A DNA stretch of 64,000 bases, from contig CAWKAR010000003.1 of NCBI GenBank assembly GCA_963847625.1, forward strand, positions 32,001 to 96,000, written 5' to 3'. The notes below the pieces were generated by a model. The model did no database searches. It was not told where the DNA came from and was given only the letters and a program-made list of their open reading frames with translations. A program made the position numbers and the translations under genes. This document shows, piece by piece, positions 1-64,000 of this stretch (position 1 is its first letter; every line of letters starts with the position of its first letter). The DNA comes from a candidate division FCPU426 bacterium. Its GTDB lineage: Bacteria; Oederibacteriota; Muellerivitia; Muellerivitales; Muellerivitaceae.

Positions 1-45
1 CACTATGTTGGCCAATTGCTTATGGCAATTGGCACTACCAAGTCT

Positions 46-281
46 TGTCCCTCGCCTTATACCAACTGTCTTTCAGTTGGCATTACCGAACTTTGCCCTT
101 CACCTGGTGGGTGAAGGGCAGGTAAATAGGCTCAGGACAGGTTGTCGCGTATATACGACAACCTGTCCCTCGCCTTATACCAACTGTCTTTCAGTTGGCA
201 TTACCGAACTTTGCCCTTCACCTGGTGGGTGAAGGGCAGGTAAATAGGCTCAGGACAGGTTGTCGCGTATATACGACAACC
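46..281. repeat. 118-bp exact tandem duplication made of nested palindromic elements
   Basis: TGTCCCTCGCCTTATACC...ATATACGACAACC occurs at 46-163 and again at 164-281. Confidence 0.9.
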
Positions 282-605
282 TTCTTAGCGAGTTCGATGG
301 GGCTCACAACATGCATGAAAACCACATGAATGAATTATGAATTCTAAATTTTGAATTATGAATTGATTGCTTAAAGCAAACCTTTTTAGCCACGGATGCA
401 GGGGATACACTCAGATGGCAAAACCATGAATAAATTATGAATTCTAAATTTTGAATTATGAATGAACTGCTAAAGCAAAAAGCCAAGGCATTCATAAAAA
501 TACGCAAAATGAACAATGAAAAATGAAGAATGCTTCAAATCTCAAAACCCGCAAACGCGGCCCAATTGATTTGGGCATTCCTTCTTGCTGATATGAATGA
601 GCCAG

Positions 606-891
606 TCAACCTCTAAGGTTTTTCCTTTGTCTTTTCCGTATCAAGGTCCCAATGGGAACCCTGATTCCGAAAGCCCGGCTTGTTTCGACGATGAATCAAG
701 CTGATATTCGCGTGTTAATCCGGTTGCCCGGTTCAGGGACGCAAGATTTTCATCCGTCGGGAGCATCCTCATTCTAAAGTCGTGGGTCGTCTCAAGCTTG
801 CGCCATTGCGCCACATAGCAAGATCGAGGTTTCTCCGTATCGTTGCCGCGCTCTCGGAACCAAGATTCCCCTTTCATGGAACCCATGCCGC
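606..891 (-). ncRNA. Putative bridge/seek RNA region of the IS1111 element
   Basis: Non-coding segment downstream of the transposase with stem-flanked internal loops matching the target (TAGCAAGA 816-823, CTAAA 774-778) and the donor junction (CTGATAT 701-707). Confidence 0.7.
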
Positions 892-1992
892 CTAAACCGC
901 CTTGTATGTCTCTCGGGCGATAGCCCAAACAAACCCGGCCAACTCACGGGCTACCGCCATCACAGCAACCTGGCTCAGCTTCCCCTTGTTCACCAACCTC
1001 CAGAACTTGCGATGAAGCCGATCCTGGGCTTTCCGGGCCATTCGTTGTATTGTCTCCGGGCATTTGCGCCGTCTTTCCAACAGCGATTTTCCCGTGCCGC
1101 CATGCCGATAGCTCCAGGCGGCCTCCCCTAAAATCCGGCGGATATGGGCATTCCCAGTCTTGGTAATTCCGCCTCGCCAAATCCGTGGCCCTGTGCTGGA
1201 CTCACAAATCCCCAAGCCCGCATATCCCATGAAGTCACGCGCACTTTCAAATCTTCCAAATTCCTGAGCTTCCACCGCCAACGTCACCGCTCCCAAGGTG
1301 TCGATCCCTTTCAAGGCGCTTAGACATTCCACCATCCGCCGATAGGGCTTCTCCTGCGCCAAATCCATCACCTGTTGACTTAGTTTTTCCAGGTGGGTTT
1401 CCGTATCGTCCAAGGCCCTCAAATAAGCGTTGTGCGTCTCCTGGGCATAAACCAAATCAAAACGTTGGGCCCTCAGCCATCCCCGATGCGCCACTCCCCA
1501 AGCCTTGCTTTCCCGCCAAACGCGTCCCTGTCTCAACAGGAACTTTGACATCCGGTGCCGGGCCCTCAGTCGGTTCGCCATCACATCCTCCCTCACCCGC
1601 ACCAAGTCCCTCGCCGCCTCCTCTTCTACCCCCGGTATCCAAATCTCTGTCAACTCCCCGGCACGGTACAATTTGGCCAGCTTCACCGCGTCCCTTCGGT
1701 CTGTCTTCACCCGGTCTCCAGTCCGCACTGGCGTATGCCCGGGAGAAATCACCACGCACTTGAACCCTTTGGCGGACAACTTCCTTTGCAACTCGTACCC
1801 GCATGGCCCTGCTTCATATACAAACGTCAAGGGTCCACGGCTGCCAAGCCGGTCCATCATCCGTTCCACAGCTTTGGGCGTATTCTCGATCTTGAAGTTT
1901 TCCTTTATTTCATCCGCCCCTGTCGGCAGAACCGCCCCGACCACCGTATCCTTGTGTACATCCAGCCCGACCACTGTGATAAAATTTACCAT
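892..1992 (-). CDS. IS110 family transposase (DEDD recombinase)
   Basis: VVGLDVHKD N-terminus, YEAGPCG, KTDRRDA, SSTG...GGITKTGN, AVARELAGF motifs. Confidence 0.95.
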   Translation of the reverse strand: MVNFITVVGLDVHKDTVVGAVLPTGADEIKENFKIENTPKAVERMMDRLGSRGPLTFVYEAGPCGYELQRKLSAKGFKCVVISPGHTPVRTGDRVKTDRRDAVKLAKLYRAGELTEIWIPGVEEEAARDLVRVREDVMANRLRARHRMSKFLLRQGRVWRESKAWGVAHRGWLRAQRFDLVYAQETHNAYLRALDDTETHLEKLSQQVMDLAQEKPYRRMVECLSALKGIDTLGAVTLAVEAQEFGRFESARDFMGYAGLGICESSTGPRIWRGGITKTGNAHIRRILGEAAWSYRHGGTGKSLLERRRKCPETIQRMARKAQDRLHRKFWRLVNKGKLSQVAVMAVARELAGFVWAIARETYKAV

Positions 1993-2134
1993 GAGTCAGC
2001 ACCTCCGTATGCGGATAGGCTCCCAAAAGGAGCAACCCGCGTTTTTGGGGCGCTTTCAGCGACCCCGCTTATTCTACGCAGGTCGCTGGCTCATTCATGT
2101 TATCTAAACTAATTTAGGTATCAGGAGGTTAACC

Positions 2135-2365
2135 ATGGCCAAGGTTTTGAATCATATTGAACTTGAAGCCCTCAAACTACCAACCCGTTCCCGGGCGCAA
2201 CTAGCCGAGAAGCTCATCTACAGTCTTGAGAAAAACGGACATTTAATAAACGAGCAATTGTGGGCCAGGGAATCCCATAAACGGTATCTGGCGTTGGTAT
2301 CAGGTAAAGTCCGGGGAAAACCGGCGGCAAAGGTACTTCGGGATATCCGTTCCAAACTCAAATGA
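2135..2365 (+). CDS. Putative addiction-module antitoxin
   Basis: ALKLP..RAQLAEKLIYSL...W..E..R..GKV pattern; AGGAGG RBS; overlaps the toxin start. Confidence 0.8.
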   Translation: MAKVLNHIELEALKLPTRSRAQLAEKLIYSLEKNGHLINEQLWARESHKRYLALVSGKVRGKPAAKVLRDIRSKLK

Positions 2366-2658
2366 AAAAAATGGTCTTCCATCCCGACGCCGCCCGGGAG
2401 TTGGAACATTCCGCTTTATATTATGAGTCCCAGGGTAAGGGCCTCGGACAAAGGTTATTACGCCAATTCGAGCTTGGCCTAACCCAAATCCTCGAACGGC
2501 CGGATGCCTGGCCGCCATTGGTGTACTTGCCGATTCGCCGGTACCTTTTGCGTTTTTTCCCCTATGCCATCATCTATAAGAATGACCCGGAGATCCTTTA
2601 TATATTGGCCGTCATGCACCTTTCAAGAAAACCGGGTTATTGGATGAATCGGCTTTAA
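2362..2658 (+). CDS. RelE/ParE family toxin
   Basis: FHPDAAREL...YYE...GLG..., RRYLLRFFPYAIIY, ILAVMHLSRKPGYW. Confidence 0.9.
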   Translation: MKKMVFHPDAARELEHSALYYESQGKGLGQRLLRQFELGLTQILERPDAWPPLVYLPIRRYLLRFFPYAIIYKNDPEILYILAVMHLSRKPGYWMNRL

Positions 2659-2700
2659 TGTATTAACCTCTTACCTTTTTTTAAAGCCCCTCCCATAGGA

Positions 2701-2802
2701 ACCCGTGACCTGTTCCCCGCCCATCTTTACCTCCTATTCACCGGCGTCCAGATTGACCTTTATCCCGACGAACCTTTTCCCAACCGCGTTTGGCTGACCC
2801 GC
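2701..2802 (+). pseudogene. Relic of ydcF-like gene 3' region (fragment 1)
   Basis: Translates TRDLFPAHLYLLFTGVQIDLYPDEPFPNRVWLTR; ungapped 17/34 identity to PRALFLTRLSLLFTGAKVAPYPNEPTPNWFWMSR of ORF 26948-27568. Confidence 0.8.
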
Positions 2803-2819
2803 AGCATGCATGAAAACCG

Positions 2820-2900
2820 CATGCCAGCATTCCATAAAGCTTTTATTGGGGCTGGTATAGTACCAATTTCATTAATTGTTTTATGGTGAATTGGCACATG
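2820..2900. mobile_element. Hairpin-doublet micro-element
   Basis: CATG-CC[32-bp hairpin]GGTATAGTACC[32-bp hairpin]GGCA-CATG; a comparable empty context is at 312-335. Confidence 0.75.
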
Positions 2901-3199
2901 CATGAATTTTGAATTATGAATTTTGAATTGACTGCCCACACCAAACCCTTCTTAGCCACGGATGCAGGGGATACACTCAGATGGCAAAACCATGAATGAA
3001 TTATGAATTCTAAATTTTGAATTGACGGCTAAAGCGAACCCTTCTTGGCCACGGATGCAGGGGATACACTCAGATGGCAAAACCATGAATGAGCCTCTCG
3101 CACCTCAGCGAGTGGCAGTGCTTCGAGAGCCTCAGGGCAGAGTGGATTCGACTTCCTTTGGTCGCTCACCGCAGGCAATGAAAAAAAGAAACGGCGGCT

Positions 3200-3421
3200 T
3201 TAAAGCAATTTAATGAACCCTTCCACCTGCAAACCGGCTTGCCGGATGATCGCGCGGAGGGTGCCGCGGTCCAGTTCCCTATGATCCGGAACCGTCAATT
3301 GTGAGAAAGGTTCTTTTCGGCGGAGAATAATATGGGAAGAGTGCTGACGGATAAAAACGAAGCCTGCCTTGGAAAGAGCCTGTGCGCATTCTCTTCCCGA
3401 TAGACGGGGAAGTTTGCTCAT
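3200..3421 (-). CDS. hicA: HicA family toxin
   Basis: MSKLPRLSGRE...GF..IRQHSSHIIL...TVPDH.ELDRGTLRAIIRQAG. Confidence 0.9.
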   Translation of the reverse strand: MSKLPRLSGRECAQALSKAGFVFIRQHSSHIILRRKEPFSQLTVPDHRELDRGTLRAIIRQAGLQVEGFIKLL

Positions 3422-3624
3422 ATGGCCACTAAAACGGCCTCGAAATGTTCCTTGGGAACGGATAAATGGTCGTCTTTCAACGCGGTCACATAGCCATCAA
3501 TGGCGTCCTTGATATTTTGAATCGCTTTTTTCCGCGTCTTGCCTTGGCTGATACAGCCTGGAAGGCTGGGACATTCCGCCACCCAATAACCATCCTCACC
3601 TGGGTAAATAAAAACCTGTCTCAT
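3418..3624 (-). CDS. hicB: HicB family antitoxin (start probably ATG 3624)
   Basis: MRQVFIYPGEDGYWVAECPSLPGCISQGKT..A..NI.DAI..Y; overlaps hicA. Confidence 0.9.
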   Translation of the reverse strand: MRQVFIYPGEDGYWVAECPSLPGCISQGKTRKKAIQNIKDAIDGYVTALKDDHLSVPKEHFEAVLVAI

Positions 3625-3709
3625 GCTGAACCTCAATTAAGCTTTTAAAGAGTTCGGTATAGTACCGATTTCAATTAATTATTGTTTCATTAATGAAAAT
3701 CGGCACATG
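3622..3709. mobile_element. Hairpin-doublet micro-element inserted at the hicB start codon
   Basis: CATG at both 3622-3625 and 3706-3709; original SD AAAGGTG lies beyond the insert on the minus strand. Confidence 0.75.
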
Positions 3710-3810
3710 GCTTCACCTTTCCGGTTATTCGAAATCCAAAGCTATCGGTAATATTGTACAACTTAACATAAAGGGAACAAAGGATCAGTTTCCAAAAACG
3801 GAGGCGGTCT

Positions 3811-4085
3811 GTCCCCGCGCGGTTTTGGGCACAGCGTGATTTTTGGGTGCAATTCTCCAAGCTTTGGGGAAGCCTGGGACGGGTGCGCCGATTCTCATAT
3901 AAACCGTCAATGTTATCGGTGCTATACCGACCACTTTATATGATTAATAGAAGGTCGGCATTCGCCGATCATCCATAAATATGTATTGCGACTGGTGCTA
4001 TACCGAACTCTCATTGAAAGCCTAATGGAGGTTCGGTATGGCACTGCATTGGGTGGGCATTGATCATTAGCCGGAACATTCATAA
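3811..4085 (+). pseudogene. Relic of ydcF-like gene C-terminus (fragment 2) split by two tandem hairpin doublets (3886-4040)
   Basis: VPARFWAQRDFWVQFSKLWGSLGRV | ALHWVGIDH*PEHS* versus TPNWFWMSRDFWVEIFKFWGSLFRV GLHLVGIENWPVHS*. Confidence 0.85.
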
Positions 4086-4598
4086 AAAACATGAATGAAT
4101 TATGAATTGAAGAGCAAAAAAGGCCACGACATACATGAAAACCACACGAATGAATTATGAATTGACGGCAAAAACAGCGAAACTCTCCCCATACAGTTTA
4201 CATTCCTTTGGTCTCTCATTATGTTGTCGCCAATCGGCGACACCCTTCTTAGCCACGGATGCAGGGGATACACTCAGATGGCAAAACCATGAATAAATTA
4301 TGAATTTTGAATTATGAATTGACTGCCTAAGGTCATCACTCCTTATGGTTTTAATCCCTTTGGTCTCTCCGTAGGTTGTCGCGTATATACGACATTCTTC
4401 TTAGCGGATTCGATGGAGTCTGTAGTGAGGCTCTCGAACTACTTACCACAGGTTAGGGGTTTGGAGTTAGGGTTAGGTGTTTTCCACCTAATAACCAATC
4501 AAACGATACTTTAATAAAGGTTTATTTCAGAACGGTATTCGATAATCTTGGGGTAACTTGCTATAATCACTTGTGTATTCTCGATTTAAGGAACTTTC

Positions 4599-4883
4599 AT
4601 GAAAAACGATAGGTTTGTTTTTTCAAACGCTGTTTTTAAGGAAGATAACGGCTATTCTTCCTTGTGTTTGGACCTGGATGTCGCAAGCCAGGGGCGTACA
4701 ATCGACGAAGCCAAGAAAAACCTATTGGAAGCCATTGAGCTTTACTTGGAAACGGCCATTGAGAGTAACCTGCCTTACTTAAGGCCCGTACCTCCCAGCG
4801 AGGATCCACGCAAGACCAAGATGGACCATTGCGTCGGGATTTTTGACCTTAAAGTCGCTCTTTCCATAAAGGCTCATGCCTAA
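4599..4883 (+). CDS. hicB: HicB family antitoxin
   Basis: GYSSLCLDLDVASQGRTIDEAKKNLLEAIELYLE. Confidence 0.9.
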   Translation: MKNDRFVFSNAVFKEDNGYSSLCLDLDVASQGRTIDEAKKNLLEAIELYLETAIESNLPYLRPVPPSEDPRKTKMDHCVGIFDLKVALSIKAHA

Positions 4884-5085
4884 ACTACCGGTCCTACGCC
4901 CCCGGGAAGTTATCTCCAAGCTTGAACGTTTGGGATTTTCCGTTGTCCGCCAAAAAGGTAGCCATATTCAGATGAAAAATGGAAACCTTTTAGTGACGGT
5001 GCCGATGCACTCCGGGGTAATTCCTAAAGGGACTCTTAAATCCATTTTGCGTCAGGCAAAAATAGGTATTGAAGATATTTTGTGA
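4876..5085 (+). CDS. hicA: HicA family toxin
   Basis: MPKLPVL.PREVI..LE.LGF..VRQKGSH...VTVPMH...I.KGTLKSILRQA. Confidence 0.92.
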   Translation: MPKLPVLRPREVISKLERLGFSVVRQKGSHIQMKNGNLLVTVPMHSGVIPKGTLKSILRQAKIGIEDIL

Positions 5086-5150
5086 GTGAAGCCGTGTTTG
5101 TTTAAAGAGTTCACCAACTATACTACCGTCCCTTGCTTTATTTTCTTGTT

Positions 5151-5198
5151 TGTCCCTATCCAAACAATCCTGTTCCCAACCGCTATTGGATGACCCGC
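5151..5198 (+). pseudogene. Relic of ydcF-like gene (fragment 3)
   Basis: CPYPNNPVPNRYWMTR versus APYPNEPTPNWFWMSR. Confidence 0.7.
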
Positions 5199-5410
5199 AG
5201 CATGCATGAGATTCAAATGCATTTGAACCTTATGCATGAATTATGAATTTTAAATTTTGAATTATGAATTGAAAAGCAAAAAAGGCCACAACATGCATGA
5301 GAACCTCAGGCATGAATTATGAATTCTGAATTTTGAATTTTGAATTTTAAATCCCAAACATCCAGCTCACTATCATGCGGCTTTAATCCTTTTGGTCTCC
5401 CCCTATGTTG

Positions 5411-5477
5411 GCCAATTTCCATTTGAAATTGGCACTACCAAGTCTTGTCCCTCGCTTGGTAGGCTCTGGACAGGTTG
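5411..5477 (+). mobile_element. Two-hairpin micro-element with GTTG flanking duplication
   Basis: GTTG-GCCAATTTC..GAAATTGGC-ACTACCAAGTCT-TGTCC..GGACA-G-GTTG; the empty site GTTGTCGCGTATATACGACA is at 4375-4394. Confidence 0.75.
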
Positions 5478-5634
5478 TCGCGTATATACGACAAATGTTC
5501 GGTTTTTAGCATGCATGTCCTATTTCTGATTTATCCAATGCGTTGTTGGGTATTGAGCATAGTTCCTCCTAGGCATCCCAAAAACTTTGACATTTCCCTG
5601 GACTTCGTCAATATTTAACATATATTGTTAAATT

Positions 5635-6846
5635 ATGACAAACTATCATTCCCGTGAAATCGTCCCCCGGCTGCGGGAAGCCCTGGAGGACATGCCGGTC
5701 GTGGTGCTGACGGGTCCCCGCCAGGCCGGTAAAAGCACCCTCCTCCAACTCGACCCCGCCTTCTCGAAACGGCGTTACGCCACTTTCGACGATTACGCGA
5801 CCCTGGATGCCGCCCAACGGGACCCGGAAACCTTCCTGGAAGGGGGACCCCTCACTCTGGATGAGGTCCAGCGGTTTCCCGAAATCCTTTCGGCGGTCAA
5901 ACACTCCGTCGACCGGAACCGCCGTCCCGGGCATTTCCTCCTGAGCGGGTCGGCGAACCTCCGCCTCCTTAAAAACGTCACCGAAAGCCTCGCCGGCAGG
6001 GCGGTTTACCTCGATCTCCAGCCCTTTACCGCCCGCGAGGCGGAAGGCAGGACATCCCGCCCCCCGGTTTTGCGGGACCTGCTCCAGGGGATTCCCCCGG
6101 AAGGCAAAGCCCGCCCTTTCGATTTCGGAACCGTCCTCAAAGGCGGGATGCCGAGCGTCATCCTGGGCGAAGTGAAAAAACCCGAAATATGGTTCAAGGG
6201 ATACGTGCAAACCTATCTCGAGAGGGACTTGAGGGACCTGAGCCAGGTGGGCGACCTGGCTGGTTTCCGCCGGTTGATGAAGTTGGCTGCGCTGAGGACC
6301 GGCGGCATCCTAAGCCTTTCCGACCTGGCGCGGGACGCGAAGATGAACGTGATGACCCTCTCCCGGTACCTTTCCCTGCTGGAGACGTCCTTCCTGATCC
6401 GGCGCCTGCCGCCGTACCTGGGAAACCAGACCAGCCGCCTGGTGAAATCCCCAAAGCTCTACTTCACCGACTCCGGTTTGGCCGCCCATTTGACCGGCCT
6501 GGACCCCTCCCAGGAAGACCATCCCCTGAAAGGCGTCCTGCTCGAGAATTGGGTCGCCCAGAATTTGCTGGCGTTATCCGAGGCCTTATTTCCGGAATCC
6601 GGAGGTTTCTATTGGAACATCCAGGGCCGTTACGAGGTGGATTTTATCCTGGAATCTGGGAAAAGAACCCTCGCGGTGGAAGTCAAGTGGGGTTCCCGGC
6701 CCAAGGCGGAGGATTTGCGGGGTTTGGAAGCCTTCCTGAAGTCCCAGGAGGAGCCGGTTACCGGAGTCCTCGCGACCACGGGACGGGAAACACTCCCCCT
6801 GGGCAAAAATCTCTGGGCCGTTCCCATTAATCTTTTGCTCGCCTAA
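5635..6846 (+). CDS. AAA+ ATPase with C-terminal DUF4143/restriction-endonuclease-like domain
   Basis: Walker A GPRQAGKST, LDEVQR, LSGS, ESLAGR, KSPKLYFTDSGL, EVDFI...VEVK. Confidence 0.9.
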   Translation: MTNYHSREIVPRLREALEDMPVVVLTGPRQAGKSTLLQLDPAFSKRRYATFDDYATLDAAQRDPETFLEGGPLTLDEVQRFPEILSAVKHSVDRNRRPGHFLLSGSANLRLLKNVTESLAGRAVYLDLQPFTAREAEGRTSRPPVLRDLLQGIPPEGKARPFDFGTVLKGGMPSVILGEVKKPEIWFKGYVQTYLERDLRDLSQVGDLAGFRRLMKLAALRTGGILSLSDLARDAKMNVMTLSRYLSLLETSFLIRRLPPYLGNQTSRLVKSPKLYFTDSGLAAHLTGLDPSQEDHPLKGVLLENWVAQNLLALSEALFPESGGFYWNIQGRYEVDFILESGKRTLAVEVKWGSRPKAEDLRGLEAFLKSQEEPVTGVLATTGRETLPLGKNLWAVPINLLLA

Positions 6847-6880
6847 CACGAAAATAACCTAACTTACTTTCTTATTTATT

Positions 6881-6962
6881 CATCCCTGCCCCGGCGAACG
6901 GATTCGACTCACTTTGTTCGCTCACCGCAGGGCCTGTTCCCAACCGCTTTTGGATGACCCGC
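6881..6962 (+). pseudogene. Relic of ydcF-like gene (fragment 4) interrupted by a TTCGA-type element
   Basis: HPCPGE[~33-bp GGATTCGACTC...CTCACCGCAGG insert]PVPNRFWMTR. Confidence 0.7.
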
Positions 6963-6979
6963 AGCATGCATGAAGTTCA

Positions 6980-7060
6980 CATGCCGAACTTCCATAAAGA
7001 TTTCATAGAGTTCGGTATAGTACCAATTACATTATCTGTCTTATGGTGAATTGGCACATG
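6980..7060. mobile_element. Hairpin-doublet micro-element
   Basis: CATG-CCGAAC..GTTCGG-TATAGTA-CCAATT..AATTGG-CA-CATG. Confidence 0.75.
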
Positions 7061-7137
7061 CATGAATTCTGAATTTTAAATTTTGAATTATGAATTGACG
7101 GCTAACACCAAACCCTTCTTAGCCACGGATGCAGGGG

Positions 7138-7206
7138 TACCAATTTCTTGTTTAGAAATTGGCACACCCAAGGCTTGCTCCTCGGCTTGTAGCCTCGGAG
7201 CAGGGG
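7138..7206 (+). mobile_element. Two-hairpin micro-element inserted in the 46-bp repeat
   Basis: GCAGGGG|TACCAATTTC..GAAATTGGCACACCCAAGG..GCTCC..GGAGCAGGGG|AT; uninterrupted copies at 386, 2952, 3045 and 4249. Confidence 0.75.
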
Positions 7207-7430
7207 ATGCATGACATTCCAAAAAACCAGGAATGAATTATGAATTCTAAATTTTGAATTATGAATTTCGGATTGATTTCCGTATCCCGGAAATCCCCAA
7301 TCATTCAACATTTAAAATCAAGAATTTAGAATTGTTGCCATATATCAACACTGCCTTTTCAGAAAGCGTCCAATCCGTTCACCCATCCCGCGTATTGACT
7401 ATGTTGTAAATTAGGAGTATAGATATCAAT

Positions 7431-8582
7431 ATGCAACGTCTACTAAAACGCGCCAGGCTGATCCGGCGCATCGAAACCTGTCTGGACGCGGCCCCGGTCA
7501 CGGTATTACTGGGCGCAAGGCAGGTGGGAAAGACCACCTTGGCGGGGATGGTTGCCGCGAAGCGAAAGGCCGTGTCTTTTTTTGATTTGGAAACGATGGC
7601 TGACCGGCGGGCCCTCGCCACGCCGGAAATGACGCTGAAGGAATGCCGGGGATTGGTGGTTCTGGACGAGGTCCAAAGACTTCCGGATTTGTTCACGGTC
7701 TTGAGGCCCCTGGCCGACCGTCAGGGCCGTCCCGCGACCTTCCTTCTTTTAGGAAGCGCGTCCCCGGCCCTGGTGAAGGGGGTCTCCGAATCGCTGGCAG
7801 GAAGGGCTTTGTTCGTGGGCATACCCGGTTTTTCCATCGAGGAGGCCGGACCACGGCGCTTGAACGCCCTTTGGCTGAGGGGCGGTTATCCCAAAACCTT
7901 CCTGGAGGGCAAAGCCGCCGCCAGGGAACGCTGGGTGGAAAGCTTTCTGTCGTCGCTTTGGGAACGGGACATCCCCCAGCTTGGCTTGAGAGTGGCTGCG
8001 GCGGCCCTCCAGCGCTTCTGGCTGACGTTGGCGCATTACCATGCCCAGGTTTGGAACGCCTCCGAACTGTCCCGGGCGATGGACGTGACGCCAAAAACCG
8101 CCCAATATTACCTGGACATCCTCGAGGGCCTGTACGTTGTCCGGGTGCTGAAACCTTGGCACGAAAACATCAAGAAACGCCAGGTGAAATCCCCCAAGGT
8201 TTATTTCAGGGACAGCGGCCTTTTCCACCGGATGATCGGCGTCGATACACCCAGCCAATTGGCGTCCCATCCGAAGAGGGGCGCGTCTTGGGAGGGGTTT
8301 GCCCTGGAGCAGGCCTTGATTCAATGGGGGGAGAAGGACTCCTATTACTGGGCTACCCAGCGCGGGGCGGAACTGGACCTTTTGCTTGTCCGCAAGGGAC
8401 GCCGTTACGGGGTCGAATTCAAATGCTCCGACGCGCCGGAAATGACCCGGTCCATGCATATGGCACTGGGAGATTTGGGCCTTTCACGGCTTTACGTCGT
8501 CTACCCGGGTTCCCGGCGGTATCCGTTGCACCCTAAGGTAACGGCTCTACCGGCGGTAGACCTTCCCAAAACCTCGCTGTGA
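7431..8582 (+). CDS. AAA+ ATPase with DUF4143 domain
   Basis: GARQVGKTT, LDEVQR, LGSAS, ESLAGR, KSPKVYFRDSGL, ELDLL...VEFK. Confidence 0.9.
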   Translation: MQRLLKRARLIRRIETCLDAAPVTVLLGARQVGKTTLAGMVAAKRKAVSFFDLETMADRRALATPEMTLKECRGLVVLDEVQRLPDLFTVLRPLADRQGRPATFLLLGSASPALVKGVSESLAGRALFVGIPGFSIEEAGPRRLNALWLRGGYPKTFLEGKAAARERWVESFLSSLWERDIPQLGLRVAAAALQRFWLTLAHYHAQVWNASELSRAMDVTPKTAQYYLDILEGLYVVRVLKPWHENIKKRQVKSPKVYFRDSGLFHRMIGVDTPSQLASHPKRGASWEGFALEQALIQWGEKDSYYWATQRGAELDLLLVRKGRRYGVEFKCSDAPEMTRSMHMALGDLGLSRLYVVYPGSRRYPLHPKVTALPAVDLPKTSL

Positions 8583-8626
8583 AAAAACGTTCACTTGCAA
8601 ACATAGGGGTCTGATCACCTGCTCCG

Positions 8627-8706
8627 CATGCCGAACTTCCATAAAGCTTATAAAGAGTTCGGTATAGTACCAATTTCATTAACTGCTTTATGGTGAATTG
8701 GCACAG
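8627..8706. mobile_element. Hairpin-doublet micro-element
   Basis: Same architecture as 2820-2900 and 6980-7060. Confidence 0.72.
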
Positions 8707-8956
8707 CAGGTGCTAGTGTACATTTTACATTTTAAGGCTAAACGATGAAGGCTTCGACTCACTGCCACACGCTGCGGTGCGTGGGGCTCAGCCGATTGTC
8801 CTCACCGCAGGCAATGAAATATTTGAAGAACGGAATGAGGGGTTAGGAGTTAAGCCCGCAAATCATACCAAAAAGACAATTAGGAATGAGGTATTAGGAG
8901 TTGGAAGCTTAAAACAAAGAGCAAGAACACCAAATCTTTTTTAATCCAGTGTCTCC

Positions 8957-9239
8957 CCCAGGCTCCGACCAATTTCGTGCCAGCCTTCCATAAAGCGGTT
9001 AATGAGGCTGGTACTGCACTGATTTCCTTGACTGTTTTATGGAGGATCAGCGCGAGCTTATCCGCGGTTTAATCCGATTGGGTTTTGAAGGCCCCTACAG
9101 CGGTGGAAAACATATGTTCATGGTCAAGGGCCCGTTGAAGCTTCGTATACCTAACCCCCACCAAAGCGATATTAGCATTCCTCTTTTAAGGGAAATACTT
9201 CGGCAGGCCGGCATTCAACCAACCTATTGGAATAAATAA
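8957..9239 (+). pseudogene. hicA: HicA family toxin interrupted near its N-terminus by a hairpin doublet; no hicB
   Basis: PRLRPIS at 8957-8977, doublet ~8978-9050, then RELIRGLIRLGFEGPYSGGKH...IPNPH..DIS..LLREILRQAG in another frame. Confidence 0.7.
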
Positions 9240-9299
9240 GCTAATAATCAAAAAAACACTTCGAGCATTCCAAGGCTGCATTTAACATTTAGGACTTCA

Positions 9300-9395
9300 A
9301 TCCAGATCGATCTTTATCCCGATGAGCCTGTCCCCCACCGCTTTTGGATGACCCGCAACTTTTGGATTCATATGTTCAGGTTTTGGGGGAGCTTG
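9300..9395 (+). pseudogene. Relic of ydcF-like gene (fragment 5)
   Basis: IQIDLYPDEPVPHRFWMTRNFWIHMFRFWGSL versus AKVAPYPNEPTPNWFWMSRDFWVEIFKFWGSL. Confidence 0.85.
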
Positions 9396-9576
9396 AAACA
9401 AATGAATAATGAACCCATTCGACAAGCTCAGGGCCATCGGATTCGACTAGCTCGGGGCAGAAATTAGGAATTGACGGTATAACAGCGGCAGAACAAACAC
9501 GAAATAGCAAATTTTAATTTGCCGTTAATTCCCCAGCATCGCTAATATATTGAAAATCCCTATTGGAGCGCACTGA

Positions 9577-10128
9577 ATGCCCCTTAAAGTCGAAAAAACC
9601 CCATTGGCCGACCTGCTTCTTTTACAGCCCACGAAGTACCCGGATGAGAGCGGGCACCTGGTGGAAACCCACCAGTCGGATAAGTACGCCCAGGCCGGGA
9701 TCACCTGCGATTTCATCCAGGACAACCAGTCCTATTCGCTGAAGGGGGTCCTACGGGGCCTCCACGCCCAATTCAAGCACCCCCAGGCCAAACTGGTGCG
9801 GGTCGCCTCGGGGGTGATTTTCGACGTGGCGGTGGACGCGCGCCCGGATTCAAAAACCTTCGGGAAGTGGCACGCCGACCTGCTTTCGGGGATGGACCAC
9901 CGGCAATTGTTCATTCCGGCGGGTTTCCTGCATGGTTTCGTGGTGCTCTCGGATTCCGCCTTTGTCCACTACTGTTGCTCGGATTATTACGATCTTGCCG
10001 GCTCCTTCGGGGTGATGTGGAACGACCCGGACTTGGGGATCGATTGGCCCATCAAGAACCCGGTCATGTCGGAGAAGGACATGAAGAACCTTTCCTGGCG
10101 CGAGGCAATGAAGCTCCTAGATAAATAA
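9577..10128 (+). CDS. rmlC: dTDP-4-dehydrorhamnose 3,5-epimerase
   Basis: QDNQSYS.KGVLRGLH.Q...QAKLVRV..G.IFDVAVD.R.DS.TFGKW, LFIPAGFLHGF, WNDPDLGIDWP. Confidence 0.93.
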   Translation: MPLKVEKTPLADLLLLQPTKYPDESGHLVETHQSDKYAQAGITCDFIQDNQSYSLKGVLRGLHAQFKHPQAKLVRVASGVIFDVAVDARPDSKTFGKWHADLLSGMDHRQLFIPAGFLHGFVVLSDSAFVHYCCSDYYDLAGSFGVMWNDPDLGIDWPIKNPVMSEKDMKNLSWREAMKLLDK

Positions 10129-10318
10129 AAAACAAATTAGTAATTCGGTATGAGGAATTTGGAATTAACTGCTAAAACAACAGCAAAACCACGGCTTAGC
10201 GGGTTCGATAATCTCACTACGGGCAATGAATAATGGGATACAATTGGAAATTAGGAATATGGAATTATGAGTTAAAAATTAACCGCAAAAACAAAAAAAC
10301 AAAGAAAGGAAAAAAGAT

Positions 10319-10483
10319 ATGAAATCTTTTGCAATGAAACCTTGCGCTTGGAAAATTTGTCTGGGTCTTTCCGCGATTGCTTATGTAGTGGGCGCTTATC
10401 GTCATTATAATTATCAAGCGGGAATAAGTTCTTTTGTGCTTTCTTTCATCATGAGCATATGGGCGATTTCCTTTAAGAAATAG
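10319..10483 (+). CDS. Small hydrophobic protein, 54 aa, two predicted TM segments (absent from ORF track)
   Basis: MKSFAMKPCAWKICLGLSAIAYVVGAYRHYNYQAGISSFVLSFIMSIWAISFKK; GAAAGGA SD; paralog at 10741. Confidence 0.7.
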   Translation: MKSFAMKPCAWKICLGLSAIAYVVGAYRHYNYQAGISSFVLSFIMSIWAISFKK

Positions 10484-10509
10484 GCTCATAAAATACTTTA
10501 CAACCTCTG

Positions 10510-10536
10510 AAAAAGCCGGCTTATCGCCGGCTTTTT
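10510..10536. terminator. Bidirectional intrinsic terminator
   Basis: AAAAAGCCGGC-TTATC-GCCGGCTTTTT. Confidence 0.7.
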
Positions 10537-10740
10537 CAGCAACCATCAAAGGGAACCCCGCGATTTCCTTATCGTTTTTTCAATTATGAGAATCGGCACA
10601 TCTGTGGCTAAATTTTATTATGGACAGATGATTTCACTGCTAATAGTTCGTGGTTGACAGTTCGCAGGGCTTCGACGATGCTCATAACAGGTGCAGTCAG
10701 GACTGGTTGAAGCCAAAATAACAAAGAAAGGAAAAAAGAA

Positions 10741-10893
10741 ATGAACTCTTATCTTTGGAAAATTTGTTTGGGTCTTTCCGCGGTTGCTCTTTTGGCGGGC
10801 GCTTACCGCCATATTTTTTCTATGGGAGGGACAACTCTCTTGCCGGCCGCTATCGTCTTGGGTGTATGGGCCATTGCCTTAAAAATGAAATAA
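10741..10893 (+). CDS. Small hydrophobic protein, 50 aa, paralog of 10319-10483
   Basis: MNSYLWKICLGLSAVALLAGAYRHIFSMGGTTLLPAAIVLGVWAIALKMK; same upstream AACAAAGAAAGGAAAAAAGA. Confidence 0.7.
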   Translation: MNSYLWKICLGLSAVALLAGAYRHIFSMGGTTLLPAAIVLGVWAIALKMK

Positions 10894-11025
10894 GTTCATA
10901 AAACACTTTATAAAGCTTAAATAAATTATCATTGTGCCGATTCTTAATATAAATATTATTTGGAAATCGGCACATCTGTGGCTAGATAATATTTGATTTT
11001 AAACTGCTGTTATACTTCCATTTAC

Positions 11026-11217
11026 TCAACTTTGCGGTGATTTAATAACTCGAATATTGCCTTGAAGCCGGGTTGAACTTCCATAGTACTGCTTCCGCAA
11101 CTCCTCAACCGCCGCGATGCGTTCCTCGGGCGGGCGGCTCTTCCAATAGGCCAGGTTGTCCCGCGCCGTTTCCCCGCCCAACTTCATTTTTTTAACGGCC
11201 TTTTTGTTCATGCCCAT
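11026..11217 (-). CDS. Small conserved hypothetical protein of the type often found upstream of nucleotidyltransferase genes; partner absent
   Basis: YWKSRPPEERIAAVEELRKQYYG...RLQ...RVI motif; family recognised from memory only. Confidence 0.55.
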   Translation of the reverse strand: MGMNKKAVKKMKLGGETARDNLAYWKSRPPEERIAAVEELRKQYYGSSTRLQGNIRVIKSPQS

Positions 11218-11392
11218 TTTTTCCCCCGCGGTCCCCCGCGAATCACCTTATGTTTTATCATAACGCGGTTCTACACCCAATAAACCAATGGCCTTATAGG
11301 AACTTGCCGGCCCCGATTGTCCAGGACAGGTTGAATTAACAGAAAAAAGTCAGGAAATAGAAGCCAGGAGTTTTTAAAACCCTCCATCCATC

Positions 11393-11646
11393 CCCCACCA
11401 AAAAAATGAGGAATTTACAATGAACAATTGACAATTAACCGCATTAATAAGTTGCGGAAAAATGCTTTTAACATTCATTTTCCATTATTCATTGCCCGCA
11501 GTGAGATTATCGAACCCGCCCGCCCTGAGTAGCATTGTGGTGAGTATATCGAACCATTCGACTGGGCTCGCCACGGGGGAGTGCGAAGCACTATCGAAGG
11601 GTTCATTATTAATTGTCTTCTTTGGTTTAGGCTCTCATGAAGGGGG
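11393..11646 (+). repeat. Partial copy of the ~300-bp repeat carrying a 107-bp nested insertion (11495-11601)
   Basis: Matches ~27865-28009 except for the insert in CATTG|TTCATT. Confidence 0.8.
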
Positions 11647-11669
11647 CGAAAAAAGAAAGCAATCCTCTC

Positions 11670-13115
11670 CTATAAACATTGGGAAACCCGGTCCGGTTCC
11701 ACCGGACCGGCTGTGGCCGACTCCTCGGCCTTTCTCCACAAAAGCAGTTCCAACACGCTTTGGGTGTAGTCACAGCGTATTTTCTCCCAGTAGACCTTGA
11801 CCGCGGGGGAGGCGTTCGGGTTCCGGTCCACCGTCAGCCTGCCCACGGGACAGCCGCCGCCGCACAGGTAGCGCCAGGGGCATTTCGCGCACTTTTCCAG
11901 GCGGTCCACGTTCAACTCTTCCTGCAGGACCTCCAGCACCTTTTCCGATCCACCGGCTCCGCCCATTTGAAACCTCTTGATCCCGACGAGATAGACGCAG
12001 GGATAAACATCCCCGTTCGCGGAAACCACGGGCTTATTGCCGTAAGCGGCGCCGCAGCCCACGACGGTCACGAAGCCGGGCTTGAACCTGGACAGGTATT
12101 GGTTGAAGGGGTAAAGCTCCCCGGTTTTCCAGGGGCCGCTCCGGAATATCTCCGCCAGGGCGCGGATGACTTTCTCCGGGTCCGGCAGGAGGCTTTCCGG
12201 AAGGATGCTCTCGTCGGAATTGACGGGGATCACCGGCACGAAGGCGCTGGTACTGCCCCCCAGGGCCTTGTGCAGGGCCGAGGTTTCCCCCAGGAAATCC
12301 TGGTTCAAGGACGTGACGGTGGCCCGCAGTTCCACCCGCAAGCCGGCCGCGCGCAATTCCCGGATGCTCCGCGCCGAGGCCTCATAGGTCCCCCCTCCGT
12401 TGCGAAAGGGCCTGCACCGGTCGTGGACCGCGGGAGGCCCGTCGATGTCGCACATGAAGGAAATATCGTATTTCTTCGCCCATTCGACCAGGTCTTGGGG
12501 CAGGAAGGATAAATTGCTGGTGACGCAGTATTTCGCGCTTTTGCCCGGATGTTTTTCGCCCAAGCTTTTCCCGCAATGAAGGATGGCCTCCTTCGCCAGG
12601 GGCCAGTTCAAGAGGGGTTCCCCCCCGAAAAATTCGATTTGTAGGTTTCCCCCCTCGGCGAGGTCGTCGAGGCACCGGTCGATGGCCTGGAAGGCGGTTT
12701 CCGCTTTCATTTTCAGGCCCTGGTCCGTTTGGTAGGAGTTCCTTCCGTCCAGGCAATAGGCGCAGTTCATGTTGCAGGATTGGGAAAGGAGGAGGTAAAG
12801 GGCCATGTTCATTTTCTTGGCGGGAACCGGCCCGGCCGGGGCCATGGGCTTGAACTGGTCTTGCAACCCGTCGGGAAAGACGATGCCGTAATCCAGCATG
12901 ACGTTCAAGAGGCCCGCTTCCCGGGGATAGGCGCGCAGAATCCCATCCCGGGAGCCCAATTCCCGGACCGCGTCAAGGAACGTCCGGATGTACTTCCCCC
13001 CTTTTTTCATGTAAAGCGGGCGGCGCACCAGGGCGTTGGCCAAAAGGAGCTCATCCTGGCCCCTCTCGAGCAGGATCAGGTCCTCCGCGACCGCCAGCCG
13101 GGGACTATTTGCCAT
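11670..13115 (-). CDS. Radical SAM/SPASM-domain protein (start probably MANSPRL at 13115)
   Basis: CNMNCAYC, FFGGEPLL, SPASM cysteines CGA..YPC..CAKCPWRYLCGGGC..C. Confidence 0.9.
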   Translation of the reverse strand: MANSPRLAVAEDLILLERGQDELLLANALVRRPLYMKKGGKYIRTFLDAVRELGSRDGILRAYPREAGLLNVMLDYGIVFPDGLQDQFKPMAPAGPVPAKKMNMALYLLLSQSCNMNCAYCLDGRNSYQTDQGLKMKAETAFQAIDRCLDDLAEGGNLQIEFFGGEPLLNWPLAKEAILHCGKSLGEKHPGKSAKYCVTSNLSFLPQDLVEWAKKYDISFMCDIDGPPAVHDRCRPFRNGGGTYEASARSIRELRAAGLRVELRATVTSLNQDFLGETSALHKALGGSTSAFVPVIPVNSDESILPESLLPDPEKVIRALAEIFRSGPWKTGELYPFNQYLSRFKPGFVTVVGCGAAYGNKPVVSANGDVYPCVYLVGIKRFQMGGAGGSEKVLEVLQEELNVDRLEKCAKCPWRYLCGGGCPVGRLTVDRNPNASPAVKVYWEKIRCDYTQSVLELLLWRKAEESATAGPVEPDRVSQCL

Positions 13116-13385
13116 CGCGACAGCCTCCGAACTATAAAGAAAAGAAATCCACGGCAAAGAACAACTCACAGCAAAACCATGGCTTAGCCACGGATGCATG
13201 GGATACATGGGATATGATAAGCAAAATATTTCAGGTTTTTTCTTTTCAATTTTTTAAAAACCCCGGCACATCATGAGAGCTTCAAAGGAGAAGGGCAATG
13301 GGGAATAGAAGCGGCTAATTGTTAATCATACATTCTTCATTTTTCACTGCTATTTTGTTGGGGCCGAAAAAAGAAAAAGCCTATA

Positions 13386-13466
13386 TGCCGATTTTCATAT
13401 GTGAAAAATAGAATAATGGAATCGGTACAATACCGGCATCATTATCAGATTTATGGATTGCCGGCA
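13386..13466. mobile_element. Hairpin-doublet micro-element
   Basis: TGCCGATT..AATCGGTACAATACCGGCATCATTA-TCAGAT-TTATGGATTGCCGGCA. Confidence 0.7.
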
Positions 13467-13554
13467 TGGCTGTTGGTGTTTTATCTTTTACTTTTGCCTT
13501 TTTTGGTTCAAGACAGTCCTAGAACGGCGCGGGGGGTTCCCGTCCGAACGCCCC

Positions 13555-14478
13555 TTATTTTGATAAATAGTCCCATGCCTTCTTGATCCATTTTTTTGAT
13601 GGCGCCAATTCTTCCGCTTTTTGTAATTTCTTCATAGCTTCAGGCTTATTATTTGAATACTCAAGTTCGTACATTGCCTGATACGCGTAATCCACGGCCA
13701 TAGCCTCATCCGCTTCTTTTTCGTATTTAGCGACAGCCTCATCCAACGTTTTCTTTAATTTCCACTTAACAGCGGCCTCATACTCCGTTCCCTTTAACTT
13801 TTTTTCCAGGATGACGAGGGCTTGTACTTCATTCGCCGGTTTCGCGGCCTTGTCGTTCTCCGGCGCCTTCGGGGTGAATGGCGCGGGCCCCAACAGCGGC
13901 AGGTTGTGGGCTTTCCTGAAAGCCAGGATGTCGGAACAAAGGCCCGCCATGCGCTTCAGGGCCGGATTGTCCGGGTCCTTCAACAGCGCCTGTTGGTACC
14001 AGGCCGAAGCCGCTTGCCAATCCAGGCCGTGGATGATCGCCTGGTAGCCTTTCCGGGCCTCCCGGTAAGCGGGTGATTTTTCAATCTCTTCCGCCTGCCG
14101 CGGAAGGGTTTCCTCGGCGCCCCTGGTATCCACGACCGAGGTATCCTGATTCACGTCCGCGAGCACTTCCTGGTTGAAGGACTTGACGCCTTGACGGATG
14201 GAAGCCTCTTCCGTTTCAAGCGCTTGGCGCTGCGCGGCGGTTTGTTGGTCGGCCGTCTCGGCGTTGTACGCTTCGGCTTTAGCCTGTAAATCAGCTTCTT
14301 CCGCCTTTAAATCCCCCATTACCCGGTTGAGCTTATCCTTCTCATCCGCCGAAATCCCCTGGGGGATCGGCTTGAAAGCCGGGATTTCACCGGCCAATGC
14401 CCTGCCGCCGGACCACCCCCAGAACCCAATTAGAGCCGCAGCCACCCACATCAAAATCCGCCGGTAATTTTCCGACAC
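13555..14478 (-). CDS. Secreted coiled-coil/TPR-like protein
   Basis: Signal peptide ending ALA; helical repeats WYQQALLKDPDN, AMKKLQKAEELAP; AAGGAGG SD. Confidence 0.7.
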   Translation of the reverse strand: MSENYRRILMWVAAALIGFWGWSGGRALAGEIPAFKPIPQGISADEKDKLNRVMGDLKAEEADLQAKAEAYNAETADQQTAAQRQALETEEASIRQGVKSFNQEVLADVNQDTSVVDTRGAEETLPRQAEEIEKSPAYREARKGYQAIIHGLDWQAASAWYQQALLKDPDNPALKRMAGLCSDILAFRKAHNLPLLGPAPFTPKAPENDKAAKPANEVQALVILEKKLKGTEYEAAVKWKLKKTLDEAVAKYEKEADEAMAVDYAYQAMYELEYSNNKPEAMKKLQKAEELAPSKKWIKKAWDYLSK

Positions 14479-14564
14479 AGGATCCTCCTTTTAATGAATG
14501 ACCGCCGGCCGTTACCGGCCCTTGACCCGGTTGATTGAGTTGTGTTGGTTGAGCCCGCCGAAGG

Positions 14565-15524
14565 TTATTTCCCTATGGTGACACTGTAAGTATCGTGTAA
14601 TTTCTTCACTTCTTCTTTTTCCTGGGACTTCAACATGTTCACTTTGCCGGTCTCCGTGCCGAGTTGGTCGCCCCATTTCGTGATTTCTTTCGCGAGTATC
14701 TTTTTCACGTACGGGCTGGCATTCGGGTATTTCTCCTTGGCCCGTTGTAATTTCTTATCCAAAACTGCCTCTTTCTTTTCCTCTTTTTTAAGCGCCGTAT
14801 GCAACCTTTGATAATCCCCGTTTTGTTTGAGGTATTTCTGGAATTTGGGATCGTCACTGCCCGGCAGGGACGTGGCGATGCCGGAATCCTTTCCCGGGGC
14901 GGAGGAATCAAAAACAGCCCCTGACGACCCTTTCAAGTCCTCACCGACTCCTGTTGTCTTTGTTTCGGGGGAATTCTTTTTCATGCCCTCTAAAACAGAT
15001 TGCTGATTGGTATAAGCCTCGTTCGCCGCCCTGTTAGTGGGCGGGTTTTCCTGGATATCCGCGAAGTATCGCTGCATCATCTGCCATTGGCCCGCATTGT
15101 TGCCCTGGGTCGGCTGGTTGCCGACCTGGAAGCCGTTTTGGTTCGCGACACCTTTGGGCGTGTCTGGTACCAAGCTAAAACCCCCTCCGCCCCCTCCGCC
15201 GTAACCTCCTCCGCCGCCGCCCGACGGCGCGTCGTGCATCACGCACTTGGTTTCCCCGACGTCCGGGACCTGCGCGTACAGACGGGGCGCGGGATTCGGG
15301 TTGTCGTACGGCACGGAAAGCCCGGCCATCGATTGGTCCAGGAGGGACTTATCCTGGATGAGCTCCGTGGACGGGTTTTGCGTCCCCGCGTAACCCATCC
15401 CCACCGCGAAGATCTGGTAGGAGGCGCTGATCAACAGGGCCTTGCCCGTGGGGCCGAACAAGCCCCGGATGAGGCTCCCGCATTCCTGGGACTTTTTATG
15501 TTTTCTTCCTTTTTTAAGTTTCAT
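14565..15524 (-). CDS. Putative secreted protein with poly-Gly linker and C-terminal coiled coil
   Basis: SGGGGGGYGGGGGGG tract; Lys/Glu-rich C-terminus; AGGAGG SD. Confidence 0.65.
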   Translation of the reverse strand: MKLKKGRKHKKSQECGSLIRGLFGPTGKALLISASYQIFAVGMGYAGTQNPSTELIQDKSLLDQSMAGLSVPYDNPNPAPRLYAQVPDVGETKCVMHDAPSGGGGGGYGGGGGGGFSLVPDTPKGVANQNGFQVGNQPTQGNNAGQWQMMQRYFADIQENPPTNRAANEAYTNQQSVLEGMKKNSPETKTTGVGEDLKGSSGAVFDSSAPGKDSGIATSLPGSDDPKFQKYLKQNGDYQRLHTALKKEEKKEAVLDKKLQRAKEKYPNASPYVKKILAKEITKWGDQLGTETGKVNMLKSQEKEEVKKLHDTYSVTIGK

Positions 15525-15590
15525 GGCTTCCTCCTAGGTATTTAATCCCCCGCGCGGGGTTGGTAACTTGAACCGGCTTTTCAAACGCCT

Positions 15591-16517
15591 CTAGATGCTC
15601 CCCCCAAACATGAAGTAAGTCTGGCCATCCACCCCGTCGGGAGGCTGGACGGCTGACAATTGCGCCGATAAAGCGATGCCGATAAAGGGCGGAACATAGG
15701 ATATTTTGACCCCATAACCCAACTCGTCGGGTAATCCCTCCTCGTATCCTGTTTGCTGGTAAAAAAAGCTGAGCTTGAGGTTTTCCATGGATCCGCTCTG
15801 CGGCCAAACCCATATCGCGGCCAACTCCGAGTAGAAATCCGAGGTGGGATAACCCAAGACCCAAATATTGCCCAATTGGGAGGCCATCAAGGCCGGACGG
15901 TCGTACACACTGATGGGCTGGTCGTAAAAAACCGTCCCAAGCCCGAGGCTCAATTGAAACACGGGCGCCCGGTTCACGGCCATATTCAACCCGAGGCGCA
16001 ACTCGTTTCCCGCGTTCGACCAGGTGGTTTCGCCGGTCAAGGGGGGGTTCTGGGTATCGTTGTAGGCGGTCCGGGAAAAAGAGAATTGGGGGGAAAACAT
16101 GAAACCGGAGTCATGGTCGGGTTTCGCCAGCTCGAAATTGACATAGGCCAGCCCTTTCAAACTGTTGAAGCCGTCCCCCACGTCGGGGATAAAGTCCGCC
16201 CGAAACCCGAAACAAACGGGGTTTTCCGACTGGCCGATGGAATCGAAGGAAAGGGCCAGGCCGACGTGCCCCTGGTCCCAATAACCGACATCGGCCAGGT
16301 ATTTGTCGTAATAACCGTAAAGGACGCCCTGCCAGACAGCGGTGTTTTCCGGGGTGATGAGCGTCAAGTACCCGTCCATGGCGCCGTAGGATTGGCCCCC
16401 TGTGGCGATATCACCGCCCAATAAAAAACCGGCCGAGGCCCCGCCGGGCCACAGCCCTAAGCCCGCCGCCGCCAACCCGGCCAGGAGCAGTATTTTTTTG
16501 GGGAATTTGATTTCCAT
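15591..16517 (-). CDS. Putative outer-membrane beta-barrel protein
   Basis: Signal peptide (ASA); alternating aromatic-rich beta-strand pattern through to C-terminal TYFMFGGSI. Confidence 0.6.
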   Translation of the reverse strand: MEIKFPKKILLLAGLAAAGLGLWPGGASAGFLLGGDIATGGQSYGAMDGYLTLITPENTAVWQGVLYGYYDKYLADVGYWDQGHVGLALSFDSIGQSENPVCFGFRADFIPDVGDGFNSLKGLAYVNFELAKPDHDSGFMFSPQFSFSRTAYNDTQNPPLTGETTWSNAGNELRLGLNMAVNRAPVFQLSLGLGTVFYDQPISVYDRPALMASQLGNIWVLGYPTSDFYSELAAIWVWPQSGSMENLKLSFFYQQTGYEEGLPDELGYGVKISYVPPFIGIALSAQLSAVQPPDGVDGQTYFMFGGSI

Positions 16518-16600
16518 GGGGACCTCGCGAATTTAGATTTACGGCGGTTTAGAAATAAATGTTAACCTTGAAAAATGGCGTAGTCAATAAAGTAAAACGG

Positions 16601-18061
16601 CTAACATTGGGTTTTTTGCGGCATTTTGCAGGGGGTTGCCTTTGTTCTGAACCAGGCCCAACACAACCAGGCGAGGTAAAAACAAGTCGCCGCGAAACAA
16701 CCGGGGCCGGACAGCCAGCCGAGGCGCGTATAAAAAGTTCCGGACCGGCCCAGATAGGCCCTTCCGGTTAAAACCCCAACCTCGCCCGGGGCCATTTCGC
16801 TTTGAACCCTTCCCAGGGGGTCGATGATCTGGGATTCCCCGGAGGAAGCCGCCCTGACCAGCCACAAGCCTGTTTCCACCGCCCGCATGGGCGACATCCC
16901 CGAATGAAGCAGGTGCTGGCGTGGACCCCAGACCATGGGATCGTAGGTCGGCACCACCAAAAGCTGTGCTCCCTGCCGGGCCAACTTCCGCGAGACGTCC
17001 TCAAAATCCAGGTCATAGCAGATTTGCACCCCCAACCGGCCCGCTTCCGTGTTGATGGGCCTGGGATCGGGATTCGGCTCGAGGAACGCCTCCACCAAGG
17101 GGACGGGATGCGACTTATCGTACCGGCCTTCCAGCCCTGCGCGCCGGGACAAAACCCAACAAAAATTTTCCATATGCGCCTTTTGGCGGGAGTCTGCCGG
17201 CTCGGAATATAACCTGCAGCCTATGACGGAAACCGCGTCGATCCCGTGAAGAATCCCGGTTAACCGCTTGAGCGAGCCGTCGGGCCTGAGTTTCAAGACG
17301 TCAAACTGGTCTTCGGGCCACACGTAAAGGCCGGCTTCGTGGACCTCCGGGAGAGCGCTTAAAAACGCGGCCGTCCGGGGTGAATCCTCCTCCTGCAAAA
17401 GGGCCACCCGCAAAGGCCGGCCGCTTCGGGTATCCAAAACCGCCAGGCGGTGCCATCCCCAGGAGCCCAGGGCTAAAAACAGGAGGGCCAGGATGAGGAA
17501 GGTTCGCCGGCGCCCGCGCAGGAACAGGCATAGGCTTAAGTTCACCCCGACGATGAAGGCGGAAAGACCGTAATTGCCGAATAGACTGGCGGATTGAAGC
17601 AGGGGAAGATTGGAAACCTGGCTGTATCCAAGCGCAAGCCAGGAATTTTTCAAGACCCATAATTCGGACCGGAAATATTCCAGCCCGACCCAGAACAGAC
17701 CGCCTAGGATGACCAGGGCCAGTTCCGGCCCCCAACCTGGCCTCTTCAGGGCAAAACGCCGCCACAGGGTCCACAGCAACACCGCTTGAAGGGATATCCA
17801 AAGAATAAAAACGCAGATAAAAATGAAGGCCCCAAGGGGGCCGAACAACTCGCGGCCGGACATCCAGAAAAGAGAATAACCGTAAAACACCAAACCCGCC
17901 ACAGCCCCAAAACGGGCGGCCTGCTTGGCGGTGGGACAATCCAGCACCGCCCAAAACAACGGAACGAGGGCCGCCCAGGCTAAGGCTCCGTGGCTGAAGG
18001 GCGGGAAGGCGGGAATAAGGAGAAAACCTGAAAGCGCCGCCAGCATCCATAAGCGGATCAT
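16601..18061 (-). CDS. lnt: Apolipoprotein N-acyltransferase
   Basis: N-terminal TM domain, LGYSQ, nitrilase triad WPE / YDKSHPVP / ICYD, RAVE. Confidence 0.88.
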   Translation of the reverse strand: MIRLWMLAALSGFLLIPAFPPFSHGALAWAALVPLFWAVLDCPTAKQAARFGAVAGLVFYGYSLFWMSGRELFGPLGAFIFICVFILWISLQAVLLWTLWRRFALKRPGWGPELALVILGGLFWVGLEYFRSELWVLKNSWLALGYSQVSNLPLLQSASLFGNYGLSAFIVGVNLSLCLFLRGRRRTFLILALLFLALGSWGWHRLAVLDTRSGRPLRVALLQEEDSPRTAAFLSALPEVHEAGLYVWPEDQFDVLKLRPDGSLKRLTGILHGIDAVSVIGCRLYSEPADSRQKAHMENFCWVLSRRAGLEGRYDKSHPVPLVEAFLEPNPDPRPINTEAGRLGVQICYDLDFEDVSRKLARQGAQLLVVPTYDPMVWGPRQHLLHSGMSPMRAVETGLWLVRAASSGESQIIDPLGRVQSEMAPGEVGVLTGRAYLGRSGTFYTRLGWLSGPGCFAATCFYLAWLCWAWFRTKATPCKMPQKTQC

Positions 18062-18150
18062 AAATACTCCCGGGAAAGGAGTTTTATTAAAAGAAACAAA
18101 ACCATTTTAAACGATGCGGTGGATAATAGCGGCAAATAAGGAGGATTGGT

Positions 18151-18801
18151 ATGAACTGGAAACCCTTATTTTATACCGCCCTATTCCTGGGCGTTTTTTT
18201 CATTGGACCTTTCAAGGACAGCAACCCCATCCATCGGGAGGGCGACCCACGCCCCTCCACATGGGACGAATTCAAAAAACTCGGCGGTGGAACACAATAC
18301 GATTGCGTTAAGGGAATCCCCCATAACGAGATATTCCTGGATTTTATCGACATGATCGGGAAATCCATCACGAAGGGGGCGGATTACAGCGACGGCTTTA
18401 CCGGCGGCAAGTCCTGGGGCGTCTGCAAGGATAAAACCACGAGCTATCTATTCGACGAGGACAAAAATTTGGTCCTGGTTATCAGGGACATTGACCCAAG
18501 GCGTTACAACCTGTTCCTTTCAAATATTTCTAATAAGTTTAATAAAGAGGGGATTTCCGGGGGTTCTTATGAAACCGGCGGCCCCTTAGGGGGCAAAGAA
18601 GTCCGGCACAAATACACCTTCAGAAGTTTCGAGCTTGAGGGGAGGATGATTTATTTATTCAAGGCCAGCGAGGTTTCCCAGGACGGCAAGGTGTTGAAAC
18701 ATACGGGAGCTGTTTTCTGTCCGAGGAGCTCCATCGAGAAATTGAAAACCGACATGAAAATGGAGCACCTCGATGCCCTCCAACGCAACCGGAAAGATTA
18801 A
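18151..18801 (+). CDS. Hypothetical exported protein
   Basis: AAGGAGG SD; N-terminal hydrophobic segment; 216 aa. Confidence 0.6.
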   Translation: MNWKPLFYTALFLGVFFIGPFKDSNPIHREGDPRPSTWDEFKKLGGGTQYDCVKGIPHNEIFLDFIDMIGKSITKGADYSDGFTGGKSWGVCKDKTTSYLFDEDKNLVLVIRDIDPRRYNLFLSNISNKFNKEGISGGSYETGGPLGGKEVRHKYTFRSFELEGRMIYLFKASEVSQDGKVLKHTGAVFCPRSSIEKLKTDMKMEHLDALQRNRKD

Positions 18802-18948
18802 GTGAAATCCAAGCAAATAAGGCCTTTCACGGTACACTTTTTGTGCAAAAAATTGCACATTTTTGGGTTAAATCTTCAGGAAAATCGGTAATATATCCGG
18901 CGATTCCCCTGTGAAACTTGTGTGCCACTCTATTAATAAGAATTTTAA

Positions 18949-20388
18949 ATGAACCAAAAAATTCTGGTTTTATACCACTACTACCACCCCGATGACATGG
19001 CGGGCGCTGTCATCTTCACGGACTTTTGCGAGGGGCTGGCCAAAAAAGGCCGGTTCCCCGGCGGAACCGGCACACCCAAAGCACGTGCCTCGTCTGGTGG
19101 ACTCGGCACAGGGGATTGGGAAGTGGAAGTTTGGCCCTCGAACCGGGCTTGCCACCATCCGGCAAGCTATCCGCTGAAACCGGAGATAAAGAACGGTGTT
19201 CTCATCCGCCGCGTCTGGCGGCCGTCCTTGCCCCAAAACCTCTTTTTTGTCCGTGTCCTCAATTCCCTTCTCATGCTCAAACTTTGGTGGCTGAGGCTGG
19301 CCTTCACCCCTTCCATGAAGCCGGACATCATCCTGATCGGCTCCGACCCCTTTTTATCCATCATGCTGGTCCCCTTTTTGAAATTCCTGCGGCCCAAGGC
19401 CAAGATCGTCCACTGGTGCTTCGTCCTCTTCCCCGAGGCGGCGGAGGCGGACAGGTTGATCGGAAAATTAAGCCCTTTCTTCAGTGCGCTCATGCCGCTC
19501 GTCAAACGGGGGTATTCCAAGTGCGACCTGGCCGCGGGCATGTGCCCATCCATGAAAGAACGCCTGGAACAATACCCCGTCAAGAAAACCGCCGCTTTCA
19601 CGCCTTGGGCCCTGGTGGAGCCGGCCCACAGCCTGCCTTACGACATGAAAGAGCGGATCGACCTGTTCGGCAATTGCCACCTGGGCCTGCTTTATTCCGG
19701 CAGTTTCGGCCGGCCCCATGACTTCTACCTCACCCTGAAACTGGCCCGCCTGATGGTAAGCCAATCGGGCTCCACCAGCAAACCGACCGCTGTTTTCACC
19801 TATGGGGTCCAGGAAAGCCATTCGTACGCGATAAAACTGGCGGTCAACCCGGAAGACACCAATATCCGTTTGGCCGGTTTCGCGCCCAAGGATAAACTTG
19901 CCGCCCGCCTTTCCGCCGCCGATATCCACCTGGTTTCCCTCCGCTCCGAATGGAACGGCATGATGGCGCCCGCCAAGTTCTTCGGCGCCCTGGCGGTGGG
20001 CCGGCCCATCCTGTTCGAAGGTTCGGCGGGCCGGGCCTCTCAATCTAATGGGCCCGGCACACCCAAGACTCGCGTCTCGATACCAAACCAATTTAACAAA
20101 GGGTTTGGCACAATCAAACCTAGTGCCTCGCCTGGTAGGCTCGGCACAGATGCTGGTGGCTTCGACGCAGGGGATTCCTGCATCGCCAAGTGGATCGAGG
20201 AATACCAGGTGGGCTGGGTTTTGCGGTACGACAACCTGGACGAGATTGCCGAAACGTTGAGGAAGTTTTCCAGGGATCACGCGAAAAAAGCCGACATGTT
20301 CAGGCACTGCCATAAAATCTACAAGGATCATTTCTCAAAGAGAATCATCATCGAACAGTGGGATAAAGAGCTTCGATCGCTTTTTTAA
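18949..20388 (+). CDS. GT4 (WbuB-like) glycosyltransferase with two in-frame repeat-derived insertions
   Basis: HYYHPD, LLYSGSFGRPH, ADIHLVSL...PAKFFGALAVGRPILF; inserts at 19048-19113 and 20029-20172. Confidence 0.88.
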   Translation: MNQKILVLYHYYHPDDMAGAVIFTDFCEGLAKKGRFPGGTGTPKARASSGGLGTGDWEVEVWPSNRACHHPASYPLKPEIKNGVLIRRVWRPSLPQNLFFVRVLNSLLMLKLWWLRLAFTPSMKPDIILIGSDPFLSIMLVPFLKFLRPKAKIVHWCFVLFPEAAEADRLIGKLSPFFSALMPLVKRGYSKCDLAAGMCPSMKERLEQYPVKKTAAFTPWALVEPAHSLPYDMKERIDLFGNCHLGLLYSGSFGRPHDFYLTLKLARLMVSQSGSTSKPTAVFTYGVQESHSYAIKLAVNPEDTNIRLAGFAPKDKLAARLSAADIHLVSLRSEWNGMMAPAKFFGALAVGRPILFEGSAGRASQSNGPGTPKTRVSIPNQFNKGFGTIKPSASPGRLGTDAGGFDAGDSCIAKWIEEYQVGWVLRYDNLDEIAETLRKFSRDHAKKADMFRHCHKIYKDHFSKRIIIEQWDKELRSLF

Positions 20389-20617
20389 TTTAGAAACCCT
20401 AATAAAAATCAAACCACAGAGTTAACGGAGTTATACGGAGTTAAAAAAATCTAAAAAGTCGTTTAAAATCAATATGCTTTACTCTGTTCCATCAGTGTAA
20501 CTCTGTGTTAAATGCCTTTTTGTTAGAGCCTCTTAAAAATGGAGAATTAAAAATTGCCGTTAAATCAACTACCGTTATAATCAGGCCTGTATTTCAACAT
20601 CCCCAGGGGGAACCACT

Positions 20618-21655
20618 ATGGCTTCACATCCGAAAAACCGCAAAAAATCCGGGCGCACCGCCTTCGTGACCGGCATCACGGGCCAGGACGGGTCCTGGCT
20701 TGCGGATTTGCTGTTGGAAAAGGGCTACAAAGTTTACGGCCTGATCCGGCGCTCCTCTTCCTTCAACACCGACCGCATCAGCCACATCTACCACAACCCC
20801 CAGGTCAACAACCGGAAATTTTTCCTGCGTTACGGGGACCTGTCCGATTCCTCGGGACTCGCGAAGCTCCTCCACCAGATCCAACCGGACGAGATCTACC
20901 ACCTCGGCTCCATGAGCCACGTGCGCGTCTCCTTCGACCTGCCCGAATACACAGGGGAAGTCACGGGGGTCGCCACCATGAAGCTGTTGGAAGCCATGCG
21001 GGTCGTCTGCCCGAAATCCCGCTTTTACAACGCCGCCAGCTCGGAACTGTTCGGCGGCCTGAACTGCCCCCCCAAGGGCTACAACGAAAAGAGCCCCTTT
21101 TACCCCCGGAGCCCCTATGCGGTCTCGAAGCTTTACTCCTACTGGTCCTCGAAAAACTACCGGGAGGCCTACGGCCTGCATATTTCCAACGGCATCCTCT
21201 TCAACCACGAGAGCGAGCGCCGGGGGGAAACCTTCGTCACCCGCAAAATCACAACCGCCGTGGGCCGGATCAAGGTGGGGCTCCAGAATTTCCTTTTCCT
21301 TGGCAACCTGGACGCGAAACGGGACTGGGGCGACGCCAAGGAATACGTGCGGGCCATGTGGATGATGCTCCAGCAGAAAAAACCGGACGATTACGTCATT
21401 GCCACGGGCGAGACCCATTCGGTCAAGGAATTCCTGGAGGAAGCCTTCAGTTACGCCGGCCTTGATTGGAAACAATACGTGAAGTTCGACCCCCGCTACC
21501 TGCGGCCCACCGAGGTGGATTACCTCAAGGGCGACGCTTCCAAGGCCTACCGGGTTTTCGGCTGGAAAAACAAGACCACGTTCAAGCAGTTGGTGCACCG
21601 GATGGTGGACCACGATATGAATAATATCGACCTCGGTAGTAAAGGGGACGCTTAA
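20618..21655 (+). CDS. gmd: GDP-mannose 4,6-dehydratase
   Basis: [59 protein letters not shown]. Confidence 0.97.
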
Positions 21656-21720
21656 CAGCAAAACAAGTTTGGAGTGATGAGTTAGGAATTAACGACAGAA
21701 CAATAGAAAATAGATACATA

Positions 21721-21789
21721 ACGGACGCCGGCCGCAACCTGACCCGCGCGAAGAACGCGGAGGATATGTTCCGTGAATTGGGTGTTTAA
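21721..21789 (+). pseudogene. C-terminal remnant of a DinJ/RelB-type antitoxin
   Basis: TDAGRNLTRAKNAEDMFRELGV*, stop overlapping the toxin ATG; no start or N-terminal domain upstream. Confidence 0.6.
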
Positions 21790-22058
21790 TGCTCCATCCC
21801 GCGTTCACGAGCCAATTCCGCCGCGACCTAAAATTGGTGATCCGGCGGGGTAAATCCCCGGATAAATTCAAGGAAATAGCCGGTCTCCTAATCGAGGAAC
21901 GTCCCTTGGAAACCCGCCACCGCAATCACAAACTCTCAGGCCATTTTCAAGACCGCCGGGAGCGCCATATCGAGCCGAATTGGCTTTTGATCTATAAGCT
22001 ATCCGGAAATGAAATTATTTTCGAGCGTACCGGCTCCCATTCCGATCTGTTCGAATAA
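21789..22058 (+). CDS. yafQ: YafQ family mRNA interferase toxin
   Basis: TSQFRRDLK, RNHKLSG, HIEPNWLLIY, FERTGSHSDLF. Confidence 0.88.
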   Translation: MLHPAFTSQFRRDLKLVIRRGKSPDKFKEIAGLLIEERPLETRHRNHKLSGHFQDRRERHIEPNWLLIYKLSGNEIIFERTGSHSDLFE

Positions 22059-22150
22059 ACCCCGCGCGCAAAGAGAATAAAAAATACAACTTAAAGTAGT
22101 CCCCGCTCGATATAATCCTTAATCACAAATCATAAAAAAGGACAAAACCC

Positions 22151-23095
22151 ATGGACAAGAAATCGAAAATCTACGTGGCCGGGCACAAGGGCCTCGTCGG
22201 AAGCGCCCTGGTGCGCTGTTTGGAAGCCCATGGGTATGACAACCTGGTTGTCCGCACCCACGCCGAGCTCGACCTGGTCCGCCAGGCCGCTGTGGACGCC
22301 TTCTTCCAGAAGGAAAACCCGGACGTCGTGTTCCTGGCCGCCGCCCGGGTGGGCGGGATCCTCGCCAACGAAAGCTTCCAGGCCGAGTTCATCTACAACA
22401 ACCTGGTCATCCAGGCCAACGTGCTGGAGGCGGCCTACCGCGGCGGCGCCAAGGAACTCCTCTTCATGGGCAGTTCCTGCATCTACCCCAACGACAAGAA
22501 CGTGGCCATCAAGGAGACCGACTTCATGAACGGGCCCCTGGAAAAGACCAACGACGCCTATGCCATCGCCAAGATCGCCGGCATCAAGGCCTGCGACGCT
22601 TACCGGCGCCAGTACGGGGTGCGCTACATCGCCGTCATGCCGACCAACCTTTACGGCCCCAACGACAATTACGACCTCCAGGAAGCCCACGTGCTTCCGG
22701 CCCTGATGCGCAAGTTCCACGAGGCGAAGCTGAAGAACAGCCCCACCGTGACCATGTGGGGCACCGGCACCCCCAAGCGGGAGTTCCTTCACGTGGACGA
22801 CCTGGCGGACGCCTGCCTGCACATCCTGCTGAACTACAAGGGCACCGACATGCTCAACGTCGGGTGCGGCGAGGACCTGACCATCCGCGAGCTGGCCGAG
22901 AAGATCGCCAAGACGGTGGGTTACCAGGGCAAGATCGTGCTGGATTCGACCAAGAAGGACGGCACGATGCGCAAACTCCTGGACATCAGCCGCCTCAAGG
23001 CGCTGGGCTGGGCCCCCAAAGTTTCCCTGGACGAGGGCTTGAAGCTGACCTACGCGGCCATGCAGAAGGAATTCGCCGAAGGAAACTGGAAATAA
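22151..23095 (+). CDS. fcl: GDP-L-fucose synthase
   Basis: AGHKGLVGSA, AAARVGGI, GSSCIYP, YAIAK, MPTNLYGPND, WGTGTPKREFLHVDD. Confidence 0.97.
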   Translation: MDKKSKIYVAGHKGLVGSALVRCLEAHGYDNLVVRTHAELDLVRQAAVDAFFQKENPDVVFLAAARVGGILANESFQAEFIYNNLVIQANVLEAAYRGGAKELLFMGSSCIYPNDKNVAIKETDFMNGPLEKTNDAYAIAKIAGIKACDAYRRQYGVRYIAVMPTNLYGPNDNYDLQEAHVLPALMRKFHEAKLKNSPTVTMWGTGTPKREFLHVDDLADACLHILLNYKGTDMLNVGCGEDLTIRELAEKIAKTVGYQGKIVLDSTKKDGTMRKLLDISRLKALGWAPKVSLDEGLKLTYAAMQKEFAEGNWK

Positions 23096-23618
23096 AAACA
23101 GGTGAACTACTAACTGCCAATTGCGTACTACTTTCTTTTTTTCGGCCCCTTCAATCAAGCCTCCATCTAATCAATGGGGTTTTGTTTATAAATGAGAGGA
23201 CGCTTGCTCGCTCCACACATTCCCCTGTGGGTTTTTTTATATAGGTCTTTTATCTAGGTTCCATTTGCATCTCAGAGAGCTACAGGCTTACAGGGTTCCC
23301 CTTACGCTCATTTGAGTTTAATTTGGCGGGCCATTTGGTTTAGGTTTTCATGAAGGAGCCGTGGGTTTTAAAAGCACAACTGTTTAAAGTCTTTTTTCTT
23401 TACCCAATCTAAATGCATCCCCTGAATCCGTGGCTAAGCTGTAGTTTTCATTTTTTCGTCCCCATTCAATCAGCGCAGAGCGCTCGTATACCAATTTCTT
23501 TGAAATATTCAAAGTGATATTGGCACTACGTTACCCCGGCTTAAAATGTAAGGCATATTTATAAATTTTGGGATTTACTTACTTAACCCCCTTTTGCCGG
23601 AGGGTGTATTTGTCATTG

Positions 23619-23894
23619 TGCCGATTTTCATTAATGAAATAATATTCAATTGAAACCGGTACTATACCGACCTCTTTAATATCTTTATGAAAAGTCGGCA
23701 TGCGAGGAACGAACTTTGTCCCTGCCACACGCTGTGCCAATTCACCATAAAGCAGTTAATGAAATTGGAACCATACCGAACTTTCATTGAAAGCCTAATG
23801 GAGGTTCGGCATGTGCCGATTCTCATAATTAAAATAATAAAAGGAAATCGGTACGATACCAGCCCCAATATTATCTTTATAAAAGGCTGGCATG
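23619..23894. mobile_element. Cluster of three hairpin doublets (23619-23700, 23735-23811, 23814-23892)
   Basis: Each is TG-[TGCC..GGWAC.ATACC..GGCA]-TG; the last two split the element CTGCCACACGCTG|CGGTGCGTGGGGC, which is intact at 8762-8788 and ~25767-25791 (reverse). Confidence 0.8.
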
Positions 23895-24000
23895 CGGTGC
23901 GTGGGGCCGGGGATTTTAAAAAAATTCCTAACTACTAACTTCTCATGCCTAATTTATTTTGCCGCCGGTAGGCGGCATCCGTGTTTGATATAATGCGCGC

Positions 24001-25713
24001 ATGAAAATCACCGAGCTTCCACGGCTGTGGCGCACCATGCGCCCCTTGAAAACCTCCCAGCTTTTCTGGCGCCTCCGCTACCACTGGGAAAAAAGAAGGC
24101 CCGCCCGCGTGGCGGCCTACCGCCCCCCCGCACCCCCGGTTTTAAGGGGCGAAAAAACTCCCTACCTGCCAACCCCCGGGCCGATGTCCCCCGCCTGGAT
24201 CGGGGAATTTTCCAAAGGGATCTGGCAACTCCTGAACCAGGTCAAAAGCCTGGGAACGCCGCCCCAATGGCTTTTGGGGGATTTGACCCAAGACCGCCTC
24301 TGGGCCGTCCATTTGCACACCCATCAGTGGGTTTACGGCCTGGCCGCTGCCAGCAAGACCCAACCGGCCGTCCCCGGCCTGTTGAGGCTCTGCCTGAGCA
24401 ACTGGCTCGCGGTCTGCGGCCTGGAAAAACCGGGCGCCAGGGCCACGGCCTGGAGCCCTTACGTGACCGCCACGCGCATCGGCTGGTGGGTGAGGGCCTA
24501 CCTGGAACTGGAAAAATCCTTTTGGGAGCCCGACCCCGAGCTGGAAAAAATCTTCCTGGAATCCCTTTGGACTCAGGCTTCCTACCTCCATTCGCACATC
24601 GAATGGGACCTGAGGGGAAACCACCTGATGCGGGACGCCGTGGGATTGGCCTGGGCCGGGTGGTTCTTCCAGGGGCCGGAGGCGGACCAATGGCGCGAAA
24701 CCGCGGCCAAGCTCGCCTTTTCCCAGGCCCAGGAGCAGGTCCTTCCCGACACCGGGCATTTCGAGCGCAGTCCCATGTACCACATCCAATTCATGGAGGA
24801 CCTGTGGGCGCTTTCCCGCCTCCTGAAAAATGAGGAGGACCAAAAATCACTGCGAAAGACTCTCAAAGCCATGACAGCATTCCTAGCCTGGGCGCGCTAT
24901 CCCGACGGAAGCATCCCTCTTCTCAACGACGGCGCCCTCAACGGGGCCATGCCCGCCCGGAACATGCTGGACCTGTTGGAGGTCAGCGCGGCTATTCCCA
25001 CCGGGGGCCTTTTATTCCCGAATTTCGGGTTGGCGGTCTGGCACGGGGACCCCTTCAGTGCCTTTTTCGACGTGGGCGAGGTGGGCCCGGACGTCCAACC
25101 CGGGCATGCCCACGCCGACACCCTTTCCATCGGATGTTCCTACAAGGGCCAGCGCTTGTTCGTGGACCCCGGCACCTTCGCTTACGACCCGGATGGCCGG
25201 CGGCGGTATGACCGCGCCACCTCATCCCACAACACTGTGGCTCTGGACGGGAAGGATTCCTCAGAGGTTTGGCACATCTTCCGGGTGGGCCGCAGAGCCA
25301 GGCCCACGGTGGTTTCCGACAAGTTCCCCAAGGATTTTTTCCAGGTTCTCGCGCGCCACGACGGCTACCGCTACCTCCGAGGCCGGCCCGTCCACGAGCG
25401 CCTGGTGCAAACGGCCAACGGCAAGGCCCTGGAGATCACCGATACCGTGGGCGGGAGGGGTTTCCATAAAATATCCGGCGGGTTCCTTCTCGCGCCCGGC
25501 TGGAACGCCGTGCAAAACCTCCAGGGCTGGTCCCTGGATTTCGGCCCCTTCCGCCTGTACATCCCGGTGACGGGGCCTACCGGCGTCCGGTTCGACGTGG
25601 AAAAAGCGCCGTTTCATCCCGCCTACGGCGTGGAAATAAACACCCAGCGCCTGGTTTGGTCCTGGGAAGGCAAACTTCCCTTCCGGATTTCCCTGAAAGT
25701 GGAAGAGGGGTAG
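24001..25713 (+). CDS. Heparinase II/III-like protein (polysaccharide locus type)
   Basis: IEWDLRGNHL, EQVLPDTGHFERSPMYH, PLLND, PGHAHADTLS, VDPGT, TSSHNTV. Confidence 0.88.
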   Translation: MKITELPRLWRTMRPLKTSQLFWRLRYHWEKRRPARVAAYRPPAPPVLRGEKTPYLPTPGPMSPAWIGEFSKGIWQLLNQVKSLGTPPQWLLGDLTQDRLWAVHLHTHQWVYGLAAASKTQPAVPGLLRLCLSNWLAVCGLEKPGARATAWSPYVTATRIGWWVRAYLELEKSFWEPDPELEKIFLESLWTQASYLHSHIEWDLRGNHLMRDAVGLAWAGWFFQGPEADQWRETAAKLAFSQAQEQVLPDTGHFERSPMYHIQFMEDLWALSRLLKNEEDQKSLRKTLKAMTAFLAWARYPDGSIPLLNDGALNGAMPARNMLDLLEVSAAIPTGGLLFPNFGLAVWHGDPFSAFFDVGEVGPDVQPGHAHADTLSIGCSYKGQRLFVDPGTFAYDPDGRRRYDRATSSHNTVALDGKDSSEVWHIFRVGRRARPTVVSDKFPKDFFQVLARHDGYRYLRGRPVHERLVQTANGKALEITDTVGGRGFHKISGGFLLAPGWNAVQNLQGWSLDFGPFRLYIPVTGPTGVRFDVEKAPFHPAYGVEINTQRLVWSWEGKLPFRISLKVEEG

Positions 25714-25750
25714 CGCGGATCCACGAACGTCTTACTTTTTTTCGCCTGTT

Positions 25751-26079
25751 TTTTAAAACCCCCCGGCCCCACGCACCGCAGCGTGTGGCAGTGCCTTCAT
25801 GAAAGCCCAAACCAAAGAAGACAATTAACAATGAACAATGGATAATGGAAAATGAATGTTAAAAGCATTTTTTCGCAACTTATTAATGCGGTTAATTGTC
25901 AATTGTCCATTGTAAATTCTTCATTTTTTTGGTGGGGAATGTGTGGAGCGAGCCAGCGTCCTCTCGCTTGATAACAAATCCCCATTGCAAATATGCCTTA
26001 CGTTTTATGCCGGGGTAACGTAGGGGGTATTTCCACTACGAGCGCTCTGCGCTGATTGATGGGAGCGAAAAAAAGAAAG
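25751..26079 (-). repeat. ~300-bp repeat, left copy of an inverted pair
   Basis: Reverse complement of 27723-28024 plus a 25-bp insert. Confidence 0.85.
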
Positions 26080-26194
26080 CTGTTCGCAGTGTTGCAACTT
26101 CAGTTTATGGATGTTTTTCGATTTGTTCTTTTATGAAGGGACCGGGGTTTATAAAAAACTGGCAAAGGCGTTAAAACCCCGCATTTTCGCAGCC

Positions 26195-26232
26195 TTGACA
26201 ACTTGACCTCTTTAGGTCATCATTAGGTCATG
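26195..26232 (+). promoter_or_regulatory. Probable vapBC promoter/operator
   Basis: TTGACA, 17 nt, CATCAT; overlapping inverted repeat TGACCT-N4-AGGTCA and direct repeat TTAGGTCAT ending at the ATG. Confidence 0.6.
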
Positions 26233-26499
26233 AAAAACACCGATAAAAATTCCGTGCGGTTGGCCGACTTCAAGGCCCACTTGAGCCGGTATATCCGCGG
26301 CGTCCGCCAGGGCCGCCCCTTGACCCTCCTTGACAGGCAAATGCCGGTGGCGCAGGTCGTCCCTTATTCCGAGAAGCCGGGGAAATTGGCGGTCCGCCCC
26401 GCCATCCGCAAGAGCGGCCAGGTCCGTTTCCCTGCGCCGCCCGGGAAACGGCTGGATGTGGTCCGCTTCGCCGCGGAGGAACGGCAGAGGTACCGTTGA
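26230..26499 (+). CDS. Phd/YefM-type antitoxin
   Basis: SVRLADFKAHLSRYIRGVRQG....LDRQMPVAQVVP. Confidence 0.88.
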   Translation: MKNTDKNSVRLADFKAHLSRYIRGVRQGRPLTLLDRQMPVAQVVPYSEKPGKLAVRPAIRKSGQVRFPAPPGKRLDVVRFAAEERQRYR

Positions 26500-26912
26500 A
26501 CGCATACTTGGAGACATCCGTCGTATTGAGGCTCCTCTTGGGGCAACCGGACGCCTTGAAAGAGTGGGCGGATTACGAAAACCGGGTCGGCAGTTCTCTG
26601 GTGGAAGTAGAATGCCTGCGGACCCTGGACCGCATGAGGCTCAATGGGTTAATCTCGGAGGAACAATCCCAGGAATACCGGGGCGCCCTGTACGAATTCC
26701 TGGAAACGCTGGAGTTGGTCGAGCCGTCCAGCCCCATCCTTCGCAGGGCGTCCGGGTCCTTTCCCACGGCCCTCGGCACCCTGGATGCCATCCACCTTTC
26801 CACGGCCCTGGCTTGGCAGGACGAGCGCCTGGCCCCGCTGACCGTGGCCACTCACGACAAGTCTTTCGGGAAAGCAGCCCGGGCTTTGGGATTCAAAACC
26901 GCCGGGTTTTAA
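26496..26912 (+). CDS. vapC: PIN-domain (VapC) toxin
   Basis: AYLETSVVL, LVEVE, LGTLDAIHLSTA, ATHD; overlaps the antitoxin stop. Confidence 0.88.
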   Translation: MNAYLETSVVLRLLLGQPDALKEWADYENRVGSSLVEVECLRTLDRMRLNGLISEEQSQEYRGALYEFLETLELVEPSSPILRRASGSFPTALGTLDAIHLSTALAWQDERLAPLTVATHDKSFGKAARALGFKTAGF

Positions 26913-26947
26913 TTTTGAATTATAGAAAGGCATGGTAAAACATACAC

Positions 26948-27568
26948 ATGTTCCAAAAACACAGTTCGCGCAATTCATACCCCAGGATTGATTTTCGCTT
27001 TCTCCGGAGGAAAATTTTCCTAATTCCCTTTTTCCTCCTGGCGGTTGCTTTTATCCTCCAGTCCGCCTATTTCCTCATCGTTTTCGCCAGCAAACCCAGC
27101 CCGGAAAACCCCGACCTGGTCGTGGTTTACAGCGGCGTTTTCAAGTCCACCCAGCACGGCCTGGAGCTGGCCCGCCAGTTCAAATGCCCCGCTTACTTCT
27201 CAGAAAGCATCCAAACCGTCCGTTCCCTCATCGATCCGATAGCCGACAAGAACCTGAACATCACCTGCGACCCCCGGGCCCATACCACGGACCAGAACGC
27301 CCGTTATACAGCGCCCTTTATCCGCAGGGGCGGATACCGGCGCGTGGCGCTGGTCACCGCCTGGTTCCACGAACCCCGGGCCCTGTTCCTCACCCGGCTG
27401 TCCCTGTTGTTTACGGGCGCCAAAGTGGCGCCTTATCCCAACGAACCCACCCCGAATTGGTTTTGGATGTCGCGCGATTTTTGGGTGGAGATCTTCAAGT
27501 TTTGGGGAAGCCTGTTCAGGGTGGGTTTGCACCTGGTGGGCATAGAGAACTGGCCGGTTCATTCTTAA
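26948..27568 (+). CDS. YdcF/ElyC/SanA (DUF218) family protein
   Basis: TM anchor, DLVVVYSG, AHTTDQNA, LVTAWFHEPRA. Confidence 0.8.
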   Translation: MFQKHSSRNSYPRIDFRFLRRKIFLIPFFLLAVAFILQSAYFLIVFASKPSPENPDLVVVYSGVFKSTQHGLELARQFKCPAYFSESIQTVRSLIDPIADKNLNITCDPRAHTTDQNARYTAPFIRRGGYRRVALVTAWFHEPRALFLTRLSLLFTGAKVAPYPNEPTPNWFWMSRDFWVEIFKFWGSLFRVGLHLVGIENWPVHS

Positions 27569-27722
27569 AGACAGACCGTTAGAAGTTAGCCCCAACTGTT
27601 TTTTGACAGTTGGGACAACCAAGTCTCGCCATTCGCCTTGCAGGCTCATGGCAGGTGCAGTTAGAAGTTAAACCCAAATCGAAAACCATCCATAAATAGG
27701 GTTGCTTCCTCACCGCGTACTA

Positions 27723-28024
27723 CTTTCTTTTTTCCGTCCCCATCAATCAGCGCAGAGCGCTCGTAGTGGAAATACCCCCTACGTCACCCCAGCATAAAAC
27801 GTAAGGCATATTTGCAATGGGGATTTGTTAACAAATGAGAGAATGCTGGCTCGCTCCACACATTCCCCATCAAAAAAATGAAGAATTTACAATGAACAAT
27901 TGACAATTAACCGCATTAATAAGTTGCAAAAAATGCTTTTAACATTCATTTTCCATTATTCATTGTTCATTATTAATTGTCTTCTTTGGTTTAGGCTTTC
28001 ATGAAGGGGCCGGGGGTTTTAAAA
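27723..28024 (+). repeat. ~300-bp repeat, right copy of the inverted pair
   Basis: See 25751-26079; further partial copies near 11393, 23130, 23335 and 23455. Confidence 0.85.
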
Positions 28025-28027
28025 CTT

Positions 28028-28177
28028 CTAATTCCTGCTAACGTACACGTAGTCTTTCTTGGTGATACCAACCCTTCTTTCTACCGTGCTACTATTTCTC
28101 ATACCGTTCCTCCTTGAGAGCTTGACACTCCAGCCGAGGTAATTTACCCCGGCGGAGGAACGGTCTGCATGTTATCT
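28028..28177 (-). mobile_element. Left-end remnant of a second IS110/IS1111 element
   Basis: End AGATAACATG identical to the intact IS left end; AAGGAGG SD; short ORF MRNSSTVERRVGITKKDYVYVSRN resembling an IS110 N-terminus. Confidence 0.55.
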
Positions 28178-28285
28178 AACTTCTAACTGCCTTTTCCTTT
28201 TTTTAATACCCTCGCCACCTTTGTTAAGTAAATTTTTTTTACTATGACCATAGCTTTTTTTTCCCTTTTGCCTTATTTAAATGGG

Positions 28286-29869
28286 ATGGCTGAACACAAA
28301 GGCATTTCCAAAGAAACCTGGTTGATCGTCATCACGGCGGGCCTGGCGTCCCTGATCCAGATCGTGGACACCTCCATCGTGAACGTGGCCATCCCCACCA
28401 TGATGGGCAACCTGGGGGCCACGCTGGACGAAATCGGCTGGGTCGTGACGGGATACATCATCTCCAACGCCATCATCCTTCCCATCTCCGGGTGGCTGAG
28501 CGCGCGCATCGGCCGCCGCCGCTACTTCATCAGCAACATCCTACTGTTCACGGCCGCCTCGGTGGCCTGCGGGTTGGCGCCGGGCCTGGGAACCCTCATT
28601 TTTTTCCGCGTGATCCAGGGCATGGCAGGCGGGGCCCTGCTCCCCACCGCCCAGGCCCTGATCCAGGAGGCCTTCCCGGGCCGCATCGGGCTGGGAAGCG
28701 CGCTTTTTGGCATGGTGACCATCATCGGGCCCACCATCGGCCCCCCGCTGGGGGGCTACCTCACGGACCATTTCGGCTGGCGGTCCATCTTCAACATCAA
28801 CCTGCCCATCGGGCTCCTGGCGGCTTTCATGGCGGCCCTCTGTGTGAAGGACCACGAGATAGCGGAGGAGCACGCCGACGCCCATGATCGCCTGAAGAGC
28901 GCCCCGGTGGACACGGTCGGCCTGACGCTCCTGGTGGTGGGCATGAGCTGCCTGCAGTACGTGCTGGAAAGGGGCCAGCACGACGACTGGTTTGCCTCCC
29001 ACCTCATCCTCGCCATGGCCGTGACGGCCGCCATCACCCTGCCCGCCTTCCTCTGGTGGGAGCTCACCCACGAGAACCCCATCGTGAACCTGAGGCTGTT
29101 CAGCACCCCGAGCCTCATCAACGGCACTCTGATGCTCGCGGCGGTGGGGGGCATCCTGTACGTGCTGATCTTCCTCCTCCCCATTTTCGCCTCCGCCATC
29201 CTGAACATGGACGCCACCAGCACGGGCAACCTCTTCATGCCGGCCGCCCTGGCCTCGGGCCTTATGATGCCCTTCATCGGAATCCAGATCCACAAGCGGG
29301 ACCCCCGGTGGTTCATGTTCTGGGGCATCCTGAGCACCGAAATCGCACTCGTCATGATGACCCGCTTCACGCCGCAAACCGGCTATTGGGGGATCTTTTG
29401 GCCCCTCATGATCCGGGGCTTCGGCATGTCCTCCATGTTCATCCCCATCAACGCGGTGGTGCTGGGGGCCTTCAAGGGGCCGGACCTGGACCAGGCGGCG
29501 GGCATCCTGAACCTTTCCCGGCAGTTGGGCGGAAGTTTCAGCATCGCGATCTTTTCCACGCTCTTCAGCCGCTCCCAGGACGTGGCCTATGAGAACCTTC
29601 GCAAATACATCTCCCCCCTGAACATGAACTTCGTGCAGTGGGCCCGAAGCGCCCGGGGCCTGGGCTACCGCTTCGCCAGCGAGATCGGCCTGGGCAACCC
29701 CCAGACCCTCCTGGCCAAGGAGGCCTTCTTCCGGCTGAAGAAACAGGCCTTCGTCATTTCCTTCGACAACATGTGCTGGGTTCTGCTAATCGTCTTCGCC
29801 TTTACCCTCATCCCCATTTACTTCCTGAAGAGACCCCCCCACCTTTCGGACCAGCCCGAAGCGCTATAA
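28286..29869 (+). CDS. DHA2 (EmrB/QacA) MFS efflux permease
   Basis: DTSIVNVA, WVVTGY, RVIQG..GG, GPTIGPPLGG, WRSIFNINLPIG; 14-TM layout. Confidence 0.92.
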   Translation: MAEHKGISKETWLIVITAGLASLIQIVDTSIVNVAIPTMMGNLGATLDEIGWVVTGYIISNAIILPISGWLSARIGRRRYFISNILLFTAASVACGLAPGLGTLIFFRVIQGMAGGALLPTAQALIQEAFPGRIGLGSALFGMVTIIGPTIGPPLGGYLTDHFGWRSIFNINLPIGLLAAFMAALCVKDHEIAEEHADAHDRLKSAPVDTVGLTLLVVGMSCLQYVLERGQHDDWFASHLILAMAVTAAITLPAFLWWELTHENPIVNLRLFSTPSLINGTLMLAAVGGILYVLIFLLPIFASAILNMDATSTGNLFMPAALASGLMMPFIGIQIHKRDPRWFMFWGILSTEIALVMMTRFTPQTGYWGIFWPLMIRGFGMSSMFIPINAVVLGAFKGPDLDQAAGILNLSRQLGGSFSIAIFSTLFSRSQDVAYENLRKYISPLNMNFVQWARSARGLGYRFASEIGLGNPQTLLAKEAFFRLKKQAFVISFDNMCWVLLIVFAFTLIPIYFLKRPPHLSDQPEAL

Positions 29870-29960
29870 GGGGTTTCGGAAAACCGCTGGATTTATGGGT
29901 TTTCCCGGCTTCAGAAAATCCAAAAACAGCCGTTAGGTAGAGTGAGAAGGAGGAACCCCA

Positions 29961-30401
29961 ATGTTTAACGGTTTGAATTCCCTCACCCCCACCGCCCTCA
30001 GCGCCCTTTTAACGTCCGGTTCCAGCGCCCTTGGCGGGTCTTTCGACTCCCTGTTCTCCCAGGCCATGAACCAGGCCTCGACCCCCGCCCAGAAGTTCGA
30101 GGACGCTTGGCTGTCGGTCGAATACAGCAACCTCAACACGCTTTACGCCGCCGTCTCGGGGACCGACAACACGGATTCGCTCCTGAGCTCCACCAACTCG
30201 CTGGCCATGGACTTCGGCTCGGTTTCGGCCCAGGTGAGCCAGTTGGAACAGCAATTGGGGATGATTTCCACCCCGGCGGTCAACACCCAACCGGCCACCA
30301 ACATGAATGCCGCCCTGGCTTTGGAAGCCCAGATGCTCTTCAACAACAACCTGGTCAACTTCGGGTCGGATTCGGGGACGAACGTAAACGCTTTGGTTTA
30401 A
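29961..30401 (+). CDS. Hypothetical Ser/Asn-rich protein
   Basis: AAGGAGG SD; 146 aa; GC3-biased codons. Confidence 0.6.
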   Translation: MFNGLNSLTPTALSALLTSGSSALGGSFDSLFSQAMNQASTPAQKFEDAWLSVEYSNLNTLYAAVSGTDNTDSLLSSTNSLAMDFGSVSAQVSQLEQQLGMISTPAVNTQPATNMNAALALEAQMLFNNNLVNFGSDSGTNVNALV

Positions 30402-30639
30402 ACCCTCCGAATGGCCTTTAAAGGCGCGATACCCGGCGGCGGCACCCCCGGGTTCCGCGCCTTTCTTTTTTCCGGCCCGTTCCACTTGATTGACGGCCGA
30501 TGACACGTTTATAAAGTCATCATCCATCCTTCCGTTTTATCAAATTGCGCAAGAAAAGATACGGTGGGCGGCCATTTTTCCGTGGTTTTGGCCGGGAAAT
30601 TTAGGTACCTTTGTTGGCATTCCGAACAAGGGGGTTTTT

Positions 30640-31278
30640 ATGGGCATGATCGTGGACCTTCACGACCAAGGGGACTCCGGGGTTTTCGACGACATCAAGG
30701 ATAAAAACGAGAACCTCCTTTGGATCGGAAAACCCAACGCCACCTGCTTCGTCATGAGCGGGATCCCTTTTTTAATCTTCGGGATCTTTTGGGGATGTTT
30801 CGACCTTTTCGCCCTCTTAAAAATGCTAGATAGCGGCAAGTCGATGGGGTTTGGCATCCCGTTCCTCATGCTCCATTCCTTCCCCTTTTGGGGCAGTATC
30901 CTTTACATAGTTTGGCTTTACATGGCCCACGGAAAGACCTTCTACGGCTATTCCAACCGCCGTTTAATGATCCGGACGGGGGCCATCGGGGTGGACATCA
31001 AGACCTACGAATACGACCAGATTTCCAATATGGAGGTGCGGCAGGGCCCCATCCAAAAAATGTTCGGCGTGGGTACGATCACCTTCAACACCGGCCAAAC
31101 CAACTCCAACGGGAGGATGATCAACAACTCCTTCAAGGCCATCCCCGACGCGTTCGAGGTTTTCAAGAAGATCAAGGAAGTCTCCACGGACATCAAAACG
31201 GACGAATATTACCCCAACGCCATGCGCCCGCCGGAGAACCCGGGTTACGAGACCCGTTACACCCCGCCCAAGGAATAA
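30640..31278 (+). CDS. Membrane protein with bacterial PH (bPH_2) domain
   Basis: ENLLWIGKP, two TM, YGYSNRRLMIRTG, IQKMFGVGTITF. Confidence 0.8.
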   Translation: MGMIVDLHDQGDSGVFDDIKDKNENLLWIGKPNATCFVMSGIPFLIFGIFWGCFDLFALLKMLDSGKSMGFGIPFLMLHSFPFWGSILYIVWLYMAHGKTFYGYSNRRLMIRTGAIGVDIKTYEYDQISNMEVRQGPIQKMFGVGTITFNTGQTNSNGRMINNSFKAIPDAFEVFKKIKEVSTDIKTDEYYPNAMRPPENPGYETRYTPPKE

Positions 31279-31514
31279 GGAAACCTTTCGGCCCGGGATT
31301 TAAAGGCATGGCTATCAACAGCCCCGTTGTTTTCTGTTGCGTTCCCGGTCGCGTGAGTCGGTAGTTACTATTGGTAGTAATAACAGTCTTAAAATAGCGC
31401 TTTTATCCGGTTTAAATCCCAATTCTTAATATTTCAATAACCAAATACCCGTATGGTCATATAATAGGCATCCTCGTTTGAAAAGCTGTTTTGGGTATTG
31501 AAGGAGCCGATGGA

Positions 31515-32117
31515 ATGGGAATCTTTTCTCCGATCCTCAACGTATTGAAAAAAGACCCTTATTCCACAGAAGACAGGCAATATCAGGAATCCCTCAAAAA
31601 AAATCCGGATGACATAAAACTCCGGGCCCAATACGCCAAGTTTTGTTTGAGACGCCACTTCACCCGGGAAAACGCATCCCAACGCCTCGAGTCTGTCGAG
31701 TGGTTCGAGAATAATGATTTTTCAGATCTTTTTGATCCGGAGTTTTACTACCTGATGGGGCGGTATTACCACCGAAACAATGACGAGAAAGCCAAGGTGT
31801 TGTACCTTCGGGACATCAGGGAATTCAACCGCTATATTGAGATGAATCCCTACCTCAAGAAGGATTTCATGGAACTCGCCTTGGCGACCGTCCTGCACCT
31901 CATGACCCTGCAGCCCGACCACTGTGATCCGGAAATCGTGAAGTTCTTTGACTCCGTTCACAAGTGCTACCCCCTTCATGTGAAGAGAGTCAAACTCGAG
32001 AATGAAATCGAAAAGAGCGGGGCGGGCTCAAGCCGCGTCAAACAAATGTCGGATGAAATAAAAAAGCTGAAAGCGGAGTTCATGTCGATCCGGAAAAAAG
32101 GAAAGCCCAAAGAATAA
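31515..32117 (+). CDS. Hypothetical helical (TPR-like) protein
   Basis: LKKNPDD..LRAQYA, YYLMGRYY...AK..Y. Confidence 0.6.
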   Translation: MGIFSPILNVLKKDPYSTEDRQYQESLKKNPDDIKLRAQYAKFCLRRHFTRENASQRLESVEWFENNDFSDLFDPEFYYLMGRYYHRNNDEKAKVLYLRDIREFNRYIEMNPYLKKDFMELALATVLHLMTLQPDHCDPEIVKFFDSVHKCYPLHVKRVKLENEIEKSGAGSSRVKQMSDEIKKLKAEFMSIRKKGKPKE

Positions 32118-32193
32118 CGCTTTAAAACCCGCGGTGGCTCGGTAAACACTCTTCTGAATTTACGATCAGTCCTGAAGCTCCCCAACCCCAGCC

Positions 32194-32615
32194 TCAATCG
32201 CCTATGAACCGGTCCTTGAATTCAGGGGCCGGGACCATACACCGGTCGCTTTTCCCGAAAAGACGGTATCGATTCCGGGCCATGCGATCATAAGCCAAGT
32301 CCCGGATGGGCGCGGGAACCAGCCTCAAGGCGCGCGATAAGCCGAACCACCCCCCCAACCCTTCCAGGGCCCCCAGAATGGCATCGGACTTCAGGCGAGC
32401 CCGGTTGTCCTGGATCAGGACGAAGAGCCCACCTCCTCTAGTTTCAAGCCGTATTCCAACAGCGTTTCTTTCGCCTTCCCGGATTGAAGCGGCGTGAACA
32501 TGAATTTCCGGCCGGTGTCCCAACGCATAATGGCCCCGGCGATCCTGCCGCACATATTGCATACCCCGTCGAACATCAACAACGCTTGGCCGCTTTCCTT
32601 CCCTGGCATCCCCAT
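32194..32615 (-). pseudogene. DCC1/DUF393 thiol-disulfide oxidoreductase, frameshifted near 32425
   Basis: FDGVCNMC...FTPLQS in one frame; FVLI...KSDAIL...IRDLAYD..ARNRYRLFGK...C in another. Confidence 0.8.
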
Positions 32616-32896
32616 GAGAACCTCCATTTCAATATTCAACTTAAGGAAAGGACGCCTTAAATATCAAGCCGGCACGTGATTTATCCCTGTTATCGGCGGT
32701 AAATTGGCAGTCATTCCTATTGGGCCCTATATTAAAAAACCTACCGTTACAACAACCCCACGTGAAAGCAATAAACGTCTAAACCATGTCGCACCAATTC
32801 ATCCTCCTAGGGATTATGCGTGAAATTTCCTGGAAAGCCGGGGCTTGTAAACCTGATTGCCAACTTATCAGCCGTGACTTGGGCCGTTAGAGGCGA

Positions 32897-33451
32897 ATGG
32901 TGAAAAATTACTTCTTATTATTGTTATTGTTCCTGGCACTGTTGGTATCCGTTATGGCCTGCGATGTTCCCCCTCCCGTCAAACCTGTGAACAACCCGCC
33001 CGCGGGGATGGGTGGAAGACCGAATCCCACTCCGACACCTATTTGCTCAATGATACCCGTTAACCTGCCAGTGGGTATTTATGGCCTGACCGACGCCGGT
33101 GTCAACGTTATACACAATTTGGCGGAATGGAATAACTTTATCAATAACACTTCGGGATATATCGCATATATGACCCCTACGCCCACGGCCACCATAGGCG
33201 TGGCTCCGGTTGATTTTAACTCTCAAATGTTAGTGATAGGGGCTGTAATACAGCCATGCAATACCCAGACCTTAATCATCAATAACGTTTGCGAGAGTCC
33301 CAATCTGGTGACCATTTCCGTGACATCTTCAACCTGCTTATCCTGCATCGAATGCGCATTGGCTCCTGAAAATTCACTTGTTACTTCCGCCGTGGCGGCG
33401 CCCCTTTCCAACCAGCCCGTGTCGATTGTTTGCACCTATAACAATTATTGA
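32897..33451 (+). CDS. Cys-containing lipoprotein
   Basis: Lipobox VMAC; VDFNSQMLV motif; Pro/Thr linker. Confidence 0.65.
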   Translation: MVKNYFLLLLLFLALLVSVMACDVPPPVKPVNNPPAGMGGRPNPTPTPICSMIPVNLPVGIYGLTDAGVNVIHNLAEWNNFINNTSGYIAYMTPTPTATIGVAPVDFNSQMLVIGAVIQPCNTQTLIINNVCESPNLVTISVTSSTCLSCIECALAPENSLVTSAVAAPLSNQPVSIVCTYNNY

Positions 33452-33603
33452 CGCGGCCAAGACCGGTACCACCCATCTGAAAACCAATTCACTGGCATTT
33501 GGCTTATGAGTGGCTTTTTCCGAGGGAATAGACGATGGTTACTGCGATTGGTTATTTAACCTTTTTCGGCCGGCTTCTAAAAAAGACGTTCCTGACATGT
33601 CTA

Positions 33604-34644
33604 TCAAGCCAAGCCGGGCTGGAGCCGCTCCCCCAAAACCGAGTAGGGGATATGGACCCCGGATTTGCCCTTAATGCGCACGGGAGCAAGTTCCTCCAGC
33701 CGGAAAGTGTCGCCGGCGATGAGGGCCAGGTCCTGGTTGATGAGGATCTGCCCATCCTCGGCGATGGAGCAAAGGCGCGAGGCGAAGTTGACGCTGTCCC
33801 CGATGACCGTGAATTCCATACGCCGGGCCGAGCCAAGGTTGCCGAGCACCACGTTTCCCCCGACCAGACCCATCCCCAGCCCCGTTTCGACCGTTTCGCT
33901 GTAGATATTCTTGAAGGTGGCCTCGATCCGGTGGAACTGGTCCTGCATCTGGAGAGCCGCCAATAGGACTTTTTTCACGTCGGGCAGGGGGGTCTCCTCC
34001 GGGAAAGGAAAAAAGGCCATGATGGAGTCCCCCATGAACTTGTTGATTTCACCGCCCGAAAAGCTGATGACTTCCTCGAACTCCGTGAACATGCGGTTCA
34101 GGTACCGGACCGTTTCCTGCGGTTTAAGTTTCTCGGACAAGGACGTGAAACCCCGCACATCGGAAAACATGACGATGGCCCGGGTGAGCTCCCCTTCCCA
34201 GACGGCTTTTCCCCCCTTCTCCGTGGCAAAGATGGAAGCCTTGGTCCCCACGAACTTGTCCAGGATGTGGCGGGTTTCATGGAGCTTTTTTTCGCTCTCG
34301 CTGAAGATCTGGTATCCCATATCCATCAATTCCCTTTTCTTGGCCTGAACCGACGAGGGAAGGATATGGCGCACGATCTTGTAGTCGCTGGGCAGAATAT
34401 GGCACCTCAGGAGGAAGTTTTGGAGTTCCATTAAAAGTCCCGACTGGGCCTTCCACCAGAGGAAGCGCCAGGAAATCGTAAGCAACAGCACCGCCGCGGC
34501 GCTGGCTGCCAGGACCGCCTCCCAAGGGGCGCCAAAATACCGGCAGACCCACCCGGTCGCCAAACCGGTCAGAACGGCCCAATAGAAGGCAAACGATTTT
34601 CCGATCTGGAAAAAAGATTTTTGGTTTTCAGTTTCGTTGGCCAT
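33604..34644 (-). CDS. Class III adenylate/guanylate cyclase, membrane anchored
   Basis: MFSDVRGFT, INKFMGDSIMA, EFTVIGDSVNFASRL. Confidence 0.92.
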   Translation of the reverse strand: MANETENQKSFFQIGKSFAFYWAVLTGLATGWVCRYFGAPWEAVLAASAAAVLLLTISWRFLWWKAQSGLLMELQNFLLRCHILPSDYKIVRHILPSSVQAKKRELMDMGYQIFSESEKKLHETRHILDKFVGTKASIFATEKGGKAVWEGELTRAIVMFSDVRGFTSLSEKLKPQETVRYLNRMFTEFEEVISFSGGEINKFMGDSIMAFFPFPEETPLPDVKKVLLAALQMQDQFHRIEATFKNIYSETVETGLGMGLVGGNVVLGNLGSARRMEFTVIGDSVNFASRLCSIAEDGQILINQDLALIAGDTFRLEELAPVRIKGKSGVHIPYSVLGERLQPGLA

Positions 34645-34751
34645 GGGCTCGATGCCGTTTAAGAAGGGATAGTAAAACCCGGATAAGGAAAAATTCTCTT
34701 GGAAACATCATACCTTCGGGAAAATGGAGGCTCAATCATTTGGTGAGCCGG

Positions 34752-35441
34752 TTATCGAGGATGGCTCCGGATATATTGAAATAAGGCCTCGGCAGACTCC
34801 TCCACGCTCAGGTGGGAATGGTCCATCACGATGGATTCTGGCGTCTTGCGGAGCCCGCCCACGGGCCGGTGGTAATCCCGCTCGTCCCGGGCCTTTACAT
34901 TCTCCAGGACCTGTCCCAGGGTGGTTTGCACGCCCGCCCTCTGGAGGTCCCGGAAACGGCGTTGGGCCCGGGTCTCCACGGAAGCGTCGAGGAAAAACTT
35001 GTATTGCGCGTCCGGAAAAACATCGGTGGCGATATCCCGGCCCTCCAGGACGGCCCCTCCGAAGGGCGCGCTGTCAGAGCGGCCCATCTGCTGCTGCCGG
35101 GCCACCAGGATTTTCCTCACCGGCACCGAGTTGGCGATAAAACGGGAAGCCTCGGTCACTTCCGGGGTCCGAATTTCCCGGCTGACCTCCTCCCCGTTCA
35201 GGAAGACGTGGTTCTCGGGCTCACCCGGTTTCAGTTCGATGCGGCAACCCAGCGCGATTTTTTCCAGGACCCCATCGTTTTTCAAATCGGCTTTTTGCCG
35301 CAGCGCAGCCAGGGTGACACAGCGGTACATGGCGCCCGTGTCGATGTGGAGGAAACCCAATTTACGGGCCAGAGCCTTGGCGACGGTGCTTTTCCCCGCG
35401 CCCGCCGGCCCGTCGATGGCCACGATGACAACTTGACTCAA
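34752..35441 (-). CDS. cmk: Cytidylate kinase
   Basis: AIDGPAGAGKST, DTGAMYR, EGRDI, FPDA. Confidence 0.95.
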   Translation of the reverse strand: MSQVVIVAIDGPAGAGKSTVAKALARKLGFLHIDTGAMYRCVTLAALRQKADLKNDGVLEKIALGCRIELKPGEPENHVFLNGEEVSREIRTPEVTEASRFIANSVPVRKILVARQQQMGRSDSAPFGGAVLEGRDIATDVFPDAQYKFFLDASVETRAQRRFRDLQRAGVQTTLGQVLENVKARDERDYHRPVGGLRKTPESIVMDHSHLSVEESAEALFQYIRSHPR

Positions 35442-35469
35442 GTTCGTTCCTTATCCTGTCGGCGAAAGC

Positions 35470-36764
35470 TCAAACAACCGAGAGTTTTTTGAGACACTGT
35501 TCGAAGCAAGGGAAGGAGGTGTCGATATTCTCCGTGTCCAGGATGGTGGTGGGCCCCCGGGCGATCAGGCCCGCCACCGCCAGGGCCATGGCCACCCGGT
35601 GGTCCCCGCCGGAGGAAAAGGAGGCTCCCCTCAGGGGCGTTGGACCCTGGATGATCCAGCCGTCGTCCTTGGGCTCGATGTTCGCGCCCATTTTCCTCAG
35701 GGTGATGGACATCATGAGGATTCGGTCCGACTCCTTGACCTTGAGATCCTCGGCGTTTCGCACCAGGGTCTTGCCCGGGCCTGGGTGGCGGCCACCGCCA
35801 ATACGGGAAACTCATCGATCATGCGGGGGACGACCGTTCCCTCCACTTGGACCGCCTTCAGCCCGGAAGGCCGGACGAACAGGTCCGCCACGGGTTCCAT
35901 CCCCTTTCTCACGGCTTTCCGACGCACCTGGATTTTAGCGCCCATCCTGGCTAAAACTTCAAGGTAACCCGTCCGGGTGGGGTTCACTCCGACGTTGCGC
36001 AACAGCACCCCCGGGCCCGGCGCCAACAACGCGGCCGTGATAAAAAAAGCCGCCGAGGAAATATCCCCCGGCACGCGGATTTCCCGTCCCGGGAAAGGCG
36101 CCGCGGGCCCCGTGACCGTGATGGATGTCCCCTTCCGGCGGAACGGGATGGAAAAAGCGCTGAACATTCTTTCGGTATGGTCCCGGGTCGCAACCGGCTC
36201 AATCACCGTGGTGGAACCTTCGGCGAAAAGGCCCGCCAGCAAAAGGGCGCTTTTCACTTGGGCGCTGGCCACCGGCAGGCGGTAGGTGATGCCATGAAGC
36301 CTCCGGGTCTTCAGTTCCAAGGGCAGGAAGTTGGCCTCCTCCGGCCCGGAAATGCGGGCTCCCATTTTCAAGAGGGGTTCCACCACGCGTTTCATGGGCC
36401 GCCGGCGGAGGGATTCGTCCCCGGTAATCCTGCTGGTGAAGGGCTGTCCAGCCAGAAGCCCCAGCAGGATGCGCGCCGTCGTCCCGGAATTACCCGCGTC
36501 GAGGATTTTCTGGGTTGGCCGGAGGGAATTCAGCCCCTTTCCCTGGATGGTAACCTGGTCCCCCGACCGCTTGATCCTCACGCCCATGCTTTGGAAAATC
36601 CTCAATGTGGCCAGGCAGTCCTCGGACGACAAGAAATGCCGGACATGGGTGGTGCCGGTCGCCAGGGAACCCAGGATGATCGAACGGTGGGATACGGATT
36701 TGTCGCCGGGAATTTCCAAGGCCCCCCGGAAGGCCTTCACGGGTTGGACGACGAGCTTTTTCAC
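35470..36764 (-). CDS. aroA: EPSP synthase with an apparent 1-nt frameshift near 35778
   Basis: PGDKSVSHR, DAGNSGT, ASAQVKS, RDHTE, PGDISSA, IDEFP, then KESDRI / GDHRVAM in a shifted frame. Confidence 0.9.
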
Positions 36765-37603
36765 AGGGCCTCCCGGCGGCTTCGGGTTTTCTCGAAATAC
36801 TTCCTCCATTGGCCCGGCTTGCGAGTCTTCAGGGCTTTCTCCAGTATTTTCAGCCGGGAACAGTATTGGCCCAAAAAGGCGCTGACGGCATCCTTGTTCA
36901 AAGCCAGGATGTCCGCCCACATGGCCGGGTGTCCCGCGGCGATGCGGGTTAAGTCCCTGAATCCGCTGCCCACGCCCTTTCGGTATCGCGGGTCCCGGAT
37001 GGCGTGGTCCTCGTAAAGGTTTATGAGCGCGGAGGCCAGGAGATGGGGGAGATGGCTGGTCAAGGCCACGTAACGGTCGTGTTGGGAAGCGTTCATGACC
37101 ACCGGAATCCCGCCGACCCCCTTCCAGAAGGAAACGGCTTTGCGAAGCAGTGCGGCCGGCGTGCCTTTCAGTGGCGTGATGAATACCACTTTCCCCTGGT
37201 AAAGCCCGGGTCCGGCCCATTGGAGGCCCGATTTTTCCTTTCCCGCCATTGGGTGGCAGGGGACGAATAGTTTGGCCGCGCCCTTCATCCGGCCGGCGCT
37301 CGCGGCGATTTGTCCCTTGACGCTGGAAACGTCCATCGCCAGGGAGGGCGGATGGGGATGCTTCAGGAGGGCCGGCAGGGCCTCCAGCACGGCCTTCGAG
37401 TGAGAGCACAATACCGCCACATCCGCGTTTTCGACCGCTTCCTCGAAACTTTTGGCGACCGGAAGCAGGCGCAGGGTTTTGCGCCGCGATACGGCCCGGT
37501 GGTTCCAACCCACCAGCCGCAGGCCCTTTTTTTTCCTCAGGTCGTAGGCCAGGGATCCACCCAGCAACCCCACTCCGATGATCGCGATTTTTCTTTTTTT
37601 CAT
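36761..37603 (-). CDS. tyrA: Prephenate dehydrogenase
   Basis: IGVGLLGGS, DVSSVK, HPMAGKE, HD..VALTSHLPH, GFRDLTRIA. Confidence 0.93.
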   Translation of the reverse strand: MKKRKIAIIGVGLLGGSLAYDLRKKKGLRLVGWNHRAVSRRKTLRLLPVAKSFEEAVENADVAVLCSHSKAVLEALPALLKHPHPPSLAMDVSSVKGQIAASAGRMKGAAKLFVPCHPMAGKEKSGLQWAGPGLYQGKVVFITPLKGTPAALLRKAVSFWKGVGGIPVVMNASQHDRYVALTSHLPHLLASALINLYEDHAIRDPRYRKGVGSGFRDLTRIAAGHPAMWADILALNKDAVSAFLGQYCSRLKILEKALKTRKPGQWRKYFEKTRSRREAL

Positions 37604-37604
37604 C

Positions 37605-38687
37605 TCATTCCTCCACGAGGCTTGCAAAGGTTTTAAGGAAGTTTTCGGTTTCTTCCTCGGTTCCCGTGGTGACCCTTATGGCGCCCGGCCCCATGGGGCG
37701 CACGATGATGCCCTTGCGGAGCAGTTTCTCATAAATTTCCTCCGCGCGGGGAACCTCGAAATAAACGAAATTGGACTGGCTGGGGGCGGGGTGGTAACCC
37801 ATGTTATTCAAGCCTTCCGTCAGCTTGCGGCGCATGGACCGGTTCAAATCCACGACCTTCCTCATGTGGGGCAGGTCGGTCAGGGCCGCCTCGGCGGCCG
37901 CCATCGCCAGGTGGTTGATGTTGAAGGGTTGGCGGATCTTCTGGAAAACCTCCACCAGATCGGGATGGGCCACCCCATAGCCGATCCTCAACCCCGCCAA
38001 ACCGAAAACCTTGGAAAAAGTCCTCAACACCACCAGGTTGGGAAAAGCCTCCTGGAGCTTGAGCGAGCCGGATATATCGGCGCCTTCCTGGTACTCATGG
38101 TAGGCCTCGTCCAGGATCACCAGCACCCGCGGAGGGCATTTCCCCAGGAAGGACGTGATTTCCGCGGGGGAAACGGCGGTTCCGGTGGGGTTGTTGGGGT
38201 TGCAAATAAAAACAACGCAGGTCTTGGCGGTAAGGGCCCTCCCGAAAGCCGGCAGATCATGGGTCAGCGAGGTCAAGGGGATGACCCGATGGACCGCCCC
38301 CATCATCTGCGTCACCAGGGGATAAACAACGAAACTTTTATCCGCGTAAACCGCTTCGCCGCCCGGCTCTAGCGTTATCTGCCCGAGAAGCACGATCAAC
38401 TCGTTGGACCCGTTGCCCAGCATCAGACGGTTGGGATCCACCCCGAGGTAGGAAGAAAGCTTCCGGGTCAACTTGTGGGCCGAGCCATCCGGGTAGCGGT
38501 GGATGGCGGATTGGGCTTGTCCTAGGGCTTTGAATACAGCAGGCGATGGCCCCAGGGGGTTCTCGTTGGAGGCGATCTTAGAGGCGTTCCTCACCCCCAG
38601 TTCCCTTTCCAGCTCCTCAATGGGCTTCCCCGGGACGTAAGGCTTTATGCTGGAAAGATTGGGCCGGATCGGCACTTGGAAAAGCAT
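37605..38687 (-). CDS. hisC: Histidinol-phosphate aminotransferase
   Basis: ASNENPLG, RYPD, GNGSNE, NPNNPTG, DEAY, RTFSK..GLAGLRIGY. Confidence 0.93.
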   Translation of the reverse strand: MLFQVPIRPNLSSIKPYVPGKPIEELERELGVRNASKIASNENPLGPSPAVFKALGQAQSAIHRYPDGSAHKLTRKLSSYLGVDPNRLMLGNGSNELIVLLGQITLEPGGEAVYADKSFVVYPLVTQMMGAVHRVIPLTSLTHDLPAFGRALTAKTCVVFICNPNNPTGTAVSPAEITSFLGKCPPRVLVILDEAYHEYQEGADISGSLKLQEAFPNLVVLRTFSKVFGLAGLRIGYGVAHPDLVEVFQKIRQPFNINHLAMAAAEAALTDLPHMRKVVDLNRSMRRKLTEGLNNMGYHPAPSQSNFVYFEVPRAEEIYEKLLRKGIIVRPMGPGAIRVTTGTEEETENFLKTFASLVEE

Positions 38688-38691
38688 GGCC

Positions 38692-39774
38692 CTAGGACCC
38701 GCTGCGGGGATAGGAACCCAACACCTTCACGATCAAGGCGGATTTTTCCACATCCGAAACGGCCTTTTGTGCCTTGGGATCATCCATGTGGCCGAGGAAA
38801 TCGATGAAGAAATAATAGTCCCAGGCTTTCTTGCGGGAAGGCCTGGACTCGATGTTGGATAAGTTCAACCCCTGCTTCTCGAAGGGGTAAAGCAAAGCGA
38901 AGAGGGCCCCGACCTTGTCCTTGATGGAAACCATGAGGGAGGTCTTGTCGTCCCCGGTTTTTCCCGCGCTGGTCTTGCCGATGACCAGGAAACGCGTGTA
39001 ATTGTCCTGCATATCCTCGATCCTTTTGGCAATGGGTTTCAGCTTGTAGAGGCGGGCCGCCAGGCCCGGCGCGATGGCCGCAGCCGAGGGATCCTCCGAG
39101 GCGGTCTGGGCCGCCTTGGCGGTGGAGGCGCTCTCCACGACCGGGATATTGGAGAGGTTTGTCTCCAGCCAAAGCCGGCATTGTCCAAGGGACTGGGGAT
39201 GACTGTAGACTTTCTTGATTTTCCGAACATCCCCGGATTGCGACATCAAGGTATAGGTGATGGGCAGGTAAATCTCGGAGCAGATCTTCAGGTCCGATTC
39301 CATGAACAAGTCCAGGGTGTGGTTGATGGTCCCCTCGGTGGAGTTCTCGATGGGGACAACCCCGAAATGGGCGCGGTCCCTCTCGACTTCCAGAAAGACA
39401 TCCTTCAAGGTGGGCCCGGCGGTATAATCGCAGGAGTTTCCGAACTTTTGCAGTGCGGCGATGTGGGTGTTGGTGCCCACCTGCCCGAAATAGCTAACCT
39501 TGAGTTTCTGCTCCAGAGCGAGGGAGCCGGACATGACCTCCCGGAAAACAGCTTCTAGGGCTTCGGCCGGCAAGGGACCCTTGTTCCAGGAGGCGATATT
39601 GCGGTAAACCTCTTGTTCCCGGTGGGGCGCGTAATACTGCAGTTTGCCTTTGGCCTTGATCTCCCGGATTTTCAGCACGTTTTTAGCGCGTTCATTCAAA
39701 AGCCGGACTAGCTTGGTATCAATCCTGTCGATGGAATTCCGGAGATTTTTAAGGTTATGTTCACTTTTTTTCAT
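38692..39774 (-). CDS. pheA: Chorismate mutase/prephenate dehydratase
   Basis: LR..ID.ID..L..LLNERA, PIENSTEG, SHPQ, NYTRF, IESRP. Confidence 0.95.
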   Translation of the reverse strand: MKKSEHNLKNLRNSIDRIDTKLVRLLNERAKNVLKIREIKAKGKLQYYAPHREQEVYRNIASWNKGPLPAEALEAVFREVMSGSLALEQKLKVSYFGQVGTNTHIAALQKFGNSCDYTAGPTLKDVFLEVERDRAHFGVVPIENSTEGTINHTLDLFMESDLKICSEIYLPITYTLMSQSGDVRKIKKVYSHPQSLGQCRLWLETNLSNIPVVESASTAKAAQTASEDPSAAAIAPGLAARLYKLKPIAKRIEDMQDNYTRFLVIGKTSAGKTGDDKTSLMVSIKDKVGALFALLYPFEKQGLNLSNIESRPSRKKAWDYYFFIDFLGHMDDPKAQKAVSDVEKSALIVKVLGSYPRSGS

Positions 39775-39962
39775 GTTGGTACCTTTTTTAGCTTTTGAAC
39801 TCCCATGATTCCACGGGAAAAACCAAAGAATAAGGCATCCCGGATAATAACCATTTCTTCTATCGGCGGTTAAAAAGCTTAAATTCCGAATTTTCCAGAA
39901 ATTAAATCAACCCCAAAGGGTTTTAAAATTATATTATATTTTGAAACGGTCAAGGAAAGATT

Positions 39963-40802
39963 ATGAACCCACGCCTTTATTTAAAAAATCCAATGCCAGG
40001 AATCTTAGGCCTCTGCCTGATCTGCTTTTTATCCGGCTTTTGGCTGACTTGCCAGCAAGGCGCCCAGAGGGTGGATGAGGAGACCCGGTTGGCCCTCTCG
40101 CATTTGGCTTATGCCCTCCAGATGAAGGATGACCTGGCCGTCATTGATTTCTCTCATAATCTGGAAAAGATGGATAGTGTCATCGCTTTTCAGGCCCTCC
40201 AGGATTCGAAAACCGTTTGCGCGGGAGGAAACCGCGGTGCTCTTCTAAACCAAGCCGCCCCCGGAGTTCATTTTATTTTTCCGTCCCAATGGGTTTGCTC
40301 GCAAATTACGGGTGAAAGCCAAGCCCATCCATTGACATTGATCCTTGTCCTCCAGATGAATCCAGGGCCGTTTTTGGGTGGATTGGTGGGTTTGCTCGGC
40401 TGCCTCTTCACAGGCCTCCTGGTTTGGGTTGTCATTTCCAAGAAAACCCTCTCCCCGGAGGCCCCCCGGGAAACTCCCCCGATAAAAGGGAATCCCGGGA
40501 GCGTGGAAATCTCCCGGACGCCGGTGGATCTTTCCGCTTTCACCGGCAAGCCCTTCTTATTGCTGGATGAAAATTATGTGGTCATACAGGTATCGCCCCA
40601 AGCCCTTCCCTTACTTCGAAAAACTGAAGCCGAATTGGTGCAGACCCACCTGATTGACCTCGGGCCAAGCCCCTCATTAACGGAAGCCATTCAAAAAGGG
40701 GATACCCATGTGGTTTTAAGCGCCTTCTTATCACAAACCGACCTGAATGCGACTCCCTATCACATTCCGAAGGGAAGGGTTTTGGTTTTGGAAAAAACTT
40801 AG
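39963..40802 (+). CDS. Membrane protein with periplasmic domain and C-terminal PAS-like region
   Basis: Two TM segments; LLLDENYVV..VSPQA..LL pattern. Confidence 0.55.
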   Translation: MNPRLYLKNPMPGILGLCLICFLSGFWLTCQQGAQRVDEETRLALSHLAYALQMKDDLAVIDFSHNLEKMDSVIAFQALQDSKTVCAGGNRGALLNQAAPGVHFIFPSQWVCSQITGESQAHPLTLILVLQMNPGPFLGGLVGLLGCLFTGLLVWVVISKKTLSPEAPRETPPIKGNPGSVEISRTPVDLSAFTGKPFLLLDENYVVIQVSPQALPLLRKTEAELVQTHLIDLGPSPSLTEAIQKGDTHVVLSAFLSQTDLNATPYHIPKGRVLVLEKT

Positions 40803-40908
40803 CCAACAAAACCCAAAAATCGTTGATTTTGTTGACTTTTATGGTTGAAAACCATAAACTGCCAATAAAATTGCAGCTTTTTAAACAATATCGACAAGGG
40901 ACGCCCGA

Positions 40909-42237
40909 TTGCCCGAAACCTTAAAAAGCCTATCCATTTTCTCCGCCATTCTGTTGTTGTTGTTGGTAATTTCATCCGGGTGTAATGTCAATATTCCCGG
41001 TTGTGGAAAGCGTTCTCTACCCTTCTTCAAGTCAATCTCGGCAAAATTGCCCCCTGTTCCGACAATTTCAGTTTTGAATCCTTCAGTACCCACTCCGATG
41101 GTTCCTATGGGTCAAACTCCCAACGCCGTTTCTGCAGTTCCGACAAAAACAGCCAAAAATGTATCCCAAGAAGTCCCCAAGGAATTCTCAACGGAAATGT
41201 CCGTTTCCCAACCCACCGCCACAGCCACCCCCACGGCCACCCCGACACCCATACCGGTGGATGTCGAGAAAATCGCTTACACCTACATGGAACAGGGAAA
41301 GCCTTCCCTTTGGACGATGAACCCTGACGGGACCAGCCGGACCCGGATCACCAAGGTCGGCGCCAGTTGCTATTTCCCCCTTTGGTCCCCCAATGGTAAA
41401 TCACTGGCGTTTCTTTCCGATATGGTGGACGGAAAATTAAACCTCTTTTTGATCAACAAGGGGAGCACCGAATTCAAACCGCTGACTTCTTTCCCCGATA
41501 TGACCTTGATCGGAAATCAATTGAAACCGCCCCTATCCTGGTCACCCCGAAGCGATGAGATCTCGTTTATTTACCGGAAACAGGTCTGGAAAATACAAAC
41601 CGATGGGGCCGGCTTGGTTAGTTTATTTACACCCGATCCCAATTTCAGCATTTCCGCCTTGGAATGGGCTCCCCACCGGGACACAAAATATGTGGCTTTC
41701 CTTCTCCAGCAAGGTGTCAATTATTTCAGTTTGATGCTTGTAAATCCAAGGCTCCTGGACAATCTGGATTTGGCGGATCTCCGGAATGCAGTCGAAGATA
41801 TCTCCTGGTCTCCCGACGCAAGGAATGTGGCTTACCTGGTCAAGAGGATCGCCAACGATTCGGTCTTTACCGCCTCCCCTGAATCATCCCAACCTAAGTC
41901 TGTAATCCAGTGGCCCAAAGACACCTTGGCTCCCTTGATTTCCTATTGTCCCATCGAGTCCGCCGCCCCGACCCTGATGACCCTGGCCAAGAAATCGGAG
42001 GATGATACGGGTTACCGGGTGGCGATTGTAGACAAGGCCGCCAAGGATGAGACGGACACGGGATCCCTGAAATTCTTGACCGACCCGGGGGTGGATAACG
42101 CAATTTGGTCCCCGGACGGCTCCAAAATCGCCTATGGGAAAGACGGGGAGCTTTGGATCATGGATGCTTTAACCGGCAACAACAAAACTCGGATCGCGGC
42201 CACCGGAATTATGAGCCCTTGTTGGTCCAAAAAGTGA
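40909..42237 (+). CDS. TolB-like beta-propeller lipoprotein
   Basis: Lipobox SSGC; repeated WSP[DN]G motifs; Thr/Pro linker. Confidence 0.8.
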   Translation: MPETLKSLSIFSAILLLLLVISSGCNVNIPGCGKRSLPFFKSISAKLPPVPTISVLNPSVPTPMVPMGQTPNAVSAVPTKTAKNVSQEVPKEFSTEMSVSQPTATATPTATPTPIPVDVEKIAYTYMEQGKPSLWTMNPDGTSRTRITKVGASCYFPLWSPNGKSLAFLSDMVDGKLNLFLINKGSTEFKPLTSFPDMTLIGNQLKPPLSWSPRSDEISFIYRKQVWKIQTDGAGLVSLFTPDPNFSISALEWAPHRDTKYVAFLLQQGVNYFSLMLVNPRLLDNLDLADLRNAVEDISWSPDARNVAYLVKRIANDSVFTASPESSQPKSVIQWPKDTLAPLISYCPIESAAPTLMTLAKKSEDDTGYRVAIVDKAAKDETDTGSLKFLTDPGVDNAIWSPDGSKIAYGKDGELWIMDALTGNNKTRIAATGIMSPCWSKK

Positions 42238-42244
42238 GCGTGAA

Positions 42245-43366
42245 ATGAAAAATAACCGGTCTGCTTTTTTGATGCGCGTGGTTCGTTTCGGCGCTTTTGC
42301 TTTCCTTCTATTGGGTTTCGGTTTAATGAGTTCGACCGGTTGCAAGCATAGGCAACCCCCTCCCCCTCCTCCTCCCCCAACTCCGACGCCGATTGTCGCG
42401 CCGGGCAGCCTGGTTTACGTCCAACGCGGCCACCTGGCGCGGTTGGATCTGGACAGTTCACAAATCACGCCGTTGACGAGCGGAAAAAGCTTCGAGTGGT
42501 TCCCGGCTTGTTCCCCCGACGGGAGCCAGGTCCTATATTGGTCTAACGCCGAAAGCGGGCGCTACAACATCTGGAAGATGAGGCAGGACGGCACCCAACG
42601 GACGCAATTGACCTTCGACGAGGAAAACACCCTGAGAATCGGGGACCAGAATCTCCAGGTCAACGCCTGCCCCGCCTGGTCCTTTGACGGGAAGAAGATT
42701 TTTTACGCCACCGGCGGGAATCTCTGGATGATGGATTCGGACGGTTACAATCCCGAAACGCTCCTGATCGACCACAATGCCCTTTGTCCCGCCCCCTCCC
42801 CCAACGGCAAATCGGTTCTTTTCGTCTCCAACAAGGAAGACATGGTCTACAACCTTTGGTCACTGAACCTTTCGGACAGAAGCCTGAAAAAAATCACCCA
42901 ATACACCGATTGGAACGTGGGCTCTCCCTCCTATTCCAAGGACGGAAATAAAATAATGTTCAACCTCTACCGTTCCAACACTTCCCAGATCTATACGATG
43001 AGCACCGACGGTACCAATCCCGTGAACATCACGACCAACATCCACAGCCTCTGCCCCAAATTTGCCGTGTACGACAATAAAATCGTGTATTGCGGCTGGG
43101 AAACCTCCGAGGATGAGGGACTGAATGTTTACATCATGAAAGCGAACGGTACCGACGGGAAAGTCCTGACGACGGAAGGAGGAGCCTCTCCGAGCTGGGC
43201 TTCGGCTAGCGTTATCACTGCCACGCTCCCTACGCCCGGAGCCCTTACTCCCACGGTTCCAACTCCCGTCGCCGCGGCTCCTATCGCCCCCAAGCCTACT
43301 GCCACAGTCGCCGCCGTGACTCCAGTTATATCACTTCCGTTGTTCCCCACTCCCACGAAAAAATAA
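42245..43366 (+). CDS. TolB-like beta-propeller lipoprotein
   Basis: Lipobox STGC, poly-Pro, PD40-type repeats (SPDG, WSFDG, YSKDG). Confidence 0.82.
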   Translation: MKNNRSAFLMRVVRFGAFAFLLLGFGLMSSTGCKHRQPPPPPPPPTPTPIVAPGSLVYVQRGHLARLDLDSSQITPLTSGKSFEWFPACSPDGSQVLYWSNAESGRYNIWKMRQDGTQRTQLTFDEENTLRIGDQNLQVNACPAWSFDGKKIFYATGGNLWMMDSDGYNPETLLIDHNALCPAPSPNGKSVLFVSNKEDMVYNLWSLNLSDRSLKKITQYTDWNVGSPSYSKDGNKIMFNLYRSNTSQIYTMSTDGTNPVNITTNIHSLCPKFAVYDNKIVYCGWETSEDEGLNVYIMKANGTDGKVLTTEGGASPSWASASVITATLPTPGALTPTVPTPVAAAPIAPKPTATVAAVTPVISLPLFPTPTKK

Positions 43367-43479
43367 GCGCAATCCCACTTAACAATCCGTAAAACACGCG
43401 GGATGAAAATATTTAATAATAGGTTTGTTTTGGGTGGAAAGCCGATACTTGGCAGCCAGCTAGATTTTTGCCCAATTTT

Positions 43480-44784
43480 CTATTTCAAAAGCTCCGGATA
43501 AAGCGGGAACTTTTCCGAGACTTCAGCGATCTCGTCCTTCACCTTTCGGCGGACGCCCTCGTCCTCGGGGGCCGAAATCACCTCGTTGATCCACTTGGCG
43601 ATCAGCTTGAACTCCGCTTCCTTGAAGCCGCGGGTCGTCAGGGCGGGCGATCCCAGCCGCAACCCGCTGGTCAAGAGGGGCGACTCGGTATCCCAGGGAA
43701 CGGCGTTCTTGTTGGCGGTTATGTTGGCGTCATCCAGCACTAGTTGGGCCTGTTTGCCGTTGATTTTCTTGTTCCGCAGGTCGATCAACATTAAATGGTT
43801 GTCTGTCCCACCCGAGATGACCTGGAAGCCAAAACCCATCAGCTCCTCGCAGAGAACCTTGGCGTTGGCCTTGATCTGCATTGCGTAACCCTTAAAGGAA
43901 GGCTGAAGGGCTTCCCCGAAGGCTACGGCCTTGGCGCCAATCACGTGCATCAAGGGCCCGCCCTGGATGCCGGGGATAATTTGGCTGTCCAAAAGTTCGC
44001 CCATTTTCCGGGTGCGGCCGCTTTTGGCAGCGGTCACTCCAAAGGGATTCTCGAAGTCCTTCCCCATCAAGATTAAACCCCCGCGGGGCCCCCGGAGGGT
44101 TTTGTGGGTGGTGGAGGTCACCACGTGGCAATGGGGCATGGGGTTATTCAATTCCCCGGCCGCGATCAAGCCGGCGGTATGGGCGATGTCTGCCCAAAGG
44201 AAAGCCCCCACCTCGTCGGCGATTTTCCTGAACTCGGCATAATCAAAGTCCCTCGAATAAGCGGAGGCTCCGATGCTGATCATCTTGGGATGGTACTTGT
44301 GAGCCAGGTCCCTCACCTGGCCCAGGTCCACCCGGCCGTCCTCCTTCCGGGTCTGGTAGGCGAAGAAGTTGTACATTTTCCCTGAGAAGTTCACCTTGCT
44401 TCCGTGAGTCAGATGTCCGCCGTGGGTCAGGTCCAGGCCCAGGATGGTGTCACCTGGCTTGACGAAGGTGAAATACACGGCCATGTTGGCCTGGCTTCCC
44501 GAATGGGGCTGGACATTCACGTACTCGGCGTTGGAAAAAAGCCGGGCGGCCCTCTCGCGTGCCAGGTTCTCCACCACGTCCACGTACTCGCAGCCGCCGT
44601 AATAGCGGTTCCCGGGATAACCTTCCGCGTACTTGTTCGTCATCACCCCGCCCTGGGCCGCCATGACCGCCAGACTAGTGAAATTCTCGGAAGCAATGAG
44701 TTCCAGTTTCTTGTTCTGGCGCTTCACCTCGTTCAGGTTGGCCTTATAAACTTCGGGATCGGCTTTCAGGAAATCCATGAACAT
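43480..44784 (-). CDS. glyA: Serine hydroxymethyltransferase
   Basis: [44 protein letters not shown]. Confidence 0.97.
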
Positions 44785-44958
44785 GTTCGGTACCGCCTTT
44801 TTGAATAATTGATAATATTGTCACCGCTGGCCCGCAGCGGTTGGTATTTTACTGGTGTTCCTTAACTTCCTTTACCAAGATGATATGGACCCGCGGCAAA
44901 TAACTTTTTAGGGATTATACGTCCGGTTGAAGCCATCTTCCCACTTAAAGAAAATTTT

Positions 44959-45297
44959 TTAAACCGACCGCCAGACAATCTTTTTTTTCTTGCGCCATTT
45001 TGCTTTTCCAGCCCATCCGGAAGGCACTTCCAGGCAGGAACGGGATTCCCTGGGTCCGATAAAAAAACGACAAGGTTTGGCCGAAGGAAAGATTTTTAAA
45101 ACCCGGTCCTCTGCGTCAAGAAAAACCAGGTCCGGTTTGAGAAAGGTGAAAAAGGTATGGACCGCCCGGCACCTGGGAAACAGAATTCCCTGCCAACGAG
45201 AGGGCCATGTTCCCTTGCCCATCAAACCAAACAACCTCGGAAAATAAGAGCCGGCCCACTTCACCCGTAGTGCCCCGCTCCCCAGTCGGGGGCTCAT
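44959..45297 (-). CDS. DUF192 family protein
   Basis: RLFGLMG....GILFP.C.AVHTFF....DLVFLD, CLEVP.G. Confidence 0.7.
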   Translation of the reverse strand: MSPRLGSGALRVKWAGSYFPRLFGLMGKGTWPSRWQGILFPRCRAVHTFFTFLKPDLVFLDAEDRVLKIFPSAKPCRFFIGPRESRSCLEVPSGWAGKAKWRKKKKIVWRSV

Positions 45298-46166
45298 TTG
45301 CCGAAGAATTGGAGAAGGATGGACCCGAAAATGATGATAAAGGTGACAGGCAGGATACAGAGAATCAGGGGGAGGAGCATCTTGACGGGCAATTCCTGGA
45401 CGGCTTTCTCGGCCCTCTGGGACTGCTTGTCCCTCATGGTCAAAGATAACTGCCCCAGGGTCTTGGCCACGCCTGTCCCGAACTTTTCTGCGTGGATTAG
45501 GCTGGTGGCGAAAAGGGAGAAATCCGTCAGCTTCAGGCGGTCCGCCACGGACGTCAGGGCGGCCTTGCGGCTGGAGCCGCTTTTGGTTTGCTCCAGGAGC
45601 AGCCCGAATTCCTGTGCTAAGGGCCCGGGTTGGGTATTCTCGTGGTAATGGGCGATACCCTGCTCCACCGATAGACCCGCCTCGCAGCAAAGGGCGAGGA
45701 CCTCCAGGGCGTTGGGAAGGTCCCGCAGGAGGATCTTTTCCCGCCGGGCGGCCTGATCTTGGAGCCAGATCAAGGGAAGAGCCGCTCCCATCGCGAAGGC
45801 CAGGACCGCGAACAAAAAACTGTCAGATAAGAGGAAGAAAAAAACGGCAGCGCCTAGGGAAGAAACGGTCTGGAGGTTCAGGAGGTTGGCCAGTTTGAGG
45901 TCCCCCCGGCCCGAGCGTTGCAGTTGCCGAGAAAGGTAATGGCGGTAACGAAGCAGGGGGGGCCATCCTGCTCCCAGATTTTCCAAACCATCCCCGGGAA
46001 AAAATGAAAGCCATTGAAGGAAAGGCTTCTTTTTCCCCTGTTCCATCAGGTTCATTAAACGCAGATTTTGACGGTAGCCCGATATTTTATGGATCCCGGT
46101 AAGGGCCAGTTCCCGCATGAACCACCCAAAACCCAAGGCTGAAAGCGCCAGGAACATATAGACCAT
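45294..46166 (-). CDS. tadC: TadC-like type II secretion F-family protein
   Basis: LPNALE.L....EAG, GSSRKAAL, FGT.....L, AEKA...PVKMLLPL. Confidence 0.85.
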   Translation of the reverse strand: MVYMFLALSALGFGWFMRELALTGIHKISGYRQNLRLMNLMEQGKKKPFLQWLSFFPGDGLENLGAGWPPLLRYRHYLSRQLQRSGRGDLKLANLLNLQTVSSLGAAVFFFLLSDSFLFAVLAFAMGAALPLIWLQDQAARREKILLRDLPNALEVLALCCEAGLSVEQGIAHYHENTQPGPLAQEFGLLLEQTKSGSSRKAALTSVADRLKLTDFSLFATSLIHAEKFGTGVAKTLGQLSLTMRDKQSQRAEKAVQELPVKMLLPLILCILPVTFIIIFGSILLQFFGK

Positions 46167-46168
46167 CT

Positions 46169-47047
46169 TTACACCTCCAGCTGCAGGAGCCGGCGGATCC
46201 AAAGGAAACCGACTCCTTCTAGGACAAAAGCCACGGCCAGAAAACCCCACCCCAAAGGTTGTGTGAACAGAGGCGTCATGAGGGAGGGATCCATCAGGTA
46301 AAAAACGACTGCCAGCAAGAAGGGCAGGCATCCCATCATGAGACCGGAAAGGCGGGCTTGGGCCGTCATGGCCCCCATTTTCCGAAGGATGCGGTTCTTT
46401 TCCTCCATCCCATCTAATAGGACCTGAAGGAGGTGGCTGAGATTGGCCCCGGTTTGCCGGGATACCTTGTAGGACTCCAGGAATTGGCGGAATTCCAGGA
46501 AACTTGGGAACCGGTCCGACATCTTGGCCAAGGCCGTCTCGGTGGAGGAACCCAGGTCGATCTCAGTGCAAACTCCCGCGATTTCTTCCTTGAGGGGGGA
46601 AGGGCTTTCTCGGGACAGGTAACCTAAAACTTGGGAAACGGTCTGGCCCGTCTTCAGGGCCTGGATCATCATTCCGAGGGTTTGTGGGAACACTTCCCGC
46701 ATGGCCTTCAGTTTTTTCAACAGATCCCGATTCTTAATCCAAAGAGGGACCTTCTTCATGAGTAGCCAGGTACATGCGGAAACCAGAGCTAAAAGTAGGC
46801 CGTACTCCGGAAGGTCAATAGCGATGAGGCAAAAGCAGACAAGGAGGGCTAGAACAAAGAAGGCGCCTTTTACCGAGGCCTTCCTTTTTTGGGTGGGAAA
46901 CCATTTCGCAAGTTGGCTCCAACGCGGACTCAGGGAGATTTTCCCCTTTTCCAGGAAAATCATCACAAGTCCGAAGGCCGACAAACCCACGGAAAAGCTT
47001 CCCAGGAGGATTCCAGGTAGAAACGCCATGGAAAGGGCGCTGGTCAT
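46169..47047 (-). CDS. tadB: TadB-like type II secretion F-family protein
   Basis: FPQTL......LKTG, TGANL, TAQARLSG...LPF. Confidence 0.85.
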   Translation of the reverse strand: MTSALSMAFLPGILLGSFSVGLSAFGLVMIFLEKGKISLSPRWSQLAKWFPTQKRKASVKGAFFVLALLVCFCLIAIDLPEYGLLLALVSACTWLLMKKVPLWIKNRDLLKKLKAMREVFPQTLGMMIQALKTGQTVSQVLGYLSRESPSPLKEEIAGVCTEIDLGSSTETALAKMSDRFPSFLEFRQFLESYKVSRQTGANLSHLLQVLLDGMEEKNRILRKMGAMTAQARLSGLMMGCLPFLLAVVFYLMDPSLMTPLFTQPLGWGFLAVAFVLEGVGFLWIRRLLQLEV

Positions 47048-47760
47048 TCCGATACCCCCGCCCCTTTCTTGACTGATTCCCTTTGCTCGATGCGGCTCAG
47101 GGCATCCTCGGCGGCAAGCCGGTATGCCGGGTCCTTGGTTGAAGCCAGCAATTTCTGCATCTCGGATTTGGCCTGATTTAAGTTTTGGATTCTCAGGTAG
47201 GTATTGGCCACCATCAACTGAGCCGCATCAGCCAAGGGATCGTTCGGCGTCTTCTCCACTACCTCCCGGTAGGCAGTCAGGGTGTCCCCAATTTTCCGGG
47301 TCAATAACAGACAGTTGGCGATTTGATACTGGGCGTAACCGGCCATGCTCCTGCCTTGTTCCGAAAGGAGGAGCTTTTGGTACTCCCTCATGGCCCTTTC
47401 ATGCAATCCCTGCCAGTAATAACAATCCGCCAGGAGTTTTTGCCCGATGGCGGAACGGGGCCCGTTCGGGTAGAATTCCAGCATTTGCTTCAGTGGCAGG
47501 CGGGCGGCCGCGAACGCGGATTTCTCGTAAATGAGGACATAGGACTCCAGATAAAGGGCTTCCTCGCGGTCCGGGGATGGCGGCGTCTGGCTGGCGATGA
47601 CTCTGGTAATGCCCAAAGCCTCCTCGTATTTCCCGACCGCGACCAGGTCCCTCAGTTTTTTCACGGGACCGCTGACGGCTGCCGGAGCCGGGGACTTGTG
47701 TTGGCCGCATCCGAAAAGGGGGAATATCGCCACGAGAATGACGCAGGTTATTTTTTTCAA
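47044..47760 (-). CDS. TPR lipoprotein (BamD/CpoB-like)
   Basis: Lipobox LFGC; TPR repeats with YPNG, AQYQIA. Confidence 0.75.
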   Translation of the reverse strand: MKKITCVILVAIFPLFGCGQHKSPAPAAVSGPVKKLRDLVAVGKYEEALGITRVIASQTPPSPDREEALYLESYVLIYEKSAFAAARLPLKQMLEFYPNGPRSAIGQKLLADCYYWQGLHERAMREYQKLLLSEQGRSMAGYAQYQIANCLLLTRKIGDTLTAYREVVEKTPNDPLADAAQLMVANTYLRIQNLNQAKSEMQKLLASTKDPAYRLAAEDALSRIEQRESVKKGAGVSE

Positions 47761-47771
47761 GGCATCCTCTC

Positions 47772-49406
47772 CTACATTTGTTCCGGGGCTGAAACTCCCA
47801 GGAGTTTCAGCCCGTTTCGGATGACGTTCTTGACGCCCAAAGCCAGGCTCAACCTCGCCGCCGCGGTTTCCGCTGGGGCGTCCAGGATGCGGTGCTTGGC
47901 GTAAAAGAAATGAAAGTCCGCGGAAAGGGATTGCAAGTAAGCCACGATCCGTTGGGGCTCGAAAGCACGGCCGCTCTCAAAAACCCATTGTGGATATTCC
48001 AGGATTTCTTTCAAGAGTAAAAATTCCTCCGGTTCCCGGAGGGAAGTCATCCGCTCCGGCTCCAGGGCGGGTTGGACCCCTCTTTCCAGGGCCTTCCTTA
48101 GGAGGCTGCAGATCCGGGCATGGGCGTATTGGACGTAAAATACGGGGTTTTCCTCGGTTTGTTTCCGGGCCACCTCAATGTCAAAATCCAGGTGGCTGTT
48201 GGATCCGCGCATGACGAAGAAAAACCTGGCCGCATCTTTCCCTACCTTCTCCAACAACTCGTCCATGGTCACGAATTTCCCCTCCCGCTTGGACATCTTC
48301 ACTTTCTCCCCCCCCTCCAGCAGGTTGACCTGCTGGGCGACCAGTACGATGAAGTTTTCGGTGGGAAGCTTCAAAGCCGCCAGGGCGGACTTCATGCGTT
48401 GGATGTGTCCGTGGTGGTCGGGTCCCCAGATATCCAGCAGCTTCGTGAAGCCTCTTTCGAACTTTTGGAGGTGGTAGGCGATGTCCGCGGCGAAGTAGGC
48501 CGGCTTGCCGTCGCTCTTGAGGAGGACCTCGTCTTTGGGCGCCCCGAACTCGGAAACCCTGATCCAAACGGCCCCGTCTTTCTCGTAGCAGATTCCGGAC
48601 TTCTTAATCTGGTCCAAAGTGGTTGACAGGTATCCGGAATCATGGAGTTCCTTTTTCTCGGAAAACCACCGGTCGAAGGAAACACCGTAAGCTAAAAGGG
48701 ATTTCCTGTGCCACTCAATGACCCGGGCCATCCCCCATTCCCCGGGTTCGGGCTGGTCGCCCGGCAATTGGAGGTATTCCCGGGCCAAGTCTTCCATATA
48801 AGCCCCTTGGTACCCCCCCTCCGGGGCGGGGCGGGTTTTGCCTTGAACCCTGTCGCAGGCGGCCAGGAGGGATTCGCCGAAAAGGCGGGCCTGGACCCCG
48901 GCGTCGTTGATGTAGTACTCCCGGACGACTTCGGCTCCCGAGGAGGTGAGCAGGTTGGCGATGGAATCCCCGAGGGCGGCGGCCCGGGCGTTCACCACGT
49001 TCAAGGGCCCGGTCGGGTTGGAACTGACGAATTCCAGGAGAACCTTCAGGCCCTTGCCTTGAGCGTTCGTCCCATAACTCTCATCCAGGGCCAAAGCGCC
49101 CGACAAGGCGGAATAAAACGCCGAGGGCAGGAGCTTCATGTTGATGAATCCCGGCGGTGCGGCCGCGGCCGTCTCTAGGAGAGGTTCCTCGGTTTTCAGG
49201 TTTACCGCGATCTCCCGGGCGATCTCCAGCGGGGGGCGTTTTATCTGTTTCCCAAGCATGAGGGCGAGGGGGGTCGAATAATCGCCATGGGCCTTGTCCT
49301 TGGGTGCTTCCAGGGAAACAGCGCAATCGGGGAGGCCGAGGGTGGAGGCCGATTTTCGCAAGGCCTGCCGGAGAGCTTCCTGGAGGGTGAAAATATCGTG
49401 TTTCAC
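47772..49406 (-). CDS. argS: Arginine--tRNA ligase
   Basis: HGDYST, EFVSSNPTGPL, EYYINDAG, KMSKREG, NPVFYVQYAHAR. Confidence 0.95.
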   Translation of the reverse strand: MKHDIFTLQEALRQALRKSASTLGLPDCAVSLEAPKDKAHGDYSTPLALMLGKQIKRPPLEIAREIAVNLKTEEPLLETAAAAPPGFINMKLLPSAFYSALSGALALDESYGTNAQGKGLKVLLEFVSSNPTGPLNVVNARAAALGDSIANLLTSSGAEVVREYYINDAGVQARLFGESLLAACDRVQGKTRPAPEGGYQGAYMEDLAREYLQLPGDQPEPGEWGMARVIEWHRKSLLAYGVSFDRWFSEKKELHDSGYLSTTLDQIKKSGICYEKDGAVWIRVSEFGAPKDEVLLKSDGKPAYFAADIAYHLQKFERGFTKLLDIWGPDHHGHIQRMKSALAALKLPTENFIVLVAQQVNLLEGGEKVKMSKREGKFVTMDELLEKVGKDAARFFFVMRGSNSHLDFDIEVARKQTEENPVFYVQYAHARICSLLRKALERGVQPALEPERMTSLREPEEFLLLKEILEYPQWVFESGRAFEPQRIVAYLQSLSADFHFFYAKHRILDAPAETAAARLSLALGVKNVIRNGLKLLGVSAPEQM

Positions 49407-49411
49407 TTATA

Positions 49412-49777
49412 TCACAAGTGGGAGGTAAGGATGGCTTTGTAAAGAAGCGAATGGACCTTCAATTCGATGGCGGCAAAGTCGGTTTTCCGGCCCTCGAAAA
49501 ACTCGAGGATCATTTTTTCCAGATCCGTGCCGGGTGAGCGCAAGAAATCAATATTCCTCTCCCCCTCTGCGTTGGTGGTGACATGCACCAACCCCATCCC
49601 CGCGAAGGTCTGCAGCTTGGTTTCCAACGCGTCCTCGGATAAGGAAAGGATTTCCATGATGAGTTTCAGCGGGAATTGGGAACCCTTCATCAGGATCCAA
49701 ATTCCCAACAGGATGCGGGAGGTGGTATTGGAAAAAAGTTTTTTGAACTTGTTTCTATCAGTGGCGTAATCTTCCAT
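49412..49777 (-). CDS. Hypothetical protein, possible winged-helix fold
   Basis: MEDYATDRNK start coupled to the upstream gene; wHTH-like spacing. Confidence 0.55.
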   Translation of the reverse strand: MEDYATDRNKFKKLFSNTTSRILLGIWILMKGSQFPLKLIMEILSLSEDALETKLQTFAGMGLVHVTTNAEGERNIDFLRSPGTDLEKMILEFFEGRKTDFAAIELKVHSLLYKAILTSHL

Positions 49778-50618
49778 GTCGGCGCTCCCGGAGTTTCGGA
49801 TAATCCATACCCACGATAACAACCACATCGACCAGAGGATTGGGGGCCGTGGCATCCTCGAGGCGGTCCTTGGGGAGCCCCAATCGTCCCATGGCCTCTT
49901 CCAGCGCGACCGGAAGGCCCAGGCCGGTCCGGACGATGGTTTCAGGGTAGTGAAAACGGTCGGCGTTTCCTGTGTCCGTAATGACGATTCCCGGGCCTTT
50001 GAAACGGCGAGCGACCCAATCGGCGGCATTAGTTATACCACAACCATTCAGGATTTCCACACGCACGGGTCCCGCGCCCACGGGAGTCGGGGAAACGGAA
50101 GGAATCTCGGTGAGCCTGGGCGCCCCGAAAGAGGCGTGCCCCAAATCCTCGATTTGGATTTCGGAAGAGCGGTAGGGGGCAGGCGGAGGATTGGACGTCC
50201 AAAGCGCGAGGAATGCCCGGTCCGGCCAAGTCAGGTTATCCAGGACCGTTTCCGGGTTGTCGGAGAAAAACGACTTGATCCCCCCGCCCAGGTACCAGGG
50301 CCAACCCTCCTCCGAATGCGGCATGCCGGCGGCAAAAGCCCATTTACCAAACTGCTTGGAGAAGACCACCAGGTGCTTTTCGTCCATTTGGGCCAATATT
50401 TCGGAAGCCTGATCTCGTTGTTCAACGTTCAGAGGAATGGTATGGACCTTGTTTTCCGCGCGATTGAGGGGGATGTCCAATTGGTACGCCTCCACGGTCT
50501 TGCCGGTTCCCCTCAGGACAAAAGCTCTCAACGGATGATTACCCATTCCGTAATAGCTGGCCAGGGCGGCTGAGAATAAAACGGCGATGAACAAGAAGAA
50601 TTTAAAAAATGTTTTCAT
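49758..50618 (-). CDS. LytR C-terminal domain protein
   Basis: VEILNGCGITNAA, TGNAD, DVVVIVGMDY. Confidence 0.8.
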   Translation of the reverse strand: MKTFFKFFLFIAVLFSAALASYYGMGNHPLRAFVLRGTGKTVEAYQLDIPLNRAENKVHTIPLNVEQRDQASEILAQMDEKHLVVFSKQFGKWAFAAGMPHSEEGWPWYLGGGIKSFFSDNPETVLDNLTWPDRAFLALWTSNPPPAPYRSSEIQIEDLGHASFGAPRLTEIPSVSPTPVGAGPVRVEILNGCGITNAADWVARRFKGPGIVITDTGNADRFHYPETIVRTGLGLPVALEEAMGRLGLPKDRLEDATAPNPLVDVVVIVGMDYPKLRERRHGRLRH

Positions 50619-51196
50619 CCTTTTCCCCGATTTAAGAACCCGTTCCAAGTTTCAACCAGTCTCGGATGGATCCTCGATTTCCTTTCGAGCAAAAACATCA
50701 AAGTCATGGAGGCTTTGGCCAAGACGCCCTCCCTCAAACTCCGTCCTGCGATCCGTGCCGCCCGTGAACGGCCCTTGAATTCCCGGCTCGGCTCGATGAA
50801 ATCGGCCAAAAACAGGACCTGGGCCAAGCGGCCCATGTTGGAGCTACCCGTCGTGTGGCATCGGATGGCCTCTAAAACCGCCGGGTCGCGGATCCCCCAT
50901 TTTCTATAGGCGATGGCCGCTCCCGCGTGCGAATGCCACAGGCCCTGCATTTCTTTTTCCAGGGGATCCAGCCGGAACGGGCTTCGGTCAAGCCAATATT
51001 TCATTTCCTCCCTAGTCAGTTCCTTCGCACAGTCATGCAGCCAAGCCGCCAACCGCGCTTTCCCTGCTGAAAGCCCATGGCGAAGCGCCAAGCGGCTGGC
51101 GCATTCAACGACCCCTTGGATATGCCGGTAGCGCCGGGGGCCGGCGTGGGTCCTCACCCAATCCCTTATTTCATCCAACTTAACCTTCGGGGCCAT
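50615..51196 (-). CDS. yqeK: HD-domain Ap4A hydrolase
   Basis: RY.HI.GV, LHDCAKE, HSHAGA, AIRCHTTG, FLADFIEP. Confidence 0.88.
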   Translation of the reverse strand: MAPKVKLDEIRDWVRTHAGPRRYRHIQGVVECASRLALRHGLSAGKARLAAWLHDCAKELTREEMKYWLDRSPFRLDPLEKEMQGLWHSHAGAAIAYRKWGIRDPAVLEAIRCHTTGSSNMGRLAQVLFLADFIEPSREFKGRSRAARIAGRSLREGVLAKASMTLMFLLERKSRIHPRLVETWNGFLNRGKG

Positions 51197-52125
51197 CAAC
51201 CGTATATCCCGGTGTAAGCGATCCCTCGGATGATGGTGCGCTGGAAAAGAGCGAGTAATATGATGGGCGGCACGGCGCTGATAGCCAGCGCCGCGAGCGT
51301 CACGTTCCAAGGCTCGCCGGTCTCCACCAGCCGTTGCACGCCCAAGACCAGGGGATAGTAATCGGGGTTGTTAAGTACGATCAGGGGCCAAAAAAAACTG
51401 TTCCAAGCGGTGACAAAGGAAAAAACCGCCAAAAAAGAAAGGATGGGCTTGGTCATGGGGAGGATGAAGCGGAAAAAAACCCGGGTCTCCCCGCATCCGT
51501 CGATCCTCGCGGCGTAGAGGATTTCGTCCGGGATGGAATCGTAAAATTGCTTGAGGACCATGATGGTGAAGGCGCTGAAGATCCCCGGCAGGATGACCGC
51601 CCAATAAGTGTTCACCAGGTTCCAACTGCCGAAACCTGGGCCGAGGGGGAAGAATTTCACGATGAGGTAGAGGGGAATGACCAGGACCTCGAAGGGCACC
51701 ATCAGGCTGGTCATGAACAACAGCAGGATGCCCCCCGCAAAACGCACCCTGAGCTTGGAGAGGGAGTAGGCGGCCATCGAACAAACCAGGAGCTGGCCCA
51801 GGACGGTCCCGGAACAAATGATCATGCTGTTCAGGAGGTAACCGGCGAAATTCACCAGCCTCCAGGCTTCCTGGTAATTATCCGGGCTAAACCGGCTCGG
51901 GAGATAGGCCTGAGGAAGGGAGTAAATTTCCTCCGGGGTTTTAAAGGAACCCAAAAGCATCCAAATCATCGGGGCGACCATGGCCAAGGCCCCCAGCAGA
52001 AGAAGAAGGGCTCCCAAGGTCAGGGCCACGCGGACCCCTAGTTTACGCCGGTCCTGGCGCGAGAGTACCCCGCGGGTGGACCCCGGCAAGTGTTGAAAAG
52101 ACACGCTTTTCCCTAAATTTTCCAT
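51196..52125 (-). CDS. Carbohydrate ABC transporter permease
   Basis: SFKT, AAYSLSK, AARIDG, WNSFFWPL. Confidence 0.9.
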   Translation of the reverse strand: MENLGKSVSFQHLPGSTRGVLSRQDRRKLGVRVALTLGALLLLLGALAMVAPMIWMLLGSFKTPEEIYSLPQAYLPSRFSPDNYQEAWRLVNFAGYLLNSMIICSGTVLGQLLVCSMAAYSLSKLRVRFAGGILLLFMTSLMVPFEVLVIPLYLIVKFFPLGPGFGSWNLVNTYWAVILPGIFSAFTIMVLKQFYDSIPDEILYAARIDGCGETRVFFRFILPMTKPILSFLAVFSFVTAWNSFFWPLIVLNNPDYYPLVLGVQRLVETGEPWNVTLAALAISAVPPIILLALFQRTIIRGIAYTGIYG

Positions 52126-52129
52126 GGAA

Positions 52130-53419
52130 TCACCTCGCCTCCCGCTTGAGCTGCCATAAACGGACCATGGAGAAAATAAAAAGCGCGGCGAACATGAGCA
52201 TGGCCATGGCGGAAGCATATCCCAAATCCATGGCCCCAAAGGCCGTCTTATAGATATAGGTTCCGATAACCTCCGTGGTATGCATGGGGCCGCCGTTGGT
52301 CATCACATACACCTCCGTGAACACCTGGAACGTCGTCAGGACTTGGATGATCAAGAGAATTCCCATCACCGGCCGCAGGTGGGGAATGGTAATGTTGAAC
52401 ACCTTATGGAAAACACCGGCTCCGTCCAGTTCCGCCGCCTCATAGAGCTCCTCGGGCAGGCTTTGGAGATACGCGAAATAAATGAGCATGTACCATCCCA
52501 GGTTCTTCCAGACGAACATGACAACGATGGAAATCAGGGCCCACCGTGGATTGGTCAGCCAACCCACCTGGAGGTCCGGGGAATGGAGGAGATTCCCCAG
52601 GATGGAGTTCAGGACGCCGAAACCCTCGTCGCACATCCACTTCCAGAGGTTCGCCGCGGGGATGGAAGGAATGATGAAGGGAATGAGATAGAGAAACTTC
52701 AGGAGGCCCTTTCCCGCCGGAATCTCGTTTAAAAAGACGGCTAGGAGGATGGGAGGCCAGAAGCCCAGCACCAGGGAGATGAGGGTAAAGGAAACCGCGT
52801 TCATGACCGTCTGCTGGAAAAGGGGGTCCTGGAAGGCCCGGTTATAATTGTCCCAGCCAACCGGGAAGCTTTTTCCGAGGGGGCTGTAATGGTTCAGGCT
52901 GACCAGGAACCCTTGGACGAGTGGATACAGGAAAAAAAGCCCGAAAAAAACAAGGGCCGGAAACAGGAACCAAAAGGCCTGGGCCCGGTAGCCAAGCGGG
53001 TGCCAGGCGGCTTTACCCTGCCGGATGGGTTTGTCGCGTTCGACGGGTTTGTCGAAGATGGAGGCGGTGACGCGCCTGTCCCGGATTTTTCCCGTTTCTT
53101 TCCTTTTTCGGATCAAATCCTTGGCCCTGTCTTCCATCGATTTTTCGGCCTGTCCCTTTAGGAAGGGGGTTTTTTTCAGGGCGTCGGACTCCCGCGGGCT
53201 GGCCTCACCGGTTCCTTTCGTGCCGGAGGAAGGCGCCCGGGCGCCCAGCTCCAGCTGTTTCATCATGTCCCGGCGGGTTTCCTTGTCCTCCTGGGACGGC
53301 CCATCCTCGATTTCCAGGTTCAGTTCCTCATCCTGCGCCTGGGGGTCCGGCGGAAGAATCGGTCCTTTTTTCTCCTCATCGTCGTCGTAAATGGAGAAAG
53401 GCTTGAAGGGTTCAGTCAT
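52130..53419 (-). CDS. Carbohydrate ABC transporter permease with long charged N-terminal extension
   Basis: VGWDNY, ELYEAAELDGA, TNGGP...T, GYASA; ~140 aa hydrophilic leader. Confidence 0.88.
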   Translation of the reverse strand: MTEPFKPFSIYDDDEEKKGPILPPDPQAQDEELNLEIEDGPSQEDKETRRDMMKQLELGARAPSSGTKGTGEASPRESDALKKTPFLKGQAEKSMEDRAKDLIRKRKETGKIRDRRVTASIFDKPVERDKPIRQGKAAWHPLGYRAQAFWFLFPALVFFGLFFLYPLVQGFLVSLNHYSPLGKSFPVGWDNYNRAFQDPLFQQTVMNAVSFTLISLVLGFWPPILLAVFLNEIPAGKGLLKFLYLIPFIIPSIPAANLWKWMCDEGFGVLNSILGNLLHSPDLQVGWLTNPRWALISIVVMFVWKNLGWYMLIYFAYLQSLPEELYEAAELDGAGVFHKVFNITIPHLRPVMGILLIIQVLTTFQVFTEVYVMTNGGPMHTTEVIGTYIYKTAFGAMDLGYASAMAMLMFAALFIFSMVRLWQLKREAR

Positions 53420-53479
53420 GGCGGCCCCCCTTCCTTCCCCGCGTTTGAAAACCGGGGGATGATATTTGATTTTTAGTGT

Positions 53480-54808
53480 TCATGGGGTTACGGTTCCTCC
53501 CCATTTCGAGAGGATATCCCGGTCCGCCGCCTTGGCATTCGCCGTCAACAACCGTTGCGGATCGGCGTCCGGGTCCAGGAAAATTTCTTGGAGCGGATCC
53601 TGGTCCAACATTTCGCGGACCTGGGGCCAGCCCCTCACATGGGGTTCGAAGTGGGCCGTTTCCAGGACGTCCTTCACCATCTTAAAGTCGGGAAGGTCCG
53701 CCACTTCCGTAGCCGAGCTGAAGGCTCCGGGGAAAATGGGCATTTTCAACTCGTGCATGCGGGTCCATTTCCAAAGCTGGTTAACCGGGGAAAGCTCGAA
53801 TTCGATCCATTTCCAGGCCGCTAGTTTTGTTTCCTCGGTTGCGGACGCGTTGATGACGTAGACTTCCCCGCCCAAGTGGGCCGCCCGGCCGGCGGGTCCG
53901 GCAGGCAGGGGCGCGATTCCGAAGGTTTGAGGCGAAATCTTATACCGGGCGATCAGGGCCGGCAGTTGGTTGGCGACCCCGAAGGTCATGGCGACCTTGC
54001 CCAAGGCAAAGAGGTGGAGCAATTCCGTCTCGGGGATCAGCACGTCCGGTTCCAAAACATTGTACTTCCACCTCAAATCCTTCCAAAACTTCAAGGCCTG
54101 GACCGCCGGCGGCTCCCCGAAGGCCGCGTGGACCTTTCCGTTCTCGCCGCGGATCATTTCCCCGCCCGCCTGCCAAACGAAATCCTGGAAATACCAGGTT
54201 TTCGGGGCCAAGCCAAGGCCGAATTGCCCTTCCTGCCTTCGGGTCAGGAGCTTGGCGTCCTTGGCCAGTTCCCCCCAGGTGGCGGGGGGTGTTTCCGGGA
54301 AGAGGCCCGCTTTCGCGAAAAGATCCTTTCGGTAAAAGAGAAACAGGAAATAAGTATCCGCAGGAACCCCGTAATAGTGGTTAACCACCTTGACGCTTTC
54401 CCAGAGCACGGGCTTGATGAAATCCCTTTGGCTCCAGTTCTGGATGTAGGCGTCCACGGGCTGGAGAAAATCCATATTGGCGAGGGTTTGGATGGCTCCG
54501 ACCCAGACCTTGACCAGGTCCGGCCCCTTGCCCCCGGCCATCACGGTGATGAATTCCTCCGGTTGGTATTCCCTTTCCTCGCCCTCCACCAGGATGCCCG
54601 GATTGGCCTTTTCAAACCGTTCCACCGTCTCATCCCACAACTGGCGGTCCAAGGGGAGGGATTTCGGTGGAACGTTCCAAAGATGGAGATGGACGATGGT
54701 TTTGTCCAGGAGCGTTTGGTGGTTTTGATCGGCCAGGTACTGGCTGAAACCGAAAGCCAGGCCGGCCAAGGCGACGAGTGTCAGGAACCATCTCATGGAA
54801 TGGGTCAA
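53480..54808 (-). CDS. Carbohydrate ABC transporter substrate-binding protein
   Basis: FEKANPGI.V, PDL, YYGVP, LFYRKDLF.KAG, PP.TW.EL, F..GKVAM. Confidence 0.88.
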   Translation of the reverse strand: MTHSMRWFLTLVALAGLAFGFSQYLADQNHQTLLDKTIVHLHLWNVPPKSLPLDRQLWDETVERFEKANPGILVEGEEREYQPEEFITVMAGGKGPDLVKVWVGAIQTLANMDFLQPVDAYIQNWSQRDFIKPVLWESVKVVNHYYGVPADTYFLFLFYRKDLFAKAGLFPETPPATWGELAKDAKLLTRRQEGQFGLGLAPKTWYFQDFVWQAGGEMIRGENGKVHAAFGEPPAVQALKFWKDLRWKYNVLEPDVLIPETELLHLFALGKVAMTFGVANQLPALIARYKISPQTFGIAPLPAGPAGRAAHLGGEVYVINASATEETKLAAWKWIEFELSPVNQLWKWTRMHELKMPIFPGAFSSATEVADLPDFKMVKDVLETAHFEPHVRGWPQVREMLDQDPLQEIFLDPDADPQRLLTANAKAADRDILSKWGGTVTP

Positions 54809-54945
54809 CCTTTGTGAATGATTTTGTTTATTCGCATGAACCGATGCGATGAACCGCTATGAAATTTCCTGTTCTTAAAGCACCGGGAATATCTTAACAA
54901 ATCGGCATGGGTTTGGAAAAAGGAAACGGCCCCTCAGAAGCCCGG

Positions 54946-57351
54946 TTATTCCGGCTTCGTCAGGAGCGTGATGACCGCCCGTCTTTGTTTTTCATCCGGC
55001 GCCGGGCCCGATTCGGTCTTCAAGGGGTCCCGTTCGGCATAGCCGACCGCATAAAGGGTATTCGGGGGAAAAGAAAGAATTTTCCTGAGGTGTTTTTCGA
55101 CCGCGGCCGCCCTTTGGTGGGACAAGGACAGCCGATCCCCCTCCTCTCCCGGGGCCGTGTAGCCTTTGACGACCAGCAGGCATTTGTTGAGGTAGGGCCG
55201 GATGGCTTCCACGGTTTTCTCGATTTCTTTCTGGCCTTTATCCGTCAGGTCGGCCGTCGAATCGGCGAAATAAACCGAAGCCAGGCTTATGGCCATGTAC
55301 TCCCCCGCGGTGCCGGGCCCGGCCTCCAACTGGAGGAAATAGGGGTCGGAGGTGGAGGTGTTTCCCGCCCGGTCCGTGGCCGAGAAGGCGATTCTCAACA
55401 GGGAACCCGGGTCGGCTGGCTGTCCTTCGGAAGTATTCCCATCCCAAAGAACTTCCGTGGGGGGCTGCCCGCTTCCTTGGAAAGTTCTCACCACTTCCAG
55501 GTTTTCCCCGCTGAGTTCGACCTTCCAATCCTGGAACCCCGCCAAATCCGCCGAAGCGAGGGCCATCCGGTACTGTTTTTTCGACTTGAAGTCGAACCAG
55601 TTGTCCTGCCCCTTCAAGGAAAGCTCCGGAGGGGTGTTGCACACGTAAACGTGAAGCGCGTCCGTTTTCAGGGGGTTACCCGCCTTGTCCTCGGCCAGGA
55701 GCAGGCAAAGATAGGTCCCATCCCCAACGCGGATATGGTCCATCCCCTTGCCGTCCCAAAGGAGGGTCTTGGGGAGCCGGTTCTTGCCTTTTTTCGCGAG
55801 GACCACCTTGTTCGAGGAAGCCTCACTGATTTCGAAATCCCAATGGTCCACTTCCCGGCTTCCGCCCGGCTCAACCGTGAAAAGAAGTTCGCGCTTCTTT
55901 TTATGGCCCCGGAGCGAGAAATAGGGGTTCTCGACCTGGATCCCGAAACGGGACCGGGGCGATATGATTTCCACCTTCTCAAAATCTTCTGAAAGGGTCT
56001 CGTTTTTGTCGTTGAAGGTTTTTAACACCACGCGGTAGGTCCCCTCGGGCGCCGGTTTCCCCTTGTCGTCCATGCCGTCCCAAGCCAGGTAGGGCAGGAG
56101 GGATCCCGTGCCCCCGATCCGCCGGATGTCCCTTTGCTGGGAATCCTGGAATATCAGGACCCATCGGGCGGTATCCGCGGCCCAGTCTTCCGGGAATGAA
56201 ATGACGGTTGTTTTTTGCCTGCCGGAGGGGGAGAAAGCCGGCGGCTCGATGCGGATGTTCAATTTCCTCAGGGGAACCGGCGAAACAGGCTTTCCCTCGG
56301 TGGAAGTCAATTCCGTCGTTTCGGAGGGGCTCCCGATGTTGATCTCGGCCGGAGCGGACGCCGTTTCAGTAGGTCCTTTGGCTTGGAAAACATGGTCGAA
56401 CCTGTAAATGAAATCAAGGAAATGGCCGAACTGCCCGCTGTCCCTGGAAACCCTGAACGCGTAATCCACTTCGAGCGGCTGGGAAGGGTGGTATCCAGCG
56501 CCGAAGGAGAAAGACCCGTCGGTGTTGAAAAGGCCCTCGTAGCCCAAACGCAGGCTGTAGGTTTTCTGGTCCAGGAAATGTTCCGCACCGATCCTCAAGC
56601 GGTTTTGAAGGGAGGAAGACTCCAAGACCTGGTCGGCGATTTGATAGTCCATTTCCAGCCGGGTGTCGGTCAGGGCCTCGTAGGCCGCTCCCAGGACGAA
56701 GGCGCGGGGCAGGGTCTGCTCGTTGGAATTGTTAAACCTTATATCCGTGTCCAGGTCTTTGACCGCCAAAGCAAAGGATGCCAGGGTTCCCTGGGCGTTG
56801 CGCAGGTCGTACAGAATCCCCAAATCCAGGCCGATCCCCCTTCCCGGGACCTGGTCCGCGCCCATGGGCGTGGATAGGGCAAGGTACTTGATATTGAAAC
56901 CCATCAGAAAATCCCTCGAGGAATTCAAGGGAATCCCGACGGAACCGATATAGCTGGTGACGGAATTAGGGGATTTGGGAAAGTCCGAATATTGGGAAAG
57001 GCCGAAGACCGTCCCATCCTGGAGGGGCACCAAAACACCGGTATTGAGATGGAAGTCGGAATTAGCCGGGAGGTACCCCAACCCCAATTGCACCAAAGGA
57101 TCGGTCGCCCGCGTCACGCCTGCCGGGTTCCAGAGGATCGAATGGGTCCCCCCGGAAATAGCCGCGACCGCCTCGCCCATCCCGATTCCGTATGCGTCCT
57201 GGTCTAGGTTCAAATAAAGGGCTTGGGCGGGCTTCAATATAAGAAAGGATATTGTCAGGAAAATTCCGGCGATCCACTGGGCTTTTCTGAGGGGTTTTTG
57301 GGGGAGAATCATTCTTTTAGGAATATGGTGGAGTCGGTTATTCGTGAACAT
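54946..57351 (-). CDS. Multidomain envelope protein: PorV-like barrel, FlgD-type Ig repeats, OmpA domain
   Basis: GMGEA..A......I.WNPAG N-terminus; repeated WDG...G..Y motifs; C-terminal VYF...GYT...LS.QRA.AV...GY. Confidence 0.72.
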   Translation of the reverse strand: MFTNNRLHHIPKRMILPQKPLRKAQWIAGIFLTISFLILKPAQALYLNLDQDAYGIGMGEAVAAISGGTHSILWNPAGVTRATDPLVQLGLGYLPANSDFHLNTGVLVPLQDGTVFGLSQYSDFPKSPNSVTSYIGSVGIPLNSSRDFLMGFNIKYLALSTPMGADQVPGRGIGLDLGILYDLRNAQGTLASFALAVKDLDTDIRFNNSNEQTLPRAFVLGAAYEALTDTRLEMDYQIADQVLESSSLQNRLRIGAEHFLDQKTYSLRLGYEGLFNTDGSFSFGAGYHPSQPLEVDYAFRVSRDSGQFGHFLDFIYRFDHVFQAKGPTETASAPAEINIGSPSETTELTSTEGKPVSPVPLRKLNIRIEPPAFSPSGRQKTTVISFPEDWAADTARWVLIFQDSQQRDIRRIGGTGSLLPYLAWDGMDDKGKPAPEGTYRVVLKTFNDKNETLSEDFEKVEIISPRSRFGIQVENPYFSLRGHKKKRELLFTVEPGGSREVDHWDFEISEASSNKVVLAKKGKNRLPKTLLWDGKGMDHIRVGDGTYLCLLLAEDKAGNPLKTDALHVYVCNTPPELSLKGQDNWFDFKSKKQYRMALASADLAGFQDWKVELSGENLEVVRTFQGSGQPPTEVLWDGNTSEGQPADPGSLLRIAFSATDRAGNTSTSDPYFLQLEAGPGTAGEYMAISLASVYFADSTADLTDKGQKEIEKTVEAIRPYLNKCLLVVKGYTAPGEEGDRLSLSHQRAAAVEKHLRKILSFPPNTLYAVGYAERDPLKTESGPAPDEKQRRAVITLLTKPE

Positions 57352-57482
57352 GGGCTAATTAATATAAATCAACAGGCCACGTGGAAAAAGCCCTATTTGG
57401 GAAGGTTTTGTGGGGAAATTAGTGACTCATCCTTGGAATTTTCAAACAATTCAGCCTGGTTGATGGTTCCCTACCCGATTTT

Positions 57483-58808
57483 TTAATACCCACTGGTAGG
57501 CGTGGCGGTGGAGGATACCTTTCCGTTTCCGGCGGGGCCATAGGTACAGCCGGCATTTTCCCCGGGGCTACCAGCCTTTACTAATTCCGTGCCGGAAAAT
57601 AAATTTGAATTATCTATTAAGGAAATGATACCGCCACCGCCCCCCCCACCGTTATATTCACCGTTGGAACCGTTCGCAATTAATGATCCGGTACCGGTAA
57701 TGGTGTTGGCCTCGATCAAAATGGACCCACCGCCCCCCCCTCCGCTGTCAGTGTCTTGTGTATTTATCTTTCCACTCATATCAATGGTTCCATTGATGGT
57801 TGCGGGCCCGGTTAATTTATTACCGACAGGATCATAGACAATAATCCATAGCAATGAGCCGCCGTAATTCGTCCCAAGGGCCCCGCTGGCTAATCCCCCG
57901 TCTAAAGACGGGTGAACCGGATCGTCATTTGCCGGTCCACCGTAAACCGTTACGCTCACAGAGGAATTACAATATTCAACGTAAGTTACGCCCCCACCGG
58001 CCCCGCCATGGCCGCCACCGCCGAAAGCGCCTAATCCACCGCAATCATTGCTTTCCCAAAAGCCTCCCAATCCCGCTGAAGATCCTTCGCCCAGGCCAAC
58101 TCCATTGAGAGTGGCGCCGGCATCCAATGTGAAACATGTCGCGAAGATGGTCACTCCGTCCGAAATGTAAATCGTCGCGCCCGCTAGGATGTGCACGCAT
58201 CCCAAATCATAAGTGCCGTTGGTTAAAGTCGTCACGCCGGAGAAATTGCTCCAATCCACCGCTGGAGTGGAGGTGGAAGTCGATGTCGCCGTTGAAGTAA
58301 ACGTAGGGGTGTTAATAGCCGTTAGCGTATTCGTGTTGGTCGGGGTGGTGGTCATCGTGGGCGTGTCAATAATGATGGGTGTGGACGTATTGGTGGGAGT
58401 GCCTGCTGCGGTGTCCGTGGAGGTGGGGGTCGAAGCCGGGAACGAAGTGTCCGTTGGGGTATTCGTTGGAATCTGGGTGAGCGTATTCGAGGGTGTATCG
58501 GTGGATGCCGGAATAGGCGAATTTGTTGGGGTATTCATTGCCGTTGGAATGGAGGTTGGGGTTGAGGTAGAAGACGGAATGGGGGTATTCGTAGCGTTGT
58601 TCGTCGCCGTTGAAGTGAGAGACGTAGTAGAAGTGTCAACGGGTGTCGAATTGGGCGTATCCGTCACTTGCGGGGTCGGTGTATAGGTTGGGTTCAACGC
58701 GGGCGATAAGGGATTGGTGGAATAGGATTTACTGCAACCGACAATTAGTGATCCAATCGAAACACCAGCCAAAAGGAACCAACTGATCCAAGCCCTTTTA
58801 TTTCTCAT
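57483..58808 (-). CDS. Lipoprotein with Thr/Pro/Ser stalk and Gly-rich C-terminal domain
   Basis: Lipobox IVGC; PT repeats; GGGGHGG / SGGGGGGSILI motifs. Confidence 0.8.
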   Translation of the reverse strand: MRNKRAWISWFLLAGVSIGSLIVGCSKSYSTNPLSPALNPTYTPTPQVTDTPNSTPVDTSTTSLTSTATNNATNTPIPSSTSTPTSIPTAMNTPTNSPIPASTDTPSNTLTQIPTNTPTDTSFPASTPTSTDTAAGTPTNTSTPIIIDTPTMTTTPTNTNTLTAINTPTFTSTATSTSTSTPAVDWSNFSGVTTLTNGTYDLGCVHILAGATIYISDGVTIFATCFTLDAGATLNGVGLGEGSSAGLGGFWESNDCGGLGAFGGGGHGGAGGGVTYVEYCNSSVSVTVYGGPANDDPVHPSLDGGLASGALGTNYGGSLLWIIVYDPVGNKLTGPATINGTIDMSGKINTQDTDSGGGGGGSILIEANTITGTGSLIANGSNGEYNGGGGGGGIISLIDNSNLFSGTELVKAGSPGENAGCTYGPAGNGKVSSTATPTSGY

Positions 58809-58844
58809 CTTTATCCTTTTCTGGAGTAATTGTTCATCGATTTT

Positions 58845-60227
58845 TTAATATCCGGAGGCGGGTGCCGCGGAATAAGACACGATCCCGTTCCCTCCCGCGC
58901 CTTCGGTGCAACCGGCGCAACTCCCCGCGCCTCCGCCCGCTGCGGAAATGTTGCCGGAAAAACCGTTGTTTCCGATCAAGGAAATAATCCCCCCGCCGCT
59001 GGCCCCGCCCCTCATGTAACCGTTTTGGCCATTCGCCTTCAATGTCCCGGAACCCCTAACCGTGTTGGCTTCTATCAGGATGCCGCCTCCCGCGCCCGCG
59101 GCCTGGGTTGGCATCATTGTTCCTTGGCCGCTTACGTCGATGGTTCCATTGATCGTGGCCGGGCCTGTTACCTGATTTTGGACCGGGTCGTAAACAACGA
59201 TCCATATCAAGGCCCCGCCGTAACCGACGCTTTGAGCACCGCCTCCACAACCACCTCCCCAGGCGGGATGGACCGGGTCGTCAAAGGCCGCGCCGCCGGA
59301 AGCTGAGACTGTGACCGGTGGATTACAAGGGTAATTGACCGTGACACCTGCTCCTGCGCCGCCGTGTCCCCCGCCTCCATAAGCGCCTACTTCGCAGGAA
59401 TAGTTAATGTTTGAATACCCGGAACCAGGGCCACCCATTGAGTAACCGCTTATAGTTGAATTCGCGTCCATCGTGAAGCAAGTGGCGAAGATGGTCACCC
59501 CGCCCCAGATATTGATGGACGAGCCCGACAACATATGCACACAGCCCAAATTATAAGTACCTGATAATGTTGTCACGCCGGCGAAATGGCTCCAATCCAC
59601 CGTTGGAGTGGAGGTGGAGGTAGAGGTCACCGTCGAAGTGGACGTCGGTGTTGGGGTACCGGTGGATGCCGTAAAAGGTGGGTTCGTCGCTGTGGGGGTG
59701 GGTGTGGGGGTTGGTGTGTCCGCAGGCGGCCACGTAGGCGTGGAAGTGGGGGTTGAAATCGGAAGGGGAGTATCCGTTGAAGTATTGGATGGAATCTGGG
59801 TGGGCGTATTCGAGGGTGTATCGGTGGATGCTGGAATAGGCGAATTCGTTGGGGTATTCGTTGCCGTTGGAATGGAGGTTGGGGTTGATGTGTCTATGGG
59901 TATCGAAGTTGGGGTGGAGGTTGATGTCAGAATGGACGTACTCGTGGAACTGTTCATTGCCGTGGGTATGGAGGTTGGGGTTGAGGTGGAAGACGGAACA
60001 GGGATATCCGTAGAACTGTTCGTTGCCATTAATGTGGGTGTCGGCGTTGAAGTGTCTGTGGGAGTCGAAATGGGGGTGTCCGTCACTTGCGGGGTCGGTG
60101 TATAGGTTGGATTCAACGTGGGCGATAAGGGATTGGTTGAAAAGGATTTACTACATCCGCTTATCAGGGAACCGGCTGATACGCCGGCCAAAAGGAACCA
60201 ACTGATCCAGGGCCTGGTTTTTCCCAT
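58845..60227 (-). CDS. Paralogous Thr/Pro-stalk Gly-rich lipoprotein
   Basis: Lipobox ISGC; shares N-terminus, stalk segments and domain motifs with 57483-58808. Confidence 0.8.
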   Translation of the reverse strand: MGKTRPWISWFLLAGVSAGSLISGCSKSFSTNPLSPTLNPTYTPTPQVTDTPISTPTDTSTPTPTLMATNSSTDIPVPSSTSTPTSIPTAMNSSTSTSILTSTSTPTSIPIDTSTPTSIPTATNTPTNSPIPASTDTPSNTPTQIPSNTSTDTPLPISTPTSTPTWPPADTPTPTPTPTATNPPFTASTGTPTPTSTSTVTSTSTSTPTVDWSHFAGVTTLSGTYNLGCVHMLSGSSINIWGGVTIFATCFTMDANSTISGYSMGGPGSGYSNINYSCEVGAYGGGGHGGAGAGVTVNYPCNPPVTVSASGGAAFDDPVHPAWGGGCGGGAQSVGYGGALIWIVVYDPVQNQVTGPATINGTIDVSGQGTMMPTQAAGAGGGILIEANTVRGSGTLKANGQNGYMRGGASGGGIISLIGNNGFSGNISAAGGGAGSCAGCTEGAGGNGIVSYSAAPASGY

Positions 60228-60423
60228 CTTTTCCCTCCCTTTTGGGTTTCCGCTGATTGTATTGATCGTTCTAATATCTAGACTCCCTTCCCTATAAAAA
60301 AATCCAAAAAAATGAAAAAATTTTGAAAAAGGCCGAAAAACTGAGCTTTTCCCATGCTTTTTTTGCCAATACCAACCTGGCCAATTGAAAACGACAGGTA
60401 GGTAAGGATGAATGGAAAAGCAG

Positions 60424-60726
60424 TTATTTAAGTTTTTCGGCGAGTTGGTAAAGGGTGGGGGTCAGGAATATCCGGATGAAATGGAGGGCTAAGATGGCGA
60501 AAAGCGGCGATAAATCCAAACCCCCGATCCGCCAGGGCGGCACCAGCCGGCGGAAGGGCCTTAAAAGGGGCTCAGTGATGGTCGGGACACCGCGCACGAT
60601 GGTGTTGTAGGGATCGGCGTGGACCCAGAATAAAATCACCCGGGCAATGACGAGGATTTCCAGGAATGCCAGGGCCCAATCGACGATCCAAGCCATGGCC
60701 GATATTAAATTCCCCAGGATGAACAT
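60424..60726 (-). CDS. yggT: YggT family membrane protein
   Basis: DPYN.IV.....ITEPLLRPFRR.VP....GLDLSP. Confidence 0.88.
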   Translation of the reverse strand: MFILGNLISAMAWIVDWALAFLEILVIARVILFWVHADPYNTIVRGVPTITEPLLRPFRRLVPPWRIGGLDLSPLFAILALHFIRIFLTPTLYQLAEKLK

Positions 60727-60727
60727 T

Positions 60728-63322
60728 TTATTTCCCTTCGGTTTTGGGGCCCACCTGGACCCAGGTCATTTGTTCCGATAACAGGTATTTCTTGGCCGTT
60801 TCTCCCAGCTGTTTCGCGGTGATGGCCTCGATTATTTTAGTAAATTTTTCCAGTGTTTCCGCCCCCATCCCCGAAAGGTGGTACTGGCCCAAGGCATAAA
60901 GCTGGGAACGGTTGGATTGGAGCCCGACCTGGAACAAACCCACCATGTAGGTTTTGGCCCTTTTCAAGTCCGTCCCCGAAATCCGGCCCAAGGCGAAGTT
61001 CTTCAGGACGTCCAAAAGTCCCTGCCGGGCGGATTCGGTCTTTTCCGGCGAACATCCCAGGTAAATCTGGTAAGCCCCCGCCAGGGCCGCCGCGTCGTGG
61101 GAGGCGTAAACGCTGTAGGCCAGGCTTCTTTTTTCCCTCAATTCCGCGAAAAGCTTTCCGCCCATGCCGTTCAACATGGTGTTGAGGAGGCGGAAGTTGA
61201 AGTAGTCTTTGGACTTTAAGTCCGGGGCGCGCAAGCCCAGGACCAGATTGGCCTGCTGGCTGTCGAGGGTCTCGGTGAGGAAACCGGATTCCGGGCCCGG
61301 GACTGCGGCGGGCGCCGGGGCGGGTTTATTTTGGTTCGGGATATCCGTCATGCTTTGGTTTAAAAGTTTTATCAGGTTCCCCGGTTCGAAATCGCCTACC
61401 ACCACCCAGGTCATTTGGGAGGCGTCCAGGTACTTTCCGTGCCAGTCCTTCACGTCCTTCGTCGTCGTACCGGAAACGCTTTTTTCCGTCCCGACGGGCA
61501 TGTGGGCGTAGGGCGTGTTCCTGAAAGTCAGGACATCCGATTGCAGCATGGCGTACTCGGAAGGGTCGTCCTTCAGGCGCCGGATGTTGGCAAGCTGGAT
61601 TTTCTTTTCCTTCTCCACTTCCGCCTCGGCAAAGGCGGGTTCCAATAAACCCTCGGCTAGGAGGCTGTACGCCTCCTCGAACCGGGAAGAAAGCACTTCC
61701 AGGCTGACCCCCCAAAAATCCTTCTCCATGAAGGGATCCAACTGGGCGGCCAGGCCCTCTACTTTTTTGGAGAATTCCTCGTGGTTCTTCCGGCGGGTGC
61801 CTTTCAGGAGGCATTTGGTCATCAGGTGGGTGATTCCAAAGTTGGTTTCGGTTTCATCCACGAACCCGCCCCTCAGAAAAACGCCCAGTGAAACGATCGG
61901 CAGGTTTGTGCGGGGCCGCAGGAGCAAAGTGGAGCCGTTGGCCAGGGTGATCGTCTGGGTCGGAGAATCGCCTGAAAAGCCCGGCTTGGCCGTCTTCGCG
62001 GGGGCGGAATAAGACCGGGACAGGAGGGTTTGCAATCGCGAGGGGCTGGACTTTCCCTTTTGCCCGCGGGGATGGTAAACCACCAGGGTCGCCCGGGCGG
62101 GATGGAGGTATTTCCCGGCGACCCTTTGCAGGTCGCCGCTGGTGACCGCTTCCAGGGCTTTCAAGTATTCCTCTTCCTTGCGGTAATCCCCCAGTAGTTC
62201 CCAGTAACCCAGGGACTTGGCTTGGCCGTCCACGCTTTGCTTCTCGAATATCTTGGAGGCCCTCAGTTTGTTTTTAACCTTGGCTAATTCCTCCTCAGAA
62301 ACCCCCCGCCGGTTAAGCTCGCGGACTTCCGCCATGATGTCGCAAAGAAACGGTTCCAGCCGCTTCTGGTCCGTCAGCCCTTGGACCACGAAAGCTCCCC
62401 CGTACTTCCCCAGGAAATGGTCGGTCCCGACTTCGTCGGCGGATTGTTTCGCCTCCCGGACCGAAATGTTCAGACGGCTGGAATTGCCGTCCCCCAACAC
62501 TGAATCCAGCACTTCCATGGCCGGCGCGTCCGACTCGAAGAGGGAAACGGAGGGAAATCCCAATGAAACGTAGGTCTGTTGGACGTCCCCTTCCTCCCAC
62601 CGCATCCGTAGCCCGGAGGGTTTGGGTTCCCGGAGAAAGTGTCTTTTGGGGGCCGTCCGCGACGATCCCATCTTGAACATTTCTTTGGTCCACCTAATCA
62701 CGTCCCGGGTCTGGACGTCCCCCACGACCGCTACCACGGTGTTCCGGGGCACGTAATGGGTTTGGTAATACCTCATCAGGCTTTCCCGGGGGACTTTGCG
62801 CAGGATACCGGGATCGCCGATCACAGGCCACCGGTAGGGGTTTTTCCGGAACAAGGTCCTGAACATCAGCTCCCAGGACCAGCTCCAGGGGTCGTCCCGC
62901 CGCATGCGCATTTCCTCGAAAACGACCTCTTTTTCCTTTTCCAGCTCGGAGGCGTCGAAGGTGGAATTGAAATAAGCGTCGAACTCGACGTCCATGGCCT
63001 TGCGGATTTGCTGCTTGGGAAGAACGACGAAAAAACAGGTGTGTTCGAAGCTCGTGAAAGCATTCAGGTAGCCGCCCGCGCCCTCCACCTCCCGGGAAAT
63101 CGCCCCCACGCCCCGGCGCTTGGTTCCCTTGAAAATCATGTGCTCGATGAGGTGGGCCATGCCCCTTTCGTCGGGCCTTTCGTCGACGGAACCGGCCTCG
63201 ACCCAGATATTGAGGGACACCACGGGGTTGGAACGGGTTTCCTTCACGAGGAGCGTGGCGCCGTTGGGCAGGCGCACCCTTGTCACTTCATCCCCGGATA
63301 AAAGGTTGTTGTTTTTGCCCAT
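60728..63322 (-). CDS. M16 family (pitrilysin-like) zinc peptidase, two-domain
   Basis: AGS.DE...GMAHLIEHMIFKGT (HxxEH), NAFTS; degenerate second half. Confidence 0.92.
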   Translation of the reverse strand: MGKNNNLLSGDEVTRVRLPNGATLLVKETRSNPVVSLNIWVEAGSVDERPDERGMAHLIEHMIFKGTKRRGVGAISREVEGAGGYLNAFTSFEHTCFFVVLPKQQIRKAMDVEFDAYFNSTFDASELEKEKEVVFEEMRMRRDDPWSWSWELMFRTLFRKNPYRWPVIGDPGILRKVPRESLMRYYQTHYVPRNTVVAVVGDVQTRDVIRWTKEMFKMGSSRTAPKRHFLREPKPSGLRMRWEEGDVQQTYVSLGFPSVSLFESDAPAMEVLDSVLGDGNSSRLNISVREAKQSADEVGTDHFLGKYGGAFVVQGLTDQKRLEPFLCDIMAEVRELNRRGVSEEELAKVKNKLRASKIFEKQSVDGQAKSLGYWELLGDYRKEEEYLKALEAVTSGDLQRVAGKYLHPARATLVVYHPRGQKGKSSPSRLQTLLSRSYSAPAKTAKPGFSGDSPTQTITLANGSTLLLRPRTNLPIVSLGVFLRGGFVDETETNFGITHLMTKCLLKGTRRKNHEEFSKKVEGLAAQLDPFMEKDFWGVSLEVLSSRFEEAYSLLAEGLLEPAFAEAEVEKEKKIQLANIRRLKDDPSEYAMLQSDVLTFRNTPYAHMPVGTEKSVSGTTTKDVKDWHGKYLDASQMTWVVVGDFEPGNLIKLLNQSMTDIPNQNKPAPAPAAVPGPESGFLTETLDSQQANLVLGLRAPDLKSKDYFNFRLLNTMLNGMGGKLFAELREKRSLAYSVYASHDAAALAGAYQIYLGCSPEKTESARQGLLDVLKNFALGRISGTDLKRAKTYMVGLFQVGLQSNRSQLYALGQYHLSGMGAETLEKFTKIIEAITAKQLGETAKKYLLSEQMTWVQVGPKTEGK

Positions 63323-63362
63323 GGATCCTCGTCCCTATTCCAGTTTAGATAATATTAGTGCA

Positions 63363-63535
63363 TGCCAATCTCACTGCCTAAAACACTTAGGACATTGGTA
63401 CTGTGCCATTTTCGTTAATTATTTATTCAAATGGATAAATGGTGCGTGCCGATAATCCTTATTAAAAGCAAATAAAGACATCGGTACTGCGCCAACCCTT
63501 TTATTACAATTTTATTTAATAATGAAAGTTGGTGC
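63363..63535. repeat. Head-to-tail array of four TGCC/CGCC...GGTRC hairpins abutting the tRNA 3' end
   Basis: Units 63363-63401, 63402-63445, 63446-63487 and 63488-63535, each with its own stem and an AT-rich interior. Confidence 0.75.
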
Positions 63536-63616
63536 GGAAGGGGGGAGTTGAACCCCCATGAGGTTGCCCCCGCTAGAACCTGAATCTAGTGCGTCTGCCA
63601 ATTTCGCCACTTCCGC
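63530..63616 (-). tRNA. tRNA-Leu(CAG)
   Basis: GCGGAAG acceptor stem, anticodon arm CTAGA-TTCAGGT-TCTAG, long variable arm, GTTCAAC T-loop, encoded CCA. Confidence 0.95.
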
Positions 63617-63729
63617 GTTAGGAAAAAACTTTTTGAAAATCTCGTAAAAGCCTTATGCTACAACAATTTCCGAACATCGTCCAAAAATACTTTTTTTCGT
63701 TCCATAAAAGTGAACCTCAAAAATACCCC

Positions 63730-63868
63730 TCCGTGTCTTATACGTGTCTTTCGTTTCCCGGAAAGCGAAATTTGTCGGTGTCTTATTCGGTCACTTTTCG
63801 GAAAAATTTTATCCGGCCCCCTCTCCGTGAAGTTTCAAAACACCCGTCCGTGTCTTATACGTGTCTTT
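63730..63868 (+). repeat. 22-bp direct repeat TCCGTGTCTTATACGTGTCTTT x2 upstream of the tRNA
   Basis: Copies at 63730-63751 and 63847-63868; partial GGTGTCTTAT near 63777. Confidence 0.75.
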
Positions 63869-64000
63869 GGGATATTTGGAAGAGGGTTCAAAGCGAGTAT
63901 TATTCGCATCCACGAAGCCCCGGACCCTTTCCAAGGCTTCCAGCCGGTCCACCCGGTCCACTTGGTCATACCTCCTAAACATCGCGTGGGTCTTGTGGCC

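What the first reader, a model, noticed from the sequence alone, without database searches (positions are those of the whole stretch)
2820..23894. Mobile hairpin-doublet micro-element with covarying stems, a dif-like core and TG target duplication
Seen: about 11 copies of a ~75-85 bp unit TGCC-[hairpin]-GGTRC.ATACC-[hairpin]-GGCA (2820, 3622, two at 3886-4040, 6980, 8627, 8978, 13386, 23619, 23735, 23814). About a dozen of the hairpins are exactly 32 bp with layout 12-bp arm / 6-bp spacer / 14-bp arm, e.g. CCAATTTCATTA-ACTGCT-TTATGGTGAATTGG, CCAGCCTCATTA-ACCGCT-TTATGGAAGGCTGG, CCGGCATCATTA-TCAGAT-TTATGGATTGCCGG. Outer stems differ between copies but stay complementary. Filled and empty sites both occur in the window, with a duplicated TG (often CATG): inside the GTG codon of a gene relic (3885/4040), inside a 25-bp repeat (23734/23894) and at a start codon (3622/3709). 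Established: CATAA-N6-TTATG is the inner geometry of XerCD dif sites; structure-conserved stems with unpaired extra bases typify integron attC sites; paired hairpins as the mobile unit typify REPINs. Inference: a non-autonomous element family read as folded DNA by a recombinase or transposase encoded elsewhere. It matches none of those three families exactly.
Basis: partly seen in the sequence, partly recalled or inferred. Interest (0 to 1): 0.85.

Follow-up and report, generated by a model that had tools for sequence, protein, structure and literature searches.

The report
Twin-hairpin mobile DNA with guide spacer
This is a gene-less, roughly 77-base piece of jumping DNA, found only in one family of uncultivated bacteria, whose two central bases are complementary to the two-base site it sits in, which points to a tiny self-targeting element moved by an enzyme that has not yet been found.

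Summary
Real. All 11 copies are present; the genome holds about 120, and 24 of 30 genomes of the same family (0 of 68 others in the phylum) carry it. The unit is two inverted bulged hairpins joined by a 3-nt spacer. Covariation shows that each half folds on itself, not into one long REPIN hairpin. It is an insertion: 61 of 106 copies have a paralogous empty site with exactly one dinucleotide. New here: spacer bases 1 and 3 are complementary to that dinucleotide (TG with C-N-A, CG with C-N-G, TA with T-N-A) on both flanks, and they predict which allele of a host repeat is hit. So the 'TG duplication' is a shared core, partly supplied by the element, not a fill-in duplication. The dif reading fails: the exact dif inner palindrome is in 0 of 179 halves, tip length varies, and the family lacks XerC/XerD. 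No mobiliser was found: no Y1, Y2, IS110, serine or integron enzyme tracks or flanks it. Best model: single-strand cut-and-rejoin of HUH (IS200/IS605, TnpA-REP) type, guided by the spacer. Verdict: new variant of folded-DNA micro-elements, enzyme unknown.

The parts
2821..2897 (-). Element copy (hairpin A, spacer CTA, hairpin B), TG core; boundaries include one core base at each end
3623..3706 (-). Element copy inserted in the ATG of a HicB-like gene (3418-3624); its end recreates the ATG
   Evidence: HicB label is my recall from the translation
3885..3961 (+). Element copy, first of a tandem pair inside a relic of a DUF218 gene 3' end
   Evidence: (D20)
3962..4039 (+). Element copy, second of the pair; junction reads TT
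6981..7057 (-). Element copy, TG core, between two AAA_14/DUF4143 genes
8628..8704 (-). Element copy, TG core
8977..9053 (-). Element copy with spacer CAG and CG core on both flanks (guide-rule variant), at the start of a HicA relic
13385..13467 (+). Element copy, long hairpin A, mixed flanks TA/TG
23618..23701 (+). Element copy in a GTCAT|TG|CG host repeat of the kind that flanks GIY-YIG genes
23734..23812 (+). Element copy, first of a tandem pair in a 25-bp host repeat
23813..23893 (+). Element copy, second of the pair
8765..8786 (+). Empty paralogue of the 23734/23894 site
25767..25788 (-). Second empty paralogue of the 23734/23894 site
10934..10973 (+). Single symmetric hairpin made of two A-type outer arms; probable deletion product of two elements (inference)
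10560..10600 (-). Truncated A half in a CACRGA|TG host repeat
63362..63535 (+). Two divergent tandem copies with C-T-G spacers and CG junctions, abutting the 3' end of tRNA-Leu (63530-63616, minus strand)
   Evidence: E 5e-9 and 4e-6; not in the training set

Best explanation
A non-autonomous mobile element of about 77 nt, moved as folded single-stranded DNA by an enzyme encoded elsewhere. Shown: two inverted hairpins (about 9-bp basal stem with invariant CC/GG, one or two extrahelical bases, variable A+T-rich tip) joined by N1-N2-N3; the same pyrimidine-purine dinucleotide X1X2 on both flanks; N1 complementary to X2 and N3 to X1; N2 free. Inferred: one strand folds so that the spacer pairs with the core at the hairpin feet; the enzyme cuts at the core at both ends and rejoins them, giving an empty site and a dumbbell-shaped circle whose junction carries the core opposite a bulged N2; the circle recombines with a target bearing the same core and replication fixes the insertion; its own junctions are targets or are amplified by a rolling mechanism, giving head-to-tail arrays. 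The chemistry most like this is HUH (Y1) transposition as in IS200/IS605 and TnpA-REP, where element-borne guide bases choose the cut site. I put the mobile, folded, spacer-matched part at about 0.85 and the HUH identity of the enzyme at a little over half of that.
For: Empty paralogues with exactly a 2-nt core for 61 of 106 copies; gaps of 0, 1, 3, 4, 5, 6 nt gave 0, 4, 0, 0, 1, 0. Local hairpins covary, the long A-with-B hairpin does not (403-493 of 500 shuffles as high). Flank rule in 204 distinct copies, tandem sides left out: 179/188, 180/188, 173/178, 173/178. Collapsed to 123 distinct contexts: all 6 with N3=G have C on both flanks against 5/117 and 2/117 of the rest. Allele choice: one host repeat has empties TG 48, TT 41, TA 3, yet C-N-A copies sit in TG 8/8 and T-N-A copies in TA 4/4; another has empties CG 78, TG 13, with C-N-A copies TG/TG 9 and CG/TG 2, C-N-G copies CG/CG 2. 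A TA/T-G-A/TA copy with a different hairpin type occurs in another genus (G024). Arrays of 7-8 near-identical copies in G001. Published precedent: guide-directed cleavage at a dinucleotide, retargetable by changing the guide (PMC8266576, passages; PMC5934647, abstract), strand transfer and tandem amplification of BIMEs (PMC3333891, passages).
Against: No Y1 gene is flanked by these hairpins: 0 of 31 loci; the Y1 genes seen in G000 and G001 have their own GGGGTCAG terminal repeats. G021 (98% complete, 33 model matches) and G023 (89%, 29) gave no Y1 match. The halves are inverted, whereas IS200/IS605 end hairpins lie on one strand. No GTAG/CGTC tag. No orientation bias to GC skew (49 of 98; weak test). 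Empty targets are no more structured than random intergenic TG sites (p 0.75-0.79). TA-core evidence rests on few independent events (2 of 3 and 1 of 3 contexts), copies are related, and some probably spread with their host repeat. Twenty of 204 copies have unequal flanks and do not fix the cut position. No excised junction or orthologous empty site was seen.
Confidence: 0.48

Rival explanations
1. Same element and same spacer rule, but moved by a lineage-specific enzyme of a class not tested here, or by exploiting nicks made by the small nucleases (GxxExxY, GIY-YIG) whose flanking repeats it so often occupies.
For: Confined to one family (24/30 against 0/68), so a family-wide host factor is likely; 48 of 106 copies sit in four host-repeat contexts whose TG alleles are only 114 of about 36,600 intergenic TG/CA sites; those repeats flank GxxExxY and GIY-YIG genes, present in 5 of 5 genomes tested.
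Against: These nuclease families are widespread outside the family (controls rang in 3 and 12 of 14 genomes); no known strand-transfer activity (my knowledge); many copies lie in unrelated sites, including genes and start codons.
Confidence: 0.2
2. A tyrosine recombinase, most simply the family's single chromosomal Xer-like protein, recombines the folded strand by one strand exchange and replication, as integron integrases do with attC.
For: The family lacks a XerC/XerD pair and every well-assembled member has one conserved Xer-like gene with a palindromic site just upstream in 17 of 18 loci read; it is the only recombinase found in all element-rich genomes tested. Extrahelical bases and a variable tip resemble attC (PMC2727003, passages).
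Against: That putative dif site has a fixed 6-bp centre and is single-copy in G000; element feet do not change with the dif arm type between genera; the crossover sits on the pseudo-dyad, not at the edge of a 6-8 bp overlap; G025 has a matching single-recombinase hit but no element; no integron integrase near cut-off among 7 G000 proteins scanned.
Confidence: 0.17
3. A MITE moved by a DDE transposase, best candidate the IS30-family elements of this genome, with a true short target duplication.
For: Ends read TG...CA; IS30 makes head-to-tail junctions (PMC9333248, passages); the terminal 16 nt of both IS30 families in G000 resemble the element's outer arms more than 99-99.8% of random genomic 16-mers.
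Against: These IS30 make 3-bp duplications (31/36 and 18/18); the element lacks their inner repeat box; IS30 found in only 5 of 24 relatives and not in G006, G016, G021; a DDE enzyme explains neither the within-half covariation nor the spacer-flank rule nor unequal flanks.
Confidence: 0.07
4. Not mobile in its own right: a structured RNA or regulatory motif copied only as a passenger of host repeats or by recombination.
For: Some host-plus-element composites are near-identical across the genome; the B end supplies an ATG in 182 of 204 copies, 82 with a purine-rich motif before it.
Against: Copies interrupt a gene relic and start codons; 123 distinct contexts; the fixed non-canonical pair lies on opposite strands in the two halves (G.T 194/204 in A, A.C 197/204 in B), which no single transcript favours; no Rfam family.
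Confidence: 0.08

Closest known systems
REPINs / BIMEs with RAYT (TnpA-REP, Y1 HUH)
   Same: Inverted doublet of small hairpins as the mobile unit, tandem arrays, nesting in other repeats, cut at a conserved dinucleotide chosen through element bases (PMC3116915, PMC8266576, PMC3333891, PMC3733652; passages).
   Different: No GTAG/GGAG/CGTC tag; no RAYT flanked by the repeat; halves fold separately; only a 3-nt spacer; exact, invariant ends; both flanks follow the spacer, with natural TG/CG/TA variants.
IS200/IS605 elements and PATEs
   Same: Gene-less two-hairpin element without true target duplication; target chosen by base pairing with element DNA (PMC5934647, abstract; PMC3119063, passages).
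   Different: Hairpins are inverted, cuts are at the hairpin feet, the recognised site is 2 nt and not 4-5, and no parent IS with these ends was found.
Integron attC sites
   Same: Structure conserved over sequence, extrahelical bases, variable terminal part (PMC2727003, passages).
   Different: Two hairpins, no unpaired central spacer inside a stem, no R-box core (consensus recalled, not from a call), no cassette gene, no integron integrase found.
dif sites (XerCD, XerS, XerH)
   Same: A+T-rich arms around a roughly 6-nt centre in the modal 32-nt half; TTAT next to the centre.
   Different: dif has a fixed 6-bp centre and is single-copy (PMC2731167, passages); here the tips vary in length, the inner palindrome is broken, and crossover is at the feet.
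Small mobile repeats (SMR) of Haloquadratum
   Same: 80-110 bp, no enzyme known, no target duplication, strong nesting in other mobile repeats (PMC3119063, passages).
   Different: SMRs have ordinary terminal inverted repeats; no twin hairpins or spacer-core complementarity described in the passages read.

Membership tests
REP/REPIN (RAYT) | Doublet of palindromes in inverted orientation, repeated and extragenic | tested here: met
   (9 of 100 copies have long open frames on both flanks)
REP/REPIN (RAYT) | GTAG/GGAG or CGTC tetranucleotide at the hairpin foot | tested here: not met
   column counts of both halves
REP/REPIN (RAYT) | A RAYT gene flanked by the cognate repeat | tested here: not met
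   0 of 31 Y1 loci; assemblies are incomplete
REP/REPIN (RAYT) | The doublet folds into one long hairpin | tested here: not met
   no covariation for that structure, although it is the predicted minimum-energy fold for 3 of 5 strands folded
REP/REPIN (RAYT) | Cleavage by TnpA-REP at a fixed dinucleotide | not testable with these tools
   needs protein; the genomic pattern fits
IS200/IS605 PATE | Sub-terminal palindromes related to an autonomous IS200/IS605 element | tested here: not met
   no IS200-type or other Y1 locus carries the halves; no gene-bearing long form in G000
IS200/IS605 PATE | No true target duplication; target set by element guide bases | tested here: met
   (inferred from covariation)
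IS200/IS605 PATE | Lagging-strand orientation bias | tested here: inconclusive
   49 of 98; weak skew and short contigs
Integron attC | Extrahelical bases and variable terminal structure | tested here: met
Integron attC | R''/R' core boxes, unpaired central spacer, one site per gene cassette | tested here: not met
Integron attC | Integron integrase in the genome | tested here: not met
   best TIGR02249 score 80 bits against cut-off 265 among 7 of the 18 tyrosine-recombinase hits scanned
dif/Xer | Two arms around a fixed 6-bp centre with CATAA/TTATG inner palindrome | tested here: not met
   0 of 179 halves in G000, 10 of 110 A halves elsewhere; half length 36-45 nt
dif/Xer | XerC and XerD present | tested here: not met
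   no family member over the XerD cut-off; 9 of 41 genomes over it, all in other families
MITE (DDE) | Terminal inverted repeats shared with a resident IS and the same duplication length | tested here: not met
   IS30 tips resemble the arms but duplicate 3 bp; other IS ends do not match
IS110 / IS607 non-autonomous derivative | 2-nt core shared by both ends and target | tested here: met
IS110 / IS607 non-autonomous derivative | Cognate recombinase in element-rich genomes | tested here: inconclusive
   no IS110 in G016 and G004, no resolvase domain in G016, G006, G004; multi-copy IS are often lost from such assemblies

The most novel reading that the evidence does not exclude
A new class of minimal mobile DNA: a 77-nt strand that closes into a dumbbell, carries its own two-base guide opposite a bulge at the centre, and is recombined by a host enzyme that is neither a RAYT nor an integron integrase (for example the family's single Xer-like protein or an unrecognised lineage-specific nuclease/ligase), so that its target dinucleotide is reprogrammed by changing two bases.
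Probability: 0.25. Interest if true: 0.85.

Novelty: new variant of a known kind. Interest (0 to 1): 0.62.

Why it matters
How REPIN-like micro-elements choose and join their targets is still open; guide retargeting has been shown only by engineering in vitro. Here natural variants in hundreds of copies show the spacer and the target dinucleotide changing together, with base-exact ends, which gives a ready substrate design (folded strand, dumbbell junction, TG/CG/TA targets) and a short list of candidate enzymes. If the enzyme is not a Y1 transposase, this is a further route to structure-read DNA recombination. The element also reshapes toxin-antitoxin and other small loci, by landing in start codons and recreating them.

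Tried and rejected
Mobiliser searches that led nowhere: Y1, Y2 (0 of 5 genomes, but the control was silent too), tyrosine recombinases (mostly tRNA-targeting integrases and a RIT trio), resolvase, IS110, IS30, clustering of 2120 open frames within 1.2 kb of copies (no recurrent recombinase except the 59-copy IS30 families), motif hunt for further HUH proteins, orphan halves flanking a gene in G000 (none; long forms hold other nested micro-repeats). Collections: viral contigs 0 matches for the full pattern and 9 for a half pattern, none an element; plasmids and phages only chance fragments; Rfam nothing. Orthologous empty sites in relatives: intergenic DNA around the window did not align. Public runs: no RNA holder listed; four DNA runs gave only short fragments and no joint skipping an element. 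Strand bias and target folding (98) were negative. An apparent double-change copy (CA core, T-N-G spacer, L032) proved to be an ordinary TG copy read backwards and was re-oriented before the final count. Two spacers were misplaced by the parser. One search timed out and was rewritten. Literature searches listed nothing on this family; subscription papers, ISfinder and supplementary repeat tables were not seen.
Full report
Observation. The 11 copies are in the window at the stated places. Written in one orientation each reads: X1 | X2-hairpin A-N1, N2, N3-hairpin B-X1 | X2, 77-84 nt. A profile search of the whole genome (4.43 Mb) gave 152 non-overlapping hits, 121 with E below 1e-9, 106 of them full length with clean ends. 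A scan that uses only pairing rules and the flank rule, no sequence profile, gave 90 hits: 79 already known, 9 variant members and 2 unrelated; on six contigs it found 40 in real and 1 in shuffled sequence. A covariance model built from 46 copies, 11 of them the window's own, also finds two divergent tandem copies at 63362-63535.

Structure. The halves are inverted copies of one motif: hairpin A on the top strand equals hairpin B on the bottom strand. For the two local hairpins 16 of 25 pairs change on both sides, 107 cells against 40.7 in shuffles, 0 of 500 reaching it, and slid controls fall to 25-42% paired. For the alternative long hairpin of A with B there is no excess, although energy alone prefers it for 3 of 5 strands folded. 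In 204 distinct copies (94 from this genome, 110 from others) the basal stem keeps Watson-Crick pairing far above independence at its variable positions (for B, 197 against 112, 196 against 119, 197 against 141), and the third pair from the foot is G.T in A (194) and A.C in B (197); variants in other genera relax that pair. Tips vary: halves are 36-45 nt here and longer in G010 and G013. A and B types assort freely, 38 combinations of 12 and 16 types.

It is an insertion. For 61 of 106 copies the two 12-nt flanks occur elsewhere in the genome separated by exactly two bases; other gap lengths gave 0-4. In the window, copies interrupt a relic of a DUF218 gene, a 25-bp repeat with two empty paralogues, and the start codon of a small antitoxin-like gene. 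48 of 106 copies lie in four host-repeat contexts and 20 in tandem; those host repeats are the ones that flank GxxExxY and GIY-YIG genes. G001 has arrays of 7, 8 and 8 near-identical copies. Orthologous empty sites and excised junctions were looked for and not obtained, so mobility rests on paralogues.

The new point: spacer and core covary. Flanks are TG/TG in 83, CG/CG in 8 and TA/TA in 4 of 106 copies. The spacer follows: C-N-A with TG, C-N-G with CG, T-N-A with TA, N2 free. Over 204 copies: TG/C.A/TG 166, CG/C.G/CG 9, TA/T.A/TA 4; 20 have unequal flanks and 5 have equal flanks against the spacer. After leaving out tandem junctions and collapsing to 123 distinct contexts, all 6 with N3=G have C on both sides against 5 and 2 of 117 others; for N1=T the counts are 2 of 3 and 1 of 3 against 2 and 0 of 120. 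These are related sequences, so the p values (1e-7, 7e-9, 0.002, 0.02) overstate. The outer flank bases belong to the target, so the rule is more than stem closure: in one host repeat with empties TG 48, TT 41, TA 3, C-N-A copies occupy TG 8 of 8 times and T-N-A copies TA 4 of 4; in another with empties CG 78, TG 13, C-N-A copies read TG/TG 9 times and CG/TG twice, C-N-G copies CG/CG twice. The CG/TG cases show that one side can come from the element, which a fill-in duplication cannot give. A scan blind to the flank rule on later loci gave 16 of 20 obeying, with TA-core copies in G001 and in another genus, G024 (three of the 20 are G000 copies already counted). Whether the cut is T|G or beside the dinucleotide is not resolved by the mixed cases.

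Distribution. The model matches 21 of 24 family members and 0 of 16 others, and 24 of 30 against 0 of 68 in a phylum-wide sample; counts per genome are capped and may include both strands. One record title names Candidatus Firestonebacteria (L034). Viral contigs, plasmids, phages and Rfam gave nothing.

The dif reading. The perfect inner palindrome is in 0 of 179 distinct halves here and 10 of 110 A halves elsewhere. The family has no XerC/XerD pair but one conserved Xer-like gene with its own palindrome, fixed 6-bp centre, directly upstream in 17 of 18 loci read (2 more of the 20 given were not parsed), single-copy in G000. That is the likely dif of the family, in the XerS/XerH arrangement (PMC2731167, passages), and it differs from the element.

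The enzyme was not found. No Y1 locus carries the halves (0 of 31); the Y1 genes of G000 and G001 are of the TIRYT kind with their own terminal repeats (PMC6006769 and PMC3733652, passages), though one lies 150 bp from an 8-copy array in G001. G021 and G023 have many copies and no Y1 match. Y2, resolvase, IS110 and integron integrase do not track it, and no recombinase recurs next to copies. The tips of two IS30 families resemble the outer arms, but they duplicate 3 bp and are missing from several element-rich genomes. Orientation against GC skew and folding of targets were both negative.

Mechanism. Shown: anatomy, self-folding halves, a 2-nt core shared by both ends and target, and its complementarity to the spacer. 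Inferred: single-strand excision to a dumbbell whose junction core faces the bulged spacer, insertion at a matching core, replicative fixing. This is the logic of IS608 (PMC5934647, abstract) and of TnpA-REP, which cuts at CT or CA chosen through guide bases and can be retargeted (PMC8266576, passages) and which can build tandem arrays (PMC3333891, passages). It works like a REPIN or PATE but fails their membership tests: no tag, no linked RAYT, no long hairpin (PMC3116915, passages), inverted halves, no parent IS (PMC3119063, passages). It shares unpaired features with attC (PMC2727003, passages) but not the boxes or the integrase. I give HUH-type chemistry 0.48, an untested host enzyme 0.2, a tyrosine recombinase 0.17, passenger or RNA motif 0.08, IS30 MITE 0.07.

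Novelty. Searches listed no description of this family; no supplement was read, and repeat catalogues outside the open library could hold it. An earlier unchecked note on this genome called the same repeats MITE/REPIN-like and TG-inserting; its summary does not mention the spacer rule. Verdict: real, a new variant of folded-DNA micro-elements, interest 0.62; if the enzyme proves to be of a new class, 0.85.

Noticed in passing
L048:1003-2037 (G000:C60:99799-100836, minus) and L109-L127: The family appears to have replaced XerC/XerD by one Xer-like recombinase with a palindromic 6-bp-centre site directly upstream of its start; the outer arms differ between genera but stay palindromic. A candidate new single-recombinase dif system.
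   Followed up: partly
G000:C27:261048-262102 and C14:24562-25613: Two IS30-family elements (39 and 20 copies) with 3-bp duplications whose terminal 16 nt resemble the element's outer arms; unexplained, possibly shared ancestry.
   Followed up: partly
window 63362-63616: Two divergent CG-core copies abut tRNA-Leu; the last hairpin's 3' strand overlaps the tRNA's CCA end.
   Followed up: no
window 3622-3709; G000:C45:193, C63:93748, C19:167450, C45:79349: Several copies sit in start codons and recreate the ATG with a purine-rich motif upstream, so the element may rewire translation starts of antitoxin and other genes.
   Followed up: partly
G000:C21:16250-16415, C57:102930-103095, C40:94665-94835, C45:10045-10165: Long forms (95-170 nt) hold other micro-repeats nested at the start of hairpin B; the intergenic DNA is a zoo of nested small repeats (GAATT arrays, GxxExxY- and GIY-YIG-type repeats).
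   Followed up: partly
window 892-1992: IS110-family transposase; 14 IS110 matches in the genome, one family inserted in the terminal repeats of TIRYT elements.
   Followed up: no
window 2135-9239, 21789-22058, 26230-26912: Dense cluster of small toxin-antitoxin modules (ParE, HicAB three times, RelE/StbE, Phd with a PIN-like partner by my reading) and two AAA_14/DUF4143 ATPases separated by repeats, like a cassette array without an integrase.
   Followed up: no
window 10319-10483, 10741-10893, 11670-13208: Two short paralogous ORFs (54 and 50 aa), each followed by a partial element, near a radical SAM/SPASM gene; possible peptide precursors.
   Followed up: no
G000: C36, C56, C60, C3, C52, C30, C4, C16: Eight paralogous integrases, each with a small upstream excisionase-like gene and a downstream tRNA (one at window 63809 onward).
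   Followed up: no
L029, L030 (G001:C2): Arrays of 7-8 identical 75-77 bp copies that could be mistaken for CRISPR or satellite repeats.
   Followed up: partly
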